DNA of 64,000 bases. It comes from an uncultured virus (IMG/VR IMGVR_UViG_643886092_000009) (Duplodnaviria > Heunggongvirae > Uroviricota > Caudoviricetes). How positions within the stretch are numbered: position 1 is the stretch's first letter; every line of letters starts with the position of its first letter. The stretch lies in the IMG/VR virus record IMGVR_UViG_643886092_000009; one strand, given 5' to 3'. The notes beneath the pieces were generated by a model that worked only from the letters and a program-made list of their open reading frames with translations, did not search any database and had not been told where the DNA came from. Shown one piece after another: positions 1 to 64,000 of the stretch. Made by a program: the position numbers and the translations under genes.

Positions 1-228
1 ATGACAGTATTAGTATTATTTTTATCAGCAATTTATTTAGCATTAGACTTCTCAAACATGAGAGCAATGCGTATTGTAAAGTTCGCAATGTTGTTTATCT
101 ATATAACTGCATTCGGTGACTCAACTGTAATGATGGTGTTACTAACTCTAATCATGATGTTCATGATTGTAGCAAGATTCGCTCGTAAAGTTTTAAAACG
201 TACATCAGTATTCCTTAAACTATTTTAA
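1..228 (+). CDS. small hydrophobic membrane protein (may be 5'-truncated by window edge)
   Basis: 75-aa hydrophobic ORF followed by a terminator hairpin. Confidence 0.6.
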   Translation: MTVLVLFLSAIYLALDFSNMRAMRIVKFAMLFIYITAFGDSTVMMVLLTLIMMFMIVARFARKVLKRTSVFLKLF

Positions 229-262
229 AAGGGTGTTTTTAAATGAATAGCGAACCATAATT

Positions 263-299
263 AAGGCGCATACAAATATTAAAAGGTATGCGTCTTTTT
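263..299 (+). terminator. intrinsic terminator
   Basis: AAGGCGCATAC...GTATGCGTCTTTTT stem plus T-tract. Confidence 0.75.
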
Positions 300-502
300 G
301 TGTACTTTTATTTAGGGGTATATTCGAAACCCAAAATGTAGTTAAACGAACGAAACTAGAGGTTTCATCGTCTGGTCTTGCCACTAGCAACGGTTACATA
401 CAAGTAAGAGTTTTATTTCTAATATAAAGGCAAAATTCAACGAATTATTTCAGATAGATATAGAAACAGCACATAACAACAAAAACGAAGAGGTGAACCC
501 AA

Positions 503-1294
503 ATGACAGAATTCTTGGATAGGCATTTTGCGAAAGAATTTAAGCAACTAATGGCTGAGTTAAGAAGTGAGACAAGATTTAGTATAAAACAACTACCCTC
601 ACCATTCAGCAAACCAACTTTATTAAATAAAGTGTACATCAAAGGGATTGAAGACGAGAAATATAGTAAATTAAACGGTAAGTACGCACCAATTCGTAAA
701 AGTAACTCAATCGTTCGTAACATTTATCACAATAACGGGCAAAAGAAATCAGAAACTACATATACGGCAAAGGATGGTAATGCATTAATCGTAACAAACG
801 AAAATTTACACTTACCGTACCGTTATCGTCCTACAGACAAAGCATTGGAGTATGTAGACTACAGAGAAACAAATGGTGTTCGTACTTTTATTTATTCTAT
901 ACCGAAAAAGTATCTATATAAAACAAAACAAACAGCATTAGTATTAGCTCAAAACACAAAAAGAAGTCATTATGGTGGATTGAAACTGATGTTAACAAAC
1001 GGTCATTCTATCTATTTATACATTGTATCTTTAGGTAACGTGCGTGAACGAGAGGGTAACGTACCATTAATTACAAAGACAGGAAATGACTATAGCGTAG
1101 AGTTACAGAAACTACAAGAATATTGGCTACAAAGGGGTATTATCTTCCCTAAAAACGTATTAGAATTAGAAACACCATATGGAGATTCAACAAACTTAGG
1201 TTATAAAGTATTAGAAGCGGTAGAAGACTATGTAGGTATAGACGAGTTTAGTATTACGGAACGAGCAGAAATGAAAGCGAGACAGGCTTACTAA
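503..1294 (+). CDS. hypothetical protein
   Basis: 263-aa ORF with GAGGTG RBS; no recognisable motif. Confidence 0.8.
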   Translation: MTEFLDRHFAKEFKQLMAELRSETRFSIKQLPSPFSKPTLLNKVYIKGIEDEKYSKLNGKYAPIRKSNSIVRNIYHNNGQKKSETTYTAKDGNALIVTNENLHLPYRYRPTDKALEYVDYRETNGVRTFIYSIPKKYLYKTKQTALVLAQNTKRSHYGGLKLMLTNGHSIYLYIVSLGNVREREGNVPLITKTGNDYSVELQKLQEYWLQRGIIFPKNVLELETPYGDSTNLGYKVLEAVEDYVGIDEFSITERAEMKARQAY

Positions 1295-1316
1295 TTGTTA
1301 TGAACAGATAATACAT

Positions 1317-1345
1317 TTGACAAATACAAGAACTTATGTTATAAT
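1317..1345 (+). promoter_or_regulatory. sigma-A promoter, extended -10
   Basis: TTGACA-17bp-TATAAT with TG. Confidence 0.9.
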
Positions 1346-1395
1346 AGATGTATAAATGATTGGTGATAAGAATTATTTACGAAAGGAGAAAGAGA

Positions 1396-3243
1396 ATGGA
1401 ATATAATGTTGTGAAACACGGAAATAAAGAAGCATACATCATTAAGAATAAAACAACATTCAAAATCGTAAAAGAACTACTAGGTACAGACTACCTAAAC
1501 ACCGTTACAACTGAGTTCATTAAGAATAAGTGTGTACACAATCCGAACTTGGATAAAGGGGTATTAGTTTCAAACCGTAGGTCTTTAAAGGCAAAATTTG
1601 CAAAAGAGCGTATGATGTCAGATGTTGTTATGAACCGATTTTTAGAGCAAGAGATACCCGAAGAACAGTACAGCTTCTTACAACAATACGTAGGAAACTT
1701 AATACTTCATAATAAAGGTGCGGAGAATATTTTCTTAAACCTTGGTCGAGGGGTAAATGAAGAATATTTCCGTAAGAAGGGTATTAAGTTAGCAAACTTA
1801 AACCAAAATGCAAAATGGCGTTTAGCATTCGTGAAAGACATTGTTCATGGCTACTGTTCATTAGGTCATGAGATACGATACGCTTTTACCGCTATAAACG
1901 ACTTTGGAGATAGTTTAGTCTTTGGTAGTACATGTGTTCATGATTTCTTCGAAATAGACGAGCAGTTAGGTGAAAGACTTACTGAATACGTAAATCAAAT
2001 CAGAACACATACAGAAGACTACTATAACGATTACCATTCTTACTATGAAATTCATCGTAAACAAGACCAGTTCATGGCATTGTTAATGCAGTTCGTAAAT
2101 AGTTCTACAAATGAACAAACCTTTAATAAAACAGAATTAAACTATATGAGTACATTCATTGGGTATGGTTTACCGATACCAAGACCTTTAGCAGAGCAAG
2201 TAGGAGACAAGATAATGGACTTCTTTGCTAGAGAATATAAGATGTTAGTAGCCTTTGAACCCTATGATATTGTAACCAAACTGATATATCTTTGTGGTTG
2301 TTTCGCGTATGGGTGTCACGGAACTACGGTAAGTGAATTGAATACAAACTTCCCAGTAAACTACTTAGGTGATAGAATTATGCCTAAGATGGTAGAACAC
2401 CTACTAGAGAAGTTCGATGCGTTAAAGACAGGTACAACCAATAATGATTTCATACAAGTTATGACACAAAACTTAAATATCAATCAGTTCGTTATGTTAT
2501 TAAATAACTTGTCTATGATTAAGAAGCTTACAGGGGTATTAGCACAAGACGATATTTTAACTCTTGAACCAAACCCTACTGAAACGGGTTATAAGTTAAC
2601 ATACAAAGAAATTACGTTATCAAAACAAAGCCATATAGCATCTAAGACTCATGCTACAGAAAGTGCAAAACGGATGAACTTACTATTCGGATTACCACCT
2701 GTAGAGACACGAGAAGATGCGTTGAAAATTTTCATGAATCAGCAAATACAATTGAAACTGAATAAGAGTGTACTAGCAACGAAAGATTTCGCATACTTGA
2801 ATATGTTTGAGTATGAAGAAGGGGTATCGGTTTTCACAACAAAACTCAATGCAGGTGCAGAGAAACTGAAGAACTTTATGCATGAAAACGAAGGAAAAGT
2901 TGTAGCAGAAGATATCGTGTTACAAATTCTAAATAATGACTTTGTAAATAAAGACAAACCAAAAGGCTTAGAATGGTATAACTTAATTATCCAAGAAAAC
3001 AATGTAGCCGAAGCAATGCAAAGTAATAAACCGAGAACAGGGGTAGTTAGAAACCGTTCAAACTTCCCTACAGAAGAGTACGAAGAGTTGTTAGAAAAAG
3101 CAATCAGACATAGGGATGTAGTTGATAAGAAAAGAAAAGGTTTCGCAGTAGACATACTAAAAACAGTATTAACCTACAAGAAAGTGTCACCTAAACAGAA
3201 AAAATTTATAGATGATTTAGAGAGTGTACTACAAGACGTATAA
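1396..3243 (+). CDS. hypothetical protein with a putative Zn-ribbon (CSLGH...GSTC)
   Basis: Long ORF; start moved to ATG 1396 behind GAAAGGAG; motif YCSLGHEIRY...FGSTCVHDF. Confidence 0.75.
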   Translation: MEYNVVKHGNKEAYIIKNKTTFKIVKELLGTDYLNTVTTEFIKNKCVHNPNLDKGVLVSNRRSLKAKFAKERMMSDVVMNRFLEQEIPEEQYSFLQQYVGNLILHNKGAENIFLNLGRGVNEEYFRKKGIKLANLNQNAKWRLAFVKDIVHGYCSLGHEIRYAFTAINDFGDSLVFGSTCVHDFFEIDEQLGERLTEYVNQIRTHTEDYYNDYHSYYEIHRKQDQFMALLMQFVNSSTNEQTFNKTELNYMSTFIGYGLPIPRPLAEQVGDKIMDFFAREYKMLVAFEPYDIVTKLIYLCGCFAYGCHGTTVSELNTNFPVNYLGDRIMPKMVEHLLEKFDALKTGTTNNDFIQVMTQNLNINQFVMLLNNLSMIKKLTGVLAQDDILTLEPNPTETGYKLTYKEITLSKQSHIASKTHATESAKRMNLLFGLPPVETREDALKIFMNQQIQLKLNKSVLATKDFAYLNMFEYEEGVSVFTTKLNAGAEKLKNFMHENEGKVVAEDIVLQILNNDFVNKDKPKGLEWYNLIIQENNVAEAMQSNKPRTGVVRNRSNFPTEEYEELLEKAIRHRDVVDKKRKGFAVDILKTVLTYKKVSPKQKKFIDDLESVLQDV

Positions 3244-3270
3244 TAACAAGCGAGTTTATAGAGAATTAGG

Positions 3271-3300
3271 TAGGAACTGGATGTTATTTTCCAGTTCCTA
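3271..3300 (+). terminator. perfect hairpin abutting the next promoter
   Basis: TAGGAACTGGA...TCCAGTTCCTA. Confidence 0.65.
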
Positions 3301-3329
3301 TTGACATTTTGGGAAACTTATGTTATAAT
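3301..3329 (+). promoter_or_regulatory. sigma-A promoter, extended -10
   Basis: TTGACA-17bp-TATAAT. Confidence 0.9.
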
Positions 3330-3376
3330 ATTAATATAAATAAGCAGGAGAAATAAATATAAAGAGGTCTATTTAT

Positions 3377-3733
3377 ATGATTTATTTACGTAAACTAGGG
3401 CAAGGAGAGACTACTCTCATAATGAAAGGTAAAGCATTTTACTTTGATATGTTGAACGAGTTTAAACGGGAAGTACCTGTTAAATTTATAAACTTAGAAC
3501 AGGTACAAATAATTTCATTTATTACACAAGGTAACCAAGTAGAAGTGGCATATACAGATAAAGAGGGTAATGTAACAAAGAGATTGACAATAAACATGAG
3601 TGAGTTATTACCTACAATTGACAGACTAAAGAAAGAACCGAGATATATTGTTACATTAACGAAAACAGTAAGGATTGGGGAAGTAGTGAGTAAACAATAC
3701 ATTGTGGTATACAAGACTTCAAGTAAACAATAG
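3377..3733 (+). CDS. hypothetical protein
   Basis: 118-aa ORF, AGAGGT RBS, downstream of promoter. Confidence 0.75.
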   Translation: MIYLRKLGQGETTLIMKGKAFYFDMLNEFKREVPVKFINLEQVQIISFITQGNQVEVAYTDKEGNVTKRLTINMSELLPTIDRLKKEPRYIVTLTKTVRIGEVVSKQYIVVYKTSSKQ

Positions 3734-3764
3734 AAAGTAGGTGAAGGAGGTGGAGTTAAAAGCA

Positions 3765-5507
3765 ATGACTTATTTTAAGAATGGATTTGAAGTACAACAT
3801 AACAAACTGAAAATCAGACTATCGTCTATCCGTAGTTTATTACATAACCTAAACTTCCAAATAGCAGACCGAGGTATGATAGATACAGCTTCTATTGTAA
3901 GCAAGCAAGACGTATCAGCATACTTAACGGATGAGTATGGGGTAGAGGAATTAGAGGTTATTAAAAATTATTCAGACGGGTTCTACGAAGTAGACGATTA
4001 TTTAATGTTAGAATTCGGAGCAAGAGTAACAACCAATGAGGACTTAAAGAAAGATTTAGAGTTACTATCAAACTATTTTAGAGTACAAACAACTGAAAAT
4101 CATTTATCTAAGTATCTAGGTAAGAAACAATCGGTTAACAGTAATACAATTGTAAAACCATTGGCTACCATCGAAAAAGGTAGAATTAAATTCAGAGGGG
4201 TAAACGATTTATCGTATATTGAGAATTTCTATACAGTAGGAAACGCAAAAGAGATTTATGTAAGTGGTATTTTCTATCAAGCCTTGTCTGAGTATGCAGG
4301 GATTAGTAATCTATCAAACTGGACATTCAGAAAAGAACTGTCTAGACATGATGAGTCTAGGTATATCTTAAAAGTGTTAGAGGGAGCAATTAAGCCAAAC
4401 ACGGAAAAAGGTAAGCTAGTTTATGAAAAGTATTTAGATGTTATCACGAAAAGAGGAGAAAACTTCATTTTCATGGAAACATATTTAAAACGAGCAGAAG
4501 AACTAGATTACTATACTGATAGATTACTAGCAGAAGGAAAACAATTAAAGGGTATTACAGACTACAGTATCATATATGAAGACAATATTGAAGAAGTAGA
4601 CACATTCCCTTTCTATACGAGTTACTATGCAATAGATTATGATAATCAATGTGAATTAGACATGGTAAACCGTATCAGAGGGGTAGGTGGAGAATTTACA
4701 AGGGAAATAACAGAAGAAAACAAGTATGATTTCCCTGTAACAGTATACATAAACGGTAAGAAAGAGAAAATGTATCCTGTCAAAGAAAACCCTATCATTA
4801 AAATGCATAATTTAGAGAAAACTGGTTTCGCATATTCAGGAGATAACGAGTATGTTCGTGCTTTAAACGCTTCTGAATTACAGTTAGACGCTAGTATCTT
4901 AGTTACGGAAGCTACTAAATATGTAAACGTATATAACAAAGCAATGTGTAAAGCAGTTGATGAATACAATGAATTACTGGAGGATGAAGACGATATGCAT
5001 TTAAAAGTAACGCCTAAAGTAACAAAAGAAGACAACAAAATGTACATTGCAAACAAGCTAAAATATTACTCTGTAAATCCAAACCTTGAAAGAGTAGTAG
5101 AAGGTACATTAATCTTAAACGAGAATTTAGAGTCTCCAACATTAAAGATGTTAATTTCAGACGATATGTTTGTTGATTACAGTATTGAAGATTTAGAGAA
5201 ACGTAGAGCATTCTATGTAGAAGAAGAAAAGTCTATGTATGCTTATAAATTCACAATGCAGTATGATACAGAAAGTAAAGACATTATTACAGTACGTGAA
5301 AACTTAGTAGGTATTGTACGTAAGGGTAAGAAAGTAAACCCAACTGTATTAACGGCAATGGGGTTATCATTAGAGCAAGAAGAACTGATTCGTAAGATGG
5401 TTCGTAAAGAAATACTAAACAAAGTAATGGAATGTAAGGACAGTTCAGAGTACTTTAAGAAAGTGATTGAGTCGTCTTCAAAAGAAGGTGAGAAACAACA
5501 TGCATGA
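3765..5507 (+). CDS. hypothetical protein
   Basis: ~580-aa ORF; ATG 3765 behind AAGGAGGTG (track start 3741). Confidence 0.75.
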   Translation: MTYFKNGFEVQHNKLKIRLSSIRSLLHNLNFQIADRGMIDTASIVSKQDVSAYLTDEYGVEELEVIKNYSDGFYEVDDYLMLEFGARVTTNEDLKKDLELLSNYFRVQTTENHLSKYLGKKQSVNSNTIVKPLATIEKGRIKFRGVNDLSYIENFYTVGNAKEIYVSGIFYQALSEYAGISNLSNWTFRKELSRHDESRYILKVLEGAIKPNTEKGKLVYEKYLDVITKRGENFIFMETYLKRAEELDYYTDRLLAEGKQLKGITDYSIIYEDNIEEVDTFPFYTSYYAIDYDNQCELDMVNRIRGVGGEFTREITEENKYDFPVTVYINGKKEKMYPVKENPIIKMHNLEKTGFAYSGDNEYVRALNASELQLDASILVTEATKYVNVYNKAMCKAVDEYNELLEDEDDMHLKVTPKVTKEDNKMYIANKLKYYSVNPNLERVVEGTLILNENLESPTLKMLISDDMFVDYSIEDLEKRRAFYVEEEKSMYAYKFTMQYDTESKDIITVRENLVGIVRKGKKVNPTVLTAMGLSLEQEELIRKMVRKEILNKVMECKDSSEYFKKVIESSSKEGEKQHA

Positions 5508-6579
5508 TGAAAATAAACTATCAATTAATACATTAGAACAGCAAGTAAAGGAACTCTCTACTCAAAGGGGTAGGGAGTCTTCTCCTGTTCAAGACGAAGT
5601 ATCACATGTTGCAGACTTAGAAAAATGTGTATATCCGATACCATATGATACAGGTAATGGTGAGACAAGTTATACACCAACTACAGAAGAAAAAGAGGAA
5701 AACGATTCTGTAGAATTAGTAGAACCAATTGAAGATGAAGATGAAATCGTTGAAACGCCTATTATAGACGATGAGATACTGGATGAAGACGAAGATGAAG
5801 ATTTACTAGACTTAAACGAACCAAAGGATTTTGATGAGTTTAGTAAACAAGACGAAGTGGATAAAGAAGACCGTAAGTTCTTATCTCATGCAGAAGATAA
5901 ATCACTAGTATACTACGATAGAGAAACATTAAATGAAGAAGAAAGAAACTTCATGATTTCCGCTATCGAGCAACATATTTTAACACCGCAGTACGATAGA
6001 ACAGGAAATTTATACTTCAACCCAAGAGGTATTGTATCAAGAGCAGAGAGTATAAACGCTCTAGAACGATTTGGTAAGAAGCGTAAATCTATAGACGGTG
6101 TATCAGAAGAATCGGATTACTTCAATCAGGGGTATAACGAATTAGTAAGTTCTGGACTTGATAATTTCTTTGAATTCTATACGAAAGAAAACATATATGG
6201 AAACATACGTAGATGTGAGTTAGCCTACATGATATCATCACACCCAAACCATTTCTTTAATAAAGACGTAGCGGTAAAAGAGAACATTTCAAAACTATAT
6301 GGGTATGAAGACATCAAAAAGATTCAAATTTCTCTAGAAGATGCAGGTAGACTATATAGTTTAATCCAATTAAACAATAACCGAAGTGAAGACATTGATT
6401 ATTACTTCAATCGAGTTCGTAGTGGAGAGATTAAACTTCCAATCTCACTTATCCTTCTTACGCATTATTTAGTCGAGTTGGGGTATAGTGAGTCAGACGA
6501 AAAAGTAACAAACTTACACCCATTAAAAGGGGTATCAAGACTAGAATTTGCAAAGTACATTGTAAATTTAAAGAAATAA
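5500..6579 (+). CDS. acidic protein with degenerate SLH-like motifs
   Basis: FNPRGIVSRAESINAL, NIRRCELAYMI and LHPLKGVSRLEFAKYI resemble the SLH P-x3-(T/S)RAE motif; start at ATG 5500 behind GAAGGTGA. Confidence 0.55.
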   Translation: MHDENKLSINTLEQQVKELSTQRGRESSPVQDEVSHVADLEKCVYPIPYDTGNGETSYTPTTEEKEENDSVELVEPIEDEDEIVETPIIDDEILDEDEDEDLLDLNEPKDFDEFSKQDEVDKEDRKFLSHAEDKSLVYYDRETLNEEERNFMISAIEQHILTPQYDRTGNLYFNPRGIVSRAESINALERFGKKRKSIDGVSEESDYFNQGYNELVSSGLDNFFEFYTKENIYGNIRRCELAYMISSHPNHFFNKDVAVKENISKLYGYEDIKKIQISLEDAGRLYSLIQLNNNRSEDIDYYFNRVRSGEIKLPISLILLTHYLVELGYSESDEKVTNLHPLKGVSRLEFAKYIVNLKK

Positions 6580-6591
6580 ATACATAGAAAC

Positions 6592-6626
6592 GAGACTGTA
6601 GGTGAAAACTTACAGTCTTTTTCTTT
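6592..6626 (+). terminator. intrinsic terminator
   Basis: GAGACTGTA...TACAGTCTTTTT. Confidence 0.8.
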
Positions 6627-6936
6627 GTTCACAGGGGTAGAACTGATATAATTTTTAAGCTATCTACATTAAATTTTACGTAACTTTACATGTTGGTGAT
6701 TGAGCATTGAGTCCGTTTTAACTTAGTAAAATAAATACGTCATTTTTCGTATCATACCTTCAATACCTATATAAGACTAGTAGTCTCATCCTCAATTCTT
6801 ATTTTACGATACTACCTAACTCTAATGATTTTATAACCCTTCTCAATCTATGAAAACAAATAGGTATAAACTATTAGATTACCCAAAATCACATGAAATA
6901 AATAACAAGACTACAAACTTTTTGAAATTTTGGTAG

Positions 6937-6965
6937 TTTACAAATGGAAAATTATATGGTATAAT
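6937..6965 (+). promoter_or_regulatory. sigma-A promoter
   Basis: TTTACA-17bp-TATAAT with TG. Confidence 0.8.
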
Positions 6966-7122
6966 AAAGTAGTAAACAAGTGGGTACAATGCCCATAACG
7001 AGATATAGATTTTTGTAGGTTAATAAGAGGGGAAGAGTAGAAAGGTAGAATCAGACTGGAATATGATAAGAAAGTCTTGAGTCTATCGTGTAATAAAACA
7101 AGAAAAGAGGGGAATACTAAGT

Positions 7123-7401
7123 ATGTCAAAACGATACGGTAACTATAGACTAGATGATATACATTCAATGGCAGTAGCACCAACTAATGAACAAGAGAGT
7201 CAAGACTATAGAAATGCATTAGCAACTGGAAATTATCCATTAAGCATAACGGATTGTGAAACGGTTGGCTTATCAGGTGGTTGTGTGGTAGACTGTCATG
7301 TATATTTAGATGGTAAATGTCAAGAGCATAAAGAAATGATTCCACACCTTGAAACGGAAGAGGATAAAGCTACATATCAAGAATTGTATATAGACCAGTA
7401 A
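7123..7401 (+). CDS. small Cys-rich hypothetical protein
   Basis: DCETVGLSGGCVVDCHVYLDGKC cluster; GAGGGG RBS. Confidence 0.7.
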   Translation: MSKRYGNYRLDDIHSMAVAPTNEQESQDYRNALATGNYPLSITDCETVGLSGGCVVDCHVYLDGKCQEHKEMIPHLETEEDKATYQELYIDQ

Positions 7402-7441
7402 ATCAAACATCTATTGAATCTAGTAAGAAAGGGGTATTTAT

Positions 7442-8458
7442 ATGACAACGGAATTAAGAGAAGTAAACGAAGAACTTTTAGCAAAGAACCCTAAAGATTT
7501 AAAAGGTAAAGAAAGAGATAATTGGTTAACAGAAAAACAGAAAGATATAATGAATAAAGTAACAAACCATAAGACTTCTAAAGAAGACATCATAGAAATG
7601 TTAACGTTTATGTCTAAGTTTCATAATTACTCCTATAAGAACTCTATGTTAATAGAAGCACAATGGGAGGGAGCGATGGCAGTTGCAAGTTCTCAACGTT
7701 GGAAGAAGTTAGGGTATTATATTCGTAAAGGCGAAACTGGTAAAATACTGATTTGGGTTAGAGTAAAATACAAACGTATTAAGCTAGACGATGGTTGGAT
7801 TCCTTGGAACAAAGCACCGAAACAGGTACAGAACGATGCTTTAGCAGGTAAGTATGAGTGGACAGAAGGGGTAGGCTATAAGTCAGGTTATGTGTATGAT
7901 ATCTCACAAACAACAGCTGAGATTGAAGATTACCCTAAATTAATGCCAAACCGTCATTACAACTTTGAAGAAAACGAAGTAGATTATCAAAACTTACTAG
8001 GTGGTATCGACTTACTAGCAAACAATCTTGGTTACGAAATGAACTGGGATGAGCGTGGTGTATTACAAAGTGCAAAAGGTGGTTGTATCTATGATTCAAA
8101 ACAAATCCTTTTAAACAAACGAAATACACATACAGAGAACGTAAGTACATCTATTCACGAACTTGCACATGCTTACATGCACCCTAAATCTGAATTAGAT
8201 AGAGGGGAAAGAGAGTTACAAGCTGAACTAGTAGCTACAGTAGTTTCAAGTGTATTCGGTATAGACACAAAGGAAAAAGCAGTAGGTTACATTGCAACAT
8301 GGATGAATTCAGCAAATAAACGTTTAAAAGAAGATGGAAAAGAAATGCAGTTAGAAGACTTACTACAAGAAGTACAAAGAACTGTTAAGAAGTTTGTAAG
8401 GATTATTAATGGTGAAATGGATTATCAAGAAGGAAACGATAAGGCAATGGATAACTAA
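7442..8458 (+). CDS. ardC: ArdC/LtrC-like antirestriction protein (ssDNA-binding N-domain plus HExxH zincin-like domain)
   Basis: FHNYSYKNSMLI...WKKLGYYIRKGE...VYDISQT N-domain; IHELAHAYMH...ELQAELVA...YIATW C-domain. Confidence 0.75.
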   Translation: MTTELREVNEELLAKNPKDLKGKERDNWLTEKQKDIMNKVTNHKTSKEDIIEMLTFMSKFHNYSYKNSMLIEAQWEGAMAVASSQRWKKLGYYIRKGETGKILIWVRVKYKRIKLDDGWIPWNKAPKQVQNDALAGKYEWTEGVGYKSGYVYDISQTTAEIEDYPKLMPNRHYNFEENEVDYQNLLGGIDLLANNLGYEMNWDERGVLQSAKGGCIYDSKQILLNKRNTHTENVSTSIHELAHAYMHPKSELDRGERELQAELVATVVSSVFGIDTKEKAVGYIATWMNSANKRLKEDGKEMQLEDLLQEVQRTVKKFVRIINGEMDYQEGNDKAMDN

Positions 8459-8505
8459 TCTATTGCCTTATCTCTTTAAACAAATAAAAGAATGAGGGTA
8501 ACGAA

Positions 8506-8943
8506 ATGAAATCAACATTAAACTTAACAAGTCTGCAATTTATGGTATCGGTAATTGTAGAGGATTTAGAAAACTTTAGATTAACAGGTAATAGACTGTT
8601 TGATTTTGAAGAAGTAAGAAATTGTACCAACCTTGATGAATTATTTAAACAGTGGTTATTACAATTCGATGATTTGTCTAGTACCCCTGACGAGGATTTA
8701 GAAGATGTAAAACTAGAATTAAGTGAACATATGAAGTATATGTCTATTTGGAACGTAAGTGAGGTAGAAAGAGCAACGAATGTTAAGTCCTTTAAAGATT
8801 ACTTCGAGGGGTATGAAGGTTTCTCTAAACTTGTAGTTGATTTCTATGAAACTAGTTCTAAAGAAGATGAAGAGTGGGCGAAAACAAAGAACTCACCTGA
8901 GTTCAAAGCAAAGTTTAAAGAACTGACAGGTATGGAAATTTAA
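8506..8943 (+). CDS. hypothetical protein
   Basis: 145-aa ORF with RBS. Confidence 0.7.
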   Translation: MKSTLNLTSLQFMVSVIVEDLENFRLTGNRLFDFEEVRNCTNLDELFKQWLLQFDDLSSTPDEDLEDVKLELSEHMKYMSIWNVSEVERATNVKSFKDYFEGYEGFSKLVVDFYETSSKEDEEWAKTKNSPEFKAKFKELTGMEI

Positions 8944-8966
8944 TTTAAGAATAGGGGTAGGTAATT

Positions 8967-9299
8967 ATGGAAACTGGATTAGAAACAAAGTTATCTAGTA
9001 TTCTAGCAACTTCAAAGGTACTTTCATTTAAAGAATTTCAAGACTCATTAGATAACTTAGTAAATGAAGAAAACAAACGTAGTTTTACAATGACAACTGA
9101 TACAGGTTCTTGTACGAAGGGGTATATCTTTAGTTTAGACACCGAAGAAAATAGGTCTAAACTGAAAGTAAATAGGTTAGGGAATGAAGAACATCACATA
9201 ACTTTTGTACCTAGTATAGTAAGGTGTATCTCGCAGAAACAAGAAGGGGTATTTACTGTCTTTTACGAAACGTCAATTGTCATTATTGCAATAAAATAA
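8967..9299 (+). CDS. hypothetical protein
   Basis: 110-aa ORF with RBS, followed by a hairpin at 9308-9340. Confidence 0.7.
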   Translation: METGLETKLSSILATSKVLSFKEFQDSLDNLVNEENKRSFTMTTDTGSCTKGYIFSLDTEENRSKLKVNRLGNEEHHITFVPSIVRCISQKQEGVFTVFYETSIVIIAIK

Positions 9300-9363
9300 T
9301 AAGGTTTATAGCTCTAGACTACTAAGTTTAGGGCTATTTCTCTGTATAAATTTGTAACTATAG

Positions 9364-9392
9364 TTGACAAATAGCGAAACTTATGTTATAAT
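9364..9392 (+). promoter_or_regulatory. sigma-A promoter
   Basis: TTGACA-17bp-TATAAT. Confidence 0.9.
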
Positions 9393-9459
9393 AGTATTAT
9401 AGTTAAAGATAAAGCAAAGTACATAGCAGACTTTGGAAACTTCGGGGAGGAAGAATAAA

Positions 9460-12090
9460 ATGAAAGCATCAAATATAACAAAATTAGCAACTACTGGACT
9501 AGTAGTCTTAGGAGCATTAACGTTTCCATCAAGTTCACTAGCAGAAGTAGGAAACCAAGCTACAAAGAAAATTGAAATGGTACAAGAACAGAATCAAGAA
9601 ACTGTTAAATCAGGGGAAGTAACACAAAAAGATTTATTAAAATTACAAGATTACTTAAAACAGCAAGAAAAGTTATTTGCTGACGAAGATAAATTAAAGG
9701 AACAACAAAATAAAGAGAAAGACATTACGGTTGAAAATAAAGAATTAGAAAATAAGTTCGTAGAATTACAAACTAAACAAGATAAACTAGCAAAAGAGAT
9801 TCAAACGTTCAAAGAAAGTATTAAATATCCTTCTGAAACAGTTGGGGTAGAAAAGAAAGATGAAAATAAGGTTGAAACGGAACAAGATGCAGAAAAAGAG
9901 TATGTGAAAAAGCGTGAAGACAATAAGAAAGCAGTTAAAGAAGTACAAGATAAGTTACAAGAGTTAAAAGTAAAAGAAGAACAGCAGAAGAAAGAAGCTG
10001 AACTGAAAGCAAAGCAAGAAGCAGAGTTAAAGGCAAAACAGGAAGCGGAACTAAAAGCGAAGGAAGAATCTGATTCAAAAGCAAAAGTTGAAGCTGAAAC
10101 GAAAGCTAAAGAAGAAGCAGACGCTAAAGTGAAGAAGGAAGCCGAAGATAAAGCGAAGTTAGATGCTGAAACAAAAGCAAAACAAGAAGCTGAACTAAAA
10201 GAAAAACAAGATAAAGAAGAAAAAGCAAAAGTAGAAGCTGAAACAAAGGCGAAACAAGAATCTGAGTTAAAAGTGAAAGAAGAACAAGAAAAGAAAGATG
10301 CTGAAACGAAGGCGAAAGCAGATGCAGAGTTAAAAGCAAAAGAAGAGTCTGAATTAAAGGCAAAACAAGAAGCTGAATTAAAAGCGAAAGAGGAAGCAGA
10401 ACTAAAAGCAAAATCAGTTGCACCTCAATTAGCATCATCACAAGCATCAGACCGACCAGTAATTAAACGTATTAAAATGGAAAAGAATTTCTTAACTTAT
10501 GAAGAACCTTCTTTATCATCGCCTATTTCTTGTGAGTACTTACCACAAACTGTTAACGTAGTAGAAGAAGGTAAAGACGGTTGGGTGAAAATCAAAACAT
10601 ACTTCGGTGATAAATGGTTATTAATTGAGCAAACTAAACGAGTTAAAATTGATAGAGTATTCTATACGTATAATGAACCTTCATTATCATCAGGTATTTC
10701 ATCAGGATTCTCACCACAAACTGTAACTGTATTAGAGGAACGTCCTGACGGATGGATGAAGATTAAAACATACTTTGGTGATAAATGGATGTTAAAAGAG
10801 CAGAAGAAACTTCCAATGGATAGAGACTTCTATACTTACAATGGACCTTCTTTATCGTCAGGTGTTTCAAGTTACTTCTTAGCACAAAAACTAGAAGTCA
10901 TTGAAGAACGAGCAGACGGTTGGGTAAAAGTAAACACGTATTTAGGTCATAAATGGGTAACAAAGGATATGAAGAAGGTATGGATGACTAAAAACTTCTT
11001 TATCTACAATGATGCTTCTTTATCATCAGGTATCGCAAGTGAATGCGGAGCGCAACCAGTTGGCGTATTAGAAGAACGTGAAGATGGTTGGATTAAAATT
11101 GATACTTGGTTAGGTCATAAATGGGTGAAAACTACAGAGAAGAAAGTATGGATGACTAAAAACTTCTTCCTATACAATGACTCTAATTATGAATCAGGAA
11201 TTGCTTCTGAGTGTTCACCACAACCAGTTGGGGTAATTGAAGAACGTGCAGGTGGATGGATTAAAATTCATACTTGGTTAGGTCACAAGTGGGTAAACAC
11301 AGTTCAAAACGAAGCAAAACACGAAAACATCTATTTCAACAAAGTATTCTTTGCATACGATAGCCCTAACTTCTCTTCAAACGTTGCAGGTAAATTTGCA
11401 CCTCAAACTGTAGAAGTAAAAGAAAAACGTGGAGCATGGGTACGCATTGGAACTGGTTTAGGTGATAAGTGGGTAAATAAAGATACACTAAACAACGATT
11501 TAGTATTATTAGACGTACCACATTACTACCAATACCCTTCATTATACAATGGTTGTGAAGTTGTTTCATTACAAATGTTAGTAGAGTACCATACTGGACA
11601 AAGATTTAATATGGTAAACTTCGCTATGCAAATGCCAATGGATACTACACCAATGGTTAAGCAAGGTGGACGTTATAAAACTTGGGGAGACCCAGATGTT
11701 GGTTTCGTAGGTGATGTTACAGGTAAGAGACCGGGATTCTCAATCAACCCAGCACCATTAAAACGTCTTTTAGACCAATATGCTAAAGGTACAAACCTTA
11801 CAGGAAGTAGCTTCTCTGTATTAGAAAATTATGTTCGTAACGGTAAACCAGTAGTAGCTTGGGTAACAGAAGGATTAACAACTCCTAATAGTTCTGTTAC
11901 ATGGAAAACTCCAAGTGGTAAAACTATCTATGCGAAATTCAATACTCATGCAGTTACAATCACAGGGGTAGATGGAAACAATGTTTACTACAATGACCCT
12001 GTAACTGGTCAGAAGAATGCTAGAGCATCTAAATCTCACTTTGAAAACATCTATAATCAAATGGGACAAAAAGCATTAAGCATTAACTAA
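9460..12090 (+). CDS. secreted cell-surface protein: signal peptide, coiled-coil stalk, six SH3-like repeats, C39-like cysteine peptidase
   Basis: ATG 9460 behind GGGGAGG; EAELKAKQ repeats; 6x W-x-K-I-x-T-x2-G-x-KW; C-term VPHYYQ...GCEVVSL...HAVTITG...YNDP. Confidence 0.85.
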   Translation: MKASNITKLATTGLVVLGALTFPSSSLAEVGNQATKKIEMVQEQNQETVKSGEVTQKDLLKLQDYLKQQEKLFADEDKLKEQQNKEKDITVENKELENKFVELQTKQDKLAKEIQTFKESIKYPSETVGVEKKDENKVETEQDAEKEYVKKREDNKKAVKEVQDKLQELKVKEEQQKKEAELKAKQEAELKAKQEAELKAKEESDSKAKVEAETKAKEEADAKVKKEAEDKAKLDAETKAKQEAELKEKQDKEEKAKVEAETKAKQESELKVKEEQEKKDAETKAKADAELKAKEESELKAKQEAELKAKEEAELKAKSVAPQLASSQASDRPVIKRIKMEKNFLTYEEPSLSSPISCEYLPQTVNVVEEGKDGWVKIKTYFGDKWLLIEQTKRVKIDRVFYTYNEPSLSSGISSGFSPQTVTVLEERPDGWMKIKTYFGDKWMLKEQKKLPMDRDFYTYNGPSLSSGVSSYFLAQKLEVIEERADGWVKVNTYLGHKWVTKDMKKVWMTKNFFIYNDASLSSGIASECGAQPVGVLEEREDGWIKIDTWLGHKWVKTTEKKVWMTKNFFLYNDSNYESGIASECSPQPVGVIEERAGGWIKIHTWLGHKWVNTVQNEAKHENIYFNKVFFAYDSPNFSSNVAGKFAPQTVEVKEKRGAWVRIGTGLGDKWVNKDTLNNDLVLLDVPHYYQYPSLYNGCEVVSLQMLVEYHTGQRFNMVNFAMQMPMDTTPMVKQGGRYKTWGDPDVGFVGDVTGKRPGFSINPAPLKRLLDQYAKGTNLTGSSFSVLENYVRNGKPVVAWVTEGLTTPNSSVTWKTPSGKTIYAKFNTHAVTITGVDGNNVYYNDPVTGQKNARASKSHFENIYNQMGQKALSIN
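9991..10410 (+). repeat. coding tandem repeats (EAELKAK[QE]/DAETKAK)
   Basis: Repeated 8-aa units visible in protein and DNA. Confidence 0.8.
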
Positions 12091-12100
12091 GGTAAATAGA

Positions 12101-12133
12101 AGAGTCTTAGACTTAATAGTCTAAGGCTTTTTT
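12101..12133 (+). terminator. intrinsic terminator
   Basis: AGAGTCTTAGACT-TAAT-AGTCTAAGGCTTTTTT. Confidence 0.85.
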
Positions 12134-12148
12134 ATTGTGTAACTATAT

Positions 12149-12177
12149 TTGACAAATAAAGAAACTTATGGTATAAT
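12149..12177 (+). promoter_or_regulatory. sigma-A promoter
   Basis: TTGACA-17bp-TATAAT. Confidence 0.9.
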
Positions 12178-12236
12178 AGTATTATAAGTAAAAGAGAAAT
12201 ACTTATAAACAAGGTCAATTTAAAAGGGAAGAGGTA

Positions 12237-12578
12237 ATGAGAATGAGTAAAGTAGTAGAATCAAAACGAGTTAGTATTATGGAAGCAATGGATATGGCAA
12301 GTAAAAACAATATGTGGCGTGGTGATTTACTTATGATTAATGATGGGGAGGTTGTTGACCAAACTTTAGTAGTCATTCATGCATTACCGTATGGAGAAGA
12401 AACAAAGTATGTTGTTACAATGCAACGTGATTTAAAGGAATTATTTGCAGTAAATAATCGTGATATGGAAGTAAAACAGCCTTTAGACCAAGTAATCTAC
12501 ACAATTGAACAGTTTACAGAACAGTTTACAGGAAACGAATCAGACGATTTTGAATTACAGGAGTTAATTGTAGAATAA
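12237..12578 (+). CDS. W-x-G paralog family member 1
   Basis: NNMWRGDLL motif shared with the next five ORFs. Confidence 0.75.
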   Translation: MRMSKVVESKRVSIMEAMDMASKNNMWRGDLLMINDGEVVDQTLVVIHALPYGEETKYVVTMQRDLKELFAVNNRDMEVKQPLDQVIYTIEQFTEQFTGNESDDFELQELIVE

Positions 12579-12600
12579 AAGGGAGGTAAGAAATTTAATT

Positions 12601-12936
12601 ATGAAAACATCTAACAGTTTTAAAGAAGTTTCATTAGAGCATGTGAAACAAGTAGCGAAACAAGATTTTCAGTGGCGTGGAGACATCGTTATTCAATCAG
12701 ACAATCCAGTAAACTGTAAGACATACTTTGTCGTTGTTCATCATGTGTTATTAGAAGGGAAAGACCATTATATTTGCACATTCAGTTATGATATTACTGG
12801 TTTAGAGTACATTCACGATGAAAACGAACAGGATTACGATGATAGAACGAGATTCTTGAAGCCATTAGACGTAGTACATAATTGGTATACATCAGAGCCA
12901 TATACAGGTTATAAGTTTATGGAACGAAGTAAGTAA
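12601..12936 (+). CDS. W-x-G paralog family member 2
   Basis: DFQWRGDIV; GGGAGG RBS. Confidence 0.75.
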   Translation: MKTSNSFKEVSLEHVKQVAKQDFQWRGDIVIQSDNPVNCKTYFVVVHHVLLEGKDHYICTFSYDITGLEYIHDENEQDYDDRTRFLKPLDVVHNWYTSEPYTGYKFMERSK

Positions 12937-12963
12937 CACAAGTTCAGAAAGGGGTATGTGATT

Positions 12964-13254
12964 ATGGAACTAAGAGGGAAAGAGTTATCTGTTTCAGACG
13001 TAAAAGAACTAGCTAAGAGTCAAGAGAAATGGGAAGGTAAACTACGTTTAAACCATACATGGGAAAAGTATACTGATAAAGAACTAATAGAAACAACTGT
13101 ATCCATTGTACCTGTTAAAACGTTTACTGGAACACAATACATCATGTTTAATTTCCAAGGGGATAAAATGAGAGAGTTAGACTGGTTTATTCGAGATAAT
13201 AAGAAACTAGGTATTGAAGTTACATTCTACGAGTTAGGAACAGTAAAGGGGTAG
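12964..13254 (+). CDS. W-x-G paralog family member 3
   Basis: QEKWEGKLR; ATG 12964 behind AGGGGT. Confidence 0.75.
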   Translation: MELRGKELSVSDVKELAKSQEKWEGKLRLNHTWEKYTDKELIETTVSIVPVKTFTGTQYIMFNFQGDKMRELDWFIRDNKKLGIEVTFYELGTVKG

Positions 13255-13259
13255 GTACT

Positions 13260-13526
13260 ATGTCAGAGCAAGCAATTACACAACAAAACGTGAAAAACTA
13301 TGCAAGAACACATGGTAAATGGTTTGGAACTCTCATTTCACAGCCAGTATTTAATGGTGTAGCTATGGGTGTTCCAACCCTAGCTAGTGTTTCAGTAGTA
13401 CGCATAAACACAATTAGAGGTTTTGGGTATGTATTAGTATCTTCAAACAAAGAAATTATTGGTGAATTGGGTTGGTTTGTATCACAAAACGAAAAAGAAG
13501 GTCAAAAGATTTCTTTCACATCATAG
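13260..13526 (+). CDS. W-x-G paralog family member 4
   Basis: HGKWFGTLI...ELGWF. Confidence 0.75.
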   Translation: MSEQAITQQNVKNYARTHGKWFGTLISQPVFNGVAMGVPTLASVSVVRINTIRGFGYVLVSSNKEIIGELGWFVSQNEKEGQKISFTS

Positions 13527-13572
13527 ACAAACAAAAGGGTGAATAAAATCTATCATAAAGGGGTATAAGACA

Positions 13573-13830
13573 ATGTCAAATGTTGCTACTAAATCAAAGG
13601 ATAAAACGTTAGAAAGTATCTTGAACACAAAGGGTGTATGGAAAGGTAAATTAGTTTTCTACAACCACATTGGAGTAATTACAAGTCGAAAGAAAGCAAT
13701 TATCAGACAAGTACAAACACCTACGGATATCGTTAGAACGATTAAATTTGAGGGTTCAGGTGCAATTCAAGATTTAGACTTATTCCTAGCTACATTAGAA
13801 CATGAAGGAATGACGGTTCATTTAATGTAG
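13573..13830 (+). CDS. W-x-G paralog family member 5
   Basis: KGVWKGKLV...DLDLF. Confidence 0.75.
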   Translation: MSNVATKSKDKTLESILNTKGVWKGKLVFYNHIGVITSRKKAIIRQVQTPTDIVRTIKFEGSGAIQDLDLFLATLEHEGMTVHLM

Positions 13831-13854
13831 TAAACAGAAAGGACAATAATAAAC

Positions 13855-14112
13855 ATGGGTGATTATTTAACACTTTCACATATCGCAGGTGGTTTAAGCG
13901 TTACAAAGAAGTGGATGGGTATAATGATACTAGTAAACCGTTGGGGTGCTACCAACTCTTATAACGTTGTAATTGAAGTAAAGGATACAGACGAAGGTGA
14001 AAAGACTACAATTTATATAGTAGAAAGAGAACTAACATTAGACTTTGATGATTATGTATCAAGTAACCATAAAGACGGTTGGACATTCCATTTCCTAGAC
14101 CCAAATGAATAA
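13855..14112 (+). CDS. W-x-G paralog family member 6
   Basis: TKKWMGIMI...DFDDY. Confidence 0.75.
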   Translation: MGDYLTLSHIAGGLSVTKKWMGIMILVNRWGATNSYNVVIEVKDTDEGEKTTIYIVERELTLDFDDYVSSNHKDGWTFHFLDPNE

Positions 14113-14124
14113 ACTATAAATAAT

Positions 14125-14158
14125 AAGACTAGACCATCGTGGTTTAGTCTTTCTTTTT
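14125..14158 (+). terminator. intrinsic terminator
   Basis: AAGACTAGACC...GGTTTAGTCTTTT. Confidence 0.8.
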
Positions 14159-14291
14159 GTTATTTTCAAGCTAACCTACGAATGAAGAGAAGAAGTATTC
14201 AACTTTAAGGTGTCCTTCTAAGAAAACAGGTAGTTTTGAAACCAAACTTGTTATATTTAAGTGTGAACAGCCTTTAAGGGGTAGAAAAGAC

Positions 14292-14320
14292 TTGACAAAT
14301 CAGTGATTTTATGTTATAAT
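14292..14320 (+). promoter_or_regulatory. sigma-A promoter
   Basis: TTGACA-17bp-TATAAT. Confidence 0.9.
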
Positions 14321-14374
14321 ATAAGTAAGTTAAACGTTATAGAGATTCTAATAAACAATGTAGGGGTGTAGAAC

Positions 14375-15112
14375 ATGGCAAAGAGAAAAGACACGAAACA
14401 ATCCCACTTTTGTAAGGTTTGTGGAGAACAGTGGTGGATTGAGTATAACGAAAAAGATTACAAGAAGTTTATTGAGAAAGGTAAACCGATTGATGAAGTA
14501 ATGCCTTATTTAACAGAAACAGAGAGTCATTTATTAGAGCATAAAACTTGTACATCATGTGTGCCACCTACAATGCCAATCAATTCAACTCCACTCATGA
14601 AAGACCTAGAAGATGGGGTATATACGGTACAAAGTAAAGCATTCGGTGAAATAAGAGTAGAGAAACAAGGCGATTGGTTACATACAATATTAGAAGGAAA
14701 AGGAAACAAAGGTTTCTTCTCCTATGACTTAGATGCTACAATTGGTGGATTAAGAGTAAAAGGAGACTACAAAGGTTCTATCGTTGAGAGTCAAATACGC
14801 CTTGAACACATGGCTTCTCTTACACAAGTTGTATACAAAAACTTATTCATGCATGATTATATTCCTTCAAACTTTAAAGGAATTGCGTATTATGGTCTAA
14901 AAGAGCATAAAGACGTAAAACCATCTACGCCTGAGGGGTTGGATTTATCAAGTAGACCAGATAATGAATATATGGTATTAATGAACGATACAGAAGAACG
15001 TGGTTTATATAAAGAAAAGATAAAAGCTGAGAGTGAAGAACAACTAAAAATGGTAATTGAACAAACTTTAGTTGGTGAACTCGTATCTTACAAACCAACA
15101 AAGTATATTTAA
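14375..15112 (+). CDS. mosaic-family protein (CxxC..CxxC + module B + module A)
   Basis: CKVC...CTSC; MKDLEDGVY...KQGDW; YMVLMNDTEERGLY...LVSYKP. Confidence 0.75.
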   Translation: MAKRKDTKQSHFCKVCGEQWWIEYNEKDYKKFIEKGKPIDEVMPYLTETESHLLEHKTCTSCVPPTMPINSTPLMKDLEDGVYTVQSKAFGEIRVEKQGDWLHTILEGKGNKGFFSYDLDATIGGLRVKGDYKGSIVESQIRLEHMASLTQVVYKNLFMHDYIPSNFKGIAYYGLKEHKDVKPSTPEGLDLSSRPDNEYMVLMNDTEERGLYKEKIKAESEEQLKMVIEQTLVGELVSYKPTKYI

Positions 15113-15146
15113 GTAAGAAACGATAAAATAAGTAGAGGTGTAACGT

Positions 15147-15527
15147 ATGAGATATAAAGTATTAATGAATGATGCAGAAGACAGAGGTTTATATTCAGAG
15201 ATTTTATCAGTTACAGATGAGTCTCAATTGAAAAATATGATTCCAAAATTGTTTAAAGGTGAACTTGTATCCTATAAACCAATAGAAGAAGGTAAAGATA
15301 TTACGAGTGATAAGTTAAAACCAATCGTAAAAGAGATTCCAAAAGTAGAGAAGCCAAAACAAAGTAGTAGTAATGGTAGTTCTTCTAGTATCGAAAATGT
15401 TCCTTTAAGAAGTAGACCACAAAAAGAATACAAGAGTGCGGAAAGTAAGTATAACGATGCGGTACAGGAAGCAAAAGTAGAAATAATGGCAGAAGCAATG
15501 AAACAAACTTTAGGAGAATACGATTGA
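15147..15527 (+). CDS. mosaic-family protein (module A)
   Basis: YKVLMNDAEDRGLY...GELVSYKP is nearly identical to the previous gene's C-term. Confidence 0.75.
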   Translation: MRYKVLMNDAEDRGLYSEILSVTDESQLKNMIPKLFKGELVSYKPIEEGKDITSDKLKPIVKEIPKVEKPKQSSSNGSSSSIENVPLRSRPQKEYKSAESKYNDAVQEAKVEIMAEAMKQTLGEYD

Positions 15528-15541
15528 TAAAAGGGTAGTGA

Positions 15542-15573
15542 GACGTTTGTTAAAAGGCAAACGTTTTTCTTTT
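15542..15573 (+). terminator. intrinsic terminator (duplicated at 16269)
   Basis: GACGTTTGT-TAAAA-GGCAAACGTTTTT. Confidence 0.75.
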
Positions 15574-15586
15574 ACAATAACTTATA

Positions 15587-15615
15587 TTGACAAATAGAAA
15601 ACTTTATGGTATAAT
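15587..15615 (+). promoter_or_regulatory. sigma-A promoter
   Basis: TTGACA-17bp-TATAAT. Confidence 0.9.
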
Positions 15616-15645
15616 ATAAGTATATTAAATAAGGAGTGATACATA

Positions 15646-16251
15646 ATGATATCGAATACAATTGAAAACAAGCATGTTACTATTTCAGACTTAAAAGAAG
15701 GTGTATAGTTTTATCCGTTAAGAGAGTTTCATAAAACAGGTAGACAGGTATCTGTACAAAGAGAAGGTATTTATGCAATCGTGTCTGAGTTAAACGAAGA
15801 TGGAACAGTACTTAGAAAACGTATGATAAACATGCATAAACTAGTTGATAAGTTAAAGAGTCTTGACATTATAGAAGAGTTATTATTCGAATTTGAACCA
15901 AACGTGGTACAGTTCCTAGAACTAGATTGGTTGATATCACATGAAGTAACACCAAACGGTACTGTTATTCCTGAGTGGGAAGGTATTGTATACAGTCTAG
16001 AGCCTACAAAGGATAGTCATGTAGGAGTAGTAGAAACATTTGAAGATACTGAAACAGAAGTAGTTGCTAAGATTTGTTCTACATGCAGTAAGGAGAAGAG
16101 ATTTACAGTATCATCTAGAGCAATGCAAGACTGGGAAAACGGTCAATTAATCCAAAGAGCATTCCCAAACATGGAAGCACCTGATAGAGAACTATTTAGA
16201 GGTGGAATGTGTGGGGATTGTTGGAATAGAATGTTCCCAGTAGAAGAGTAA
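15646..16251 (+). pseudogene. mosaic-family gene (module B + CxxC..CxxC) interrupted by an in-frame TAG at 15706-15708
   Basis: ATG 15646 behind AAGGAG reads MISNTIENKHVTISDLKEGV*FYPLREF... and continues in frame into the 15781 ORF. Confidence 0.75.
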
Positions 16252-16268
16252 GCCACTTAGGGGTAGTC

Positions 16269-16301
16269 AAACGTTTGTCAAAAGGCAAGCGTTTTTCTTT
16301 T
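16269..16301 (+). terminator. intrinsic terminator
   Basis: AAACGTTTGTC-AAAA-GGCAAGCGTTTTT. Confidence 0.75.
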
Positions 16302-16432
16302 GCCTAAACAGATAGGTTTCGAGACTGTGATTTTATTCTATTTAAAACCATTAGTGAGTGTTAAAATTAAACCTCCAACGGGAAACTCCTAATCCCAACT
16401 GAGTAATCGGAGTAAGTGGTCAAACAAGGTAC

Positions 16433-16461
16433 TTGACAAAATCGTGATTTTATGGTATAAT
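16433..16461 (+). promoter_or_regulatory. sigma-A promoter
   Basis: TTGACA-17bp-TATAAT. Confidence 0.9.
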
Positions 16462-16509
16462 GAATATAGTTAATAAAGAGATGATTACATAGTATATGGA
16501 GGTTTTTAC

Positions 16510-17400
16510 ATGCAAGAATTACAAGCAAACCCAGAAATGTTTCTAATGAACTTAGAGGAGAAGGGTTGTTACACAGTAAGTGATGATTTAACTGAGATTA
16601 AAGTAGAAAGACAAGGTACAAGATTTAAGTTTTCTGAGTTCTATCCAACAAGTGGTAAAACTTTAGTACAAACATTTGATTTAAAGAGACTAATTCATGT
16701 GTTAGTTGAAAATAAGAAGATTGAACCTAATGCTCATACAGATTTCCAATTAAAAGATGTATATGCACTAAGTAGAATCCTTTTAAACTATAAAGAAGGT
16801 ACTCATCATGTGAAAAGTGCAACAAACTATACTACATTTGCAAACCGTTGGTTCGAAGGTACAGATACATCTAATTATAAAGGTGTTATGGGTGGTGGAG
16901 ATGGCAAAACTTTAATTGCATTTAAAACTTTACTTAGTCATCCTGAGTATGGTCTGTATACAGAGCATATTGAAGCCCCTACAGAAGAAAGACTGAAACA
17001 AGTAGTTCAAAACTACCGTGATAAAGATGTAAGAATTGTATCTTTTAAACAGAAAGAAATGGTATCAGGTTCTCTTAAAGTAAAAGACATGGTAGAAGGT
17101 AAAGAGTATGAAGCTATTGCTGATTCAGACAATACAAATGATACAATCGCTTTCCGTAAAGAAGGAGACTGGATTTTTAGTGAAATTCGTGGTGGTGAGT
17201 TCGAAGAACCTTACAGACACTCTTATAAACTAGTAGATATTGTAAAAGTACTAGCAGATAAAGACCACATTAATAGGGTTCCATTTGATGATATGGATAT
17301 TGACTATTTAATGTGGGTAGACTTTGAGGTGTATTGTAATGTTACAGCTTATGCAGAACTACCTGAGGAATTTAGAGGAATGGCAGTAGATACATGGTAA
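16510..17400 (+). CDS. mosaic-family protein (B-A-B)
   Basis: GLYTEHIEA...IVSFK; VKDMVEGKEYEAIAD...RKEGDW. Confidence 0.75.
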   Translation: MQELQANPEMFLMNLEEKGCYTVSDDLTEIKVERQGTRFKFSEFYPTSGKTLVQTFDLKRLIHVLVENKKIEPNAHTDFQLKDVYALSRILLNYKEGTHHVKSATNYTTFANRWFEGTDTSNYKGVMGGGDGKTLIAFKTLLSHPEYGLYTEHIEAPTEERLKQVVQNYRDKDVRIVSFKQKEMVSGSLKVKDMVEGKEYEAIADSDNTNDTIAFRKEGDWIFSEIRGGEFEEPYRHSYKLVDIVKVLADKDHINRVPFDDMDIDYLMWVDFEVYCNVTAYAELPEEFRGMAVDTW

Positions 17401-17466
17401 ATTATTAAGGGGTAGGTAAAACTACTCCTTTTATTTAAACAATTTAATACGAAAGAGGTTATAGAT

Positions 17467-18164
17467 ATGTCCTATAATGTATTGTTAAATCAAGTAAACG
17501 GTAAAGGTTTATTCCAAGAGCAAGTCAAAGTAGATACAGAAGGTCAGTTAGTAGACTATGTAAATACAAACTTCTCTGATTCAGAGATTGTATCGTTTAA
17601 GAAGATTCAAATCTTATATGCAAAGAATCCAAACCCAATAAAAGGTTATGAGATTGGTTTACGTTTGAAAAAGAAAGGTAATTTACAAGCAGACGTATAT
17701 ACATTTACAATCGTAAAGAGTCAGAAGAACAAGCTAAACAGTACGTAGACAAGTGTTGTTCAGAAGATGAACTAGTATTTATTAAGGAAGTTACTTTGAC
17801 AGATGCGAAAACTCCTTTATCTGAAATCGAAGAAGGGGTAGCATATGAAATATTAGCTGATATCGGTAATTCAAACTCTAGTGTGGAAATTACAAAGAAA
17901 GGTGAAAGAGTACAAATCTATATTAAAGGTTTAGACTTTAGTGATACTATTTTTATTCACAACTTCATTCCTTCTGAGATTATGAAACTAGGTTTAGAAG
18001 CGAAAGAGTATGAGAAAGAATGGTGTGACGTAAATAATTTAACATTAGGTGATGTTGATTTACTAGGTACATTAGCATACGAAACACATCATGGAATAGT
18101 AAACTTAGGTGAAAGATTTAAAGAAGTAGCACAAATTGTTAAAAACGAAAGAAAAGGCGAATAA
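17467..18164 (+). pseudogene. mosaic-family gene split by a 1-nt deletion near 17709-17711
   Basis: Joining ORF 17467 to the frame of ORF 17796 gives VYTFT-x-RKESEEQAKQYVDKCCSEDELVFIKE, colinear with LYIIKAIEDTVEDVKAYLNKYYSEDTVLYIKE of paralog 18876. Confidence 0.8.
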
Positions 18165-18230
18165 ATATAAAATTTAAAGAGAGAGAGACTCTATTAAGAG
18201 GTCTTTCTTTACTATGAAAGGGGTATCAAG

Positions 18231-18803
18231 ATGGTACAGTACAAGAAAGGGTATAAAACATTACTAAACGAAGAAGAAGGAAGAGGGTTATTTACAGTTC
18301 ATATTGAAGCAACTGATGAAGTGTATTTAAGACGAATAGTTTTAATGAAATACGATAATGCAGACATTGTTTCCTTTAAAGAAACTCAGTTGATTGATGG
18401 AGGAAGTATTAAAGTACAAGATATGGTAGAAGGAGAAGAATACCTATTATTAGCAGAAACAGAAAGTTTCTTAGATACAGTTTCTTTTGAGAAAGATAAA
18501 GGTAAATTGTTCGTAAAAAGAACAGGTCAATTTGCAAGCGAACAACAAGAAAAGAGTATGGGTTCTTATGTTTATGAGATAGAAGAAGTATTGGAGAACT
18601 TACGTAGGTTTTATAGAAAACTAGTAGCAAATAAAGATAATGAGCCAATGGATGATTACGATACAAGAAAGGCATTAGAACTGTTTGAAGAAGAGATTGA
18701 AGAGTGTAATATAAACTCTTTAACTTTAGAAAGACTAGAAGGTTTAGATTGGATAATCCGTAAAGAATGTTTAGATGTTATGACAGTAGAATATGAAGGA
18801 TAA
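18231..18803 (+). CDS. mosaic-family protein (A-B)
   Basis: YKTLLNEEEGRGLF...IVSFKE; VQDMVEGEEY. Confidence 0.75.
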   Translation: MVQYKKGYKTLLNEEEGRGLFTVHIEATDEVYLRRIVLMKYDNADIVSFKETQLIDGGSIKVQDMVEGEEYLLLAETESFLDTVSFEKDKGKLFVKRTGQFASEQQEKSMGSYVYEIEEVLENLRRFYRKLVANKDNEPMDDYDTRKALELFEEEIEECNINSLTLERLEGLDWIIRKECLDVMTVEYEG

Positions 18804-18810
18804 ACTATAT

Positions 18811-18839
18811 TTGACAAAGTAAGAACTTTGTGGTATAAT
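18811..18839 (+). promoter_or_regulatory. sigma-A promoter
   Basis: TTGACA-17bp-TATAAT. Confidence 0.9.
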
Positions 18840-18875
18840 AGTATTATAGTAAAGTTAAAGGAGAGATAATTTATT

Positions 18876-19427
18876 ATGAAAACTATCAAAGCATATGAAG
18901 TAGGCTTAAAACTTAGAAATATAGGCGGTATGCAAGGAGACTTGTATATCATTAAAGCAATTGAAGATACAGTAGAAGATGTAAAGGCATATTTAAACAA
19001 GTATTATTCTGAGGATACAGTGTTATACATCAAAGAAACTCCATTAGTACACGGTGAAACTTTGTTATCTGAGTTAGAAGAAGGGGTAGCCTACGAAATG
19101 TCGGCTGATTCTGACCAAACAAACGCATCAGTAGAGATTACGAAACAAGGTGAGTGGGTTCAAATTTACATTAAAGGTGGAGACTTTAGTGATAGTATTT
19201 ATATTCATAAATTTATTCCATCAAAAGTATCAAAACTGGCTATTAAGTTAGATATCCATGAAGAAGGTTGGTATGATGTAAATAACTTAACATTAAACGA
19301 TATTGATTTAATCGGTGCTACTGTATATGAAGGTCTTACAGGAATGGAAGACTTAGGGGAAGAATTTAAAGAAGTAGCTGAAATCGTAGTAAACAACAAT
19401 TTAGAAAGAAGAGAAGAAAAGCAATAA
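18876..19427 (+). CDS. mosaic-family protein (A'-B)
   Basis: LSELEEGVAYE...SVEITKQGEWVQI; close paralog of 17796. Confidence 0.8.
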   Translation: MKTIKAYEVGLKLRNIGGMQGDLYIIKAIEDTVEDVKAYLNKYYSEDTVLYIKETPLVHGETLLSELEEGVAYEMSADSDQTNASVEITKQGEWVQIYIKGGDFSDSIYIHKFIPSKVSKLAIKLDIHEEGWYDVNNLTLNDIDLIGATVYEGLTGMEDLGEEFKEVAEIVVNNNLERREEKQ

Positions 19428-19472
19428 GGAAACATTCAATTTAATCAATAAATCTTAAATAAGCATATAAAC

Positions 19473-19501
19473 AGAAAGACTTCCTAGTGAGGTCTTTCTT
19501 T
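19473..19501 (+). terminator. terminator-like hairpin (family shared with 18184, 20432, 21398)
   Basis: AGAAAGACTTC-CTAGT-GAGGTCTTTCT. Confidence 0.7.
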
Positions 19502-19531
19502 GTATAAATGAAAATAAGGGAGGAAACAGAA

Positions 19532-20419
19532 GTGGGAGTAAACGTAAAATCAATGTGGGTATATAAAGTTATATTAGAAGGTTCGGCTACAGGTGACAAA
19601 CCAAGAGTAGTACATTTAAGAGTAGATAATCAAGCAGAGTTACATAAGTGTTTAAACGAGTATTTTAATGATGAAACAGTAGTAGAGTTTATGCCTTATC
19701 CTTTAGCAGACCCTTCAACAAAAGTATCAAAGATGTTAGATGGGGTATACTATGAAATTTTAGCAGAAAACAAGGTCATTCAGCAAGGAGACTCTGTAAA
19801 CGATACAGAAATTTTCATCAAACATGGAGATTGGATGGAGTGTTATATTCGTGGTTACGATTTTGACAATTTTGAATGGAAACACGTATTCCACATCAAA
19901 GACTTCATCAAACTAGCTTCTGAACAAGGTGATTTAGATATAGAAGACTTCCAATACGAAGATTTAGACTTACGTTTATTAGAGAACTTATCTTCTATTG
20001 TATTTGAGTATCTCGCAAGTGGGGTAGAACTAGATGGTAAAGTAGAGAAGGTTGCAAGAAGTATTAATGAAAACCCAATTACACCTTTAGACTTCAAATT
20101 CTCTGATATGGAGGAAAGAGAAGAATATACAGTATATTCAAAGGGTGGAACTGGTAAGTCGTATACTACGTTTATGAAAGATGAAGATAAAGTATTAGTT
20201 ACATTAGACGGTACAGGATACAAAGAAAAGAAAATGTATGAATTAGACTTAAAAGGTTCAATTGAAAAACTACAAGCAATTAAGGTACGTTCAGAAGATT
20301 TCAATTTAGAAAATGAAACACTAGCTGAACTAGAAGGTTTATTTTGGAGTATGGTTGCGTTAGGGTATGGTGGTGCAATCGAAAACCCTAATTATACGCA
20401 ATTTGTAAAACGAGTATAA
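19532..20419 (+). CDS. mosaic-family protein (A'-B-B)
   Basis: GTG 19532 behind GGGAGG; VSKMLDGVYYE...KHGDW; FSDMEEREEY. Confidence 0.75.
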   Translation: MGVNVKSMWVYKVILEGSATGDKPRVVHLRVDNQAELHKCLNEYFNDETVVEFMPYPLADPSTKVSKMLDGVYYEILAENKVIQQGDSVNDTEIFIKHGDWMECYIRGYDFDNFEWKHVFHIKDFIKLASEQGDLDIEDFQYEDLDLRLLENLSSIVFEYLASGVELDGKVEKVARSINENPITPLDFKFSDMEEREEYTVYSKGGTGKSYTTFMKDEDKVLVTLDGTGYKEKKMYELDLKGSIEKLQAIKVRSEDFNLENETLAELEGLFWSMVALGYGGAIENPNYTQFVKRV

Positions 20420-20431
20420 TACATGTAAACG

Positions 20432-20461
20432 AAAAGGCTTCCTAGTGAGGTCTTTTTTTTT
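20432..20461 (+). terminator. intrinsic terminator
   Basis: AAAAGGCTTC-CTAGT-GAGGTCTTTTTTT. Confidence 0.8.
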
Positions 20462-20476
20462 ATGAATAAACCATAT

Positions 20477-20505
20477 TTGACAAATTATTAAACTTATGAT
20501 ATAAT
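20477..20505 (+). promoter_or_regulatory. sigma-A promoter
   Basis: TTGACA-17bp-TATAAT. Confidence 0.9.
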
Positions 20506-20541
20506 AAATATAAGTTAATGAAAAGAAAGAGGTTTATACAT

Positions 20542-21396
20542 ATGGTTACGAAGCAAACATATAAGGTAGTATTAAAAGACAGAGATTCAGAAAGAATGTT
20601 ATTAGTAGAAGGTAATGTAAATACAATTAAAGATAGTGAAACAATTAGTAGAATCAAAGAACTTTCAAAGGTACAAGAAGCAGACCGAAATATGAAAGTA
20701 ACAGATATGGTATCAAACCGTAAATATACTTTTATTTTAGATAATGGAACACAAAAAGACTTAGGTATTCTACGTGAACATAAAGGTAGATATCAATTTG
20801 AATTAAAACTTACTTCACCTGATTGTCCAGTCATTAAACTAGAATTTGATAAAGACAAGTTCCAACAAAGATTATACGATTTAGAGATTGTAGACGGATT
20901 GGTAGATTCAGAAGATATGACAATGCAAAACCTGTTAATCTTGGCTCTTACGTCGTACATGGGGTATGCAAACAAGATTGAATTAGGTGATGTATCAGAT
21001 ATTTCTCGTGTTATTCTGTTTGATGTTACGTTTGAAGGTAGTATGAAACTAGAACATGTACAAGACGGTGTTGAGTATACAATTGTAGCTGATAAAGACG
21101 CACATCATGAGTATGTAACCATTGCAAAAGAGTTTGGTGTTATTACCGCTATCTTAGACGGAGAGAATTGTGAGAAGAAAGAAATCTTCACATTCCACAT
21201 TTGGGAAGCACTAAACGTATTAAAAGAGTTAACACTTTACGATAAAGGGTATGATTTTGAAGGTCGTACCTTAAAAGACTTGGAATTATTAATCTCTAAA
21301 TTATTTGGCTTCTATCAAGACCCTATGTTTAAGGATGTATTTAAGAAGGTATTCATTGAGTCCCAAGAAGGGGTAGAAGAAACAGAAGAAGTGTAA
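20542..21396 (+). CDS. mosaic-family protein (B-B)
   Basis: ATG 20542 behind AGAGGT; VTDMVSNRKY, LEHVQDGVEYTIVAD. Confidence 0.7.
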   Translation: MVTKQTYKVVLKDRDSERMLLVEGNVNTIKDSETISRIKELSKVQEADRNMKVTDMVSNRKYTFILDNGTQKDLGILREHKGRYQFELKLTSPDCPVIKLEFDKDKFQQRLYDLEIVDGLVDSEDMTMQNLLILALTSYMGYANKIELGDVSDISRVILFDVTFEGSMKLEHVQDGVEYTIVADKDAHHEYVTIAKEFGVITAILDGENCEKKEIFTFHIWEALNVLKELTLYDKGYDFEGRTLKDLELLISKLFGFYQDPMFKDVFKKVFIESQEGVEETEEV

Positions 21397-21397
21397 A

Positions 21398-21425
21398 AGG
21401 AGACCTCTATAATGGAGGTCTTTTT
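21398..21425 (+). terminator. intrinsic terminator
   Basis: AGGAGACCTCT...GGAGGTCTTTTT. Confidence 0.75.
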
Positions 21426-21468
21426 CTTATGTAAATTTATAAAACAAGATTAAAAGTATGAAACACCA

Positions 21469-21497
21469 TTGACAAATGTAAGAACTTATGGTATAAT
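21469..21497 (+). promoter_or_regulatory. sigma-A promoter
   Basis: TTGACA-17bp-TATAAT. Confidence 0.9.
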
Positions 21498-21567
21498 ATA
21501 GGTATAGATAAAGAGAAAATATAAGGTTAAGAGTAGAAAATTAAACAAGATAAAGGAGATAAGTATT

Positions 21568-22746
21568 ATGTTTAAATCATTTAACAATAAAGGTTTTGAG
21601 TTAAACTTTACAAATGGTGTATCAATCAGTGTACAGTGGGGTTATTCAAACTACTGTTCAATTCGTGACTTAGATAGAAAACACGATGATTCAATGCAAG
21701 TGGCGGAGCATAAATCAGAAACAGCAGAAATTGAAATCCTACATGGTAAGAAGAACTTATCAGAAGAGTTTGCAGAACATCGTAAAGTATCAACTGACGG
21801 TCATGTTATTGGTTGGTTAAGTAGTGATGTAGTAGCAGACGCTATTGAATGGGCGAAGAACTATAATACTGGCGAAAATCCTGTAAAAGATTTAATTGAA
21901 GAAACAGCTTGGGCTTACCAAAGTGGAGCAAGAACAGATAGTTTTATGAAAGAAACTGAGAGATTATCTGAAAAGAGATTAGCTTCTTATAAGAAACAAG
22001 ATGATGAAATAACTAATAATTTATATAAGCAGATTACGGAAATAGGAAAAGAATTTGCAAACAGAGGTGTATCAACTCACGAAGTACATATTGGTAAAAG
22101 TGAAACTGAGCCTGTTATTGAAGAGTTTCTTGGAGGTTCTAGCAAAACTTTAAAAGAAATGAGTCGTAAAATGTTAGAAGGTGGTCGTAAAGTATTAGAA
22201 GATAGAATACGTGGAGAAGAAGGAACGGTACGATTCATTGGGGTAATTAACCGTAATGATAAAAGTAACTTAGAAGAATATGAAGGAGACGAGTTAGTAT
22301 TTGGAAAAACGATAAAAGGAATTGCTACAGGAGAGCGTAAATTTAAATCAGAACTAAGAACATTAGACCCAACTTTATATTCAACAGAAAACCCATTAGA
22401 ACTAAAGTACTATTATGATTACTCAACTTTTCCAACTCATGGTTATATTATTTTAGGTGAATATTATCAAAACAAAGATAATCCTATTGCAATCCTAGAC
22501 TTTAAATTAGAAGAAAATAATTCAGTTGGAACATTAAGTCTAACGGATGTAAATAAACAGAAACGTTATGAATTCCAAGTTAACTTAGATTCTGATGTAC
22601 GGTTAATCATTTCTAAAATTGAATTTATTGGTTATGATTTACTTGTGTATGTAAACGTAGAGGGTAAAGAAGAAGACGAGAAGGTAGTCTTTCCTTTAGA
22701 TACAAAGACAATTAAACGCATTCTAACTTATAAGATAACGGATTAA
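21568..22746 (+). CDS. multidomain hypothetical protein; C-term paralogous to the next two genes
   Basis: N-term FTNGVSISVQ...YC...VIGWLS; C-term GTLSLTD...RYEF. Confidence 0.75.
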   Translation: MFKSFNNKGFELNFTNGVSISVQWGYSNYCSIRDLDRKHDDSMQVAEHKSETAEIEILHGKKNLSEEFAEHRKVSTDGHVIGWLSSDVVADAIEWAKNYNTGENPVKDLIEETAWAYQSGARTDSFMKETERLSEKRLASYKKQDDEITNNLYKQITEIGKEFANRGVSTHEVHIGKSETEPVIEEFLGGSSKTLKEMSRKMLEGGRKVLEDRIRGEEGTVRFIGVINRNDKSNLEEYEGDELVFGKTIKGIATGERKFKSELRTLDPTLYSTENPLELKYYYDYSTFPTHGYIILGEYYQNKDNPIAILDFKLEENNSVGTLSLTDVNKQKRYEFQVNLDSDVRLIISKIEFIGYDLLVYVNVEGKEEDEKVVFPLDTKTIKRILTYKITD

Positions 22747-22770
22747 TAATCGAAGGAGAAAGGGGTAGTT

Positions 22771-23181
22771 ATGATGAAGACGGTAACTCGTAAGAAAACA
22801 GACAGATTAAGCGTTGTAAGAACTAAGAAACAAGTAAGTGCAATTCCAATTGAGTTTGAATTTCGTAATACAGACGAAGAGGATTTCGGTACAATCTTTA
22901 TAGACGGGGTAGTTGTATTTAGGTTTAATAAGACGAATGCTAGAATGAACCCTCAAAAATTCAGTAACGGAAAACTTTCTTTTACAGATAGTAAATTTAG
23001 AGACGAGTATCATTTTAATTTCAATACAATAAGTGAAGTAAAAGACCTAGTAAAAGGTATCGGTTTAACAGAAAATAAACTTATCGTACAAGTGCATGAC
23101 CAGTATCAAGAACGTAAACTACAACTTGTGTATGTTGCTCCTTCATGGTTGATTCAACGAGAGAAGGAACGAATGAAATAA
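22771..23181 (+). CDS. hypothetical protein (paralog of 23330)
   Basis: DFGTIFI...NGKLSFTDS...APSWL. Confidence 0.75.
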   Translation: MMKTVTRKKTDRLSVVRTKKQVSAIPIEFEFRNTDEEDFGTIFIDGVVVFRFNKTNARMNPQKFSNGKLSFTDSKFRDEYHFNFNTISEVKDLVKGIGLTENKLIVQVHDQYQERKLQLVYVAPSWLIQREKERMK

Positions 23182-23329
23182 ACTAGAAATAAACTACCTG
23201 TAGAAGACGAAAGGAAACAGTCTATACAGGTAGTTATATGTAGTTAAACAAGAGGTCAAAAGTAGCAAGAAACGGAGTATAAAACGTATTATTAAATCTA
23301 GATGCGAAGTAAAAGGGGAGACTAGCAAG

Positions 23330-23722
23330 ATGTTTTCAAGTAGAAGTAATGTTTTTCATTTGAACTCTGTAAAATTTGAAGAAACTAAGAGAGTAATCCA
23401 GTTACCGTTCGAATACATAAGAGAAAATGAAAATGATTTTGGAACTGTTATGATACATGGGGAGAAACTATTCGTATTCAAAGATGTACACGAAACATTA
23501 ACACCTAGTACATTTGAAAACGGTAGATTAGCATTAAAAGACTCTAATCTGAAAACAAGAGAATACTTTACATTTCCTACAATGTTAGACGTGCGTAATG
23601 CAGTAGAGGAAGTAGTATTAGAGGATAACCGTTTAGTAGTCACAATAAACGATGTAGCTTACAAGCGTAAACTAAAAGTATCCGTGTTTGCACCTGATTG
23701 GTTGGTAGAAAAGTATAATTAA
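23330..23722 (+). CDS. hypothetical protein (paralog of 22771)
   Basis: DFGTVMI...NGRLALKDS...APDWL. Confidence 0.75.
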   Translation: MFSSRSNVFHLNSVKFEETKRVIQLPFEYIRENENDFGTVMIHGEKLFVFKDVHETLTPSTFENGRLALKDSNLKTREYFTFPTMLDVRNAVEEVVLEDNRLVVTINDVAYKRKLKVSVFAPDWLVEKYN

Positions 23723-23734
23723 GGTGGGGTTATA

Positions 23735-24010
23735 TTGAATAAAACGGATAAAGATTTAAGGGAAGACATAAAGAAAGTAGTAAGTGAACAAGGATTTGTA
23801 AACTTCCAAACACTAGAGATAGTTGGCGTATTAATGGCTGAACGTGTAAAACGTGGGCTATCACAAAGGGAGTTATCAAAGCTATCAGGGGTAGCACAAA
23901 AGACTATTTCTCATATTGAGAGTGGAGAAGATATTCCATCCATTGAAACAGTAGTAAAATTAGCTAAACACTTAGGTTACGAATTAAAAATATCATTAGA
24001 GAAAATATAA
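23735..24010 (+). CDS. XRE/Cro-C1 family HTH regulator
   Basis: RVKRGLSQRELSKLSGVAQKTISHIESGEDIPSIETVVKLAKHLG. Confidence 0.9.
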   Translation: MNKTDKDLREDIKKVVSEQGFVNFQTLEIVGVLMAERVKRGLSQRELSKLSGVAQKTISHIESGEDIPSIETVVKLAKHLGYELKISLEKI

Positions 24011-24032
24011 ACCAGTACATAGGAGGTAAGAC

Positions 24033-24206
24033 ATGGAATCATCAGTAGTATTTCTATTACTCGGTTTAGGGGTAGTTGGACTTATTTTTATTGTATTAGA
24101 CATAGTAACGAGACTAAGAGGGTTTGGATTGGGTTGTTTAGGTGCGATTGGTTGGGGACTATTAGCCTTTACACTAGTTATGACAATTCTATTCGCAACT
24201 ATCTAA
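24033..24206 (+). CDS. 57-aa two-TM membrane microprotein (not in ORF track)
   Basis: AGGAGG RBS; MESSVVFLLLGLGVVGLIF...LFATI*. Confidence 0.75.
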   Translation: MESSVVFLLLGLGVVGLIFIVLDIVTRLRGFGLGCLGAIGWGLLAFTLVMTILFATI

Positions 24207-24221
24207 TATAGGAGGATAAAC

Positions 24222-24473
24222 ATGATATTCGGAAGCTTTGCAGATAACTTTTGGGGTTATGTTGTACCTGCCTGTATTACTTACGCAGGGGTAAACAATA
24301 AAGACTTTGTATTCAAAGATGAAAAGTACAGCAAAGGTATGTTGAAACGAGAGTGGGTATTTGTACTAATGCCTTATATAAACATGGTAGGTGCGTTATT
24401 CGTAACTTGTATGATGGTGTTACGTATTATCTTTTGGTTTATGAAAGGGTTCTTAGACAACGATAAAGACTAG
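24222..24473 (+). CDS. small membrane protein
   Basis: GGAGG RBS; hydrophobic segments. Confidence 0.7.
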   Translation: MIFGSFADNFWGYVVPACITYAGVNNKDFVFKDEKYSKGMLKREWVFVLMPYINMVGALFVTCMMVLRIIFWFMKGFLDNDKD

Positions 24474-24585
24474 AAGTAAGCAATCAAACAAGAATATAGA
24501 AGTATGAGGTTATTTCTATAATAAAGAGAAACTATAAATAAGTATAAATAAGATAGAGTAAACGAGTGAAAGAAGGGAATATAAA

Positions 24586-25791
24586 GTGGATAAAAAGACA
24601 TTGCAAGAAACTTTACAAAACTACGGTCGTGCTTTAGCAGACCACATGTTGCCCTTAACATTTATTGTAGGAGAAGAAATGGAGTTTGGTCGTCAAGACT
24701 TACTTAACAATTCTGAACCAGGAAACATGTTAAGAGACATCCTAACTGAGAATGCAAAAACGGCTTTTGGTATGCAAGATAGTAGTCAAGTTACAGACTT
24801 ACTAATTGTATACTACTTAATGTTAAATACATCAATCTTAGTAGAGCATACAACACATACACATAAGGGAGGTACATATCAACCTGATGTAGACCGTGGA
24901 GTATTTACGTTAGACAGGGAAGAAATTGAGTATATGTATAATACGCATGGGGTAGAGACACCTGAGAAAGTGTATAAAGACTTACAACGTGTATCAGAAT
25001 CTATTGCAGAACATTATACAACAAATAAAATCAAAGGTTTGAAGCTAGACTTTAGGAAAGCAAAGGTAGTCAATCCAAGGTCACTCATGAGTTTTGATGA
25101 TGGAATACACGTCATTCCAGTTGATGTAATAGTGGGGTATCTACAAGGTTTGCGTGAACATGCAAAAACAGGTATACTAAAGATAACATACAAGCGTGTA
25201 AATCAAGTAGACCGTACACAATACGTTACATTAAATAAAGAAGCAATTAACGATGTGTATAAAGAAGACTTAATGTTTGCCGATACCTTCTATGAAGTAT
25301 CCAATCCAAAGTCCTATCAGTATCACGGACAGCCTTGTCATGCTGAAACGCATAGTGGATTTTGGAAAGTCGGTGATTTAGGAATTTCAAGATTCGAATT
25401 CCAAGCAAGCAGACAGGTTTCCTTAGCAAGAATTACAGAAGTTAAGTTAGCAACTCGTAGTGAATACGAAGGATTAAAGAAATATGTAAATGTAGACTTA
25501 GAAGGGGTAGAAGAAGCATTCGGTCATTATGTTTGTCAGTTAGATGAAGAACAAACAAAAGAAGTAAAGAACCATTTAAATGCTCCTGAAACAGTAGATG
25601 TTTTACATTATGTTAATGGGCAAATTGCTATATTTACTACAACCTATCGTAAAAGACTACATGATTATATGGTAATGAACCAAGAACATTTTACTGGATA
25701 TACAGGAATCAAGACTGATATTTATGGTCAATCGAAAGAATTCAGTGGTAAAGATGTAGCATTTGGTCAGACAGAGCATATGGATTTTTAA
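24586..25791 (+). CDS. hypothetical protein with possible WYL_2/Sm-like SH3-fold domain
   Basis: ILKITYKRVNQVDRTQYVTLN...WKVGDL...RQVSLARITEV. Confidence 0.6.
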   Translation: MDKKTLQETLQNYGRALADHMLPLTFIVGEEMEFGRQDLLNNSEPGNMLRDILTENAKTAFGMQDSSQVTDLLIVYYLMLNTSILVEHTTHTHKGGTYQPDVDRGVFTLDREEIEYMYNTHGVETPEKVYKDLQRVSESIAEHYTTNKIKGLKLDFRKAKVVNPRSLMSFDDGIHVIPVDVIVGYLQGLREHAKTGILKITYKRVNQVDRTQYVTLNKEAINDVYKEDLMFADTFYEVSNPKSYQYHGQPCHAETHSGFWKVGDLGISRFEFQASRQVSLARITEVKLATRSEYEGLKKYVNVDLEGVEEAFGHYVCQLDEEQTKEVKNHLNAPETVDVLHYVNGQIAIFTTTYRKRLHDYMVMNQEHFTGYTGIKTDIYGQSKEFSGKDVAFGQTEHMDF

Positions 25792-25808
25792 ACATATCAA
25801 TATGAGTT

Positions 25809-25861
25809 AATATTATTACTCCTATAGTCAGACATAGATATATAGGAGTAGTAATATTTTT
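25809..25861. terminator. long hairpin, possibly a bidirectional terminator
   Basis: AATATTATTACTCCTATA...TATAGGAGTAGTAATATT. Confidence 0.65.
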
Positions 25862-25902
25862 GTATATAGTTTGTAATTTTTGAAAGGAGGTTTGTAACGA
25901 GT

Positions 25903-27336
25903 TTGAGTGAGGTAAAGTATAGGGAGTACATCGAAAACCTACTATTAAGATTAAGTCGTAATGGAATATCAATACCAACCGAGTTTTCTTCCTTTAATGA
26001 AATCGTTTGGGGTATCGGTTCGTTATACGAGATTGATAGACTATTAGATTTAGGAGATAGTAGAGTACGGATAGATGCTTCCATATCACATAAAACACAT
26101 AACCAACTTCTAAAAGAGCAAGCTATAGATGAATACAATAAAGAGTATCAGACTAGAGTTAATGAATTGTATGAACGTCAAGTCAAAGACAAGGTAAGTC
26201 AGATACAAGAACCTGTAGAAGTCGAAGAAGTTGAGTCAGAAGAAGCTTCTAAGTACCGTAATCAGTTCTTAAACCAGTTAGTACAAGCCCAAGGGGTAGT
26301 AAAAGTTGAAAGTGAAACAGATGAAGACATTATCGAAGACGATGATTTAGAAGAGGAAGACGAAGATATCATTGAAGAAGAGGAAGAAGAACTTCTAGAC
26401 GATGATATTGAGGATGACGATGAAGAATTAGAAGACGAAGATGATGAGGAAATCATAGAGGATGAAGATGAAACAGAATATGAAGAAGTTCAAAACGTAT
26501 CTGTACCTTCATTTAATTTAAACTTTAATAACCCTAATCAAGATTCAGAAGATGAAGACGAAGAGAAAGAACTTCTAGACGATGATGATGAAGAACTCAT
26601 TGATGAAGATGAGGACGAAGAATTCATTGAAGACGAGGAAGACGAACTTGAGGATGAATCAGAAGAAGACTTTGATGATGAGGATGAGGAACTGGAAGAT
26701 GATGAGGAAGAACTTCTAGATGATGATGATGAAGAGTTTGACGATGATGAAGACTTTGAAGGTGGTGAGGAAGACGAAGAAGAACTCGAAGATGATGATG
26801 ACTTCCTTAACGATGAAGACGAGGAAGAGGAAGAGTTTCTAGATGATGATGATGAAGACGAAGAACTCCTTGATGAAGACGATGAAGAACTCGATGATGA
26901 CGAAGATGAGTTCGAAGACGAAGACGAGGAATTTGACGATGATGATTTCGAAGAACTAGAAGATGAAGAGGAAGACGATGAGGAATTGGATGATGACGAG
27001 GAAGAAGAATTAGACGAGGAAGATGAAGACGACTTTGATGAAGAAGACGAAGAAGAGTATGAAGAGGAATATGAGGAAGAAGACGATATTCCAGTTCAAC
27101 AAAACGTATCTTCTACTGTATCAACCAATACATATCAAGGTATATCAAATCAACCTATCATGCAGACTCCAATGTCACAAATGCCAGTAAATCCTCCAAT
27201 TGACCCAAAACTTGCTGAAAAACGTAAGAAATTACAGCAAGACCCTGATGATGCCATGATGGATAATATGGAAAAGGGTGTTACGTGGGGTATCAATAAG
27301 TTAAAATCAGCTTTTACTTCTGAGAAAAAGAAGTAA
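25903..27336 (+). CDS. extremely acidic low-complexity protein
   Basis: ~260-aa D/E-dominated tract; AAAGGAGG RBS. Confidence 0.8.
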   Translation: MSEVKYREYIENLLLRLSRNGISIPTEFSSFNEIVWGIGSLYEIDRLLDLGDSRVRIDASISHKTHNQLLKEQAIDEYNKEYQTRVNELYERQVKDKVSQIQEPVEVEEVESEEASKYRNQFLNQLVQAQGVVKVESETDEDIIEDDDLEEEDEDIIEEEEEELLDDDIEDDDEELEDEDDEEIIEDEDETEYEEVQNVSVPSFNLNFNNPNQDSEDEDEEKELLDDDDEELIDEDEDEEFIEDEEDELEDESEEDFDDEDEELEDDEEELLDDDDEEFDDDEDFEGGEEDEEELEDDDDFLNDEDEEEEEFLDDDDEDEELLDEDDEELDDDEDEFEDEDEEFDDDDFEELEDEEEDDEELDDDEEEELDEEDEDDFDEEDEEEYEEEYEEEDDIPVQQNVSSTVSTNTYQGISNQPIMQTPMSQMPVNPPIDPKLAEKRKKLQQDPDDAMMDNMEKGVTWGINKLKSAFTSEKKK

Positions 27337-27384
27337 ACTGTTAAAATAATAAAATAAACTAATAAAAGAAAAGGTGGAATTTAA

Positions 27385-28359
27385 ATGTTATACACAAAAG
27401 ACCAAATTAATCAATTACTAGGAACTATCGAAAGCCCTGAGGTAGAAGAAGTACTGAATACACACCGTGATGTATTAAAAGCAACTGAAATTGAAAGTGA
27501 AGCACACTTAAAATCAATCGCAGACCGCATTTTAACATTAGGTAAAGGTATCATTGCAGGGGTATTATACAATTGCAGTAAATTAAACTTAAACATGAAA
27601 CGTCCATTATTCCGTGTTTACGCTTCTACAGTAGAAGGAACAGATGTACCAGACATCAAGATGTTATTAACAGACATCCAATCTTGTGATTTCCGTTTCA
27701 AAGAAGAAACTCGTTTAGTACTAGACCATAGATTCGAAGAAAGCTTCCATGAGTTTATGGACAGAGTTGTTCTTAAATATATTTCTTGCTCAATTGCTAA
27801 CGAGCATACAAAAGCACTAAACGAAAAATTAGAAGAAATCAAAGAAGAAATGATTGCAGACGAAGTAGTACCTGCATTTGACATTCAATTCGCTTTACAT
27901 GATAAAGCAGTTAAATCTGTATCTGATAACCACATTGAGTTTGGTACAACTTACGAAGAAATGTTCGAGTTATCTAGCCGAAACTCTAACCTACAAGTAT
28001 TATTCGATGATGCAGAAGATGTAGAATACATTCGCAATGCAACTCTTGAGTCTATCAAAGAAGACTGGGGAACATCAGCTAACGCATTAATCTTTATCCG
28101 TAAACACAATAAATTCTTAATGCCATTAGTTGCTACAAACCCAAATACTCGTAAGACACAACGTCCTGATGTATTATTACGTCATGCATTTACATTAAAA
28201 TTAGATGGTTTAGAACACCGAAACAAAGCAATGGCTCACCACGTAGAAACAGAAGGTGAAACTACTTACATTTCTGTATACGCTAAAGAAGGTAAAGATG
28301 CAGAGCCAGTTCAAACTTTATCACCAGTTGATACAAACACATTAGTATTCAAAGGCTAA
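27385..28359 (+). CDS. hypothetical protein
   Basis: 324-aa ORF, AAGGTGG RBS, high-expression-type codons. Confidence 0.8.
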   Translation: MLYTKDQINQLLGTIESPEVEEVLNTHRDVLKATEIESEAHLKSIADRILTLGKGIIAGVLYNCSKLNLNMKRPLFRVYASTVEGTDVPDIKMLLTDIQSCDFRFKEETRLVLDHRFEESFHEFMDRVVLKYISCSIANEHTKALNEKLEEIKEEMIADEVVPAFDIQFALHDKAVKSVSDNHIEFGTTYEEMFELSSRNSNLQVLFDDAEDVEYIRNATLESIKEDWGTSANALIFIRKHNKFLMPLVATNPNTRKTQRPDVLLRHAFTLKLDGLEHRNKAMAHHVETEGETTYISVYAKEGKDAEPVQTLSPVDTNTLVFKG

Positions 28360-28472
28360 TTAAATAAAAGATTACGAAATAAATCATAGTAATCGTTCAA
28401 ACACACATACAGAACAAACAGGTTGGGGCAAACACACTTCAACCTGTCTTTCATATAAAGGATGGGTAGGAT

Positions 28473-28607
28473 TTGGAAGATTTAAACGAGTTGTTATTAG
28501 GTATTGAGAACTACATGAATGAAAAAGGTTTATCTAAAACTGAAACAACTGTATTCAAATTGCTAGACTTAATTGCAGAAGATGTTATGGAAGAAAATGA
28601 ATTTTAA
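28473..28607 (+). CDS. 44-aa acidic helical microprotein (not in ORF track)
   Basis: TTG start behind a purine-rich RBS; MEDLNELLLGIENYMNEKGLSKTETTVFKLLDLIAEDVMEENEF*. Confidence 0.5.
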   Translation: MEDLNELLLGIENYMNEKGLSKTETTVFKLLDLIAEDVMEENEF

Positions 28608-28655
28608 CTTAGTATTAGAATTGTAAAAAACTGAATAGAAAGAGAAGAGGGTACA

Positions 28656-29354
28656 ATGAATAAGAAACTAGTTGGTATTATCGTATCAGTTATTATTCTA
28701 GTCATTCTCTTGGTTGCGTGGGCATTAGGAGGGGTAAGACTTCAAAAAGATAAGGATGTTAAGGTAATCAGTAATCAAACTGAACAACAGACGAATCAAA
28801 AACAGAAGCAACCTCAACATGAATCTAATGTCTCTACGAATCGAGAAAAACCTAGCCAAGAATCTAGAGAAAATTCTTCTAGGCAGGGTGAAAATGGTCA
28901 TAAACAATCCGAAAATGGAAATAGACCATCTGAAAACCCTAATAGTCAAGAAAAGTCTAAGGGTAACGATATTTCAGAGGTAGTTCCTGATAGCAAAGAG
29001 TATTCTAACTCCGTAGCACAAGGGCAAGACTTGGTTGGAAAAGCAGTAGAAAATAGCCAAGTTGAGCAAGACGGTAATAGAGTCAGCATGAACCCTACTC
29101 AAACTCATTTAGAAGAAAGAGTTTATTCAATTGCAGGGGTAGTAGACCAAGTTGCTCTATACAAGAACTCCGAAGGTACACAAGCACAATACAAATTAGA
29201 TATCAAAGTACAATTAGAAGATAAGACTTTAACATTAGCATACTTTACATCAGCAAACTCTGTTACAAAGTTAAAACAGGGTTCAAAGGTAACTGTAGAG
29301 TATCAGTTAACTAGTGATAAAGCAATGGTAATTAAAAGTTTAAAAGATAGATAA
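28656..29354 (+). CDS. membrane-anchored extracellular protein, polar linker and beta-rich (OB-like) C-domain
   Basis: N-terminal TM; C-term LKQGSKVTVEY. Confidence 0.7.
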   Translation: MNKKLVGIIVSVIILVILLVAWALGGVRLQKDKDVKVISNQTEQQTNQKQKQPQHESNVSTNREKPSQESRENSSRQGENGHKQSENGNRPSENPNSQEKSKGNDISEVVPDSKEYSNSVAQGQDLVGKAVENSQVEQDGNRVSMNPTQTHLEERVYSIAGVVDQVALYKNSEGTQAQYKLDIKVQLEDKTLTLAYFTSANSVTKLKQGSKVTVEYQLTSDKAMVIKSLKDR

Positions 29355-29696
29355 TATTTGTATGAGACTAATTTCCCTCATTTCTCTATGCTAATTAGGG
29401 GTATTTGCCTTTCAAGTACAAAACAGAAGGCAATAAGTTTAAACCACGTAAATTTTTCATGTAACTTGTCCGAAATATGAAGAGTTGGTAAACTTTTCTG
29501 TAACGGAAACGGAAATTGGAAGTTGTCAATGTCAAGAGAGTTTCAGTTTGCGTAAAAGGGGTAGATTTGCGGTGGAAGTGCGAGAGTCAAGAGTCTTTTT
29601 GATGAGTCAAGAGGGGAGAACAGAAAAGTCAAGTAGTAAAAAGAAAATAAAGTACGAAAAAACTTTCTATTTTTGCTATTATTTTCATGAAAACCT

Positions 29697-29726
29697 TTGA
29701 CAAAATACCGATTCTCATAGTATAAT
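29697..29726 (+). promoter_or_regulatory. sigma-A promoter
   Basis: TTGACA-18bp-TATAAT. Confidence 0.75.
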
Positions 29727-29837
29727 AAGTATATAGAAATGAGGGAGATACATAAGAGATTATGAAAGTCCTTCATGCAAGTAGCTAGAAATATCTATCA
29801 TAAAAAAAAATTAAAAATTATTAGGAGGTCATTTCAA

Positions 29838-30596
29838 ATGGCAATCAAAAACGTAGTAGAAGAAAAAGGTACACAAGTAGCAGTAGAAAATAAAGCAGTT
29901 GGTGAATTAAAACCTGCTGAAACAAAACGTCCACAAGGCGCAGTTAACTTACAAGCACAAGGTGAGTCAATTTTAGCGGCTAAATCAGAAGAAGAAAAAG
30001 CTAACATGGGTTCTCGTTCAAAAGACATCGAATTCTTAAACCTTGTAACTAACCCTTGGCAACCAGTTTCTCGTAAAAAAGACGGAGACGTATTCAAAGG
30101 TGAAGAGTCTGTAGGTGCTATCTTCAAAAACGTTGGTACTGAGCCAATCACTATCACAGAAGTTCCAAACAAAACTTACAAAGTAATGGACGGAGACTTC
30201 GATAAAGTAACTGAGCGTTCTGTAGCACCAGGCGAAACATTCGTATTAAACTACATCGAAACTGCAATGTTATTAACTCGTGATGAGTTTGGTTGCCGTG
30301 CAACAGGTGGAGACAAAGTTGTTTCTTACTCTACACAAGTTTCTAAGAAAGACCCAACTGGTATCCCAACTACTAAATTAAACCTTAAAGGTGCATCAAT
30401 CAAAGACCTTTCAGTATCTATCGCTGACGTAGATGCTAACGGTACTAAAACTATCAAAGATGAATTCAAAGAGAAATTTGAAATCTTCTCAACTCGTGGT
30501 ACTCGTAAACGTTCTGCATCTGCATCAGGTTCTAAAGCGAAAGTTAACTACGCAGGTCTTGCTGTACAAGCTATGTTCCAAGCTAAAATCAAGTAA
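29838..30596 (+). CDS. probably abundant protein of unknown function with a basic C-tail
   Basis: ATG 29838 behind AGGAGG; strongly biased codons (ATC, TTC, AAC, CGT, GCT); tail RGTRKRSASASGSKAK. Confidence 0.85.
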   Translation: MAIKNVVEEKGTQVAVENKAVGELKPAETKRPQGAVNLQAQGESILAAKSEEEKANMGSRSKDIEFLNLVTNPWQPVSRKKDGDVFKGEESVGAIFKNVGTEPITITEVPNKTYKVMDGDFDKVTERSVAPGETFVLNYIETAMLLTRDEFGCRATGGDKVVSYSTQVSKKDPTGIPTTKLNLKGASIKDLSVSIADVDANGTKTIKDEFKEKFEIFSTRGTRKRSASASGSKAKVNYAGLAVQAMFQAKIK

Positions 30597-30624
30597 TTTG
30601 ACTTTAGTGAAAGTGTTCTAAAAC

Positions 30625-30666
30625 TAACTGTTAGTGCTTAGTCGTCCTACTAAGTGCTAACAGTTA
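30625..30666 (+). terminator. hairpin terminator
   Basis: TAACTGTTAGTGCTTAG...CTAAGTGCTAACAGTTA. Confidence 0.7.
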
Positions 30667-30962
30667 TCTTATTGTAATAAAACGTTACTTAATTCATGCC
30701 TAGAACTAAGTAATCAGCAAAACTCCTTATTGAAAATATTGTATTCTTCAAATTCAACTATTTAAAATAAGGCGTGACGCTAAAACACAAAACAAAACAA
30801 TCGTAAGTTATTTGTGAATGTATCTTATGTCAAACGAGACTCTTTATTTTATCTGTCCTATCTTATCTATCAGGTAAACATTCGATGTTTACAAACTGTT
30901 TATATAGATGTTAACTTTAATAATCTTTAGTATTACCGCCTAGTGGAAATATTACCAACTTG

Positions 30963-30999
30963 AAGGGAGGTTGACTGGAAACAGTTAACCTCCTTATTT
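30963..30999 (+). terminator. hairpin inside a 640-bp non-coding gap
   Basis: AAGGGAGGTTGACTG-GAAA-CAGTTAACCTCCTT. Confidence 0.65.
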
Positions 31000-31234
31000 C
31001 ATACACAAAACTTTTAATTAGGCAATAAACAATACAATAAGAGTTAATAACGGTATAAGGTAGGTAAGACGGATACATATAAGAGTAAGAAAAATTATCT
31101 GTAATGGAGTAAAAGAATAAGGGGTAGTTAGACCTTATCTTTTAAGATGTATGTCGAATATTTTACACAACTATAGACGGCATAAGTAGAATTGTACAAT
31201 ATATGTATAAAGTAAGAAAGTAGGGGTATGTATT

Positions 31235-32530
31235 ATGTCAAACGACAAGTTAGAGAGTAACGAGAGATTAAATATCACTCGTAGATATAGACCAAAGTCA
31301 ATGGACGAGTATAAAGGAAACGAAGATTTAAAGAAAGCAGTTTTCAGTTGGTTAAACAATATCAACAAACCACAAGCGATTCTTTTGAAAGGTACTACAG
31401 GTGGGGGTAAAACTTCAATGGCTCGTATTGTAGCCAAAGAATACCTATGTGAAGACCGTGATGAAGAAAAAGGAGCATGTGGTGAGTGTTATAGTTGTAA
31501 GATGATGGATGATTATATTGAAACAGGTAATACAGACGGATTAATGGGGTTACGTGAAATTAATGCTTCAAAAGACTCAGGACTTACTGCAATAAACTCA
31601 TTATTAGAAGAAGCACAATACCCTAATCCAGACGGCTCATGGAAGATATACATTCTCGATGAGTGTCACCGAATCAGTATTCCCGCCCAAAACAGCTTAT
31701 TAAAACTAGTAGAAGAACCACCTGAGAACGTGCTATTCATGTTCTGTACAACTGACCCTGATAAAATGTTAGATACGTTATTAAACCGTTGTAACATTAA
31801 ATTAGACGTTAAGAAACCTTCAGAGGAACAGCTTACACAAATCCTGTTAGATATTTGTGTGAAAGAAGGTATCTCATATGACAGAAAAGGTCTTTCCTTA
31901 ATCGTAGACAGGTCTGAACTTGTTATTAGACAGGCTCTTATGGACTTAGAAAATGTAATTGTACAAACTGAAAGTGCAGAACATCGTTTTGTATCAAAAA
32001 TATTTGATAAGCATCCAAACAGTTTGTATTTCGACTTCTATCGTGCTTTACTCAAACATGACACGCATCAATTTGTTTCTATTATCCACAAGGTCAAAAC
32101 TAAAATGACGGTACAAGAATTCGTTAAAAATTTGACTAACTTTACTAAAAGAGGGATATACATTTGGAATGGCGTGAATCTTGAGGGAATTACGGAGAAC
32201 GAACTAAAAAACATGAAAGAATTGTTTAAACAGTTCAAGTTAGAAGAACTTGCAATGATGATTGAATTCCTAACTACGGTATCAGACGGTGATGTAGAAG
32301 TTAATCTACTTCTTTTAGGATTTAAGGGATTAGAAAAGCCTAAGAACGTACAATCACAAGAAGAGGTAGTCATTGAAGAGAACAAGAACGATATCGAACA
32401 GGAAAACAAAGTAATATCAGGTAATAAAAAAGCCATTACAGAGGAACGAAAACTAAAGAGTATAGAAAGCGTGAAGAATGCGGTAGAAACTGCAACCGCA
32501 GAAGAAGTATGGAATTTGTTTGATAAATAA
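31235..32530 (+). CDS. dnaX: DNA polymerase III gamma/tau-like clamp-loader ATPase
   Basis: RYRP, GTTGGGKTS Walker A, C...CGECYSC Zn site, YILDECH, NSLLKLVEEPP, LNRC. Confidence 0.9.
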   Translation: MSNDKLESNERLNITRRYRPKSMDEYKGNEDLKKAVFSWLNNINKPQAILLKGTTGGGKTSMARIVAKEYLCEDRDEEKGACGECYSCKMMDDYIETGNTDGLMGLREINASKDSGLTAINSLLEEAQYPNPDGSWKIYILDECHRISIPAQNSLLKLVEEPPENVLFMFCTTDPDKMLDTLLNRCNIKLDVKKPSEEQLTQILLDICVKEGISYDRKGLSLIVDRSELVIRQALMDLENVIVQTESAEHRFVSKIFDKHPNSLYFDFYRALLKHDTHQFVSIIHKVKTKMTVQEFVKNLTNFTKRGIYIWNGVNLEGITENELKNMKELFKQFKLEELAMMIEFLTTVSDGDVEVNLLLLGFKGLEKPKNVQSQEEVVIEENKNDIEQENKVISGNKKAITEERKLKSIESVKNAVETATAEEVWNLFDK

Positions 32531-32570
32531 ATTCCATACTTTATATACGGATAGATAGGAGGTTAAACTA

Positions 32571-33335
32571 GTGTTTAAAAAGCTAAAAGCTTTAAGATTA
32601 GGGGTATCAACCGCTTTCTTTATGGCTGTTTTTAAAGCACAAACTACGTTTGCCGAGTATGACGATGTAAACAGCGGAGGTTACGATGCAGTTACAGGCG
32701 AAGGTGGACGTAGTAGTTTTAATGGTGGAACGAGTACTCCTAGTGAAGTCTTTAAAGGGTATAATCCAGTTACATCAGAACAGATGGAAGCAGGTCGCTA
32801 CTGGGCTTCTCCTTTTACAAACGTACTAGGTATCGGTATTGGTGTACTTATGTCAGCAACTTTTGCATGGGTATTCTTCCAAACCGCATTAGACTTGTTA
32901 TATTGGGCTATTCCACCGTTAAGGGGTTTACTAGCAAAACAAAACCCTGCAATGCAAGGTGGCGGTATGATGGGTATGCAACCACAACAGCAACAATCCT
33001 CTAGTCGTAAGTTCGTTTGTGTATCAGACGAAATGCTACAAGCAATGGAGGAAGCAGGAAACCAAGCTTCACAAGGCGGTATGGGTGGAGGAATGCCTAT
33101 GGGCGGTGGAATGGGAATGCCTATGGGTGGCGGTATGGGGATGCAACAAGCACCTCCAAGTCGTAAGAACGTATTAGTTACATACTTTAAGAAACGTTTA
33201 CTTTCTATCGTTATTTTAGGGGTATGTGCAACTGTTCTATTCTCTAGCTTACTATTAGATACAGGTATAAACATGGGTCAATTCGTATTAAAAATCATTT
33301 CATTCTTTAACGATGTTGTAGTTAGCAACACATAA
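32571..33335 (+). CDS. membrane protein, paralog family P1 (Gly/Met-rich loop)
   Basis: Signal peptide; PF...LDL..AIP...VSDE...YFKKR motif shared with 35102 and 36100. Confidence 0.75.
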   Translation: MFKKLKALRLGVSTAFFMAVFKAQTTFAEYDDVNSGGYDAVTGEGGRSSFNGGTSTPSEVFKGYNPVTSEQMEAGRYWASPFTNVLGIGIGVLMSATFAWVFFQTALDLLYWAIPPLRGLLAKQNPAMQGGGMMGMQPQQQQSSSRKFVCVSDEMLQAMEEAGNQASQGGMGGGMPMGGGMGMPMGGGMGMQQAPPSRKNVLVTYFKKRLLSIVILGVCATVLFSSLLLDTGINMGQFVLKIISFFNDVVVSNT

Positions 33336-33351
33336 GAGAGGGGTATGTTAA

Positions 33352-33630
33352 ATGAAATCAAAAACATTAACTCTTTTATTTCAGAAACTTAACAACAAAG
33401 ATACAGAATCAGCGAAGAACCTTGATAAAAACCGTATTAAGGTAGAGATTGAAAATGCTTGTGAGCTTCATTTAAATGAAGCAAGTGAGGTATTTCAATT
33501 TGAAGTGAATCCTAGAGAGTTAGACCATGTGATTACGATTATCGAATTGGGATTAATCAATAAGTATGATATATTCCAAGTCGATAGAACAATCTTTAAT
33601 GCAAGACTAAGAGAAGTAGACTTAATGTAG
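33352..33630 (+). CDS. hypothetical protein
   Basis: 92-aa ORF with RBS. Confidence 0.7.
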   Translation: MKSKTLTLLFQKLNNKDTESAKNLDKNRIKVEIENACELHLNEASEVFQFEVNPRELDHVITIIELGLINKYDIFQVDRTIFNARLREVDLM

Positions 33631-33645
33631 TTTACATTTCAAACT

Positions 33646-33682
33646 GGGGTAGTTAAGGTACGAAAATTACTTATCCTACCCC
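33646..33682. terminator. hairpin GGGGTAG...CTACCCC
   Basis: Inverted repeat after a stop codon. Confidence 0.45.
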
Positions 33683-33860
33683 ACAAACTCTTATTCTCTA
33701 CCTAATAGAGTTATAGATTGAATTATTCTTCTATGAGCCTATGAGTGTATTAGAATAAGCTAATAGGTAATTTAAGGTAATAAACCAACAAATTACATTA
33801 CTCGTCGACTCTTACTAATCCTAAACCTAGTAACAGTCAGTAATCAAAGGAGTCAAGTAT

Positions 33861-34382
33861 ATGGAACATATTAAGGAAAGCAATACTTCCAGTAAAGTTC
33901 TAACAAACATGCAATCCGAAGTGATTTCCGAAAAGTTAAATATACCGTTTGTAACAGTCAGAACTGTAATCAAGAATTACAGATACATCCTAGCCGAAGA
34001 GTTATATCTAGGTATGGAAGTTAGACTAGGGTATATTTTAAAACTTGTACCTGACGTAATAACAAACAATTATTTAGCAACAACTGGTTATGAAGCATCT
34101 GTAATATCGACAAGAACAAACATCCCTTATAATACAGTTTTAAGTATCGTTACAAGTTACCTAGACATGATTATAGACACATTAGCTAGAGGAAAAGACT
34201 TTAATGTAGTAGGTATTGTAACTCTAAAGTCTTCATTTGATGGAGAAACTGGTGAGTTAAAAGTAAATACTAGTACGTCTAGAACATTAGTTGATGATTT
34301 ACGTGAACACGATAGGGCTGTAAGGGTAAAACTGAATAAAAATCTAAGGGACTTGTTTAAGAAAAGAGTGTCTATCGCTTAA
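33861..34382 (+). CDS. tandem HU/IHF-like DNA-binding protein
   Basis: Two repeats: ISEKLNIP...ELYLGMEVRLG and ISTRTNIP...TLARGKDFNVVGIVTL. Confidence 0.6.
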   Translation: MEHIKESNTSSKVLTNMQSEVISEKLNIPFVTVRTVIKNYRYILAEELYLGMEVRLGYILKLVPDVITNNYLATTGYEASVISTRTNIPYNTVLSIVTSYLDMIIDTLARGKDFNVVGIVTLKSSFDGETGELKVNTSTSRTLVDDLREHDRAVRVKLNKNLRDLFKKRVSIA

Positions 34383-35089
34383 TGGAAGGAAAAACTCATT
34401 ATATCGGTGGCTCTATAGGTGCAATGACTGGGTACATCTTGTTGAAAGAGAATAATATGTTGTTAGACTCGGTACATCCAACACTTCAATTTAGCATGAT
34501 TTACTTAGCAGGGGTATATGGTGGAATGCTACCTGATGCAGACCATCATTCGGGTTCTAACCCAATGAAAGACCCTGTAGGAGTAGTATTTAACAAACTA
34601 CTTCATGTATTTAATAAACCTTATAAGAGATTAGATAGTGTTATGAGTAGTAATCATAAGAAGCGTAGTTTTGCTTATAAACTTCTAAGTATACTAAAAT
34701 GTACACATAGAAGTTGGCAAACTCATAGTGAGTTAACTTTACTATTCTTCCTGTACTTTATCGTACAATTACTTACCGCAAACACGTCAGACCCTTCGGT
34801 AGCTATAGCAGTATTACTACTAACGGGATTATCTTTAGGGGTACTATCACACTTGGTATTAGACCTGTTAACCGCAGAGGGTATCAAATTTGCGACAGGT
34901 ATAATAATAAAAACTTTCTTTCCGAGGATTCCAATGATTGATTCAATAAGACTAGTACCCAAGTGGCATACTTTTACAACAGGCTCACCTTATGAACTAA
35001 CTGTAAGGTACTCTTTAAACGTAGTTCAGTATTTCCTATTGGGGTATTCTATATTGACTTTCTTTGGATACTCAATCATAACAGTATAG
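34382..35089 (+). CDS. YdjM/DUF457-like membrane metal-dependent hydrolase
   Basis: GKTH, LPDADH, HRSWQTHS, SHLVLDLLT-x-EG. Confidence 0.85.
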   Translation: MEGKTHYIGGSIGAMTGYILLKENNMLLDSVHPTLQFSMIYLAGVYGGMLPDADHHSGSNPMKDPVGVVFNKLLHVFNKPYKRLDSVMSSNHKKRSFAYKLLSILKCTHRSWQTHSELTLLFFLYFIVQLLTANTSDPSVAIAVLLLTGLSLGVLSHLVLDLLTAEGIKFATGIIIKTFFPRIPMIDSIRLVPKWHTFTTGSPYELTVRYSLNVVQYFLLGYSILTFFGYSIITV

Positions 35090-35101
35090 GAGTGAATTAC
35101 A

Positions 35102-35980
35102 TTGGAAAAGACAGCAAACTTTCCTCACAAAGCGCTGAAATTCTTGATGGCATTTGTAATGATGTTATCAATCGGTGCATCGTTTATGGTTGCGCCAAAC
35201 ATGGCATCAGCCGATAACCGAATTGGTTCAACTGGCAACTCTAGTAGCGATGGTTCACAAGGGCGTTTACGTTCTTCTGTAGATAGTGCTATTGCAGACA
35301 AGTCTTATATCTCACAGACTGGTGACACTATTCGTGGTACAGAGTTAGTTAAAAACGGTATCACAACTGACCGTTTCGTAGAGTTAACTTCTAAAGAACA
35401 ACAGAAGTTAATCAACGATATGTCAAGTGCGGTATCTAAGCAACAAGCTAAAGATAAAGAAAACAACACAACAAACCCTGTAACTCAAGATACAGCTACA
35501 AACTGGTTAAAAGAGTTACAACAACGTCCGGGCGTTGGTGCTAAACTTTTAGGTAACATTACTGAACAGTTAAAGCCAGACTACGTTAAAGGTAATCGTA
35601 TCTTCCAACCTTTCGCTGGACCGATTAATACAGCTATCGCTTTAATGGTAATTGCACTAATGTTCTTCTTAGTAATGACATTCGCTATCGACTTAGCTTT
35701 CCTAAACGTACCAATGTTCCAAGCATGGGTAACTAGTGCAGGAGAAGGCGGAAACGGTGGACGTAAAGGTAACTTCTTCGTTTCTCGTGAAGCAATGCAG
35801 TCTTTAGAAGAGTCAGAGAATGGAAGTAACGGTAAATCTAAGAACCAAAACGGTATCTACATTAAGAAACGTTTCATCGGAATGTTCTTACTAGGTATCT
35901 GTCTATTATACTTAATCCAAGGTCAAATCATGATTCTTGTGGGTATGTTAATGGACTTACTAGCAGGATTCTTAGAGTAG
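35102..35980 (+). CDS. membrane protein, paralog family P2
   Basis: Signal peptide; PFAGPI...IDLAFLNVPMFQA...VSREA...YIKKR. Confidence 0.8.
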   Translation: MEKTANFPHKALKFLMAFVMMLSIGASFMVAPNMASADNRIGSTGNSSSDGSQGRLRSSVDSAIADKSYISQTGDTIRGTELVKNGITTDRFVELTSKEQQKLINDMSSAVSKQQAKDKENNTTNPVTQDTATNWLKELQQRPGVGAKLLGNITEQLKPDYVKGNRIFQPFAGPINTAIALMVIALMFFLVMTFAIDLAFLNVPMFQAWVTSAGEGGNGGRKGNFFVSREAMQSLEESENGSNGKSKNQNGIYIKKRFIGMFLLGICLLYLIQGQIMILVGMLMDLLAGFLE

Positions 35981-36041
35981 GTTTTACGTTAAGACTGAGT
36001 ATAAACTCAATCAAAACAAATCATTCATTCATAACAATTGT

Positions 36042-36071
36042 GAGGTGTTTAGGGGTAACCTTAAACACCTT
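36042..36071 (+). terminator. hairpin
   Basis: GAGGTGTTTAGGG-GTAA-CCTTAAACACCTT. Confidence 0.65.
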
Positions 36072-36099
36072 ACTTTTAGCTTAAAAACGAGGTGTTACG

Positions 36100-36909
36100 A
36101 TGGTTGCAAAAAGCAAAGCAATCAACTATAGATTACTTGTAGTAGTTCTTTTACTCGTTTCTCTGTTAGGGGTATATAATCCTGTAACGGCAAATGCAGT
36201 CTCTAACCCTTATATCTTACTAGATAGTGATAAAGGGGTAGATTCAGTAGTAGAATCAGTAAACTCCAAGTCGCAATCCTTCCCTGATTATGGATTTAAA
36301 CTATTAATTCAAGATAAGAAAGACCCAAAGAAGGTTGAAATTGATAAGGTAAACTATCAAAAACTATCTACTGAGGATAAGAAAGAGTTAATGAAACAAA
36401 CCTTTACAGAAGTAGAGAACAGTAGTATGGGTGGTCGTGACCGTTCAAGATTGTATAACTTCATTGAAGAACAAGATGAAGGAACAGCATCAGCAGTTAG
36501 ACATTTATCTACAAATGTAACGACTGACTTTGTATCAGCTAACGAGATATTTAGACCGTTTACAAGTCCAATCAGTACATTTTTAGGTTTAGCATGTATT
36601 GTTATATTCTTCATGTTAGCAATTGCTATTACAGTAGACATTTGTTTCCTATCAATACCTATGTTTCAAGCCTTTGTAATGAGAAATGACAAAGACAGAC
36701 CTTCTTATATTTCACAAGAAGCATGGGACAGTCTATTAATTGCCGAATCAAACTTAGGAACTGGTGATTATAGTTTATGGGGTACGTATTTGAAGAACCG
36801 AACAAAGACAATGGTCTTAGTTGGTTTAACTTTAGGGTATCTAATAGCAGGTCAAATGTTTGATTTAGCTATATTCATAGTAGACGTATTTACAAATGCA
36901 CTATCTTAG
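36100..36909 (+). CDS. membrane protein, paralog family P3
   Basis: PFTSPI...VDICFLSIPMFQA...ISQEA...YLKNR. Confidence 0.8.
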   Translation: MVAKSKAINYRLLVVVLLLVSLLGVYNPVTANAVSNPYILLDSDKGVDSVVESVNSKSQSFPDYGFKLLIQDKKDPKKVEIDKVNYQKLSTEDKKELMKQTFTEVENSSMGGRDRSRLYNFIEEQDEGTASAVRHLSTNVTTDFVSANEIFRPFTSPISTFLGLACIVIFFMLAIAITVDICFLSIPMFQAFVMRNDKDRPSYISQEAWDSLLIAESNLGTGDYSLWGTYLKNRTKTMVLVGLTLGYLIAGQMFDLAIFIVDVFTNALS

Positions 36910-36910
36910 A

Positions 36911-36947
36911 AAGATTGGCTTTAGACTGTAGCCAGTCTTTTTATTTT
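36911..36947 (+). terminator. intrinsic terminator
   Basis: AAAGATTGGCT...AGCCAGTCTTTTT. Confidence 0.8.
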
Positions 36948-36993
36948 GCCTAAAATAAACTAGTAAACTGATACTAGTAATCTATAGACAGTA

Positions 36994-37022
36994 TTGACAA
37001 ATAGATGAATTTATGGTATAAT
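36994..37022 (+). promoter_or_regulatory. sigma-A promoter of the transfer operon
   Basis: TTGACA-17bp-TATAAT, ~295 nt upstream of the 1834-aa ORF. Confidence 0.9.
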
Positions 37023-37317
37023 AGTAGTATGAGTCGGAGGAAAGATTTGGTAGACTCATAGGTAGAACATTATATACGTTAAAAGTAGCTAGATGAGGTA
37101 GTATTAGTTAATAACTTGTTTGGCGTAGCAGAACAGATATATAGTGTTGTAAGTGTTTAAGGAGTATATTGTGATAAAGTAAAGATAACCTTAATAAACA
37201 CAGTCCTGTCTTTTATATTACACCTTGAGATATAAGAGACATATAGGGCAATGGTCGTTAGACTAATCTGAACCGATAGTAGGTGATAGACATAGAAAAT
37301 CAAGGTGGTGTAAGTAA

Positions 37318-40300
37318 TTGTTTAAGAAGATACGATATAAGAAACAAAAGAAATTGGATAAACTATCAGCGGAAAACGATATAGTTTTTAATCCGACTTC
37401 GAGAAAACAAAAGAGACATGGTATAAGAAACAAGTTAGTGTTCAGCGTATTGTCACTGTCATTATTTTTACCTATGCTAGAGCCATTAACTGCATTTGCC
37501 GACCCCACAACGGGAGGACAAACTCAGCAACCTCAAACTACCACACCTCAAGACCCGAACGCAGGTGGTGGACAACCTCAACAACCAAATGGTGGAGGTC
37601 AGCAACCACAACAGCCGGGTGGTAACGGTACTGGTACAGGAGAAAACTCAAACGATGCTCGTAAGAACAATGTAACCGTAGGTAAGATGGCTACATTAGG
37701 GGTATCAAGTGAGCAAGGTTATAAAGCTGATATGAGCAGTTTATCAGGGAATGAGTTAAGAACTTTAGGCGTATTTATATCAAACTATTATGTTCCGTTT
37801 AGTACCCAAGTGGGTAACGTAAAAGACGAGAAAGACTCAAAAGAAGTGCAAGATAGTATTGTAAAAGCGTTGACTGAAACGAATGCATTCGAAAAAGGTA
37901 TCGCTGAAAAGATATCTAAAGTTGTTACGAATGCAAGTAAACAGAGTGTTCAACCTTTATACTTTGCACAATCAAAAGATGGAGAGAATTTCGAAGCGGT
38001 AGACGGTGGTAATGGTAAGAAAGGTAAACACGCTACATTCTACGAATTCTTAGACCAAATTAGCGGTTATGCATACAAACGTTCCAATGAATTACCATAC
38101 CCTGATATTAAAGATGGGGTAGACAAGAATGGTGATAAAATGGTGTCTGCCTATAAAGGTAGTGTTTGGAATTATGACCCTAACTCTAAGAAAAACGAAG
38201 GTGCATTATATTGGGGTAGTGCGGACAAAGTAGACAAGAGTCATATCATGTTTAACTGGAATCCAACAAGTAGTGATGGTGGAGGTCAAACCGCTTCTCA
38301 AACGGTAATGGCTGAAATTTATAAATACTTAGACCCTGAAAATAGTGTTGGTACTTCATTCTTAGACTACACGGAAAAAGAACGTGGTAAAGGTTCTAAA
38401 GGTGAAACAGTTACTAAAATGTTAGAGGAAGAGAAGTTTAAGAAAGACTCATCAATTGAAGCTATCTATAAACGCTCAATGTACGACTGGAAAATGTATG
38501 TGGATGCTATCGGTAATATCTTAGTAGACACAGGGAAGCGTCAGTATGTTGTAGTTCCTGCCGCAATGAACCCTTTCATCTTTAAAAAGAAAGAAACAGA
38601 TAGCGGTGGTAAAGAGTTAGACTTCGGACGTGCAGTTCCTATCAATAACTTCGTTTCATTAGCATTAGCTAGTAAAGGAAACCTTGTAACTGGTAAGCCT
38701 ACGCAACATACAGCGTATTTCAATTTAGGAAACATTTATGATAAGTTTTCTAAAGATACAAAGTATAAGCAACCGGCATTATATAAATTCCCTGGCTCTA
38801 AAGATGTAGATTGGACAGAGAAACAGAGTTGGTCAGATACAGGTACAACTTTATCTGAGGGTTTACTAGACTCGTTAACTACCCAGTTTGCAATAAATAG
38901 CTATGGTGTAAAAGGTGATAAAGATTGGGGTAAGTGGTTAAAACGTACTACAGAAAGTTTCTCTGTAAACAAAGGTAATGACATTCAAAGTTATGACCAC
39001 GATAAACTTACAAAAGAGAAGACTTTCCCATTCTCGTTCAATACGAATGAGTTTAATGGTAACGATGCAATCTACGCCCCACGTAGTGGTTTAAATTCAA
39101 AACCCGGACATTTCATCATAGGAGACTTAGTAGCCTTTGATAACTTAGGTGCATTGAATACAACTACTACACAACCAGCTCAACCGCAACAAGGTGGAGA
39201 CCAAGCACAACAACAACAGCAACAACCACAACAAACTCCAACGGCTGATACAAGTAGTGATGGTAAGCCATTAACGTTAGATTCTTACAAGAAGAACTAT
39301 AAGGTAATTGCTGATAAAGGTCATGAAGTTATTAAACGTACTCCTAATGCATTATGGGATACAGACGGTAAACCTTTAATTGACTATAAAGATATTAGTT
39401 CTGACGGTGCTTTCGGTGATAAACTTTCACCTAAAATCAATGAAGTAAGTGTAGCGAAAAACCAAATCGCACGAGATTATGGTGCTAACTTATTTGTAAC
39501 GTACATGTTTGCGGCACTTGGAGGTAAAGAAGGGGTAGACAAGGTTGGGTTCGAAATCGGATTCACTAGATTACCTACTTTTGATGGAAACCTAGCTTTA
39601 GAAGGTGCAGTAACAGAAGCGGATAAGAAAGCAGAAAAAGAAGCAAACGTAGACGAATTAATGAACATGGCTTATTACTTCTTACACCCAACAGAAGGTA
39701 TTTCTTACTTCTCACGTTGGGCTAAGACTAAAATCGGTGCTTTCTTTGTTGGTTGGCACAATGACATGACTGGTGCAAGTAACGCTCAAAACACAACTGG
39801 TTATACTAGGTATATAGGATTTAACGGATTTACAACCATGCCTTCCTTATCAGACATGCAATGGACAGACTGGATGGTGAAAAGCTATCTAGACTGGGGT
39901 ATCTATTTAATTATTTTCGTGGTAGTTATCATGATATTCTATGTGGCTATCGGTGAAATAAGTATACAACGGGCAATATTAGGTGTCGGTATATTCTCCT
40001 TATGTTTATACCTACCACCAATAGCGATAAACTCTAGTGTAGAATTTACAAACTCCGTAAGTAACTCAATTTACGGTAAGAAGTTCTTATATTGGGGTAT
40101 TGTTCAGCAACAAACGTATGCGAAGAAAATAGACGAAGTTGCTAAGAAAGGTGAAGAAGGTAAGTCAGACGATTATACAATCGGACTTATGAGATTACAA
40201 GGTGAAAACAATAAAGGTCTTTATGCAGATAATACCTCTATTGGACGAACTGTAACTCTTAAATGGATGGCTCCTAAAAAGGATAACTATTTATACCAAA

Positions 40301-42822
40301 TTGAACAAGAAATTAAAGGTTCAACTGGTAATATGAGTCCTATGTTCCAACGAGTTCTCAACAATACCTTAGCAGGTAATTTAAGTGGAGAACGTTATGT
40401 AGATTCAAACGAAGCGTTATATTTATACAGAACATACACAGATATCGGTAACTACGCTCGTTATTACTACGGTAACTTAATGGGTGATAAGGTTTACGAT
40501 ACAGGCGCAGTGAATCATGATATTGGAGACACAAGTGCAAGTATGGGTAACGTAAATATGACAAGGCAGTATGAGTCTTACATGCAAGGAACGAAGGAGA
40601 ATTCTTTAACGGAACGTAAAGAGAAAGGTTTCATCAACGATGAACAAGACGCTATTCATGGGGCTTCAACAGATAAAACGAAAGTAAAACGTCTGTACGC
40701 TCCGTTATCTAGTGAACCTGTAGCTAAATCTTCTCAACAAAGAATTAGTAAAGTAAACGTAGGTGATGAAGTTGGTTTACGAAAAGAGTATTTCAATACG
40801 ACTGTTCGTAACTTCAATAACCACGGTCAATCATTACAGGAACAGATAGCAGGTGGCTCTAGTGCAACATCTGAAAACCTAGCGAGTACGGCAAGTTTCG
40901 CATTGTTTACAGAGAGTCCTTTCTATTACTTCTCATGGTTCTTATATGATAATGGTATGAAGTTTGAATCAGGTAAACATGATACTTTCAGAAACTTAAT
41001 GATGAAAGATAACGATTCATTCTTCTATAACTACAAGATTAAGAAAGAATCATCGGGGTATGGAGAGTTAAAAGACTATATGGACATGGGTTCTATGTTC
41101 CATACAATCATTCCATACTTACGTGAAGTAAACAAACCGTTAAAAGAATGGTCATCTATCTATGGTACAAAACCTTATCCTGAGATTCCAACTAAGGAAG
41201 AAGATTTTGCAAACCAAGGTGACAAGAATTCAGAAGAGTATTATAAGTATTGGTTCAACATTAGTCTTGCAAGGTTATTTAACACATATACTCCTTGGGT
41301 AGACGCAATGTATGATACAGACTACGCTAAACCTGAGAATATCACGTATGGCGGTAAAAAGCAAACAATCATCGACCCTATTAACCCTAAGTCATATGAA
41401 ATTAGACCAATGGTATTCAGTGAGTCAGAAATGGCTTACTATGGTTTAAAAGACTATAACTTAACTACGGTTGAGAGTAAAATTATTAAAGTACAACGTC
41501 AAACACGTAATGATTTACTACGTTTGATGAACTACTATAATTTCGATGATAATGTATTGAATCAAACAGCTTCAATGATTATGACTTTCAACTTTAATAA
41601 AGAGTTCTCACAAGAAAACTTTATTACAGAAAGTTTCGTTCAATACCCACAAAGCTTTGAATTAAAGAACTTCTCGTATGACGCTTACCTACGTCTAATC
41701 TTAGCACAAACTACAGGGGAGACGATTACAGGTGATGATGGTAAACTATCAATCTATGATAGAGTAGTAGAGAAATCTAGTATTCTAACTGGTATTTTAC
41801 TAGTGTTAGGTGATATCGTTGCAATTTACGGTATTCCAACTATGAAGTTTGTATTCTTAGTTTTAGTGTTTGTATTATCAGTCGTAACGATATTCGTTAA
41901 GGCTCTGAGGGTAGAGATATCCTTTAGAAGAGTAGTTTGGCAAGCATTAGCGAAACCTTTAATACAGTTTTGTGGTGTTACATTAGGTCATTCGCTAGTA
42001 ATCTCATTCTTTATGTCAGAAGGTTTAACAGATGTAACTGGTAAGACTACTTACTCAATTGCATTAGGAGACCCAGTTATGACATTAGTAGTATTACTAC
42101 TAATAAACATCGTAACCTTAGTTCTTTACTCATTCATTGTAATGGGACTTGTAAGAAGCTTAATTGTATATGGTAAACTTGCAGGTACGATTGTTGGGGG
42201 TATTGTTGCTTCAGCAGGAACATTCGCATCGGCTACCGCAGGTAAAGTTACAGGTAGCGTAAACGATAAAATGTTCGGATATGGCGGTTCAGAAGCAAAC
42301 GGTAAATCAGCCCCATCTTCTACAAGCGCTCAAGCCGACCCTGAGACAAGAGGTTCTAGAAACGTAGAGCCTGAGTTATCAGTAAGGGAAGACATGAGAT
42401 ATCGTAGAGCAAACGAGGAAGCTTACGGTTCAAAAGAGCGTCCTAAAGACAATACGAATGTAGAAGACATGATTAATAGGGGTAAAGAGAACTTCCAAGA
42501 ATCCGAAAGAGAACGATATAAAGAACAAAGAAATTACTCCAATGACTTAAATGATTATGACTTGAACGACATTGCTGAAAGTAGAAAACATACTCATAAT
42601 CACACTCATAACCACGAGCATAACTATCAAGGTTCTGCCGATGGCAGAGGTAATGTTCCTGAGACTGAGTCATTAGATGAACTAGCGCAGAATAGAAGGG
42701 AAACTCAAACGAGTGATTTACAAAAACCTCATTCTAGCTCTAGAACTGATGCACAGAGAGAATTAGAACGCAAGAAAGCAGAAGCAGATGAAGTGAAAAA
42801 GAAATACAATCTAGACGACTAA
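37318..42822 (+). CDS. giant polytopic membrane protein with large extracellular domains (VirB6-like channel/adhesin candidate)
   Basis: Signal-like N-term, Q/P/G linkers, two TM clusters, charged cytoplasmic tail; heads the T4SS-like cluster. Confidence 0.6.
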   Translation: MFKKIRYKKQKKLDKLSAENDIVFNPTSRKQKRHGIRNKLVFSVLSLSLFLPMLEPLTAFADPTTGGQTQQPQTTTPQDPNAGGGQPQQPNGGGQQPQQPGGNGTGTGENSNDARKNNVTVGKMATLGVSSEQGYKADMSSLSGNELRTLGVFISNYYVPFSTQVGNVKDEKDSKEVQDSIVKALTETNAFEKGIAEKISKVVTNASKQSVQPLYFAQSKDGENFEAVDGGNGKKGKHATFYEFLDQISGYAYKRSNELPYPDIKDGVDKNGDKMVSAYKGSVWNYDPNSKKNEGALYWGSADKVDKSHIMFNWNPTSSDGGGQTASQTVMAEIYKYLDPENSVGTSFLDYTEKERGKGSKGETVTKMLEEEKFKKDSSIEAIYKRSMYDWKMYVDAIGNILVDTGKRQYVVVPAAMNPFIFKKKETDSGGKELDFGRAVPINNFVSLALASKGNLVTGKPTQHTAYFNLGNIYDKFSKDTKYKQPALYKFPGSKDVDWTEKQSWSDTGTTLSEGLLDSLTTQFAINSYGVKGDKDWGKWLKRTTESFSVNKGNDIQSYDHDKLTKEKTFPFSFNTNEFNGNDAIYAPRSGLNSKPGHFIIGDLVAFDNLGALNTTTTQPAQPQQGGDQAQQQQQQPQQTPTADTSSDGKPLTLDSYKKNYKVIADKGHEVIKRTPNALWDTDGKPLIDYKDISSDGAFGDKLSPKINEVSVAKNQIARDYGANLFVTYMFAALGGKEGVDKVGFEIGFTRLPTFDGNLALEGAVTEADKKAEKEANVDELMNMAYYFLHPTEGISYFSRWAKTKIGAFFVGWHNDMTGASNAQNTTGYTRYIGFNGFTTMPSLSDMQWTDWMVKSYLDWGIYLIIFVVVIMIFYVAIGEISIQRAILGVGIFSLCLYLPPIAINSSVEFTNSVSNSIYGKKFLYWGIVQQQTYAKKIDEVAKKGEEGKSDDYTIGLMRLQGENNKGLYADNTSIGRTVTLKWMAPKKDNYLYQIEQEIKGSTGNMSPMFQRVLNNTLAGNLSGERYVDSNEALYLYRTYTDIGNYARYYYGNLMGDKVYDTGAVNHDIGDTSASMGNVNMTRQYESYMQGTKENSLTERKEKGFINDEQDAIHGASTDKTKVKRLYAPLSSEPVAKSSQQRISKVNVGDEVGLRKEYFNTTVRNFNNHGQSLQEQIAGGSSATSENLASTASFALFTESPFYYFSWFLYDNGMKFESGKHDTFRNLMMKDNDSFFYNYKIKKESSGYGELKDYMDMGSMFHTIIPYLREVNKPLKEWSSIYGTKPYPEIPTKEEDFANQGDKNSEEYYKYWFNISLARLFNTYTPWVDAMYDTDYAKPENITYGGKKQTIIDPINPKSYEIRPMVFSESEMAYYGLKDYNLTTVESKIIKVQRQTRNDLLRLMNYYNFDDNVLNQTASMIMTFNFNKEFSQENFITESFVQYPQSFELKNFSYDAYLRLILAQTTGETITGDDGKLSIYDRVVEKSSILTGILLVLGDIVAIYGIPTMKFVFLVLVFVLSVVTIFVKALRVEISFRRVVWQALAKPLIQFCGVTLGHSLVISFFMSEGLTDVTGKTTYSIALGDPVMTLVVLLLINIVTLVLYSFIVMGLVRSLIVYGKLAGTIVGGIVASAGTFASATAGKVTGSVNDKMFGYGGSEANGKSAPSSTSAQADPETRGSRNVEPELSVREDMRYRRANEEAYGSKERPKDNTNVEDMINRGKENFQESERERYKEQRNYSNDLNDYDLNDIAESRKHTHNHTHNHEHNYQGSADGRGNVPETESLDELAQNRRETQTSDLQKPHSSSRTDAQRELERKKAEADEVKKKYNLDD

Positions 42823-42838
42823 AAGGAGGGTAAACCAT

Positions 42839-44971
42839 TTGATTGCTCTCGTGGTTGGTTTTATTCTTCCTTTGTTAGTTTGGATAGTTACATTACCTTT
42901 AAAGTTCGCATTATATTTAGCTGAAAAATCGTTAGACGGTTCTAAAAGCTTCCTAACTAAGAAGTATAAGCAAATAAGTGCTAAGGAAAAAGATTATTTC
43001 CAAAAGAATGCAGGGAAAGGTAGCAAACTCGTAAGGTCAACCGCTAAGGTTGGCTTTACTGCTACTAAGATAGGTTTAAACGTAATGGTAAAGTCCATGA
43101 AACTTTTAGTAAAAGTAATCAGATGGACAATCCGAGTTTTAATTTGGATTACGACTCTAGTATCTTTAACCTACACCCTTCTTATCTTTGGTGCACTTGC
43201 GGCTATAATCGCCATAATCGCTTCTGTACAAACACTAGACAAGAGTGGTGGTAATACAGACAGTGCAACACCGAATCAACAAGGTGGTGGCGGTGCAACT
43301 GGTATGGCAGACTACTTTTCCATTGATTGGGGACAAGATTTCAGTAAGCAACTGGATAAGATTGAAGCCGAGAAAGGGGTAGAAGCTAGGAACTGGACGG
43401 AGTTTACGATTATAGCAATGAATACAATGCAGAAAACCAAGAAAGACGGTAAAGCACAAATTATCGTTGCAGGTTTCTTGAATGGGTTAAAAGCGGTAGA
43501 GACAGAACAGAAGTCTTTAACTAGTAAACCACATTTAGCGAAGCAAATGGTTAGATATATTCCTGGCGGAAACCTAGATACGCCATTACAGTTTGATAAT
43601 ACTCATTGGCATGAACTTTCTCCATACTACAACGACTTAAAGTCAGAACGTGGACCGACTGGTTCAGCATATTATTATCCAGACGGGTTTTACGGTATAA
43701 CTCAAAAGTTTAGTAAAGCAGGGGTAGAAGGATTCTTACCAAAACGTACTACACCGATTTATGAAAGAGCATTTAAAGACTTAGGTGTTGAAATGACTCC
43801 TGATAAGTTAAACTGGGTACGTTATGTTGGTAACATTACAAATCAGTACAATGCAGTATTCCTTGAGAAAGGAAACTGGGTTCCGGGTCTAACCGCTGAA
43901 CAATCAAACGATACAGTGTATGTAAACGCATTGATATTAATAAAGTTTGGTGAAATGTATGGTTATGGTGTTAATGAAAAGACTGTTAATCTTTCTAAGT
44001 CAATGTATAAAGGAATGATTGGAGACGAGTATCAGAAATGGTTCTTAGATAAAGGTAAAATGATACAAGGTGCATACGGTATGATTGGTGGACATAAGAA
44101 CTACCCTGCCGATATTAAGAACGGTCAAAGTTATGGTGTTATTTCACCTGACGGACAAGCGCAACAAGGCACATTATTCTCTTATCTAAAAAGTCAGATG
44201 CCACCAAACATTCAACAAAACGTAGACAATAGTAGTGGTTTCAAAACATATAATGCATCTAGGGCGCACTATATGAGGGCTAGATATGATTTAACCGCTT
44301 TACTAACAGGGGTATACGATGTATTTTGGGCATCAAACGCCTTAGGCGTTACACCTCAACAGACTCAACAACCACAACAACCGAATGGTGGAGGACAAAC
44401 GAATCAATCATCAGCAATTGGTGATAAAATCGTAGCCCAAGCCAAGAAATACGCAGAAGACACAAGTTCAAACCGTATAACTTATAGTTATGCAGGTATT
44501 GGTACTACACAAGACTGTTCTTCATTCGTAAACGGTATTTTACGTGAGTTGGGGTATGCGATTGATGGGAAAACATTAACTCCTGAGCCATTAGCAAACG
44601 GTAATTTCAACTATGTAAGGAATACAAGCCAAATGGTAGACGCTGTTAGAAAGAAACCTGAGGTATTAGTTAAGTTAGACGGATATACTGGTACACAAGG
44701 TATACCCCGTTCAGTACTTGAACCTATCTTACAGCCAGGAGACATCCTATTAGCAGGTGACAGTGAGCGTAACCATACTGCAATTTATGTTGGTAGAAAC
44801 TCAAAAGGTGATTATGTAACTATTGAATCCAAAACTAGCTATCCACATCAATTTAGTAGTCATAGTGATATGGAACTTACACAAGGGAAGTATGGTTTCG
44901 GATATGATAGAATCAGAGAAGGAAATACAAAATACAAGTATTTAATTCGTATGGGTAATGTAATCAAATAA
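42839..44971 (+). CDS. membrane-anchored cell-wall hydrolase, C-terminal NlpC/P60-CHAP-like domain (VirB1 analogue)
   Basis: DCSSFVNGIL...LQPGDILL...HTAIYVG; N-terminal TMs. Confidence 0.8.
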   Translation: MIALVVGFILPLLVWIVTLPLKFALYLAEKSLDGSKSFLTKKYKQISAKEKDYFQKNAGKGSKLVRSTAKVGFTATKIGLNVMVKSMKLLVKVIRWTIRVLIWITTLVSLTYTLLIFGALAAIIAIIASVQTLDKSGGNTDSATPNQQGGGGATGMADYFSIDWGQDFSKQLDKIEAEKGVEARNWTEFTIIAMNTMQKTKKDGKAQIIVAGFLNGLKAVETEQKSLTSKPHLAKQMVRYIPGGNLDTPLQFDNTHWHELSPYYNDLKSERGPTGSAYYYPDGFYGITQKFSKAGVEGFLPKRTTPIYERAFKDLGVEMTPDKLNWVRYVGNITNQYNAVFLEKGNWVPGLTAEQSNDTVYVNALILIKFGEMYGYGVNEKTVNLSKSMYKGMIGDEYQKWFLDKGKMIQGAYGMIGGHKNYPADIKNGQSYGVISPDGQAQQGTLFSYLKSQMPPNIQQNVDNSSGFKTYNASRAHYMRARYDLTALLTGVYDVFWASNALGVTPQQTQQPQQPNGGGQTNQSSAIGDKIVAQAKKYAEDTSSNRITYSYAGIGTTQDCSSFVNGILRELGYAIDGKTLTPEPLANGNFNYVRNTSQMVDAVRKKPEVLVKLDGYTGTQGIPRSVLEPILQPGDILLAGDSERNHTAIYVGRNSKGDYVTIESKTSYPHQFSSHSDMELTQGKYGFGYDRIREGNTKYKYLIRMGNVIK

Positions 44972-45041
44972 GCATAACTCATAACTGATAAAACGTAACG
45001 AAGTATAAAACCGAAGTAAATAGGTAAGAAAGTAAGAAGGT

Positions 45042-45070
45042 AGGGTTGTCAAAAATGACAGCCCTTTTCT
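45042..45070 (+). terminator. intrinsic terminator inside the transfer cluster
   Basis: AGGGTTGTCA-AAAA-TGACAGCCCTTTT. Confidence 0.75.
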
Positions 45071-45225
45071 TATATAAACAAATAGTGTAGTCAGTCAGAA
45101 AATAGGATAGAATGAAAACAATACCGTATTGTAATACCATTTTAATATCAAAACAAAGTAGAATGAGTTAAAGTCAGAGGTCTATTACACAAACGTAAAT
45201 ATTAGAAGTAGAAGGAGGTCATCTT

Positions 45226-45828
45226 ATGATTACAAAAGGTAAAAAGATATTAAAACTTGCTCTAATAAGCGGTACTGTTATTGGATTCAGTGGGGTAGAT
45301 ATTGCAAAAGCTGAACCAAACGGTATTGATATAGAGAAGCTATATAAAACATATAATAACGAGAGAAACGCTAAGTTATCCATTCAAGGAATTGCTGAGA
45401 AATATGAATTAAATGCAATTATGATGATAACGAAACAGAAACAATGGAACATGTTTGGTCATAACGCAGAAGATTTAGGCGAAGACAATCAAGAAAACAC
45501 TGTAACTGTTAACCCTGTGGGTAAATATGAGTCTAAAGAAGATTTATTCTCTAAATTAGGCGCAAATCTCGAAGAACACAAAGCAAACTACAAGAAATAC
45601 AGAGAAAGTCAAGAAAAACCCGCTGAGGAACAAACAGAAGAAGATGTAATGATGAAGGTTGAGCCTTTAGACTACCTAGCTGAAAGTGAAATCAGTATTG
45701 AGTATTTCTATGACTCTTCAAGAGACCAATTATCACAATTAATTCGTGTTAAAACACCTGATAATGTATTCAGATGTACGGTTATATACGACCATGACGG
45801 ATTAATTAAAAACTTCCTTGAAGCGTAG
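45226..45828 (+). CDS. secreted hypothetical protein
   Basis: AAGGAGG RBS; signal peptide ending AKA. Confidence 0.75.
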   Translation: MITKGKKILKLALISGTVIGFSGVDIAKAEPNGIDIEKLYKTYNNERNAKLSIQGIAEKYELNAIMMITKQKQWNMFGHNAEDLGEDNQENTVTVNPVGKYESKEDLFSKLGANLEEHKANYKKYRESQEKPAEEQTEEDVMMKVEPLDYLAESEISIEYFYDSSRDQLSQLIRVKTPDNVFRCTVIYDHDGLIKNFLEA

Positions 45829-45837
45829 GAGGTAAAC

Positions 45838-46461
45838 ATGAAAGAATTGTTACGAAACAAGAAGGTTCTTATCTCCTTAGGGGTAGTTGCAGTTGTAGGT
45901 TTAAGTAGTTGGTTTGGGTACAGTAAATATACAGACCATAAGAACTATGAACTCCAACAAGACCAACTCGTTAAAGAAGCAAAAGAAAGAGATAAGAAGT
46001 TAGAAGAATTAAGACAGAAGGAATTAAAGAACTCAAACTCTTATAAGTTTAACAAACAGGAGAGGGAAGAGGTAAAGGATTCCAAGTTAGATAAAGATGA
46101 CTTAGACTTAGCAAAGAGATTTAATCGTTCAGAAGTAGAGTCTCACGCAAAAGCTATTCTAAGTATCAATGATGAAAAGACTAGAGAGTATGCAATGAAT
46201 AACTTACCTCTATCAAAAGAAGCAACTACAAAATACTTTGGAAATGCGAAAAACATCTTTTACGGTGGCTATAACAATGTAAATGTTCAAATCATGTATA
46301 CAGGGGTAGATTACTCTGAGACAGAAAAGAACTATAAAGCAAACGTAATAGCAAAAGTAGTTTCTCGTAATGAAGGGCAAGAAAATGTCGCTCCAAAAGT
46401 AGAAACAATTAGTTTGGTTATCGAGTACAGAAGTAATGAAATAACTGGTTGGAAGTATTAA
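45838..46461 (+). CDS. bitopic membrane protein (VirB8-like topology candidate)
   Basis: N-terminal TM, coiled coil, beta-rich C-term. Confidence 0.55.
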   Translation: MKELLRNKKVLISLGVVAVVGLSSWFGYSKYTDHKNYELQQDQLVKEAKERDKKLEELRQKELKNSNSYKFNKQEREEVKDSKLDKDDLDLAKRFNRSEVESHAKAILSINDEKTREYAMNNLPLSKEATTKYFGNAKNIFYGGYNNVNVQIMYTGVDYSETEKNYKANVIAKVVSRNEGQENVAPKVETISLVIEYRSNEITGWKY

Positions 46462-46516
46462 CTAGTATTCGTGCTTACCTGTTCTTTAACAAATAAATAG
46501 AAACGAGGTATCAAGC

Positions 46517-47854
46517 GTGGGTGGTAATCAATTTCAAGACGCTATGAGACCAAAGAAAGGTGAAAGAGTAATAAACCTTCCGATTACATTTAGTAAACGT
46601 AGTGAAGGTACAGTTAACAAGACAACCTTGTTTTGGGTAATAGCAATATCAACCGTGTTATTCTTAATCTATGTGTATGGGGTATTAACAGGCTCGAAAC
46701 CTTTTTACTACAAGATTCCTTTAGCACTCCTTAGTACATATGTCTATACCTTCATTCTTAGGTTCTTAGTTTTCCAAGAAGGACGAATAAGTGATGCCTA
46801 TGAAACGATGGTAGAAAAAGACTATGAACAATCTACAAACGCTTTTTGGAATATCTACAATATTAGTCCTAAACCACCATTTACAGTACATTACGCAAAT
46901 GGTTTAAAAGGTATCTTTGTTAGATTAGATAAAGACGTAGTAGTTGGTCAGGAAGACAACATGGAATTCACACATTTTGAGAAACTAGCTGATATGTACA
47001 ATGTAGCGCACCGATTAGGTTTAGATATGGTAAACATAGACTACATGGATATCGTAGGTAATGATTCTCGTATGCAAAGCATGTATGCAAAAGCTTCAAA
47101 CTGTGAAAATGAATCTTTAAAACAAATCTTACTAAGCATGTGTGGATATTTAGAGTATGAAATGAGCCTAGACTATACGAGTTATGATGTGTACTTATTT
47201 ACAGGTCGTATTAGTGAAGAAGCTTTATTCTACAACGTAAGGGAAGTATTAGATGCAGGTATGTACGCAAACTACAAGTCATACACATTAATCGACCCTA
47301 ATCAGTTAAGAAATATGACTCAATCCATTATGAACTTAGAAAACTTCTCAAGACTTCAAGCTGAGAAAGAAGTAATCATGAATACATTAAGTAAAACGAT
47401 TACTCCTATCAAGTTAATTAGAGAAGATGGTACAGAAGAGATTTATAATAAGACTAGAGCGCAGTTAGAGGAAGACAAGAAATTCCAAGAAGCTATGAAA
47501 GCTGAAGAGAAACGTAAGAAGAAAGAAAGTAAGAATAAGAAGTCTAAAACTTCTGATGTTGTCAAAGAAAACAAAGATGAAAGTCAAGATAAACTGGGTG
47601 ACTTCTTTGAAAGCACAACTATCTTGGATGACTCCTATTTAAATGATGAAGTCGTAGAAGAAGTAAAAGTAGACGATGTTAAGAAACCTGTTTTACGTAA
47701 AGAAAGCGAAGTTATTACACGTAAAGAGGAAGTAGAAGTTAAGAAAGAAGAAGTAAAACCTAATATCGTTGAAACTGAAAAGCCGAATACGAAAGAAACA
47801 AAGAAAGACAGTAAAGTAAACTTATTCAGCGATTCAGAAGACGAAGGATGGTAA
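46517..47854 (+). CDS. two-TM transfer protein (PrgI/VirB3-like N-term candidate) with charged tail
   Basis: Two adjacent TMs near the N-term, upstream of the VirB4-like gene. Confidence 0.5.
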   Translation: MGGNQFQDAMRPKKGERVINLPITFSKRSEGTVNKTTLFWVIAISTVLFLIYVYGVLTGSKPFYYKIPLALLSTYVYTFILRFLVFQEGRISDAYETMVEKDYEQSTNAFWNIYNISPKPPFTVHYANGLKGIFVRLDKDVVVGQEDNMEFTHFEKLADMYNVAHRLGLDMVNIDYMDIVGNDSRMQSMYAKASNCENESLKQILLSMCGYLEYEMSLDYTSYDVYLFTGRISEEALFYNVREVLDAGMYANYKSYTLIDPNQLRNMTQSIMNLENFSRLQAEKEVIMNTLSKTITPIKLIREDGTEEIYNKTRAQLEEDKKFQEAMKAEEKRKKKESKNKKSKTSDVVKENKDESQDKLGDFFESTTILDDSYLNDEVVEEVKVDDVKKPVLRKESEVITRKEEVEVKKEEVKPNIVETEKPNTKETKKDSKVNLFSDSEDEGW

Positions 47855-48037
47855 AAGTAATCCAAAGAGGGGTAGAGGTTGTAAATAGACCTTCCCTCTT
47901 CTTATCTTTAATGTACTTTAGAATATAAGGTATGAACTTATATTTTAAATTATGGTAACGATAAGTATTATCATAGAAACAGTATAAATAATTTAAGTAT
48001 ATGAGATAAAAAGTCAAACAGCAGGGAGGTTATAGAT

Positions 48038-48958
48038 ATGAGAACATTATTGGCATTTGGAGATATTACAGAAGGTGTCAAACAAGAAATTAACGAACTA
48101 GACGATAGTGTAGATATTAGGGCATATACAAGAGCCTATGACTTAATTGAAAATATTACGATTCTAAGACTTAATTTTGACCGTATCGTATTGACACATG
48201 CAGGGGTAAAGACGCAACAAGAGTTAGTAGATTTAAACAAGTTTTTAAGGAAGGAACATCCAAGGGCTACAGTAGTCTTTATGTTCCCAAAAGGAAAAGA
48301 AAATGCAGAAAAGAAAGCTAAGTTCTTCAATGAGGTATTTAATTCACCTTTATATACAGACTTAGCAGTAGAAGAACAAAACTTATCTATCCTACTGAAA
48401 AGTGTAAGAGGGGGTATAGATGAGATTCGTGAACAGTATTCCGCAAACAAGCAAGATGAAATTGATGATGATTTGTTAGAAGACGATTATGACGAAGAAG
48501 AGAACGAAGAATCAGCAGAAGCTACAAGAGAATTAGAAATACAACCGATGGTTGTCTTACCACAACGGAAAAGACAGTATAAAAGATACGGATTTTTTGG
48601 TCTAAAGAAACTGTCCAAAGTCCAATTGCAAACAAAACAACAAAATATGCAAATAATTATGGCTTACTTGCAACACATAAAAGGAGATAATAACGTACAA
48701 GGTGAAACATTTGAACAGGATATTCATAGTCAAGTGTTACAAGAAGGTCATAACCAAGATAAATCTATGCAAACAAGTAATGATAATGTGTATAACGTAA
48801 ATGAAAAATCAAAGGAACTAAGTGAAAAATTAAGTAACCCGACACCTTCTCGTACATTCACAGAGTTAGATTTTGGGTTCTATAATTTCATCAATACTTA
48901 TGATGGTAGACCGATGGTTTCTCAAGAAGGTTCAGGTTATAAACAGCTTTATAAGTAA
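48038..48958 (+). CDS. hypothetical protein, receiver-like (Rossmannoid) N-domain
   Basis: beta/alpha pattern RTLLAF...FDRIVL...ATVVFM; canonical phospho-Asp not evident. Confidence 0.5.
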   Translation: MRTLLAFGDITEGVKQEINELDDSVDIRAYTRAYDLIENITILRLNFDRIVLTHAGVKTQQELVDLNKFLRKEHPRATVVFMFPKGKENAEKKAKFFNEVFNSPLYTDLAVEEQNLSILLKSVRGGIDEIREQYSANKQDEIDDDLLEDDYDEEENEESAEATRELEIQPMVVLPQRKRQYKRYGFFGLKKLSKVQLQTKQQNMQIIMAYLQHIKGDNNVQGETFEQDIHSQVLQEGHNQDKSMQTSNDNVYNVNEKSKELSEKLSNPTPSRTFTELDFGFYNFINTYDGRPMVSQEGSGYKQLYK

Positions 48959-48975
48959 AGAGACGGTGATGTAGA

Positions 48976-50214
48976 ATGAATTATTTAGTAAGTACAAGTA
49001 ACGAGTACGATTTAGAGAACTATACAAAGGTAGATAGTTTGCAAGCAGTAATAGAAGCAGATGCAAACTCTATTATTCTATTACATTCCTTTCAAGAAGA
49101 TTCTTATAAAGCTTCTTTAATGCTATCAAACTTATATAGTACAAAAGGTGTTAATAAGTTTATTTACATAAACAACTCACCTTACGAAGATGTAAGAGTA
49201 TTAATTGATAGCTTTAAAGGGGTAGTGGAAGAAGACGAGTCTTTATTGGAAGACGAGGATGAAATTGCAGGTTTAGTTGAAATTTTAAAAGAAGACTCCT
49301 TAGAAATCGCAATAGGAGAGACAGAGAATCAAAACTCACCTTTTAACGTATTGACTGAGTTTGTATCAAAGTTGTCTGAGGGTGATGAGTCATTAAACGA
49401 CCCATTATACCTAGATGTTGTTAATAGAGCATTAACAAGTGTAAATAGAGACATGAAGTTACAAGAGGAACGAATCAGTTTAATGGGTAAAGGTGTAATT
49501 GAGACGTACAACAATACCACAAAAACTATCAATAATTTACAGGTTAAAGCCGAAGAAATGAAAAACAAGCTACTAGAGATAGAGCATGATAAGAAGTATA
49601 GTGGTGCAAGCCGAAATAGGGCTAGTAACCTATCATTCTATCCGCCTATCATCTATACAGGAAACATACCTTTAATTGTATTTAAAGAAATGTCAGCTTG
49701 TAGGTATCTAACGAGTATGGTACTAGCTTATAAGAATCATTTAGAAACGATTAAGAATAAGCGTGTACGTTTGATTGTTGTATCAGGTAAACAAGAATTA
49801 ACAAAACGTAGATATGAAGGATTCTTTGAACTTACCTTACAATCTATGAAGAGTGAGTATGCAATTACAAAAGACGTAGCTTTCACTACAACACCTTTAC
49901 GAGATATGATGTTAGAAATGACAAAGAAATCAGACGAAGTGATTCTAATACTAGACCGTACCTATGAAAAAGACCCTATTTTTACAAACAAAGCAAAGGT
50001 TATTCATTGTGTAACAAGTATAGGAGAACTACGTAAGTACAATCTAAAGAGTGAAGAAAGTATCATATCTATAAGAGGTCTGAAAAACTCTTTAATGCGC
50101 CTAACTCATATTGATAGATATCCCGAAGGGGTAGAAAACAGATTAGACCGTTATGAGAAAACGTTCTATGAATCTTTCAACCGTATAGATGAATTTGTAG
50201 GTATAACAAGATAA
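48976..50214 (+). CDS. hypothetical protein (alpha/beta N-domain, coiled coil, alpha/beta C-domain)
   Basis: 412-aa ORF in operon. Confidence 0.7.
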   Translation: MNYLVSTSNEYDLENYTKVDSLQAVIEADANSIILLHSFQEDSYKASLMLSNLYSTKGVNKFIYINNSPYEDVRVLIDSFKGVVEEDESLLEDEDEIAGLVEILKEDSLEIAIGETENQNSPFNVLTEFVSKLSEGDESLNDPLYLDVVNRALTSVNRDMKLQEERISLMGKGVIETYNNTTKTINNLQVKAEEMKNKLLEIEHDKKYSGASRNRASNLSFYPPIIYTGNIPLIVFKEMSACRYLTSMVLAYKNHLETIKNKRVRLIVVSGKQELTKRRYEGFFELTLQSMKSEYAITKDVAFTTTPLRDMMLEMTKKSDEVILILDRTYEKDPIFTNKAKVIHCVTSIGELRKYNLKSEESIISIRGLKNSLMRLTHIDRYPEGVENRLDRYEKTFYESFNRIDEFVGITR

Positions 50215-50235
50215 ATAAGGAAGGACGGGGTATAG

Positions 50236-52272
50236 TTGTTCGGGTTAAGCATACCAAACTTTAAAAAGATACTTGGCGAAAAGAAACGTACCATTAAACC
50301 TTGGGGTTTATGGGACACAAGAATAGCTGAGTTTATGAATAAGAACAAAAGTGAACAAGGACCGACTAGACGTGTTAACTTCTATGCAAACACCAATGCT
50401 TTCTATAGTGGTGAGAAGAACGTGTCTTATCTGTATTTAGTAGACCAACTACCTAGTGAATTAGAGTTATCATTCCGTAAAACGATTAGACGAGAGTGTA
50501 AAGCAGGGGTACGTATTACCTTCATTACAAACTTAAACCGAGATACAATTAACTGGGAAAGTCCTACAAATAAGAATAAACTTCAAACATGGAAGAACTT
50601 AGAGAAAGCCAATGATAGAGAGGTTAGTATCTATGAAGCGGCAGGAGAGGTTGGACGTTTAGACCTACAAAACTATAAGAAGAAAAGTATTGAATATTTA
50701 ATCAATGCAGACTTACGTAGAAAGAGAAAGTTATTTAACGTACAAGGTATTATGTTAATTACAGGTGAACGAGGGTTAGCATTTGATGATACGGTTAAAT
50801 CAGTAGAGTCTTCTTGTAAACGTAGTAAAATTAAGATTAAACGTATAACAGGTAATTTAACGGATTACTTAGAAACGTTTAGTCCTTTCTCACTACGTAA
50901 GAATAGTGGGGTAATTAAACGAACTGGTTCAAACGTTATACCTGATGAATTAGTAGCAAGATTAAACTCTTACGACCAAGGTACAGTTGGAACAGGTTCG
51001 ATGTATTGGGGTACTGATATCTATTCTAAGAAACCAGTATTAAAAGAGCCAAAAGTAATAGACACTGATGCAGAGAACTGGTTAATTGCGGCTGAGACTG
51101 GTGGAGGAAAATCCTACTTTGTAAAATCATCTTGTATTCAATTACTTGGACGAAACGATATGGTAGGAACAATTAACGATATCGAGGGTGATGAGTATGA
51201 AGACTTAGGTTACATCATCGCAAACCATAGTAGCGTTGTTATGTTAGATATTGGTGAGTCAGGTGGTTCTTACTTTGACCCTGTAGAGATATACGAAACA
51301 GGAGTTGCAGATTTAGATGAAGAAATGCACTCTTTATCAGTTTCCTTTACAAAAAGTATGTTTAAAACATTAGTAGGAGACAAGCTACTACAAAAGCGTG
51401 ACTGGGCTGAAACAATCATCGAGAATGGGGTAGAAGAGTTCTACGCTGATTTAGGGGTAGTAAACAGTGATAGTAAGACTTGGAAGAAAACAAAAGGTAA
51501 AACTATCTTTGATGTTTACGAAAAGATTAAAATATACAAACCTCATAAATTAAATTCTGAGTTTGAAGCGGATAAAGAGTTAGTTATCGCTCAATTAGAG
51601 TCAAGATTAGGTAGAAACAGTCGTACAACAGGTAGATTCAGTAATCGTGTACAATTCGACTCTATCCGTGATGCGAAACTAGTAATTAACTCATTCGGTA
51701 TGAAAGGTCGTTCAGCTTCTACAGTAAGTGCGGTAGACATGGCGTTAATGCAGTTATACACCGCTTTAATCTCTCATTTACGTTCTGTATTTGCGAAATC
51801 AAGGGGTATGTATAACTTTAAAATTTGGGAAGAGTTCCAACGTTGGGGTGGATTCCCTGGTGCGGAAGAAACACTTAAAACTCCATTATCAGGTGGACGT
51901 AAATTAGGTGATATTAATATTATTATCACAAACAGACCTTCCGAATTACTAGAAACAGACCGATTCAAAATCTTTGACTCAATCACTACATTTGCAATTG
52001 GGGCTGTAGGTGACTCGAAAGTTCGTCATGAACTATGTGAACGTCTACAAATGCCGTTAATGAAGAAAGAATTAGATTTAATTGAAAGAAACCGTAAGAA
52101 ATCCGATGATAATACAACAGAGTATGAAGACTTCGATGCAATCAAGATGAATCCATACGCAAAAGCTTTCCTTGTTGGATTAGAGAGACGAGATTTCTCT
52201 ATTACGAAAATTGTATTACCTGATAGCTTGTCTAAAACAAGACTATTCCAAACTGGTGTAAAAATAGGATAA
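50236..52272 (+). CDS. VirB4-like conjugation ATPase
   Basis: Walker A AETGGGKS; INDIEGDEY; Walker B KIWEEFQRW; GGRKLG. Confidence 0.8.
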   Translation: MFGLSIPNFKKILGEKKRTIKPWGLWDTRIAEFMNKNKSEQGPTRRVNFYANTNAFYSGEKNVSYLYLVDQLPSELELSFRKTIRRECKAGVRITFITNLNRDTINWESPTNKNKLQTWKNLEKANDREVSIYEAAGEVGRLDLQNYKKKSIEYLINADLRRKRKLFNVQGIMLITGERGLAFDDTVKSVESSCKRSKIKIKRITGNLTDYLETFSPFSLRKNSGVIKRTGSNVIPDELVARLNSYDQGTVGTGSMYWGTDIYSKKPVLKEPKVIDTDAENWLIAAETGGGKSYFVKSSCIQLLGRNDMVGTINDIEGDEYEDLGYIIANHSSVVMLDIGESGGSYFDPVEIYETGVADLDEEMHSLSVSFTKSMFKTLVGDKLLQKRDWAETIIENGVEEFYADLGVVNSDSKTWKKTKGKTIFDVYEKIKIYKPHKLNSEFEADKELVIAQLESRLGRNSRTTGRFSNRVQFDSIRDAKLVINSFGMKGRSASTVSAVDMALMQLYTALISHLRSVFAKSRGMYNFKIWEEFQRWGGFPGAEETLKTPLSGGRKLGDINIIITNRPSELLETDRFKIFDSITTFAIGAVGDSKVRHELCERLQMPLMKKELDLIERNRKKSDDNTTEYEDFDAIKMNPYAKAFLVGLERRDFSITKIVLPDSLSKTRLFQTGVKIG

Positions 52273-52377
52273 CTTGTATTTTAGTATGACATGTATTCAA
52301 CTACGGAGAATTGACTCAAAAACAACCTATAAACGAGTTACAAAAGAGAGGAAATACAAGTAAACTGAGGTGCGAGG

Positions 52378-52740
52378 GTGCAAGATGTAATACAATTCTT
52401 TCAAACAACATTAGGGGTATCGTTGCTTATATTTTTAGCGTATTTTCCTTTGGTTGATTTTATGCGGAGACTTTATCTATATGAGTTAACATTATATAAC
52501 CGATTAGAAAAAGAGTACAGACCAATTATAAAATATACAATGGGTTTTCAAACGATAGCATTCATTGTGTTTTATGTAATTGCTCCTTATTTCTCTATTC
52601 AGAAATACATGGTAGATGGTGTAACTTCCTTATTAATACTTCCAGTTGCATTTTTTATCCTGACAAACATGGGAATCTTTACAATATACGGATTGATTCA
52701 TACAGGTAAAATAAAAGTAACTTTAAAAGATAAGAAGTAA
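52378..52740 (+). CDS. membrane protein
   Basis: Three hydrophobic segments; GAGGTG RBS. Confidence 0.7.
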   Translation: MQDVIQFFQTTLGVSLLIFLAYFPLVDFMRRLYLYELTLYNRLEKEYRPIIKYTMGFQTIAFIVFYVIAPYFSIQKYMVDGVTSLLILPVAFFILTNMGIFTIYGLIHTGKIKVTLKDKK

Positions 52741-52761
52741 GGTAAAACTCCTTGAAAGGAG

Positions 52762-52992
52762 GTGGAAACGATTATGAACTTACATGCGTTAGATATGCAA
52801 GTTGCTATTGCTTTTGTAGGGGTACTTTTATTTACAGTTGCGACAGTTTGGTTGACATTAAAATTCGACATTACGAAAAAGCTTCAACCTGTTAGAACTT
52901 GGATGGAAAGTCATAAACTTATGACTGTGACAGGTACATTATCTGTTCTATTCTTGTCTATGTGTCTACAGTACTTAGGTTACATTCAGTAA
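52762..52992 (+). CDS. small two-TM membrane protein
   Basis: AAAGGAGG RBS; hydrophobic. Confidence 0.7.
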   Translation: METIMNLHALDMQVAIAFVGVLLFTVATVWLTLKFDITKKLQPVRTWMESHKLMTVTGTLSVLFLSMCLQYLGYIQ

Positions 52993-53055
52993 AGAACTAG
53001 TGTAGTATTACTGATTAACTGAGAAGGTATTAACTAACTTAAATATGTAAAGTAT

Positions 53056-53079
53056 AGGGCGAGGTTTTCCTCGTCCCTT
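53056..53079 (+). terminator. hairpin terminator inside the transfer cluster
   Basis: AGGGCGAGG-TTTT-CCTCGTCCCT. Confidence 0.65.
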
Positions 53080-53143
53080 ATTTGTATACATAGCTTTAAA
53101 ACTATGTAAGTAAAGTCGTAAGACTATAAGGAGTGGTAAGTGG

Positions 53144-54172
53144 ATGTTAAGTGGAATAACAAGTTGGATTATGGAACACAAGAAAACCACGCTTGCAATA
53201 GCAGGGGTAGTTATCATTAGTTTCATATCCTATAATGTTGCGGCAGACCGACAAGCCAAGAAGGAAGCTGAGGTTTCAGCAGAGAAAAGCGCAAAAGAAG
53301 AAAACGTTAAGTCTGAATTCGACATTGAACAAGAGAAACTAGTGAAGAAACATGGCGCACCAAAGAAAGGTTTCCGTTGGACAGACGATGGTAAGCTTCA
53401 AGCAATAGGAGATAAAGGTATGACCAGTGAGGACGTTATTTATGCATATGTTCGTGGTCTATCAACTCTAGATTTCTCTAATGCACAAAGATATAGCTAT
53501 AAGACTGATGTAGTAAAATCATACCAAGGATTCTACGAAGCAGAACAAGATTTTACATACAATAAGAACTTCCAAAAAGGTATGTATAAACAAGTACTAT
53601 TAAGTCTTAGACCAAACAAAATTGAAGATACAGCTTTATTCGCTGATTATAAAACTTCAATTACAATGAATATCGAGTTATTAGATTTAAGTAACAAGGA
53701 TTTTTGGTTAAAAGACAAAGATAAAATCTTCCAAGACTTGAAAAAGTACAAAGTGAATGAGCGTGATACAACAAAAATGAAAGATTACTTATTCAACTAC
53801 GTACTAAGTTACTATTCAGGTGAGAAGCCAAAAACTAGAAATGTAAAAGTAAACTTTGTAATGCAACAAACTATGGATGGTTCATGGTTAGTTACAAATG
53901 ATGCTGAATTAGATGCATTAGCGAAGTACCAAGACGGTGAAATCGTAGTAAACCAAATCTTAGACCAGTTTGAGCGTTGGATTGGTAAGTCAGGTGAAGA
54001 TGTAACTCCTGATGCTAAGATTGAGAACACTGAAATTGGTAATGTAAACGGTAATATTGAGAATAAGAAAGATTCAGATAACGTTAACCCTTATAGTAGA
54101 CCTAACAATGATAATGATAAAATCAATCAAAACGCACCGAAAGACGATGCACCAACTATCATTGAGAGGTAA
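53144..54172 (+). CDS. bitopic membrane protein, NTF2-like extracellular domain (VirB8-like candidate)
   Basis: N-term TM; EDVIYAYVRGLSTLDF...KVNFVMQQTMDGSWLV. Confidence 0.55.
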   Translation: MLSGITSWIMEHKKTTLAIAGVVIISFISYNVAADRQAKKEAEVSAEKSAKEENVKSEFDIEQEKLVKKHGAPKKGFRWTDDGKLQAIGDKGMTSEDVIYAYVRGLSTLDFSNAQRYSYKTDVVKSYQGFYEAEQDFTYNKNFQKGMYKQVLLSLRPNKIEDTALFADYKTSITMNIELLDLSNKDFWLKDKDKIFQDLKKYKVNERDTTKMKDYLFNYVLSYYSGEKPKTRNVKVNFVMQQTMDGSWLVTNDAELDALAKYQDGEIVVNQILDQFERWIGKSGEDVTPDAKIENTEIGNVNGNIENKKDSDNVNPYSRPNNDNDKINQNAPKDDAPTIIER

Positions 54173-54185
54173 GGAGGGGTAGACA

Positions 54186-54344
54186 ATGAATGTTGCGTAT
54201 GCTTTAAGTTTCGCTTTGTTCTTGTTTCTCGTTTCAGTATTTACAACGAATAAAGACACAATAAACGAGAAATCAAAGCGTAACTTTTGGATTCTAGCAG
54301 GATTGTTTGGGGTATATAGTGTAATTCGATTTATACTAGCCTAA
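54186..54344 (+). CDS. 52-aa two-TM microprotein (not in ORF track)
   Basis: AAGGAGGGG RBS; MNVAYALSFALFLFLV...RFILA*. Confidence 0.7.
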   Translation: MNVAYALSFALFLFLVSVFTTNKDTINEKSKRNFWILAGLFGVYSVIRFILA

Positions 54345-54362
54345 ACAGAAAGGTAGGAAGTT

Positions 54363-54503
54363 ATGTCAATATCAGTATTAAAGATTCTACTTGTATTACT
54401 ATTAATCTATTCTTTATTTACAAGAAAGATGTCCTTAAATGGGAAGACTAGAGTGGTCTTCCTATTAATAGTAGCAATCTTTATCACCTTTTTCTTTATC
54501 TAA
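54363..54503 (+). CDS. 46-aa two-TM microprotein (not in ORF track)
   Basis: AAGGTAGG RBS; MSISVLKILLVLLLIY...FITFFFI*. Confidence 0.65.
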   Translation: MSISVLKILLVLLLIYSLFTRKMSLNGKTRVVFLLIVAIFITFFFI

Positions 54504-54553
54504 ACTGAGGTAAAGAGTAATAGTTTCAAAGTCTAAGAAAGGAGGGGTATTGT

Positions 54554-56884
54554 ATGAGTTTCGACTCACGAAACTTTGTCTCTGACGATGACTTAGCAAA
54601 AGAACGTCAGGATAGGCAAGACAGACAAAACCCACCAAGCGTAGAACATGGTCAAGGTGGAGACCCGTTTTCTGATTTGGATATAGATGCTATGTTCAGT
54701 AATCCTTCTCCTTCTTCACCAACTGATAATAACAACTCGTTTAACTCATTCGGTGATGCACCTCCACTGGGGCAACCTTTAGGTGGTGGAAATGACCCTT
54801 TCTTAAACCCAATTGGAGGTATACCACCGATGGGAGGTATGAACCAACCACCTACACCATTCGGTCAACCACCACAACAACCTAAGAGTGACGAAGAGAA
54901 AATAATGGATGCAGGAAAGAAGAGTTGGTCATTCATTAAAGACTTAGGTAGTGGATTTCATGATTTAAAATCAACACCTACAAACTGGTCTATGACTGGT
55001 AGGAACTTAGTTAAAATGTCAGCAATCGCTTGTGGTTTATCCTTTGCAACTATGATGATATTTAAGAAAGACGTAATGGACTTCATGATGGGTAGCGGTT
55101 TTACCGCAATTGTAGGGGTATTGTTATTATCTTTCAATAATGATAAAGCACGAATGATAAAAGGTACAGACGGAGAAGAGGAACAGCCCTTTGATATTAA
55201 TAAAATAGAGGGAGACCCTTTACCACAAGATGATATCTTTGCGAATGCATTTGCAACTGAACCTAACATGGTAGTTAACTTAGATAAACCACCATTAGAA
55301 GAAGTACAGCCTTTTGACTCCTATGAAGAAGATGAAGACGAAGGAGAAGAGGATGACGATGAATTTGATGATGGTTGGGACGAGTTCGATGAAGAAGAAG
55401 ACGATGAATACGATGAGGAAGACGATGAAATAACAGAATTTGTTACAGTAGATGAAGCACCTACTGATATAGCAACTGTCTTAACTGATGTAGACCAAGT
55501 ACCCGCAGGTATGTATACAAGACATTTCTTATATGAAAACTATAAGAAAGCCTTAACAAGTATTACACCATCTTATAGTGATACAATCTATTTAGATGAA
55601 GATGAGGATGACGAGTGGGATGCATACAGTAGACTGATTCGAGAAGTTCAACAACAAATGGACTTAGAATCAGGGGCAGACGATTACGAAAGTGATTTAT
55701 CTGAAATTCTTTCTGTAGAAAAACGTCTATTAACTGTTTATGTAGAAGCAACAAGACCGAAGAAGCTTAAAAACAGTAAGATAGAAGAGTTTAACCGAGA
55801 ATTATCAAATATCGTTTCAAGGGTAAAAGGAAGACTAGTAGAAGGAAGATACTCACAAACAATAGCAGTTGGTAACACAATTTACATTACAATCTTTACA
55901 GGTGAAACAGCAAGTGTATCTGTTAAAGACGCTATTATAAAAGAGCAAGATTTCTTCTTAAATACAGACAACCGTATTCCAGTTGTAATGGGCTTTAACG
56001 AATTAGGAGACACAATTAAAACTGATTTATATGATGTGGAATCTATCCTAACAGCAGGTATGCCAAGGGGTGGTAAAACATTCTCTGTTAAAACGGTAAT
56101 GTCTCAAATGGTTCAATTTTGTAGTCCATCAGAAGTTAATTTCTACTTTGCAGACGTAAAAGGTAAAGTATCTGACTGGTATCAGTTCAGAACACCTCAT
56201 GTTAGAAGGTTTGAAAGTAACCCACAAGACATCATAACAATGTTAACTCACCTAACAGAAGTAGAAGGACCGAGACGTGAGAAGATAATGGCAGAAGTAG
56301 GGGTAACAAACTTAAAAGACTATAATCAAGTTCCGCATGATGTTGAACTTCCTATGATTTATGTTGTTATAGATGAAATGGCAACTCTAATGCAGAAGTT
56401 AACAGACAAGGATAAAAAGTTATTCCATGCAAGAATGGTCGATTTAGTAACGAAAATGCCAGGGTTTGGACTTAGATTATGGGGTATTCCTCACTTAGTT
56501 AAGAATGATATCATCCCTAAAACAGTATCAGACTTAATACCTTGTAAGATATCTGTTAAAGGTGATGAGAGTCACGTAGAAGCTACAACTGGTGCAAAAC
56601 CAAGTAAGTTCAAATTTAAATTATCACACGTAGGGGATTGTGCAGTAAACATGCCATCAATCTCTAGTGACGTATTCTTTATGCACTCATTTATCTTAGC
56701 TAAGAACGGTACAGGGGTAACTCGTGTATTAGATTATCAAGCGAAGTTATGGGAGAAACTAGAGCCTGATTCCATAAAAGGTTCACTTGCCTATCAACTA
56801 GACAATACAAACAAGCAAAAAGTAATATTAGATAAGTTAGACTTACCTAGTGAGCCTGTATTTGGTAAAGATGGAATGTACTAG
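54554..56884 (+). CDS. FtsK/SpoIIIE-family membrane ATPase (DNA translocase / coupling protein)
   Basis: Two TMs, acidic linker, IPVVMG...SILTAGMPRGGKT Walker A, PSEVNFYFADVK, PMIYVVIDEM Walker B. Confidence 0.85.
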   Translation: MSFDSRNFVSDDDLAKERQDRQDRQNPPSVEHGQGGDPFSDLDIDAMFSNPSPSSPTDNNNSFNSFGDAPPLGQPLGGGNDPFLNPIGGIPPMGGMNQPPTPFGQPPQQPKSDEEKIMDAGKKSWSFIKDLGSGFHDLKSTPTNWSMTGRNLVKMSAIACGLSFATMMIFKKDVMDFMMGSGFTAIVGVLLLSFNNDKARMIKGTDGEEEQPFDINKIEGDPLPQDDIFANAFATEPNMVVNLDKPPLEEVQPFDSYEEDEDEGEEDDDEFDDGWDEFDEEEDDEYDEEDDEITEFVTVDEAPTDIATVLTDVDQVPAGMYTRHFLYENYKKALTSITPSYSDTIYLDEDEDDEWDAYSRLIREVQQQMDLESGADDYESDLSEILSVEKRLLTVYVEATRPKKLKNSKIEEFNRELSNIVSRVKGRLVEGRYSQTIAVGNTIYITIFTGETASVSVKDAIIKEQDFFLNTDNRIPVVMGFNELGDTIKTDLYDVESILTAGMPRGGKTFSVKTVMSQMVQFCSPSEVNFYFADVKGKVSDWYQFRTPHVRRFESNPQDIITMLTHLTEVEGPRREKIMAEVGVTNLKDYNQVPHDVELPMIYVVIDEMATLMQKLTDKDKKLFHARMVDLVTKMPGFGLRLWGIPHLVKNDIIPKTVSDLIPCKISVKGDESHVEATTGAKPSKFKFKLSHVGDCAVNMPSISSDVFFMHSFILAKNGTGVTRVLDYQAKLWEKLEPDSIKGSLAYQLDNTNKQKVILDKLDLPSEPVFGKDGMY

Positions 56885-56916
56885 GGGTAGTCAGTGATTT
56901 TAGACCTTAAAAGAAG

Positions 56917-58203
56917 GTGTTTTATTTGCGAGTAATGTTAGAAAGTATATCCAATGAAGACTTATATTTTGCCTTACAAAAGTATGGTGAGAAATTAGCA
57001 GACAATAAGAAAGATTATAGTCAAGTAAAAGCGGAAGAGTTTGAGAGGTTACAGCTTCTTAGACCTCTTCCAGTATTAGATGAACGGAGTCTGATATCCG
57101 AAGAGGTAGAAGAAGATTATGAAATACAATTAAAAGCTTCCGAGTCAATAGAGCATATTACATTAGACTCTATTCTACCACATGAGATTACAAGTCATAT
57201 TGAAGGTGTCTTTGAGAAGCTAAACAGTAATGTAAACTTAGATTTAGTTTCGGAAGATGAGCCAATTGATTACACAAAAGAAGAACCTCCAGTTGCTATT
57301 ATAGATGAAGAAGAGGATGAAGAAATTGTAGATGATGAAATTATAGACGATGATGTCATTGAAGACGATGAAATAGAAGATGAAGAACTAGAAGATGATG
57401 AACTAGAAGACGAAGACGAGGAAGAAATAATTGAAGATGACGATGAAGAAGAATTGTTAGACGATGATGAGGATGAAGAAGACCTTGAAGAAGACTTTGA
57501 GGAAGAGGAAGAAGAGGAATTCTTAGAAGACGAAGAAGATGAAGAGATTATAGAGGAAGACGAAGATGACTTTGAGGATGAGGAAGAGTTGGAAGACGAA
57601 GAAGATGACTTTGAGGATGAGGAAGAGTTGGAAGAGGAAGAAGAGTCCTATGAACCTGAGCCTGAACCTATAATCGAAGAAGTCAAACTAGTAAAACCAG
57701 TCATTACACCTCCAATCGTAGAAAAGAAAGAGAAAGTTCAAGCTTTCGAACCAGTGTTTAAAATGGATGCACCAGTCATTAAGAAGACTGAACCAGTATT
57801 CAAGAAAGATACACCAGTTGTAGCACCTCCAAAACCTGAGTTGAAGAAAGAAGAACCTGTTCAAAGTCAATTCGATGTTCCAAATAATCCAAGACCGAGT
57901 CGTAGAGCTAATTCAAACTCACTAAGAATGCAAAGCATAGAAGGTAGTGAAGAAGACTTCATTAAAAGCATAATGAACAGTCAAAATTCCAAAGTAACTC
58001 CACCTTCATCGAATGTCAATCCATCTTCTCCAAAAGTAGAAGAAGTAAAAGTAGAAAACTTACCTCCAGACCCAATTTCGTACCTAAGACTTCATCCGAG
58101 GTCGAAGGAAAACGAGGTCAAAAAGCTATATTCACCTAAAGTAGTAGATGACTATATTAATAGTGGTATCATAACAAGGGCTAGAGGGGTATTATTAATT
58201 TAA
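56917..58203 (+). CDS. acidic/Pro-rich protein with a putative C-terminal winged-helix domain
   Basis: D/E tract, P/K linker, C-term PISYLRLHPRSKENEVKKLYSPKVVDDYINSGIITRARGVLLI. Confidence 0.65.
   Translation: MFYLRVMLESISNEDLYFALQKYGEKLADNKKDYSQVKAEEFERLQLLRPLPVLDERSLISEEVEEDYEIQLKASESIEHITLDSILPHEITSHIEGVFEKLNSNVNLDLVSEDEPIDYTKEEPPVAIIDEEEDEEIVDDEIIDDDVIEDDEIEDEELEDDELEDEDEEEIIEDDDEEELLDDDEDEEDLEEDFEEEEEEEFLEDEEDEEIIEEDEDDFEDEEELEDEEDDFEDEEELEEEEESYEPEPEPIIEEVKLVKPVITPPIVEKKEKVQAFEPVFKMDAPVIKKTEPVFKKDTPVVAPPKPELKKEEPVQSQFDVPNNPRPSRRANSNSLRMQSIEGSEEDFIKSIMNSQNSKVTPPSSNVNPSSPKVEEVKVENLPPDPISYLRLHPRSKENEVKKLYSPKVVDDYINSGIITRARGVLLI
57562..57635 (+). repeat. 39-bp-period tandem duplication in the acidic tract
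   Basis: GAAGATGACTTTGAGGATGAGGAAGAGTTGGAAGA at 57562 and 57601. Confidence 0.8.
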
Positions 58204-58246
58204 GTCCAGTAAACCTGTAAGAAAGTGATGAAAGAAGGGGTATTTC

Positions 58247-58591
58247 GTGTCGATTAAAGTAACAGCAGTAAGTTTTAGTTTCGCAAAAGCAATGGATGAA
58301 AACAGAAACGGTTCATGTGGGTTCTGTAGGGTTATCTTAAATGGGGTAATCACAATAAACAGGGTGAGAGTTATTAAGAAAGATGCAGACTATATTGTAC
58401 AAATGCCTGTAACTCCTTGTAGGTCTGTAGAAGAGAATGCAATTAAGTCAGTTGTACAAATAACAGATAGAGAGACGATGTCGGAAATAGAAACAGCAGT
58501 TTTAAAGGAGTATAACGAGATATTAAAGAATACAAAAGTCTATTCGAAGAAGCCCTCTAGAAATAATAATCAAACTAAAACATACAAGTAG
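58247..58591 (+). CDS. SpoVG-family nucleic-acid-binding protein
   Basis: GFCRVILNGVITINRVRVI...IVQMP...ITDRE...IETAVLKEY. Confidence 0.75.
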   Translation: MSIKVTAVSFSFAKAMDENRNGSCGFCRVILNGVITINRVRVIKKDADYIVQMPVTPCRSVEENAIKSVVQITDRETMSEIETAVLKEYNEILKNTKVYSKKPSRNNNQTKTYK

Positions 58592-58599
58592 AGAAGTTA

Positions 58600-58628
58600 A
58601 AGCCGTTGTGTAGAACAACGGCTATTTT
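58600..58628 (+). terminator. hairpin terminator
   Basis: AGCCGTTG...CAACGGCTATTTT. Confidence 0.6.
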
Positions 58629-58646
58629 AATTAGGAGGAAGGTTAA

Positions 58647-60233
58647 ATGGCGAAACGAACGGTTAAATACTATAATGATAGATTACAAGGCTCTATGAAC
58701 GAAGCAGACTGTGATAATTTAGAGCATATTTTAAAAATGAAAGAAGTAAACGGAAGTATTGACTCATTGAAACATACAATCTATGCTTTATCCGATGAAG
58801 AAGTGGCAAGAATACAACGAGAAAAGAAAGTAGACCCATCTATTTCAAAGGAGAAAGGTACACTAGCGGATAATCAAACACTAGGAACAGCTTACATGTA
58901 CTATTCAGGCGACTGTATTATTGGAGATAGTGTAGGTTTAGGGAAAACTGTACAGGTATCAGCCCTTATTAACTTAAAGAGAAAACAAAACCATGATAAC
59001 GGATTACCTTTCCGCTATTTATTCTTAACGGAGAAAACACTAGTAGAACAGGCGGTAAGAGAGTTAACTCGTTTTACAAGACAGTATGTACATGAGTTAA
59101 CTGGGGAAAAGAAAGAGAACGTAAAATGGCGTGAAGAAATGTGGGACGGGCATAAAGGTGGTATTGTTGCTCCACACTCTTTACTAAAACAGCAAGTCTT
59201 TCATTCATGGTTAGACGATATGTTAGACGAGTATGGTTTAGCAGAAGGAAGCTATTATTTTGATTATCTATTTATAGATGAATCGAGTTTACTAGGTAGT
59301 ACAAGCACACAACTCTATAAGTATGCAGAACTATTAAGAAGGTATGCAAAACATGTTATCTTAATGAATGCAACACCATTCGAAAGTAATTTAGATACAT
59401 TCTATGGTCAATTAAACTTCTTAGACCCAAATTTAATGCCAGCTAAGACTACATTCAAGAAGATATACTACGTATTAGAGTATGGACATGGTCAGAAGAA
59501 GTGGGGTGTTCACAATGGTAAATATAAGAACGCACACGTATTTAGGCATCAAGTGGGGTATTTCTATTTCTATCAAACTCGTAAACAGTTAGGTGCAGAA
59601 ATGAAGAATACAACCTATGAGATTATAACAAGAGAAATGACAAAGGAACAAACAGAGTTAATGAAGCTAACTGATATGTACGGTTATGTATATGATTGTC
59701 CTACGTATTTAGACTCTGATATCCCATTCGATGAAGAGAATGTACCGAAGTTAGACATGTTAGAAGAATTACTAGAAAACAAAATCAAGGTAGGAGAACA
59801 GGTATTAATCTTCTGTCACTATAAAGAATCACAAAGAAGATTACAAGATTGGTTTGAGAACCGTGGATATGATACTGAAATTTTAAATGGCGATATTACA
59901 AACCGAGAAGAACGAAACGGAATTGTAAACGCCTTTAAAGAGAAAGAATATGAAGTATTAATAACTTCAGTTCAGAAAGGGTTAAACTTTGGAGACGTAC
60001 CACATTTAATCTTCTATTCATTTAGTACAAACCCAAACAAAATGATTCAGATGGAAGGTCGTATTACTCGTTCATTCCATATTGAAAATAAAAACTTCTA
60101 TCTACTAGCACATGAAGGTAGAGAGTTAAACAAACTGAAGAAAGATGTTAAGAAGACCTTACAGTCAAGTCGTGACTTCTCTAGTGACGATTTAAGTGCA
60201 GTAGTTGAAATGTTACTAAACCTTATGGATTAA
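58647..60233 (+). CDS. SNF2-family SF2 helicase/translocase
   Basis: GDSVGLGKT, FIDES, NATPFES, VLIFCHY, KGLNF, QMEGRITR. Confidence 0.85.
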   Translation: MAKRTVKYYNDRLQGSMNEADCDNLEHILKMKEVNGSIDSLKHTIYALSDEEVARIQREKKVDPSISKEKGTLADNQTLGTAYMYYSGDCIIGDSVGLGKTVQVSALINLKRKQNHDNGLPFRYLFLTEKTLVEQAVRELTRFTRQYVHELTGEKKENVKWREEMWDGHKGGIVAPHSLLKQQVFHSWLDDMLDEYGLAEGSYYFDYLFIDESSLLGSTSTQLYKYAELLRRYAKHVILMNATPFESNLDTFYGQLNFLDPNLMPAKTTFKKIYYVLEYGHGQKKWGVHNGKYKNAHVFRHQVGYFYFYQTRKQLGAEMKNTTYEIITREMTKEQTELMKLTDMYGYVYDCPTYLDSDIPFDEENVPKLDMLEELLENKIKVGEQVLIFCHYKESQRRLQDWFENRGYDTEILNGDITNREERNGIVNAFKEKEYEVLITSVQKGLNFGDVPHLIFYSFSTNPNKMIQMEGRITRSFHIENKNFYLLAHEGRELNKLKKDVKKTLQSSRDFSSDDLSAVVEMLLNLMD

Positions 60234-60262
60234 GTCTATAGGGTTTGGTAATGAAACTCTAT

Positions 60263-60291
60263 TTGACAAATTGCTTAACTTATGTTATAAT
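60263..60291 (+). promoter_or_regulatory. sigma-A promoter
   Basis: TTGACA-17bp-TATAAT just after a hairpin at 60218-60246. Confidence 0.9.
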
Positions 60292-60323
60292 AAAGGTATA
60301 AAATTTAAAGGTAGGGGCTAAAA

Positions 60324-61247
60324 GTGGATGAATTAAGAGTGAATGAGAAATCAAGAGGGGCTAAATACAGTAACGTTGCTAGGGAAAAGACGGTCACACT
60401 GTTATTTAAAGATGAACCTGTAACATTTTTAAGAGACGAGTACAATAAGAAACTAACTAAATTTATAACAAGATTTGAGAAGCATGATGGGGTAAAGTCA
60501 ATTCGTTGTCACTTCTCTAAAACGTCAGAAAGTATATATGTAATGGTACAGTACGAAAACAGAAGTGGTTACTTGCTATTTACAATTAAAAACCATAAAG
60601 ATTATCGAGTATCTAGTGTTAAGATATTCACAACTACAAAGTTCTATGATATGGCTCATTTAGGTAGAGCAGTTGGAATGTACATACAAGAAGCTAAAAC
60701 AAGTGAAACTTTACTATTTAACTTCAAGTTTGGAACATTCTTAGGGTTAAACACCATTTATAAGTTAGCAAATAAGGGGTATCAGATTACAACTCACCCT
60801 TTAAACTATGAACTGGATTTATCAAGAGATATCTATATTTCATCTAAGGTAAACATTACAGATAGTACATTAATTACAGATGAAGTATTCTTAAAAAGAA
60901 TCAAGAAACTAGTACATTGCGGACTAATTAGAGCCTTCAAAGTAAACGAAGGGGTAGTACGATTCTACGTTTCGATTTTCGGTAGTGAATTATACAAGCA
61001 AAACTCTGAAAAGTATAAACAACAATTAGAATCAACAAACTTAGCAGGTATTGATGGATTATTAGAAAATACAGTAGGTGTATCTAAGAGAACATCTTCT
61101 ACCGCAAAGCATCATAAAAAGAAACCGCACACAAAAGGTTCTTACAAAGGTAAACAGCAATATAAAAAGAAACCGTATCAAGGAAAGTCAGATGGTACTC
61201 AAAAACCAAGCAAACCTCATTATAAGAAGGATGATAATCGGAAATGA
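60324..61247 (+). CDS. basic hypothetical protein with K/Y-rich tail
   Basis: 307-aa ORF downstream of promoter. Confidence 0.75.
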   Translation: MDELRVNEKSRGAKYSNVAREKTVTLLFKDEPVTFLRDEYNKKLTKFITRFEKHDGVKSIRCHFSKTSESIYVMVQYENRSGYLLFTIKNHKDYRVSSVKIFTTTKFYDMAHLGRAVGMYIQEAKTSETLLFNFKFGTFLGLNTIYKLANKGYQITTHPLNYELDLSRDIYISSKVNITDSTLITDEVFLKRIKKLVHCGLIRAFKVNEGVVRFYVSIFGSELYKQNSEKYKQQLESTNLAGIDGLLENTVGVSKRTSSTAKHHKKKPHTKGSYKGKQQYKKKPYQGKSDGTQKPSKPHYKKDDNRK

Positions 61248-61402
61248 GCAGTACAGAAGCAATAATTTCAGCAATTGTAATAGCAGTAGTGGTAGACTGG
61301 GTAAGTGATTCAATGGGTTGGAGTTTGAAATGGAAAAGACTTGCTATCAGTAGTATTATAACCGCTACAATAATAAGTGCAACAATTAAACTGTATATCT
61401 GA
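61244..61402 (+). CDS. 52-aa membrane microprotein (not in ORF track)
   Basis: ATGA overlap with the upstream stop; two hydrophobic helices. Confidence 0.6.
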   Translation: MSSTEAIISAIVIAVVVDWVSDSMGWSLKWKRLAISSIITATIISATIKLYI

Positions 61403-61440
61403 ATGGGTAAAGGATATACAAACAAAAGAGGTGAATCTAT

Positions 61441-61602
61441 GTGCCAACAATGTTAATTTATGCGTATACGTTATCAGTTCTCATTTTCGTATACATGTTA
61501 TGGACGAAGATGGAGACTACAAAGTTTAAGAAGGTATTCTTAACAGGGGTAATTAGTGCTTCTTTATATGCATTAAACTATTTCGGGTTATTCTATAGCT
61601 AA
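61441..61602 (+). CDS. 53-aa membrane microprotein (not in ORF track)
   Basis: GAGGTG RBS; GTG start; hydrophobic. Confidence 0.6.
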   Translation: MPTMLIYAYTLSVLIFVYMLWTKMETTKFKKVFLTGVISASLYALNYFGLFYS

Positions 61603-61663
61603 GGGTTAAGCTATAGGCGAGTAAGCGTAAAAAGAAACTATGGAGAGTATAGGAGTGTTTATC

Positions 61664-61861
61664 ATGAAAGCAGAATACACAGTACACATTTTAAAACTGG
61701 GTTTAGGGTTCATGCTTGCAACATCTATCATAATCGGTTTAGTGAAGAACTTTAGTGTAAGTCCAGTAGAAGTTATTGCATTATTCGTTCTGATTCTAGT
61801 TACACCAAAAACTAACTTAGCTTGGAAAGACCTTGTAGCTGTTTGGAATGGTAGAAAATAA
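61664..61861 (+). CDS. small membrane protein
   Basis: ATG 61664 behind AGGAG. Confidence 0.65.
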   Translation: MKAEYTVHILKLGLGFMLATSIIIGLVKNFSVSPVEVIALFVLILVTPKTNLAWKDLVAVWNGRK

Positions 61862-62111
61862 TATGGGAAAAATGACACCGCCAATTGGTATAACAGGGTA
61901 TACGAAGCCTGTTACAAGAAAGTTAATGAGACAGTTAGTAGAAGAGAACAGATTTCATTTTATTACAGGTTATTCTCCAATCATATACAAACCGGAATTA
62001 GGGACATATGTTTGTCATATGGATGAGAGATATGATAATAAAACAGTAGAAGAGTTATGGGAGTTGTTAAGGGGTAGTAAGGGAGGAAGAAAGTTATGCT
62101 ATCAGGATTAA
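61848..62111 (+). CDS. hypothetical protein
   Basis: 87-aa ORF overlapping both neighbours. Confidence 0.55.
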   Translation: MVENNMGKMTPPIGITGYTKPVTRKLMRQLVEENRFHFITGYSPIIYKPELGTYVCHMDERYDNKTVEELWELLRGSKGGRKLCYQD

Positions 62112-62425
62112 AACGGTTATTCAAACCAAATAAACAAGCGATGAAAGAGAAAGATATCATTATAAATATTAAGGTTATGCAAAAAGATAGAAAGAAACTA
62201 GAAACTGAAAGAGCATTAAAGATTGATGAAATGTGCGAAACAGTAAAAGGTTTATCAAAAGAAAACAAAGATGTAGTAAGTACAAAACTAACAAATGATA
62301 TTATGGAAATCAATGCACAAATTGACCCTAAAATTGAAGAATGTAACTTGTATATTCAAGAGCAGTTAGATAAAGCAATATACCTAAAACTAGATGTAGA
62401 ATATATTAAAGAAATGGTAAGCTAA
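62096..62425 (+). CDS. small helical protein
   Basis: GGGAGG RBS; coiled-coil-like. Confidence 0.7.
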   Translation: MLSGLKRLFKPNKQAMKEKDIIINIKVMQKDRKKLETERALKIDEMCETVKGLSKENKDVVSTKLTNDIMEINAQIDPKIEECNLYIQEQLDKAIYLKLDVEYIKEMVS

Positions 62426-62429
62426 CTAG

Positions 62430-62609
62430 ATGGGTTTTCTAACAGACTTTATTATTTTATCAGTAGTACCAAGTATAGCGTTATTGTTAACAAAGAAGTT
62501 TCCAATGAAACTAAGAATTGTATCAGTTATCATATGGGTTATCATTGTATGTATACTATTAAACACAGAAGCATATAAAGTAGACGGATGCTTAAAAGGT
62601 TGTAAATAA
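62430..62609 (+). CDS. 59-aa membrane microprotein (not in ORF track)
   Basis: MGFLTDFIILSVVPSIALLL...GCLKGCK*; fills the gap between two ORFs. Confidence 0.55.
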   Translation: MGFLTDFIILSVVPSIALLLTKKFPMKLRIVSVIIWVIIVCILLNTEAYKVDGCLKGCK

Positions 62610-62623
62610 GAGAGGGTAATTAA

Positions 62624-62962
62624 ATGAGTACGGAACTTCAATCTATGCAATTAATAGAGAAAATAGTAGAACATAAGGTTAAACTTCTATTACTTAGAGC
62701 AGAAGAACAAAAGCTAGTTGAGTTTGAAGAAAATCATTTACGTGTAAACGGATTACAGTTACATATACCAAGTGTCGTAGCACATACAGAGAAAACATTA
62801 GAAATTAGAAAAGAATATGCAAACAGAATAAAAGCAGTAGGAAAACAGAATGAAAAAGTAATGACTCTATTAAATGCCATGTACCCAAACAAGGAAGAAT
62901 TGGAGAGAACACTTAATAGTGAAACAGTAAAAGCGTATCAATCAGGAAAGTATTCCATATAA
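62624..62962 (+). CDS. small helical protein
   Basis: 112-aa ORF, GAGGG RBS. Confidence 0.7.
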   Translation: MSTELQSMQLIEKIVEHKVKLLLLRAEEQKLVEFEENHLRVNGLQLHIPSVVAHTEKTLEIRKEYANRIKAVGKQNEKVMTLLNAMYPNKEELERTLNSETVKAYQSGKYSI

Positions 62963-62977
62963 AAGGGGTAGGAAGTT

Positions 62978-63289
62978 ATGTTAAACTTTACAAAAGCAGT
63001 AGTAAAGCATATGCAGAAGTATATGAATGAGTTAAAGGACTTGAATGCAGAGGAAGAACGAGTAGTTACAGATTTAAAATTCGTAATGGAAACAAGAAAG
63101 AAAGTAAACGATATTTTAGGTATTTTTGAAGCAGAGGAAGAGTTATTAAACAAGAGAGTACATTTTAATAAACAAAAGAAACTAGTATGGTCAAAATTAT
63201 TAGCGGTGGTAGAGTTTGCAAGTGAATTAGATGCAGAGGAAGAAATGAAACAAATGATTGAAACGATTATGAAAGGTAGAGGGATATGA
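62978..63289 (+). CDS. small helical protein
   Basis: 103-aa ORF. Confidence 0.7.
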   Translation: MLNFTKAVVKHMQKYMNELKDLNAEEERVVTDLKFVMETRKKVNDILGIFEAEEELLNKRVHFNKQKKLVWSKLLAVVEFASELDAEEEMKQMIETIMKGRGI

Positions 63290-63603
63290 CAAATAAGGAA
63301 AGTATCATAAACGCCTTAGTAAGATGTCATAATGCAATCGTCCAGTTAAAGGAACTAGAAGAGTTAAGAAAAGAAGCGGTAGAGATTGATTCTACTAATT
63401 TAAACTTAGATTATATCATGAAGAAGCATAATGAAACAGTACGAGTTCAAGAAATGTATAATAGAAACATTGAAAAAGAGTATGCTAGTTATCAAGCTAT
63501 ATTAAAACTAGCAGAAGAGTTAGGGTATAGTGAGAAAGAGTTAAAACATAAAAGTAAGTTAAGAGTAGAAGAAATAATCAAGTCAGCGGAGAAAGAAGCA
63601 TAA
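63286..63603 (+). CDS. small helical protein
   Basis: 105-aa ORF with ATGA coupling. Confidence 0.7.
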   Translation: MTNKESIINALVRCHNAIVQLKELEELRKEAVEIDSTNLNLDYIMKKHNETVRVQEMYNRNIEKEYASYQAILKLAEELGYSEKELKHKSKLRVEEIIKSAEKEA

Positions 63604-63628
63604 GTTAAAATAGAAACGAGGGGTAATT

Positions 63629-64000
63629 GTGGTTGTTAATTTAGATTTTGCTTTAGAGGGGGATAAAGTTGTACACATTAAAGACAGACTATCTAGAGAT
63701 ATGACTTACAAATGCCCTTTTTGTGGAGACGAAGTAGGTTACAGGAAGGGTAGTGAAAGAGAGCATTGTTTTTACCATAAAAATCTGGAAACTTGTAACC
63801 CTACTAAAGAAACATTACTTCATTATGATTCAAAACATTACCTTTCTAATTTTATTAATAATACGGATTATAGAGTAATAGGTAAAGACTTGTATTTTAC
63901 AGTAAATTGGTCTTTACTAGATGCAGACTATTATAAGATTTTAAAGAATTTAGGAATGACAATGTATTCTATATCTTTGAAGGAACTTTTAAGTTATTAC
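63629..64000 (+). CDS. CoiA-like Zn-finger protein, probable nuclease (runs off window; not in ORF track)
   Basis: GTG behind GAGGGG; YKCPFCGDEVGYRKGSEREHCFYH...C...ETLLHYDSK. Confidence 0.65.
   Translation, partial: MVVNLDFALEGDKVVHIKDRLSRDMTYKCPFCGDEVGYRKGSEREHCFYHKNLETCNPTKETLLHYDSKHYLSNFINNTDYRVIGKDLYFTVNWSLLDADYYKILKNLGMTMYSISLKELLSYY

Follow-up and report, generated by a model that had tools for sequence, protein, structure and literature searches.

The KOPS and SRS sites of FtsK and SpoIIIE are short, G-rich, strongly polar and over-represented. GGGGTA, the hexamer analyzed here on plasmid pXO16, shares these properties, and an FtsK-family ATPase is encoded nearby. However, pXO16 has no gamma reading domain, its sites do not converge on a terminus, inverted copies are not avoided and its ATPase is similar to TcpA, a coupling protein of T4SS; GGGGTA is also about 20 times denser than KOPS. 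The uptake sequences USS of Haemophilus and DUS of Neisseria occur in hundreds of copies, about 1–2 per kb, evenly placed by codon and dipeptide choice, and serve as a self tag. GGGGTA resembles them in copy number, density, even spacing and placement in coding sequence, but USS and DUS lie in both orientations on chromosomes and act in natural transformation, whereas GGGGTA has one orientation, belongs to a family of conjugative plasmids and lacks a known receptor. Chi sites are likewise short, G-rich, over-represented words, co-oriented with replication, and their sequences differ between genera. In contrast to Chi, which is read by a host enzyme and is species-specific, GGGGTA is element-specific and common across hosts. 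The single-strand origins (ssi) of rolling-circle plasmids, ICEBs1 and IncQ prime synthesis on the strand made single-stranded in replication or conjugation, as is proposed below for GGGGTA, but a replicon of that kind has one or two such structured elements, each 100–300 nt long, and pXO16 carries 658 unstructured hexamers. Streptomyces TraB-clt combines an FtsK-like transfer ATPase with a repeated 8-mer and no relaxase. An FtsK-like transfer ATPase and a repeated short word without relaxase are also present here; clt repeats, however, are clustered at one locus and serve dsDNA transfer, whereas GGGGTA is dispersed and a review describes ssDNA transfer. Like primase sites, GGGGTA lies on the presumed lagging-strand template of an element with its own zinc-ribbon reader candidate, and its G run would give a primer pppACCC(C) like that of T7. 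It differs from them in having 6–8 specified bases rather than 3–5 and a selected genome-wide footprint that T7 lacks, and the priming role is a proposal. Firmicute DnaG primases start at d(CTA) or d(TTA), from the middle T, according to the passages of Larson 2010 (PMC2978363) drawn on here, and GGGGTA also ends in N-T-A.

The window, a stretch of 64,000 nucleotides, is part of pXO16 (349.6 kb; a 349,603-bp circle), a conjugative plasmid of Bacillus thuringiensis israelensis. It holds 124 copies of GGGGTA, 121 on the + strand and three on the − strand at 8682, 33677 and 44703, exactly as an earlier note on this DNA had listed them. The forward copies (315..63625) occur about once per 530 bp with the consensus W-GGGGTA-K. 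The base before them is A in 83, T in 32, C in 3 and G in 3 cases, and the base after them G in 48, T in 50, A in 18 and C in 5. All three frames are used, as the earlier note described (GGG-GTA at 2821 in ORF 1360-3243, xxG-GGG-TAx at 6480 in ORF 5467-6579, xGG-GGT-Axx at 1134 in ORF 503-1294), and copies are also found between genes. Two of the reverse copies, which read TACCCC on the + strand, lie within ORFs (8682..8687, plasmid position 71980; 44703..44708 in ORF 42839-44971, plasmid position 108002). The third is a hairpin arm, in line with the earlier note's remark that one of the three is. This noncoding hairpin (33646..33682, + strand, plasmid position 96976) follows a small ORF; its 5' arm at 33646 carries a forward GGGGTAG, its 3' arm the reverse copy at 33677, and in the RNA fold the two GGGGTA-bearing arms pair. 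Over the whole circle the ratio of forward to reverse copies is 658:5. Polarity is thus uniform round the replicon, and the switch point that the earlier note had considered as a mark of an origin or terminus was not found. The reverse complement occurs at expectation on pXO16 (5 observed, 4.8–11.7 expected). Together with the ratio of 658:5 without a switch, this fits a signal that is read on single-stranded nucleic acid.

The abundance of the word was compared with several backgrounds. Dinucleotide shuffles of the window gave 13.6 ± 3.3 copies on both strands (maximum 23), and 124 was reached in none of 100. For pXO16, Markov models of orders 0, 1, 2 and 3 predict 61, 65, 130 and 207 copies, respectively, compared with the 658 observed. 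Enrichment also survived synonymous-codon shuffling within genes of pXO16, with 495 in-ORF copies observed against 119.5 ± 9.2 (z = 40.7). The excess on the plasmid is therefore about tenfold over Markov orders 0–1 and about fourfold over the synonymous shuffle, and the observation is confirmed as real and stronger than first described. Genes 29775-30596 and 35102-35980 do lack the motif, as had been pointed out, but this is unremarkable, since 18% of the plasmid ORFs of 700–1000 nt have no site and a Poisson distribution predicts 21%.

The copies are spaced more evenly than chance allows. The coefficient of variation of spacing on pXO16 is 0.71, compared with 1.00 ± 0.04 in simulations, and no gap exceeds 2,071 bp, where simulated largest gaps had a mean of 3,770 and a minimum of 2,301. 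Even spacing persisted when intergenic sites were held fixed. The effect can be followed to codon choice: Gly-Val is written GGG-GTA in 326 of 598 dipeptides on pXO16, whereas among all Gly codons just 889 of 5,949 are GGG. Use of these Gly-Val slots rises with the distance to the nearest other site, from 13% (another site within 50 bp) through 39%, 51% and 61% to 75% (none within 400 bp). Copies at gene starts follow distance too, with 9% used if another site lies within 100 bp and 27–36% beyond. The number of GGGGTA per kb is constant across gene sizes on pXO16, 33–45% of genes under 700 nt have no copy, and between relatives site positions turn over while density is retained. Selection acts at the nucleotide level, and it acts on distance rather than on genes or single sites.

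As comparison DNA, 150 kb of B. cereus-group plasmid and phage sequence was used in place of the host chromosome. Two co-resident plasmids (100 kb) showed no enrichment, with 0.16–0.34 GGGGTA per kb compared with 1.9 on pXO16, and a G-rich, one-directional block of B. cereus phage BCP78 (50 kb) held 12 copies, where 11.5 are expected. Distant relatives are metagenome contigs of 150–410 kb with the same T4SS gene order and a coupling ATPase 28–39% identical, and were examined within 10 kb of that gene. The core GGGTA was polar in 34 of 38 related loci (GC 31–47%) and evenly spaced in 23 of 24; family variants are GGGTAT and GGTATC. In 37 related loci the reverse complement was not avoided (156 observed, 160 expected). 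Since co-resident plasmids and phage lack enrichment, yet relatives keep a polar core, a host machine alone is not the reader. These data support GGGGTA as an element-specific code, neither a host nor a codon artefact; this part of the earlier interpretation stood. In the literature consulted, which for pXO16 consisted of reviews, no description of a GGGGTA signal was found.

In 47 loci the motif accompanies a conserved T4SS module, encoded on the + strand of the window. It comprises a VirB4-like ATPase (50236..52272; conserved in 36 related loci; PDB 4ag5, E 1.2e-5), a 342-aa protein (53144..54172) with a long N-terminal helix and tandem NTF2-like domains (weak fold matches, best E 4.8e-3), which is presumably a VirB8/TcpC-type scaffold, and an FtsK/TcpA-like coupling ATPase (54554..56884). 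The module's best conserved protein is a SNF2-family helicase (58647..60233; up to 65% identity, 30 loci). The modelled coupling ATPase is similar both to the FtsK alpha-beta motor and to TcpA, the coupling protein of pCW3, and its poorly conserved C-terminus forms plain helices. The earlier note had proposed that this motor reads GGGGTA as FtsK reads KOPS. This reading is not supported: no gamma domain was found in any frame of pXO16 by a search that was positive in 8 of 14 control genomes, the ATPase is TcpA-like, there is neither convergence on a terminus nor avoidance of inverted sites, and transfer of ssDNA is described in reviews. The reported single-stranded transfer also argues against a TraB-type dsDNA pump reading a repeated 8-mer. 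Likewise, the 428-aa protein at 56917..58203 (+ strand), which had been put forward as a motif binder, belongs to no Pfam family and is present in only one related locus.

The motif could be imagined to arise passively from composition, from codon or dipeptide usage or from repeated gene families, as the sense strand is purine- and G-rich, many G-rich words are skewed and many paralogues are reported for pXO16. This explanation is refuted by the synonymous shuffle, by spacing-dependent slot use, which cannot arise that way, and by the phage control; the forward word is, moreover, enriched while its reverse complement is not, and we give it practically no chance. A Chi-like site that tames the host AddAB/RecBCD exonuclease and protects linear or rolling-circle intermediates would share the properties of Chi named above; a replicon with a one-directional tail should carry such sites in a single orientation and would not be expected to avoid the inverse one. 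We consider it very unlikely, as Chi is genus-specific, yet the GGGTA core is common to relatives from different habitats, one of them in a Clostridia genome bin, while plasmids and phage of the same host group lack enrichment; an AddAB-like gene was not noted on the plasmid. Similarly improbable is a restriction or modification logic, in which sites in one orientation escape enzymes that require head-to-head sites or in which the motif is a strand-specific modification target. A one-strand arrangement of sites protects T7 from a type III enzyme, and the best conserved neighbor here is the SNF2 helicase, but escape would favor few or no sites rather than a tenfold excess with even spacing, and a methyltransferase was not noted in the conserved module.

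Two further explanations are doubtful but deserve more weight. The motif may be recognized on the exported strand by a relaxase-less transfer machinery, the coupling ATPase or another partner, as a distributed origin of transfer at which ssDNA export starts or restarts at many places in one direction. According to reviews, neither relaxase nor oriT has been found in pXO16, yet it mobilizes plasmids that lack oriT as well as pieces of the chromosome of at least 791 kb. Co-occurrence with the T4SS module, the likeness to DNA uptake sequences and a one-strand reading that is consistent with ssDNA export all favor such a tag. One or a few entry sites would be enough, however, which leaves no evident need for the strong selection against gaps above 2 kb; a recognizable sequence-reading domain is missing from the coupling ATPase, and in the conserved module, where the 342-aa protein is scaffold-like, no DNA-processing enzyme was found. 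About equally doubtful is that an element-encoded factor reads GGGGUA in long polycistronic mRNAs or on the non-template strand for antitermination, mRNA stabilization or ribosome retention. Reading in mRNA is conceivable because all genes lie on the motif strand, so that all 658 forward sites are in sense orientation, and an unavoided reverse complement is consistent with RNA reading as well. In 127 of 472 pXO16 ORFs the motif stands at Shine-Dalgarno distance from a candidate start. One such copy (7431..7436, + strand) lies 5 nt before the ATG at 7442, and others begin on the + strand at 8954, 12951, 13248, 13560, 18220, 22762, 31223, 33340, 50227, 54176, 54544, 58237, 62965 and 63620. GGGGTA is the commonest Shine-Dalgarno-like word in noncoding DNA (149, compared with 98 GGAGG), and RNA-library contigs run unbroken over many genes (12.3 kb and 10.6 kb). 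But pairing with the 16S rRNA 3' end would favor G after GGGGT, and of 725 GGGGT on pXO16, 658 are followed by A and just 23 by G; the family variants are poor Shine-Dalgarno matches, and the signal scales with distance rather than with the number of genes. A search of all frames of pXO16 for a NusG/RfaH-type factor found none, whereas the control gave hits in 10 of 14 genomes. Host-expressed genes of the co-resident plasmids and BCP78 do not use the motif, which argues against host ribosomes or RNA polymerase alone as the reader.

We tentatively place first, at somewhat less than even confidence, that GGGGTA marks where a split primase encoded by the element itself starts synthesis, on the strand made single-stranded; primase was among the alternatives listed in the earlier note. 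The invariant 3' part of the motif is GTA, A being the base that follows GGGGT in nearly all cases on pXO16 (658 of 725), which can be set beside the Firmicute start sites named above. Among the plasmid's products are a Zn_ribbon_DnaG protein that stands alone (E 2.4e-12) and a separate Toprim_2 protein, whereas the DnaG catalytic-core N domain was not found on pXO16. It further encodes a DnaB-like helicase, a polymerase of family A, an RNase H and a ligase, and a clamp-loader ATPase (31235..32530, + strand) counts among its own replication proteins. The zinc-ribbon protein is well conserved (95–55%), one homologue being on a contig of 359,548 bp, the same size as that of the 94% relative; it was found in Bacillus-type relatives only, the distant ones being viewed up to 10 kb from the coupling ATPase. 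Chance alone would place a site on pXO16 every 5.7 kb. This density is too low for priming, and extra copies would have to be selected for. Several points stand against a primase. T7, whose primase is the best-known sequence-specific one, with sites GGGTC, TGGTC and GTGTC, has a genome with no such polar footprint (GGGTC 39 on the + and 55 on the − strand, 33 expected). The flanking preferences, A/T before and G/T after, are not accounted for. As the sites also lie on the mRNA-sense strand, and 127 of 472 ORFs have one where ribosomes would bind, a reader at the RNA level is conceivable too. One-way replication is suggested by the uniform GC skew and gene direction of the plasmid, both of which transcription alone could give. 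In the passages of Larson 2010 (PMC2978363) used here, known primases read three bases, so that a requirement for 6–8 would be unprecedented; the same passages assign specificity to the zinc-binding domain, which is able to work in trans, and describe this specificity as conserved within a class.

On the primase reading, GGGGTA, with the family core GGGTA, would be a single-strand punctuation signal of the giant conjugative plasmids of the pXO16 family, which are one-directional and maintain about 2 copies per kb at regular density on the G-rich sense strand. The zinc ribbon would act as reader and the Toprim_2 protein as catalytic partner of a split DnaG-type primase. With the template read 3' to 5', the A would remain uncopied and synthesis would begin opposite T, giving a primer pppACCCC. 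Any strand that is single-stranded would require such start sites at intervals of about a kilobase. This would apply to the lagging-strand template, if plasmid replication is one-directional, and to the transferred strand, of which 350 kb of ssDNA would enter the recipient 5' end first and be copied discontinuously. GGGGTA thus points to an unrecognized signal that may guide the copying or transfer of the DNA of these giant plasmids.

The window lies within a 349.6-kb plasmid that is present in ten Bacillus thuringiensis records, all but identical to it. Window positions 40000-60000 match this plasmid with 100% identity. Near window 20462 an indel was seen relative to record NZ_CP039723.1, and the two sequences are out of register past that point. 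One of the ten records, NC_018516.1 (pBTHD789-1), is pXO16, the large conjugative plasmid of serovar israelensis, according to the available excerpt of PMC6199540. Plasmid-wide analyses were carried out on the whole of NZ_CP039723.1. All coding sequences in its annotation lie on the same strand, and each bin shows a positive GC skew and a positive AT skew. Searches of viral collections returned no true relative in IMG/VR and gave no phage record that is near-identical.

In the window, GGGGTA was found 121 times on the plus strand and 3 times on the minus strand, compared with 13.6 ± 3.3 copies (both strands) after dinucleotide shuffling. The positions of GGGGTA and TACCCC and the strand bias reported in the earlier note were confirmed. 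The 121 copies are mostly preceded by A (83) or T (32) and followed by G (48) or T (50), which gives W-GGGGTA-K. The whole plasmid carries 658 forward and 5 reverse copies; of the latter, two form the 3′ arms of hairpins with a forward copy. The earlier note had asked for a map of polarity round the replicon, on which a switch point would mark an origin or terminus. The polarity was found everywhere, with 15-26 forward copies per 10-kb bin, and no switch point appeared. Among k-mers with k = 5-8 the motif ranks first in over-representation. Markov models of order 0-3 predict 61, 65, 130 and 207 forward copies against the 658 observed, while the 5 copies of the reverse complement compare with an expectation of 4.8-11.7. 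The extended word AGGGGTAG occurs 232 times (6.7 expected) and is absent from the opposite strand. Other strand-skewed words were seen in the window, namely GAAGACGA (34:1, with the top maximal-order Markov z among 8-mers, 6.0), GATGAAGA (37:0) and GAAGAAGA (31:0). These probably represent acidic-codon runs on a purine-rich sense strand.

The contribution of coding was assessed by shuffling synonymous codons gene by gene, with protein sequence and codon usage preserved. Inside ORFs, 495 copies were observed compared with 119.5 ± 9.2 after shuffling (z = 40.7). The loss of enrichment that the earlier note had named as a refutation was therefore not seen, and a passive by-product is excluded as the source of the motif. 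By frame, 326 of the 658 sites read GGG-GTA; the two remaining frames hold 85 and 84, and a further 163 sites fall between genes or at the edges of ORFs. Only 889 of 5,949 glycine codons are GGG, yet GGG-GTA spells 326 of the 598 Gly-Val dipeptides. The dipeptides themselves are in excess, with 598 Gly-Val against 463 and 371 Gly-Tyr against 270. Avoidance of the motif by two putatively codon-optimised genes, as described in the earlier note, was not significant.

The sites are spaced more evenly than random placement allows. The coefficient of variation (CV) of the gaps is 0.71, compared with 1.00 ± 0.04 for random sites and a minimum of 0.885 in 2,000 simulations. It is also the lowest of 56 six-mers with similar frequency. 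The longest gap measures 2,071 bp, whereas the simulations gave a mean of 3,770 and a minimum of 2,301. Both short gaps (<100 bp; 31 vs 113) and long gaps (>1,500 bp; 13 vs 37) are scarce. The evenness persists when only internal sites are used, and also when the intergenic sites are held fixed. The motif is used in 13% of the Gly-Val slots that have another site within 50 bp; the share climbs to 39% for distances of 50-100 bp, 51% for 100-200 bp, 61% for 200-400 bp and 75% for more than 400 bp. Similarly, a copy precedes 9% of the genes that have another site within 100 bp, and 27-36% of the remaining genes. Genes of at least 300 bp carry sites in proportion to their length, about 1.6-2.0 per kb, and one third to almost half of the genes below 700 nt have no site at all. 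Thus, from the gap statistics and the distance-dependent use of slots and gene starts, GGGGTA is a signal reckoned by distance on the molecule and not gene by gene.

As a host comparison, two co-resident israelensis plasmids and the B. cereus phage BCP78 (50 kb each) were analyzed in place of the chromosome. GGGGTA has a density of 1.9 per kb in pXO16. The co-resident plasmids carry 0.34 and 0.16 copies per kb of sense strand, near the Markov expectation, and the one-directional G-rich block of BCP78 contains 12 copies with 11.5 expected. BCP78 likewise encodes an FtsK-like protein. On this comparison, the code appears to be a property of the element and not of its host.

Relatives were found through the FtsK-like coupling ATPase (window 54554-56884). 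Homologues with 94, 73, 53 and about 48% identity are located on contigs of 155-360 kb, and scanning JGI/ENA metagenome contigs with a profile yielded 47 loci, many of which lie on 150-410-kb contigs. With the ATPase profile, 388 clusters were retrieved at E ≤ 1e-30 from 1.84 billion representatives, and the top 150 all have E values below 1e-145. Related loci and pXO16 have a gene order in common, which runs from a VirB4-like ATPase through the FtsK-like ATPase and two unknown proteins to SpoVG, a SNF2 helicase, GyrB and GyrA. This T4SS-SNF2-gyrase order was recorded for window 46517-60233 and for the metagenome loci L009-L054. Essentially every gene of the related loci lies on one strand. 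Truly inverted genes would have allowed effects of transcription and replication to be told apart, but the minus-strand ORFs were rejected as such, as they are shadows of longer plus-strand genes. Some contig names point to human gut and fermentation metagenomes, and one relative is a 2.6-kb fragment in a Clostridia genome bin. Taken together, these loci describe a large and apparently undescribed lineage of one-directional elements of 150-410 kb.

Polarity in the relatives was measured over about 21 kb each, and those loci that reach 8 kb or more, 38 in number, were scored. The core GGGTA is at least 5-fold polar in 34 of the 38, at GC contents of 31-47%, and ranks among the top three over-represented 5-mers in 22. 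Among the exceptions, L024 and L026 have GGGTA ratios of 73:22 and 74:23, yet their GGGGTA ratios are 59:2 and 59:1. The other two are L042 (24:5) and L055, the latter a weak unrelated match. In 37 pooled loci (695,767 bp, near-duplicates included) 2,145 forward cores were counted against 681 expected, and 156 reverse cores against 160. The flanks differ by lineage in the manner of dialects (GGGGTA, GGGTATT, GGGTATC and AGGGTA), and in 23 of 24 non-redundant loci the sites are spaced more evenly than expected by chance. At about 85% DNA identity, 64-79% of the sites are held in common compared with 49-54% of background 5-mers; at about 69% identity the values are 8-12% and 14-21%. Individual site positions turn over while their density is kept.

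We then considered which protein could read the word. The earlier note had proposed a KOPS-like signal read by the FtsK-like motor. GGGGTA resembles KOPS and SRS in being G-rich, over-represented and skewed. However, a six-frame search of the plasmid for the FtsK gamma domain (PF09397) gave no match, although 8 of 14 control genomes yielded one, and the pXO16 translocase does not have this winged-helix domain at its C-terminus. Its predicted structure ends in plain helices (719-761) and matches only the FtsK alpha-beta motor (6t8b, E 1e-18), together with the pCW3 coupling protein TcpA (6o1w, E 5e-18). From the domain search and the model, the C-terminus was rejected as a gamma-like reader. 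KOPS and SRS also invert their polarity toward the terminus (dif) and have their inverted copies counter-selected, whereas GGGGTA stands at 658:5 without inversion and its inverted copies are at expectation, both in the plasmid (5 vs 4.8-11.7) and in the relatives (156 vs 160). The 428-aa protein (56917-58203), which the earlier note had put forward as a binder, belongs to no family and occurs in only one related locus. The 678-aa protein (50236-52272) is VirB4-like (4ag5, E 1.2e-5). The model of the 342-aa protein (53144-54172) consists of an N-terminal helix and tandem NTF2-like domains with weak fold matches, and on these grounds it was rejected as a putative hidden relaxase or nuclease. 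This arrangement looks like the VirB8/TcpC architecture.

Some further features of the window were recorded. Within ORF 56917-58203, acidic GAAGA-rich repeats extend over 57300-57610, where RNA-library contigs have several loose ends as well as joints at which 39 and 174 bases are skipped; these probably reflect a length-variable repeat or assembly ambiguity. Contigs from three runs (two studies) end or start at 45030-45275, an intergenic gap between ORFs 42839-44971 and 45226-45828, and a 12.3-kb RNA-library contig spans 45274-57591. This is a weak hint of a transcription-unit boundary. An 885-aa protein (9433-12090) combines SH3 repeats with a C39-like peptidase domain. Review excerpts credit the transfer locus with a cell-wall hydrolase, and judged by its domains the 885-aa protein may be this enzyme.

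The plasmid encodes a phage-like replication set, comprising a family-A polymerase with exonuclease, a DnaB-like helicase, RNase H, NAD ligase, gyrase, a UvrD-like helicase and a clamp loader. It also includes, outside the window, a stand-alone Zn_ribbon_DnaG protein (plasmid 150,701-151,273) and a separate Toprim_2 protein (279,102-279,887), both identified by domain matches. The N domain of the DnaG catalytic core was found nowhere on the plasmid. The primase of the element thus appears, from these matches, to be split between a zinc-ribbon protein and a distant Toprim_2 protein. The zinc-ribbon protein is conserved at 95-55%, with one copy on a 359,548-bp B. toyonensis contig; the contig bearing the 94% ATPase homologue is likewise 359,548 bp long. 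A 765-aa protein (218,893-221,190), likewise outside the window, is predicted to hold about five separate helix-turn-helix modules in a single chain, which would make it an unusual DNA binder. Four noncoding stretches of 1.1-1.7 kb (280,611-284,019, 336,685-338,376, 348,435-349,603) contain seven motif copies, all forward, and are candidate replication-origin locations. Neither Rfam families nor tRNA genes were detected in the longer noncoding regions of the plasmid.

These observations require a process that is one-directional along the molecule, reads a single strand, and depends on a reader carried by the element. It would need a site at least every 1-2 kb and gain nothing from two sites less than 100 bp apart. 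Priming of discontinuous DNA synthesis fits direction, strand, site distance and element-borne reader alike, and for this reason we tentatively favor GGGGTA as its start site, a possible reading from the sequence that falls short of a probable one. The motif sits on the G-rich strand in the same orientation as every gene, and this strand would be the lagging-strand template if forks move with transcription. Position 5 is T in 658 cases and one of the other three bases in 58; position 6 is A in 658 of 725. Available excerpts of Larson 2010 (PMC2978363) state that Firmicute DnaG starts at CTA/TTA from the middle base, and that its specificity resides in the zinc-binding domain, which is able to act in trans. 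The GTA at the end of the motif has the N-T-A pattern of Firmicute primase sites, with an uncopied 3′ base after the initiating T, and a primase zinc-binding domain that could read the word is present on the plasmid (Zn_ribbon_DnaG, with Toprim_2). Established knowledge also suggests that a 350-kb single strand entering 5′ end first would be promptly converted to duplex only by repeated priming. Several points count against priming. The T7 genome was examined as a precedent and its primase sites leave no such footprint, a primase specificity of 6-8 bases is unprecedented, and the one-way replication of the plasmid is itself inferred. The appeal of a tag for transfer, or distributed oriT, is that pXO16 has no known relaxase or oriT and that DNA without oriT is mobilised, as far as excerpts of the reviews report; we nevertheless regard it as unlikely. 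According to the same excerpts, 350 kb are transferred within minutes, no relaxase or oriT is recognisable, and plasmids and chromosome segments expected to be non-mobilisable are moved. The transferred substrate is reported to be ssDNA in the excerpt of PMC6199540, while TraB-clt moves double-stranded DNA. The clt repeats are also clustered in one cis-acting locus, whereas GGGGTA is dispersed evenly over 349.6 kb. Transfer and priming could be joined if each GGGGTA were an export entry point of relaxase-free conjugation and a primase seed for the complementary strand in the recipient, a combination that we consider distinctly improbable. Recognition of the word on a single strand by the pXO16-type machinery would let export of that strand start or resume at any of hundreds of places in one direction, and the same word would seed complementary-strand synthesis through the private primase of the element. 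Such a distributed origin would account for the lack of any detected oriT or relaxase and for a code kept across the giant-plasmid family. It would also account for the movement of 'non-mobilisable' plasmids and megabase pieces of chromosome, in which the word occurs by chance.

A signal at the RNA level with an element-encoded reader would agree with the sense orientation of all sites, with the motif standing at Shine-Dalgarno distance in 127 of 472 ORFs, and with RNA-library contigs from four runs that cover many genes. These ORFs with a copy 3-10 nt before the start are a minority, however, and 495 of the 658 sites lie within ORFs, uniformly along the genes. The base after GGGGT is A in 658 cases and G in 23, a pattern different from that of 16S 3′-end pairing. 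The invariant A, the logic of distance and not of genes, and the lack of use across the host (co-resident plasmids and phage BCP78) weaken this explanation, and we doubt that it is correct. GGGGTA resembles the ops word. RfaH-type antitermination at ops relies on a NusG paralogue as reader of the non-template strand, and the plasmid gave no match to PF02357, although 10 of 14 control genomes did. A Chi-like site is very improbable. Chi has a sequence tied to the host genus, whereas GGGTA is polar in 34 of 38 related loci with GC contents of 31-47%, and a relative was found in a Clostridia bin. Chi is read by host RecBCD/AddAB and would hence be enriched in host DNA; in the substitutes for the chromosome, 100 kb of co-resident plasmids and 50 kb of a B. 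cereus phage, GGGGTA is unenriched. A restriction or modification logic we would hardly expect. DNA uptake sequences resemble the motif in their hundreds of copies, even spacing, density of about one per kb and location within genes, but they occur in both orientations and are read by a competence receptor, in contrast to the 658:5 ratio seen here.

The nearest giant one-strand element in the literature excerpts is Inocle. It was rejected as a member of the same family, since the excerpts describe a different architecture with two replichores and an ORF switch. Searches on motif strings, plasmid names, giant one-strand plasmids and pXO16 reviews gave no description of GGGGTA among the titles listed and the reviews searched; the primary pXO16 sequence paper was outside their scope and may hold an earlier mention. 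The term 'pXO16-like' was absent from the papers searched, and the alternative names of the plasmid led to nothing on sequence signals. With 658 one-way copies under very strong selection, GGGGTA offers a cis-acting handle on the decades-old puzzle of pXO16 transfer. If a transfer tag proves true, it would be a new way to define which DNA conjugates. A private primase code would make pXO16 the first replicon with its whole sequence shaped around its own primase. As the code is common to elements from gut, fermentation and other metagenomes, it could act as a sequence signature for finding conjugative elements of 150-410 kb.
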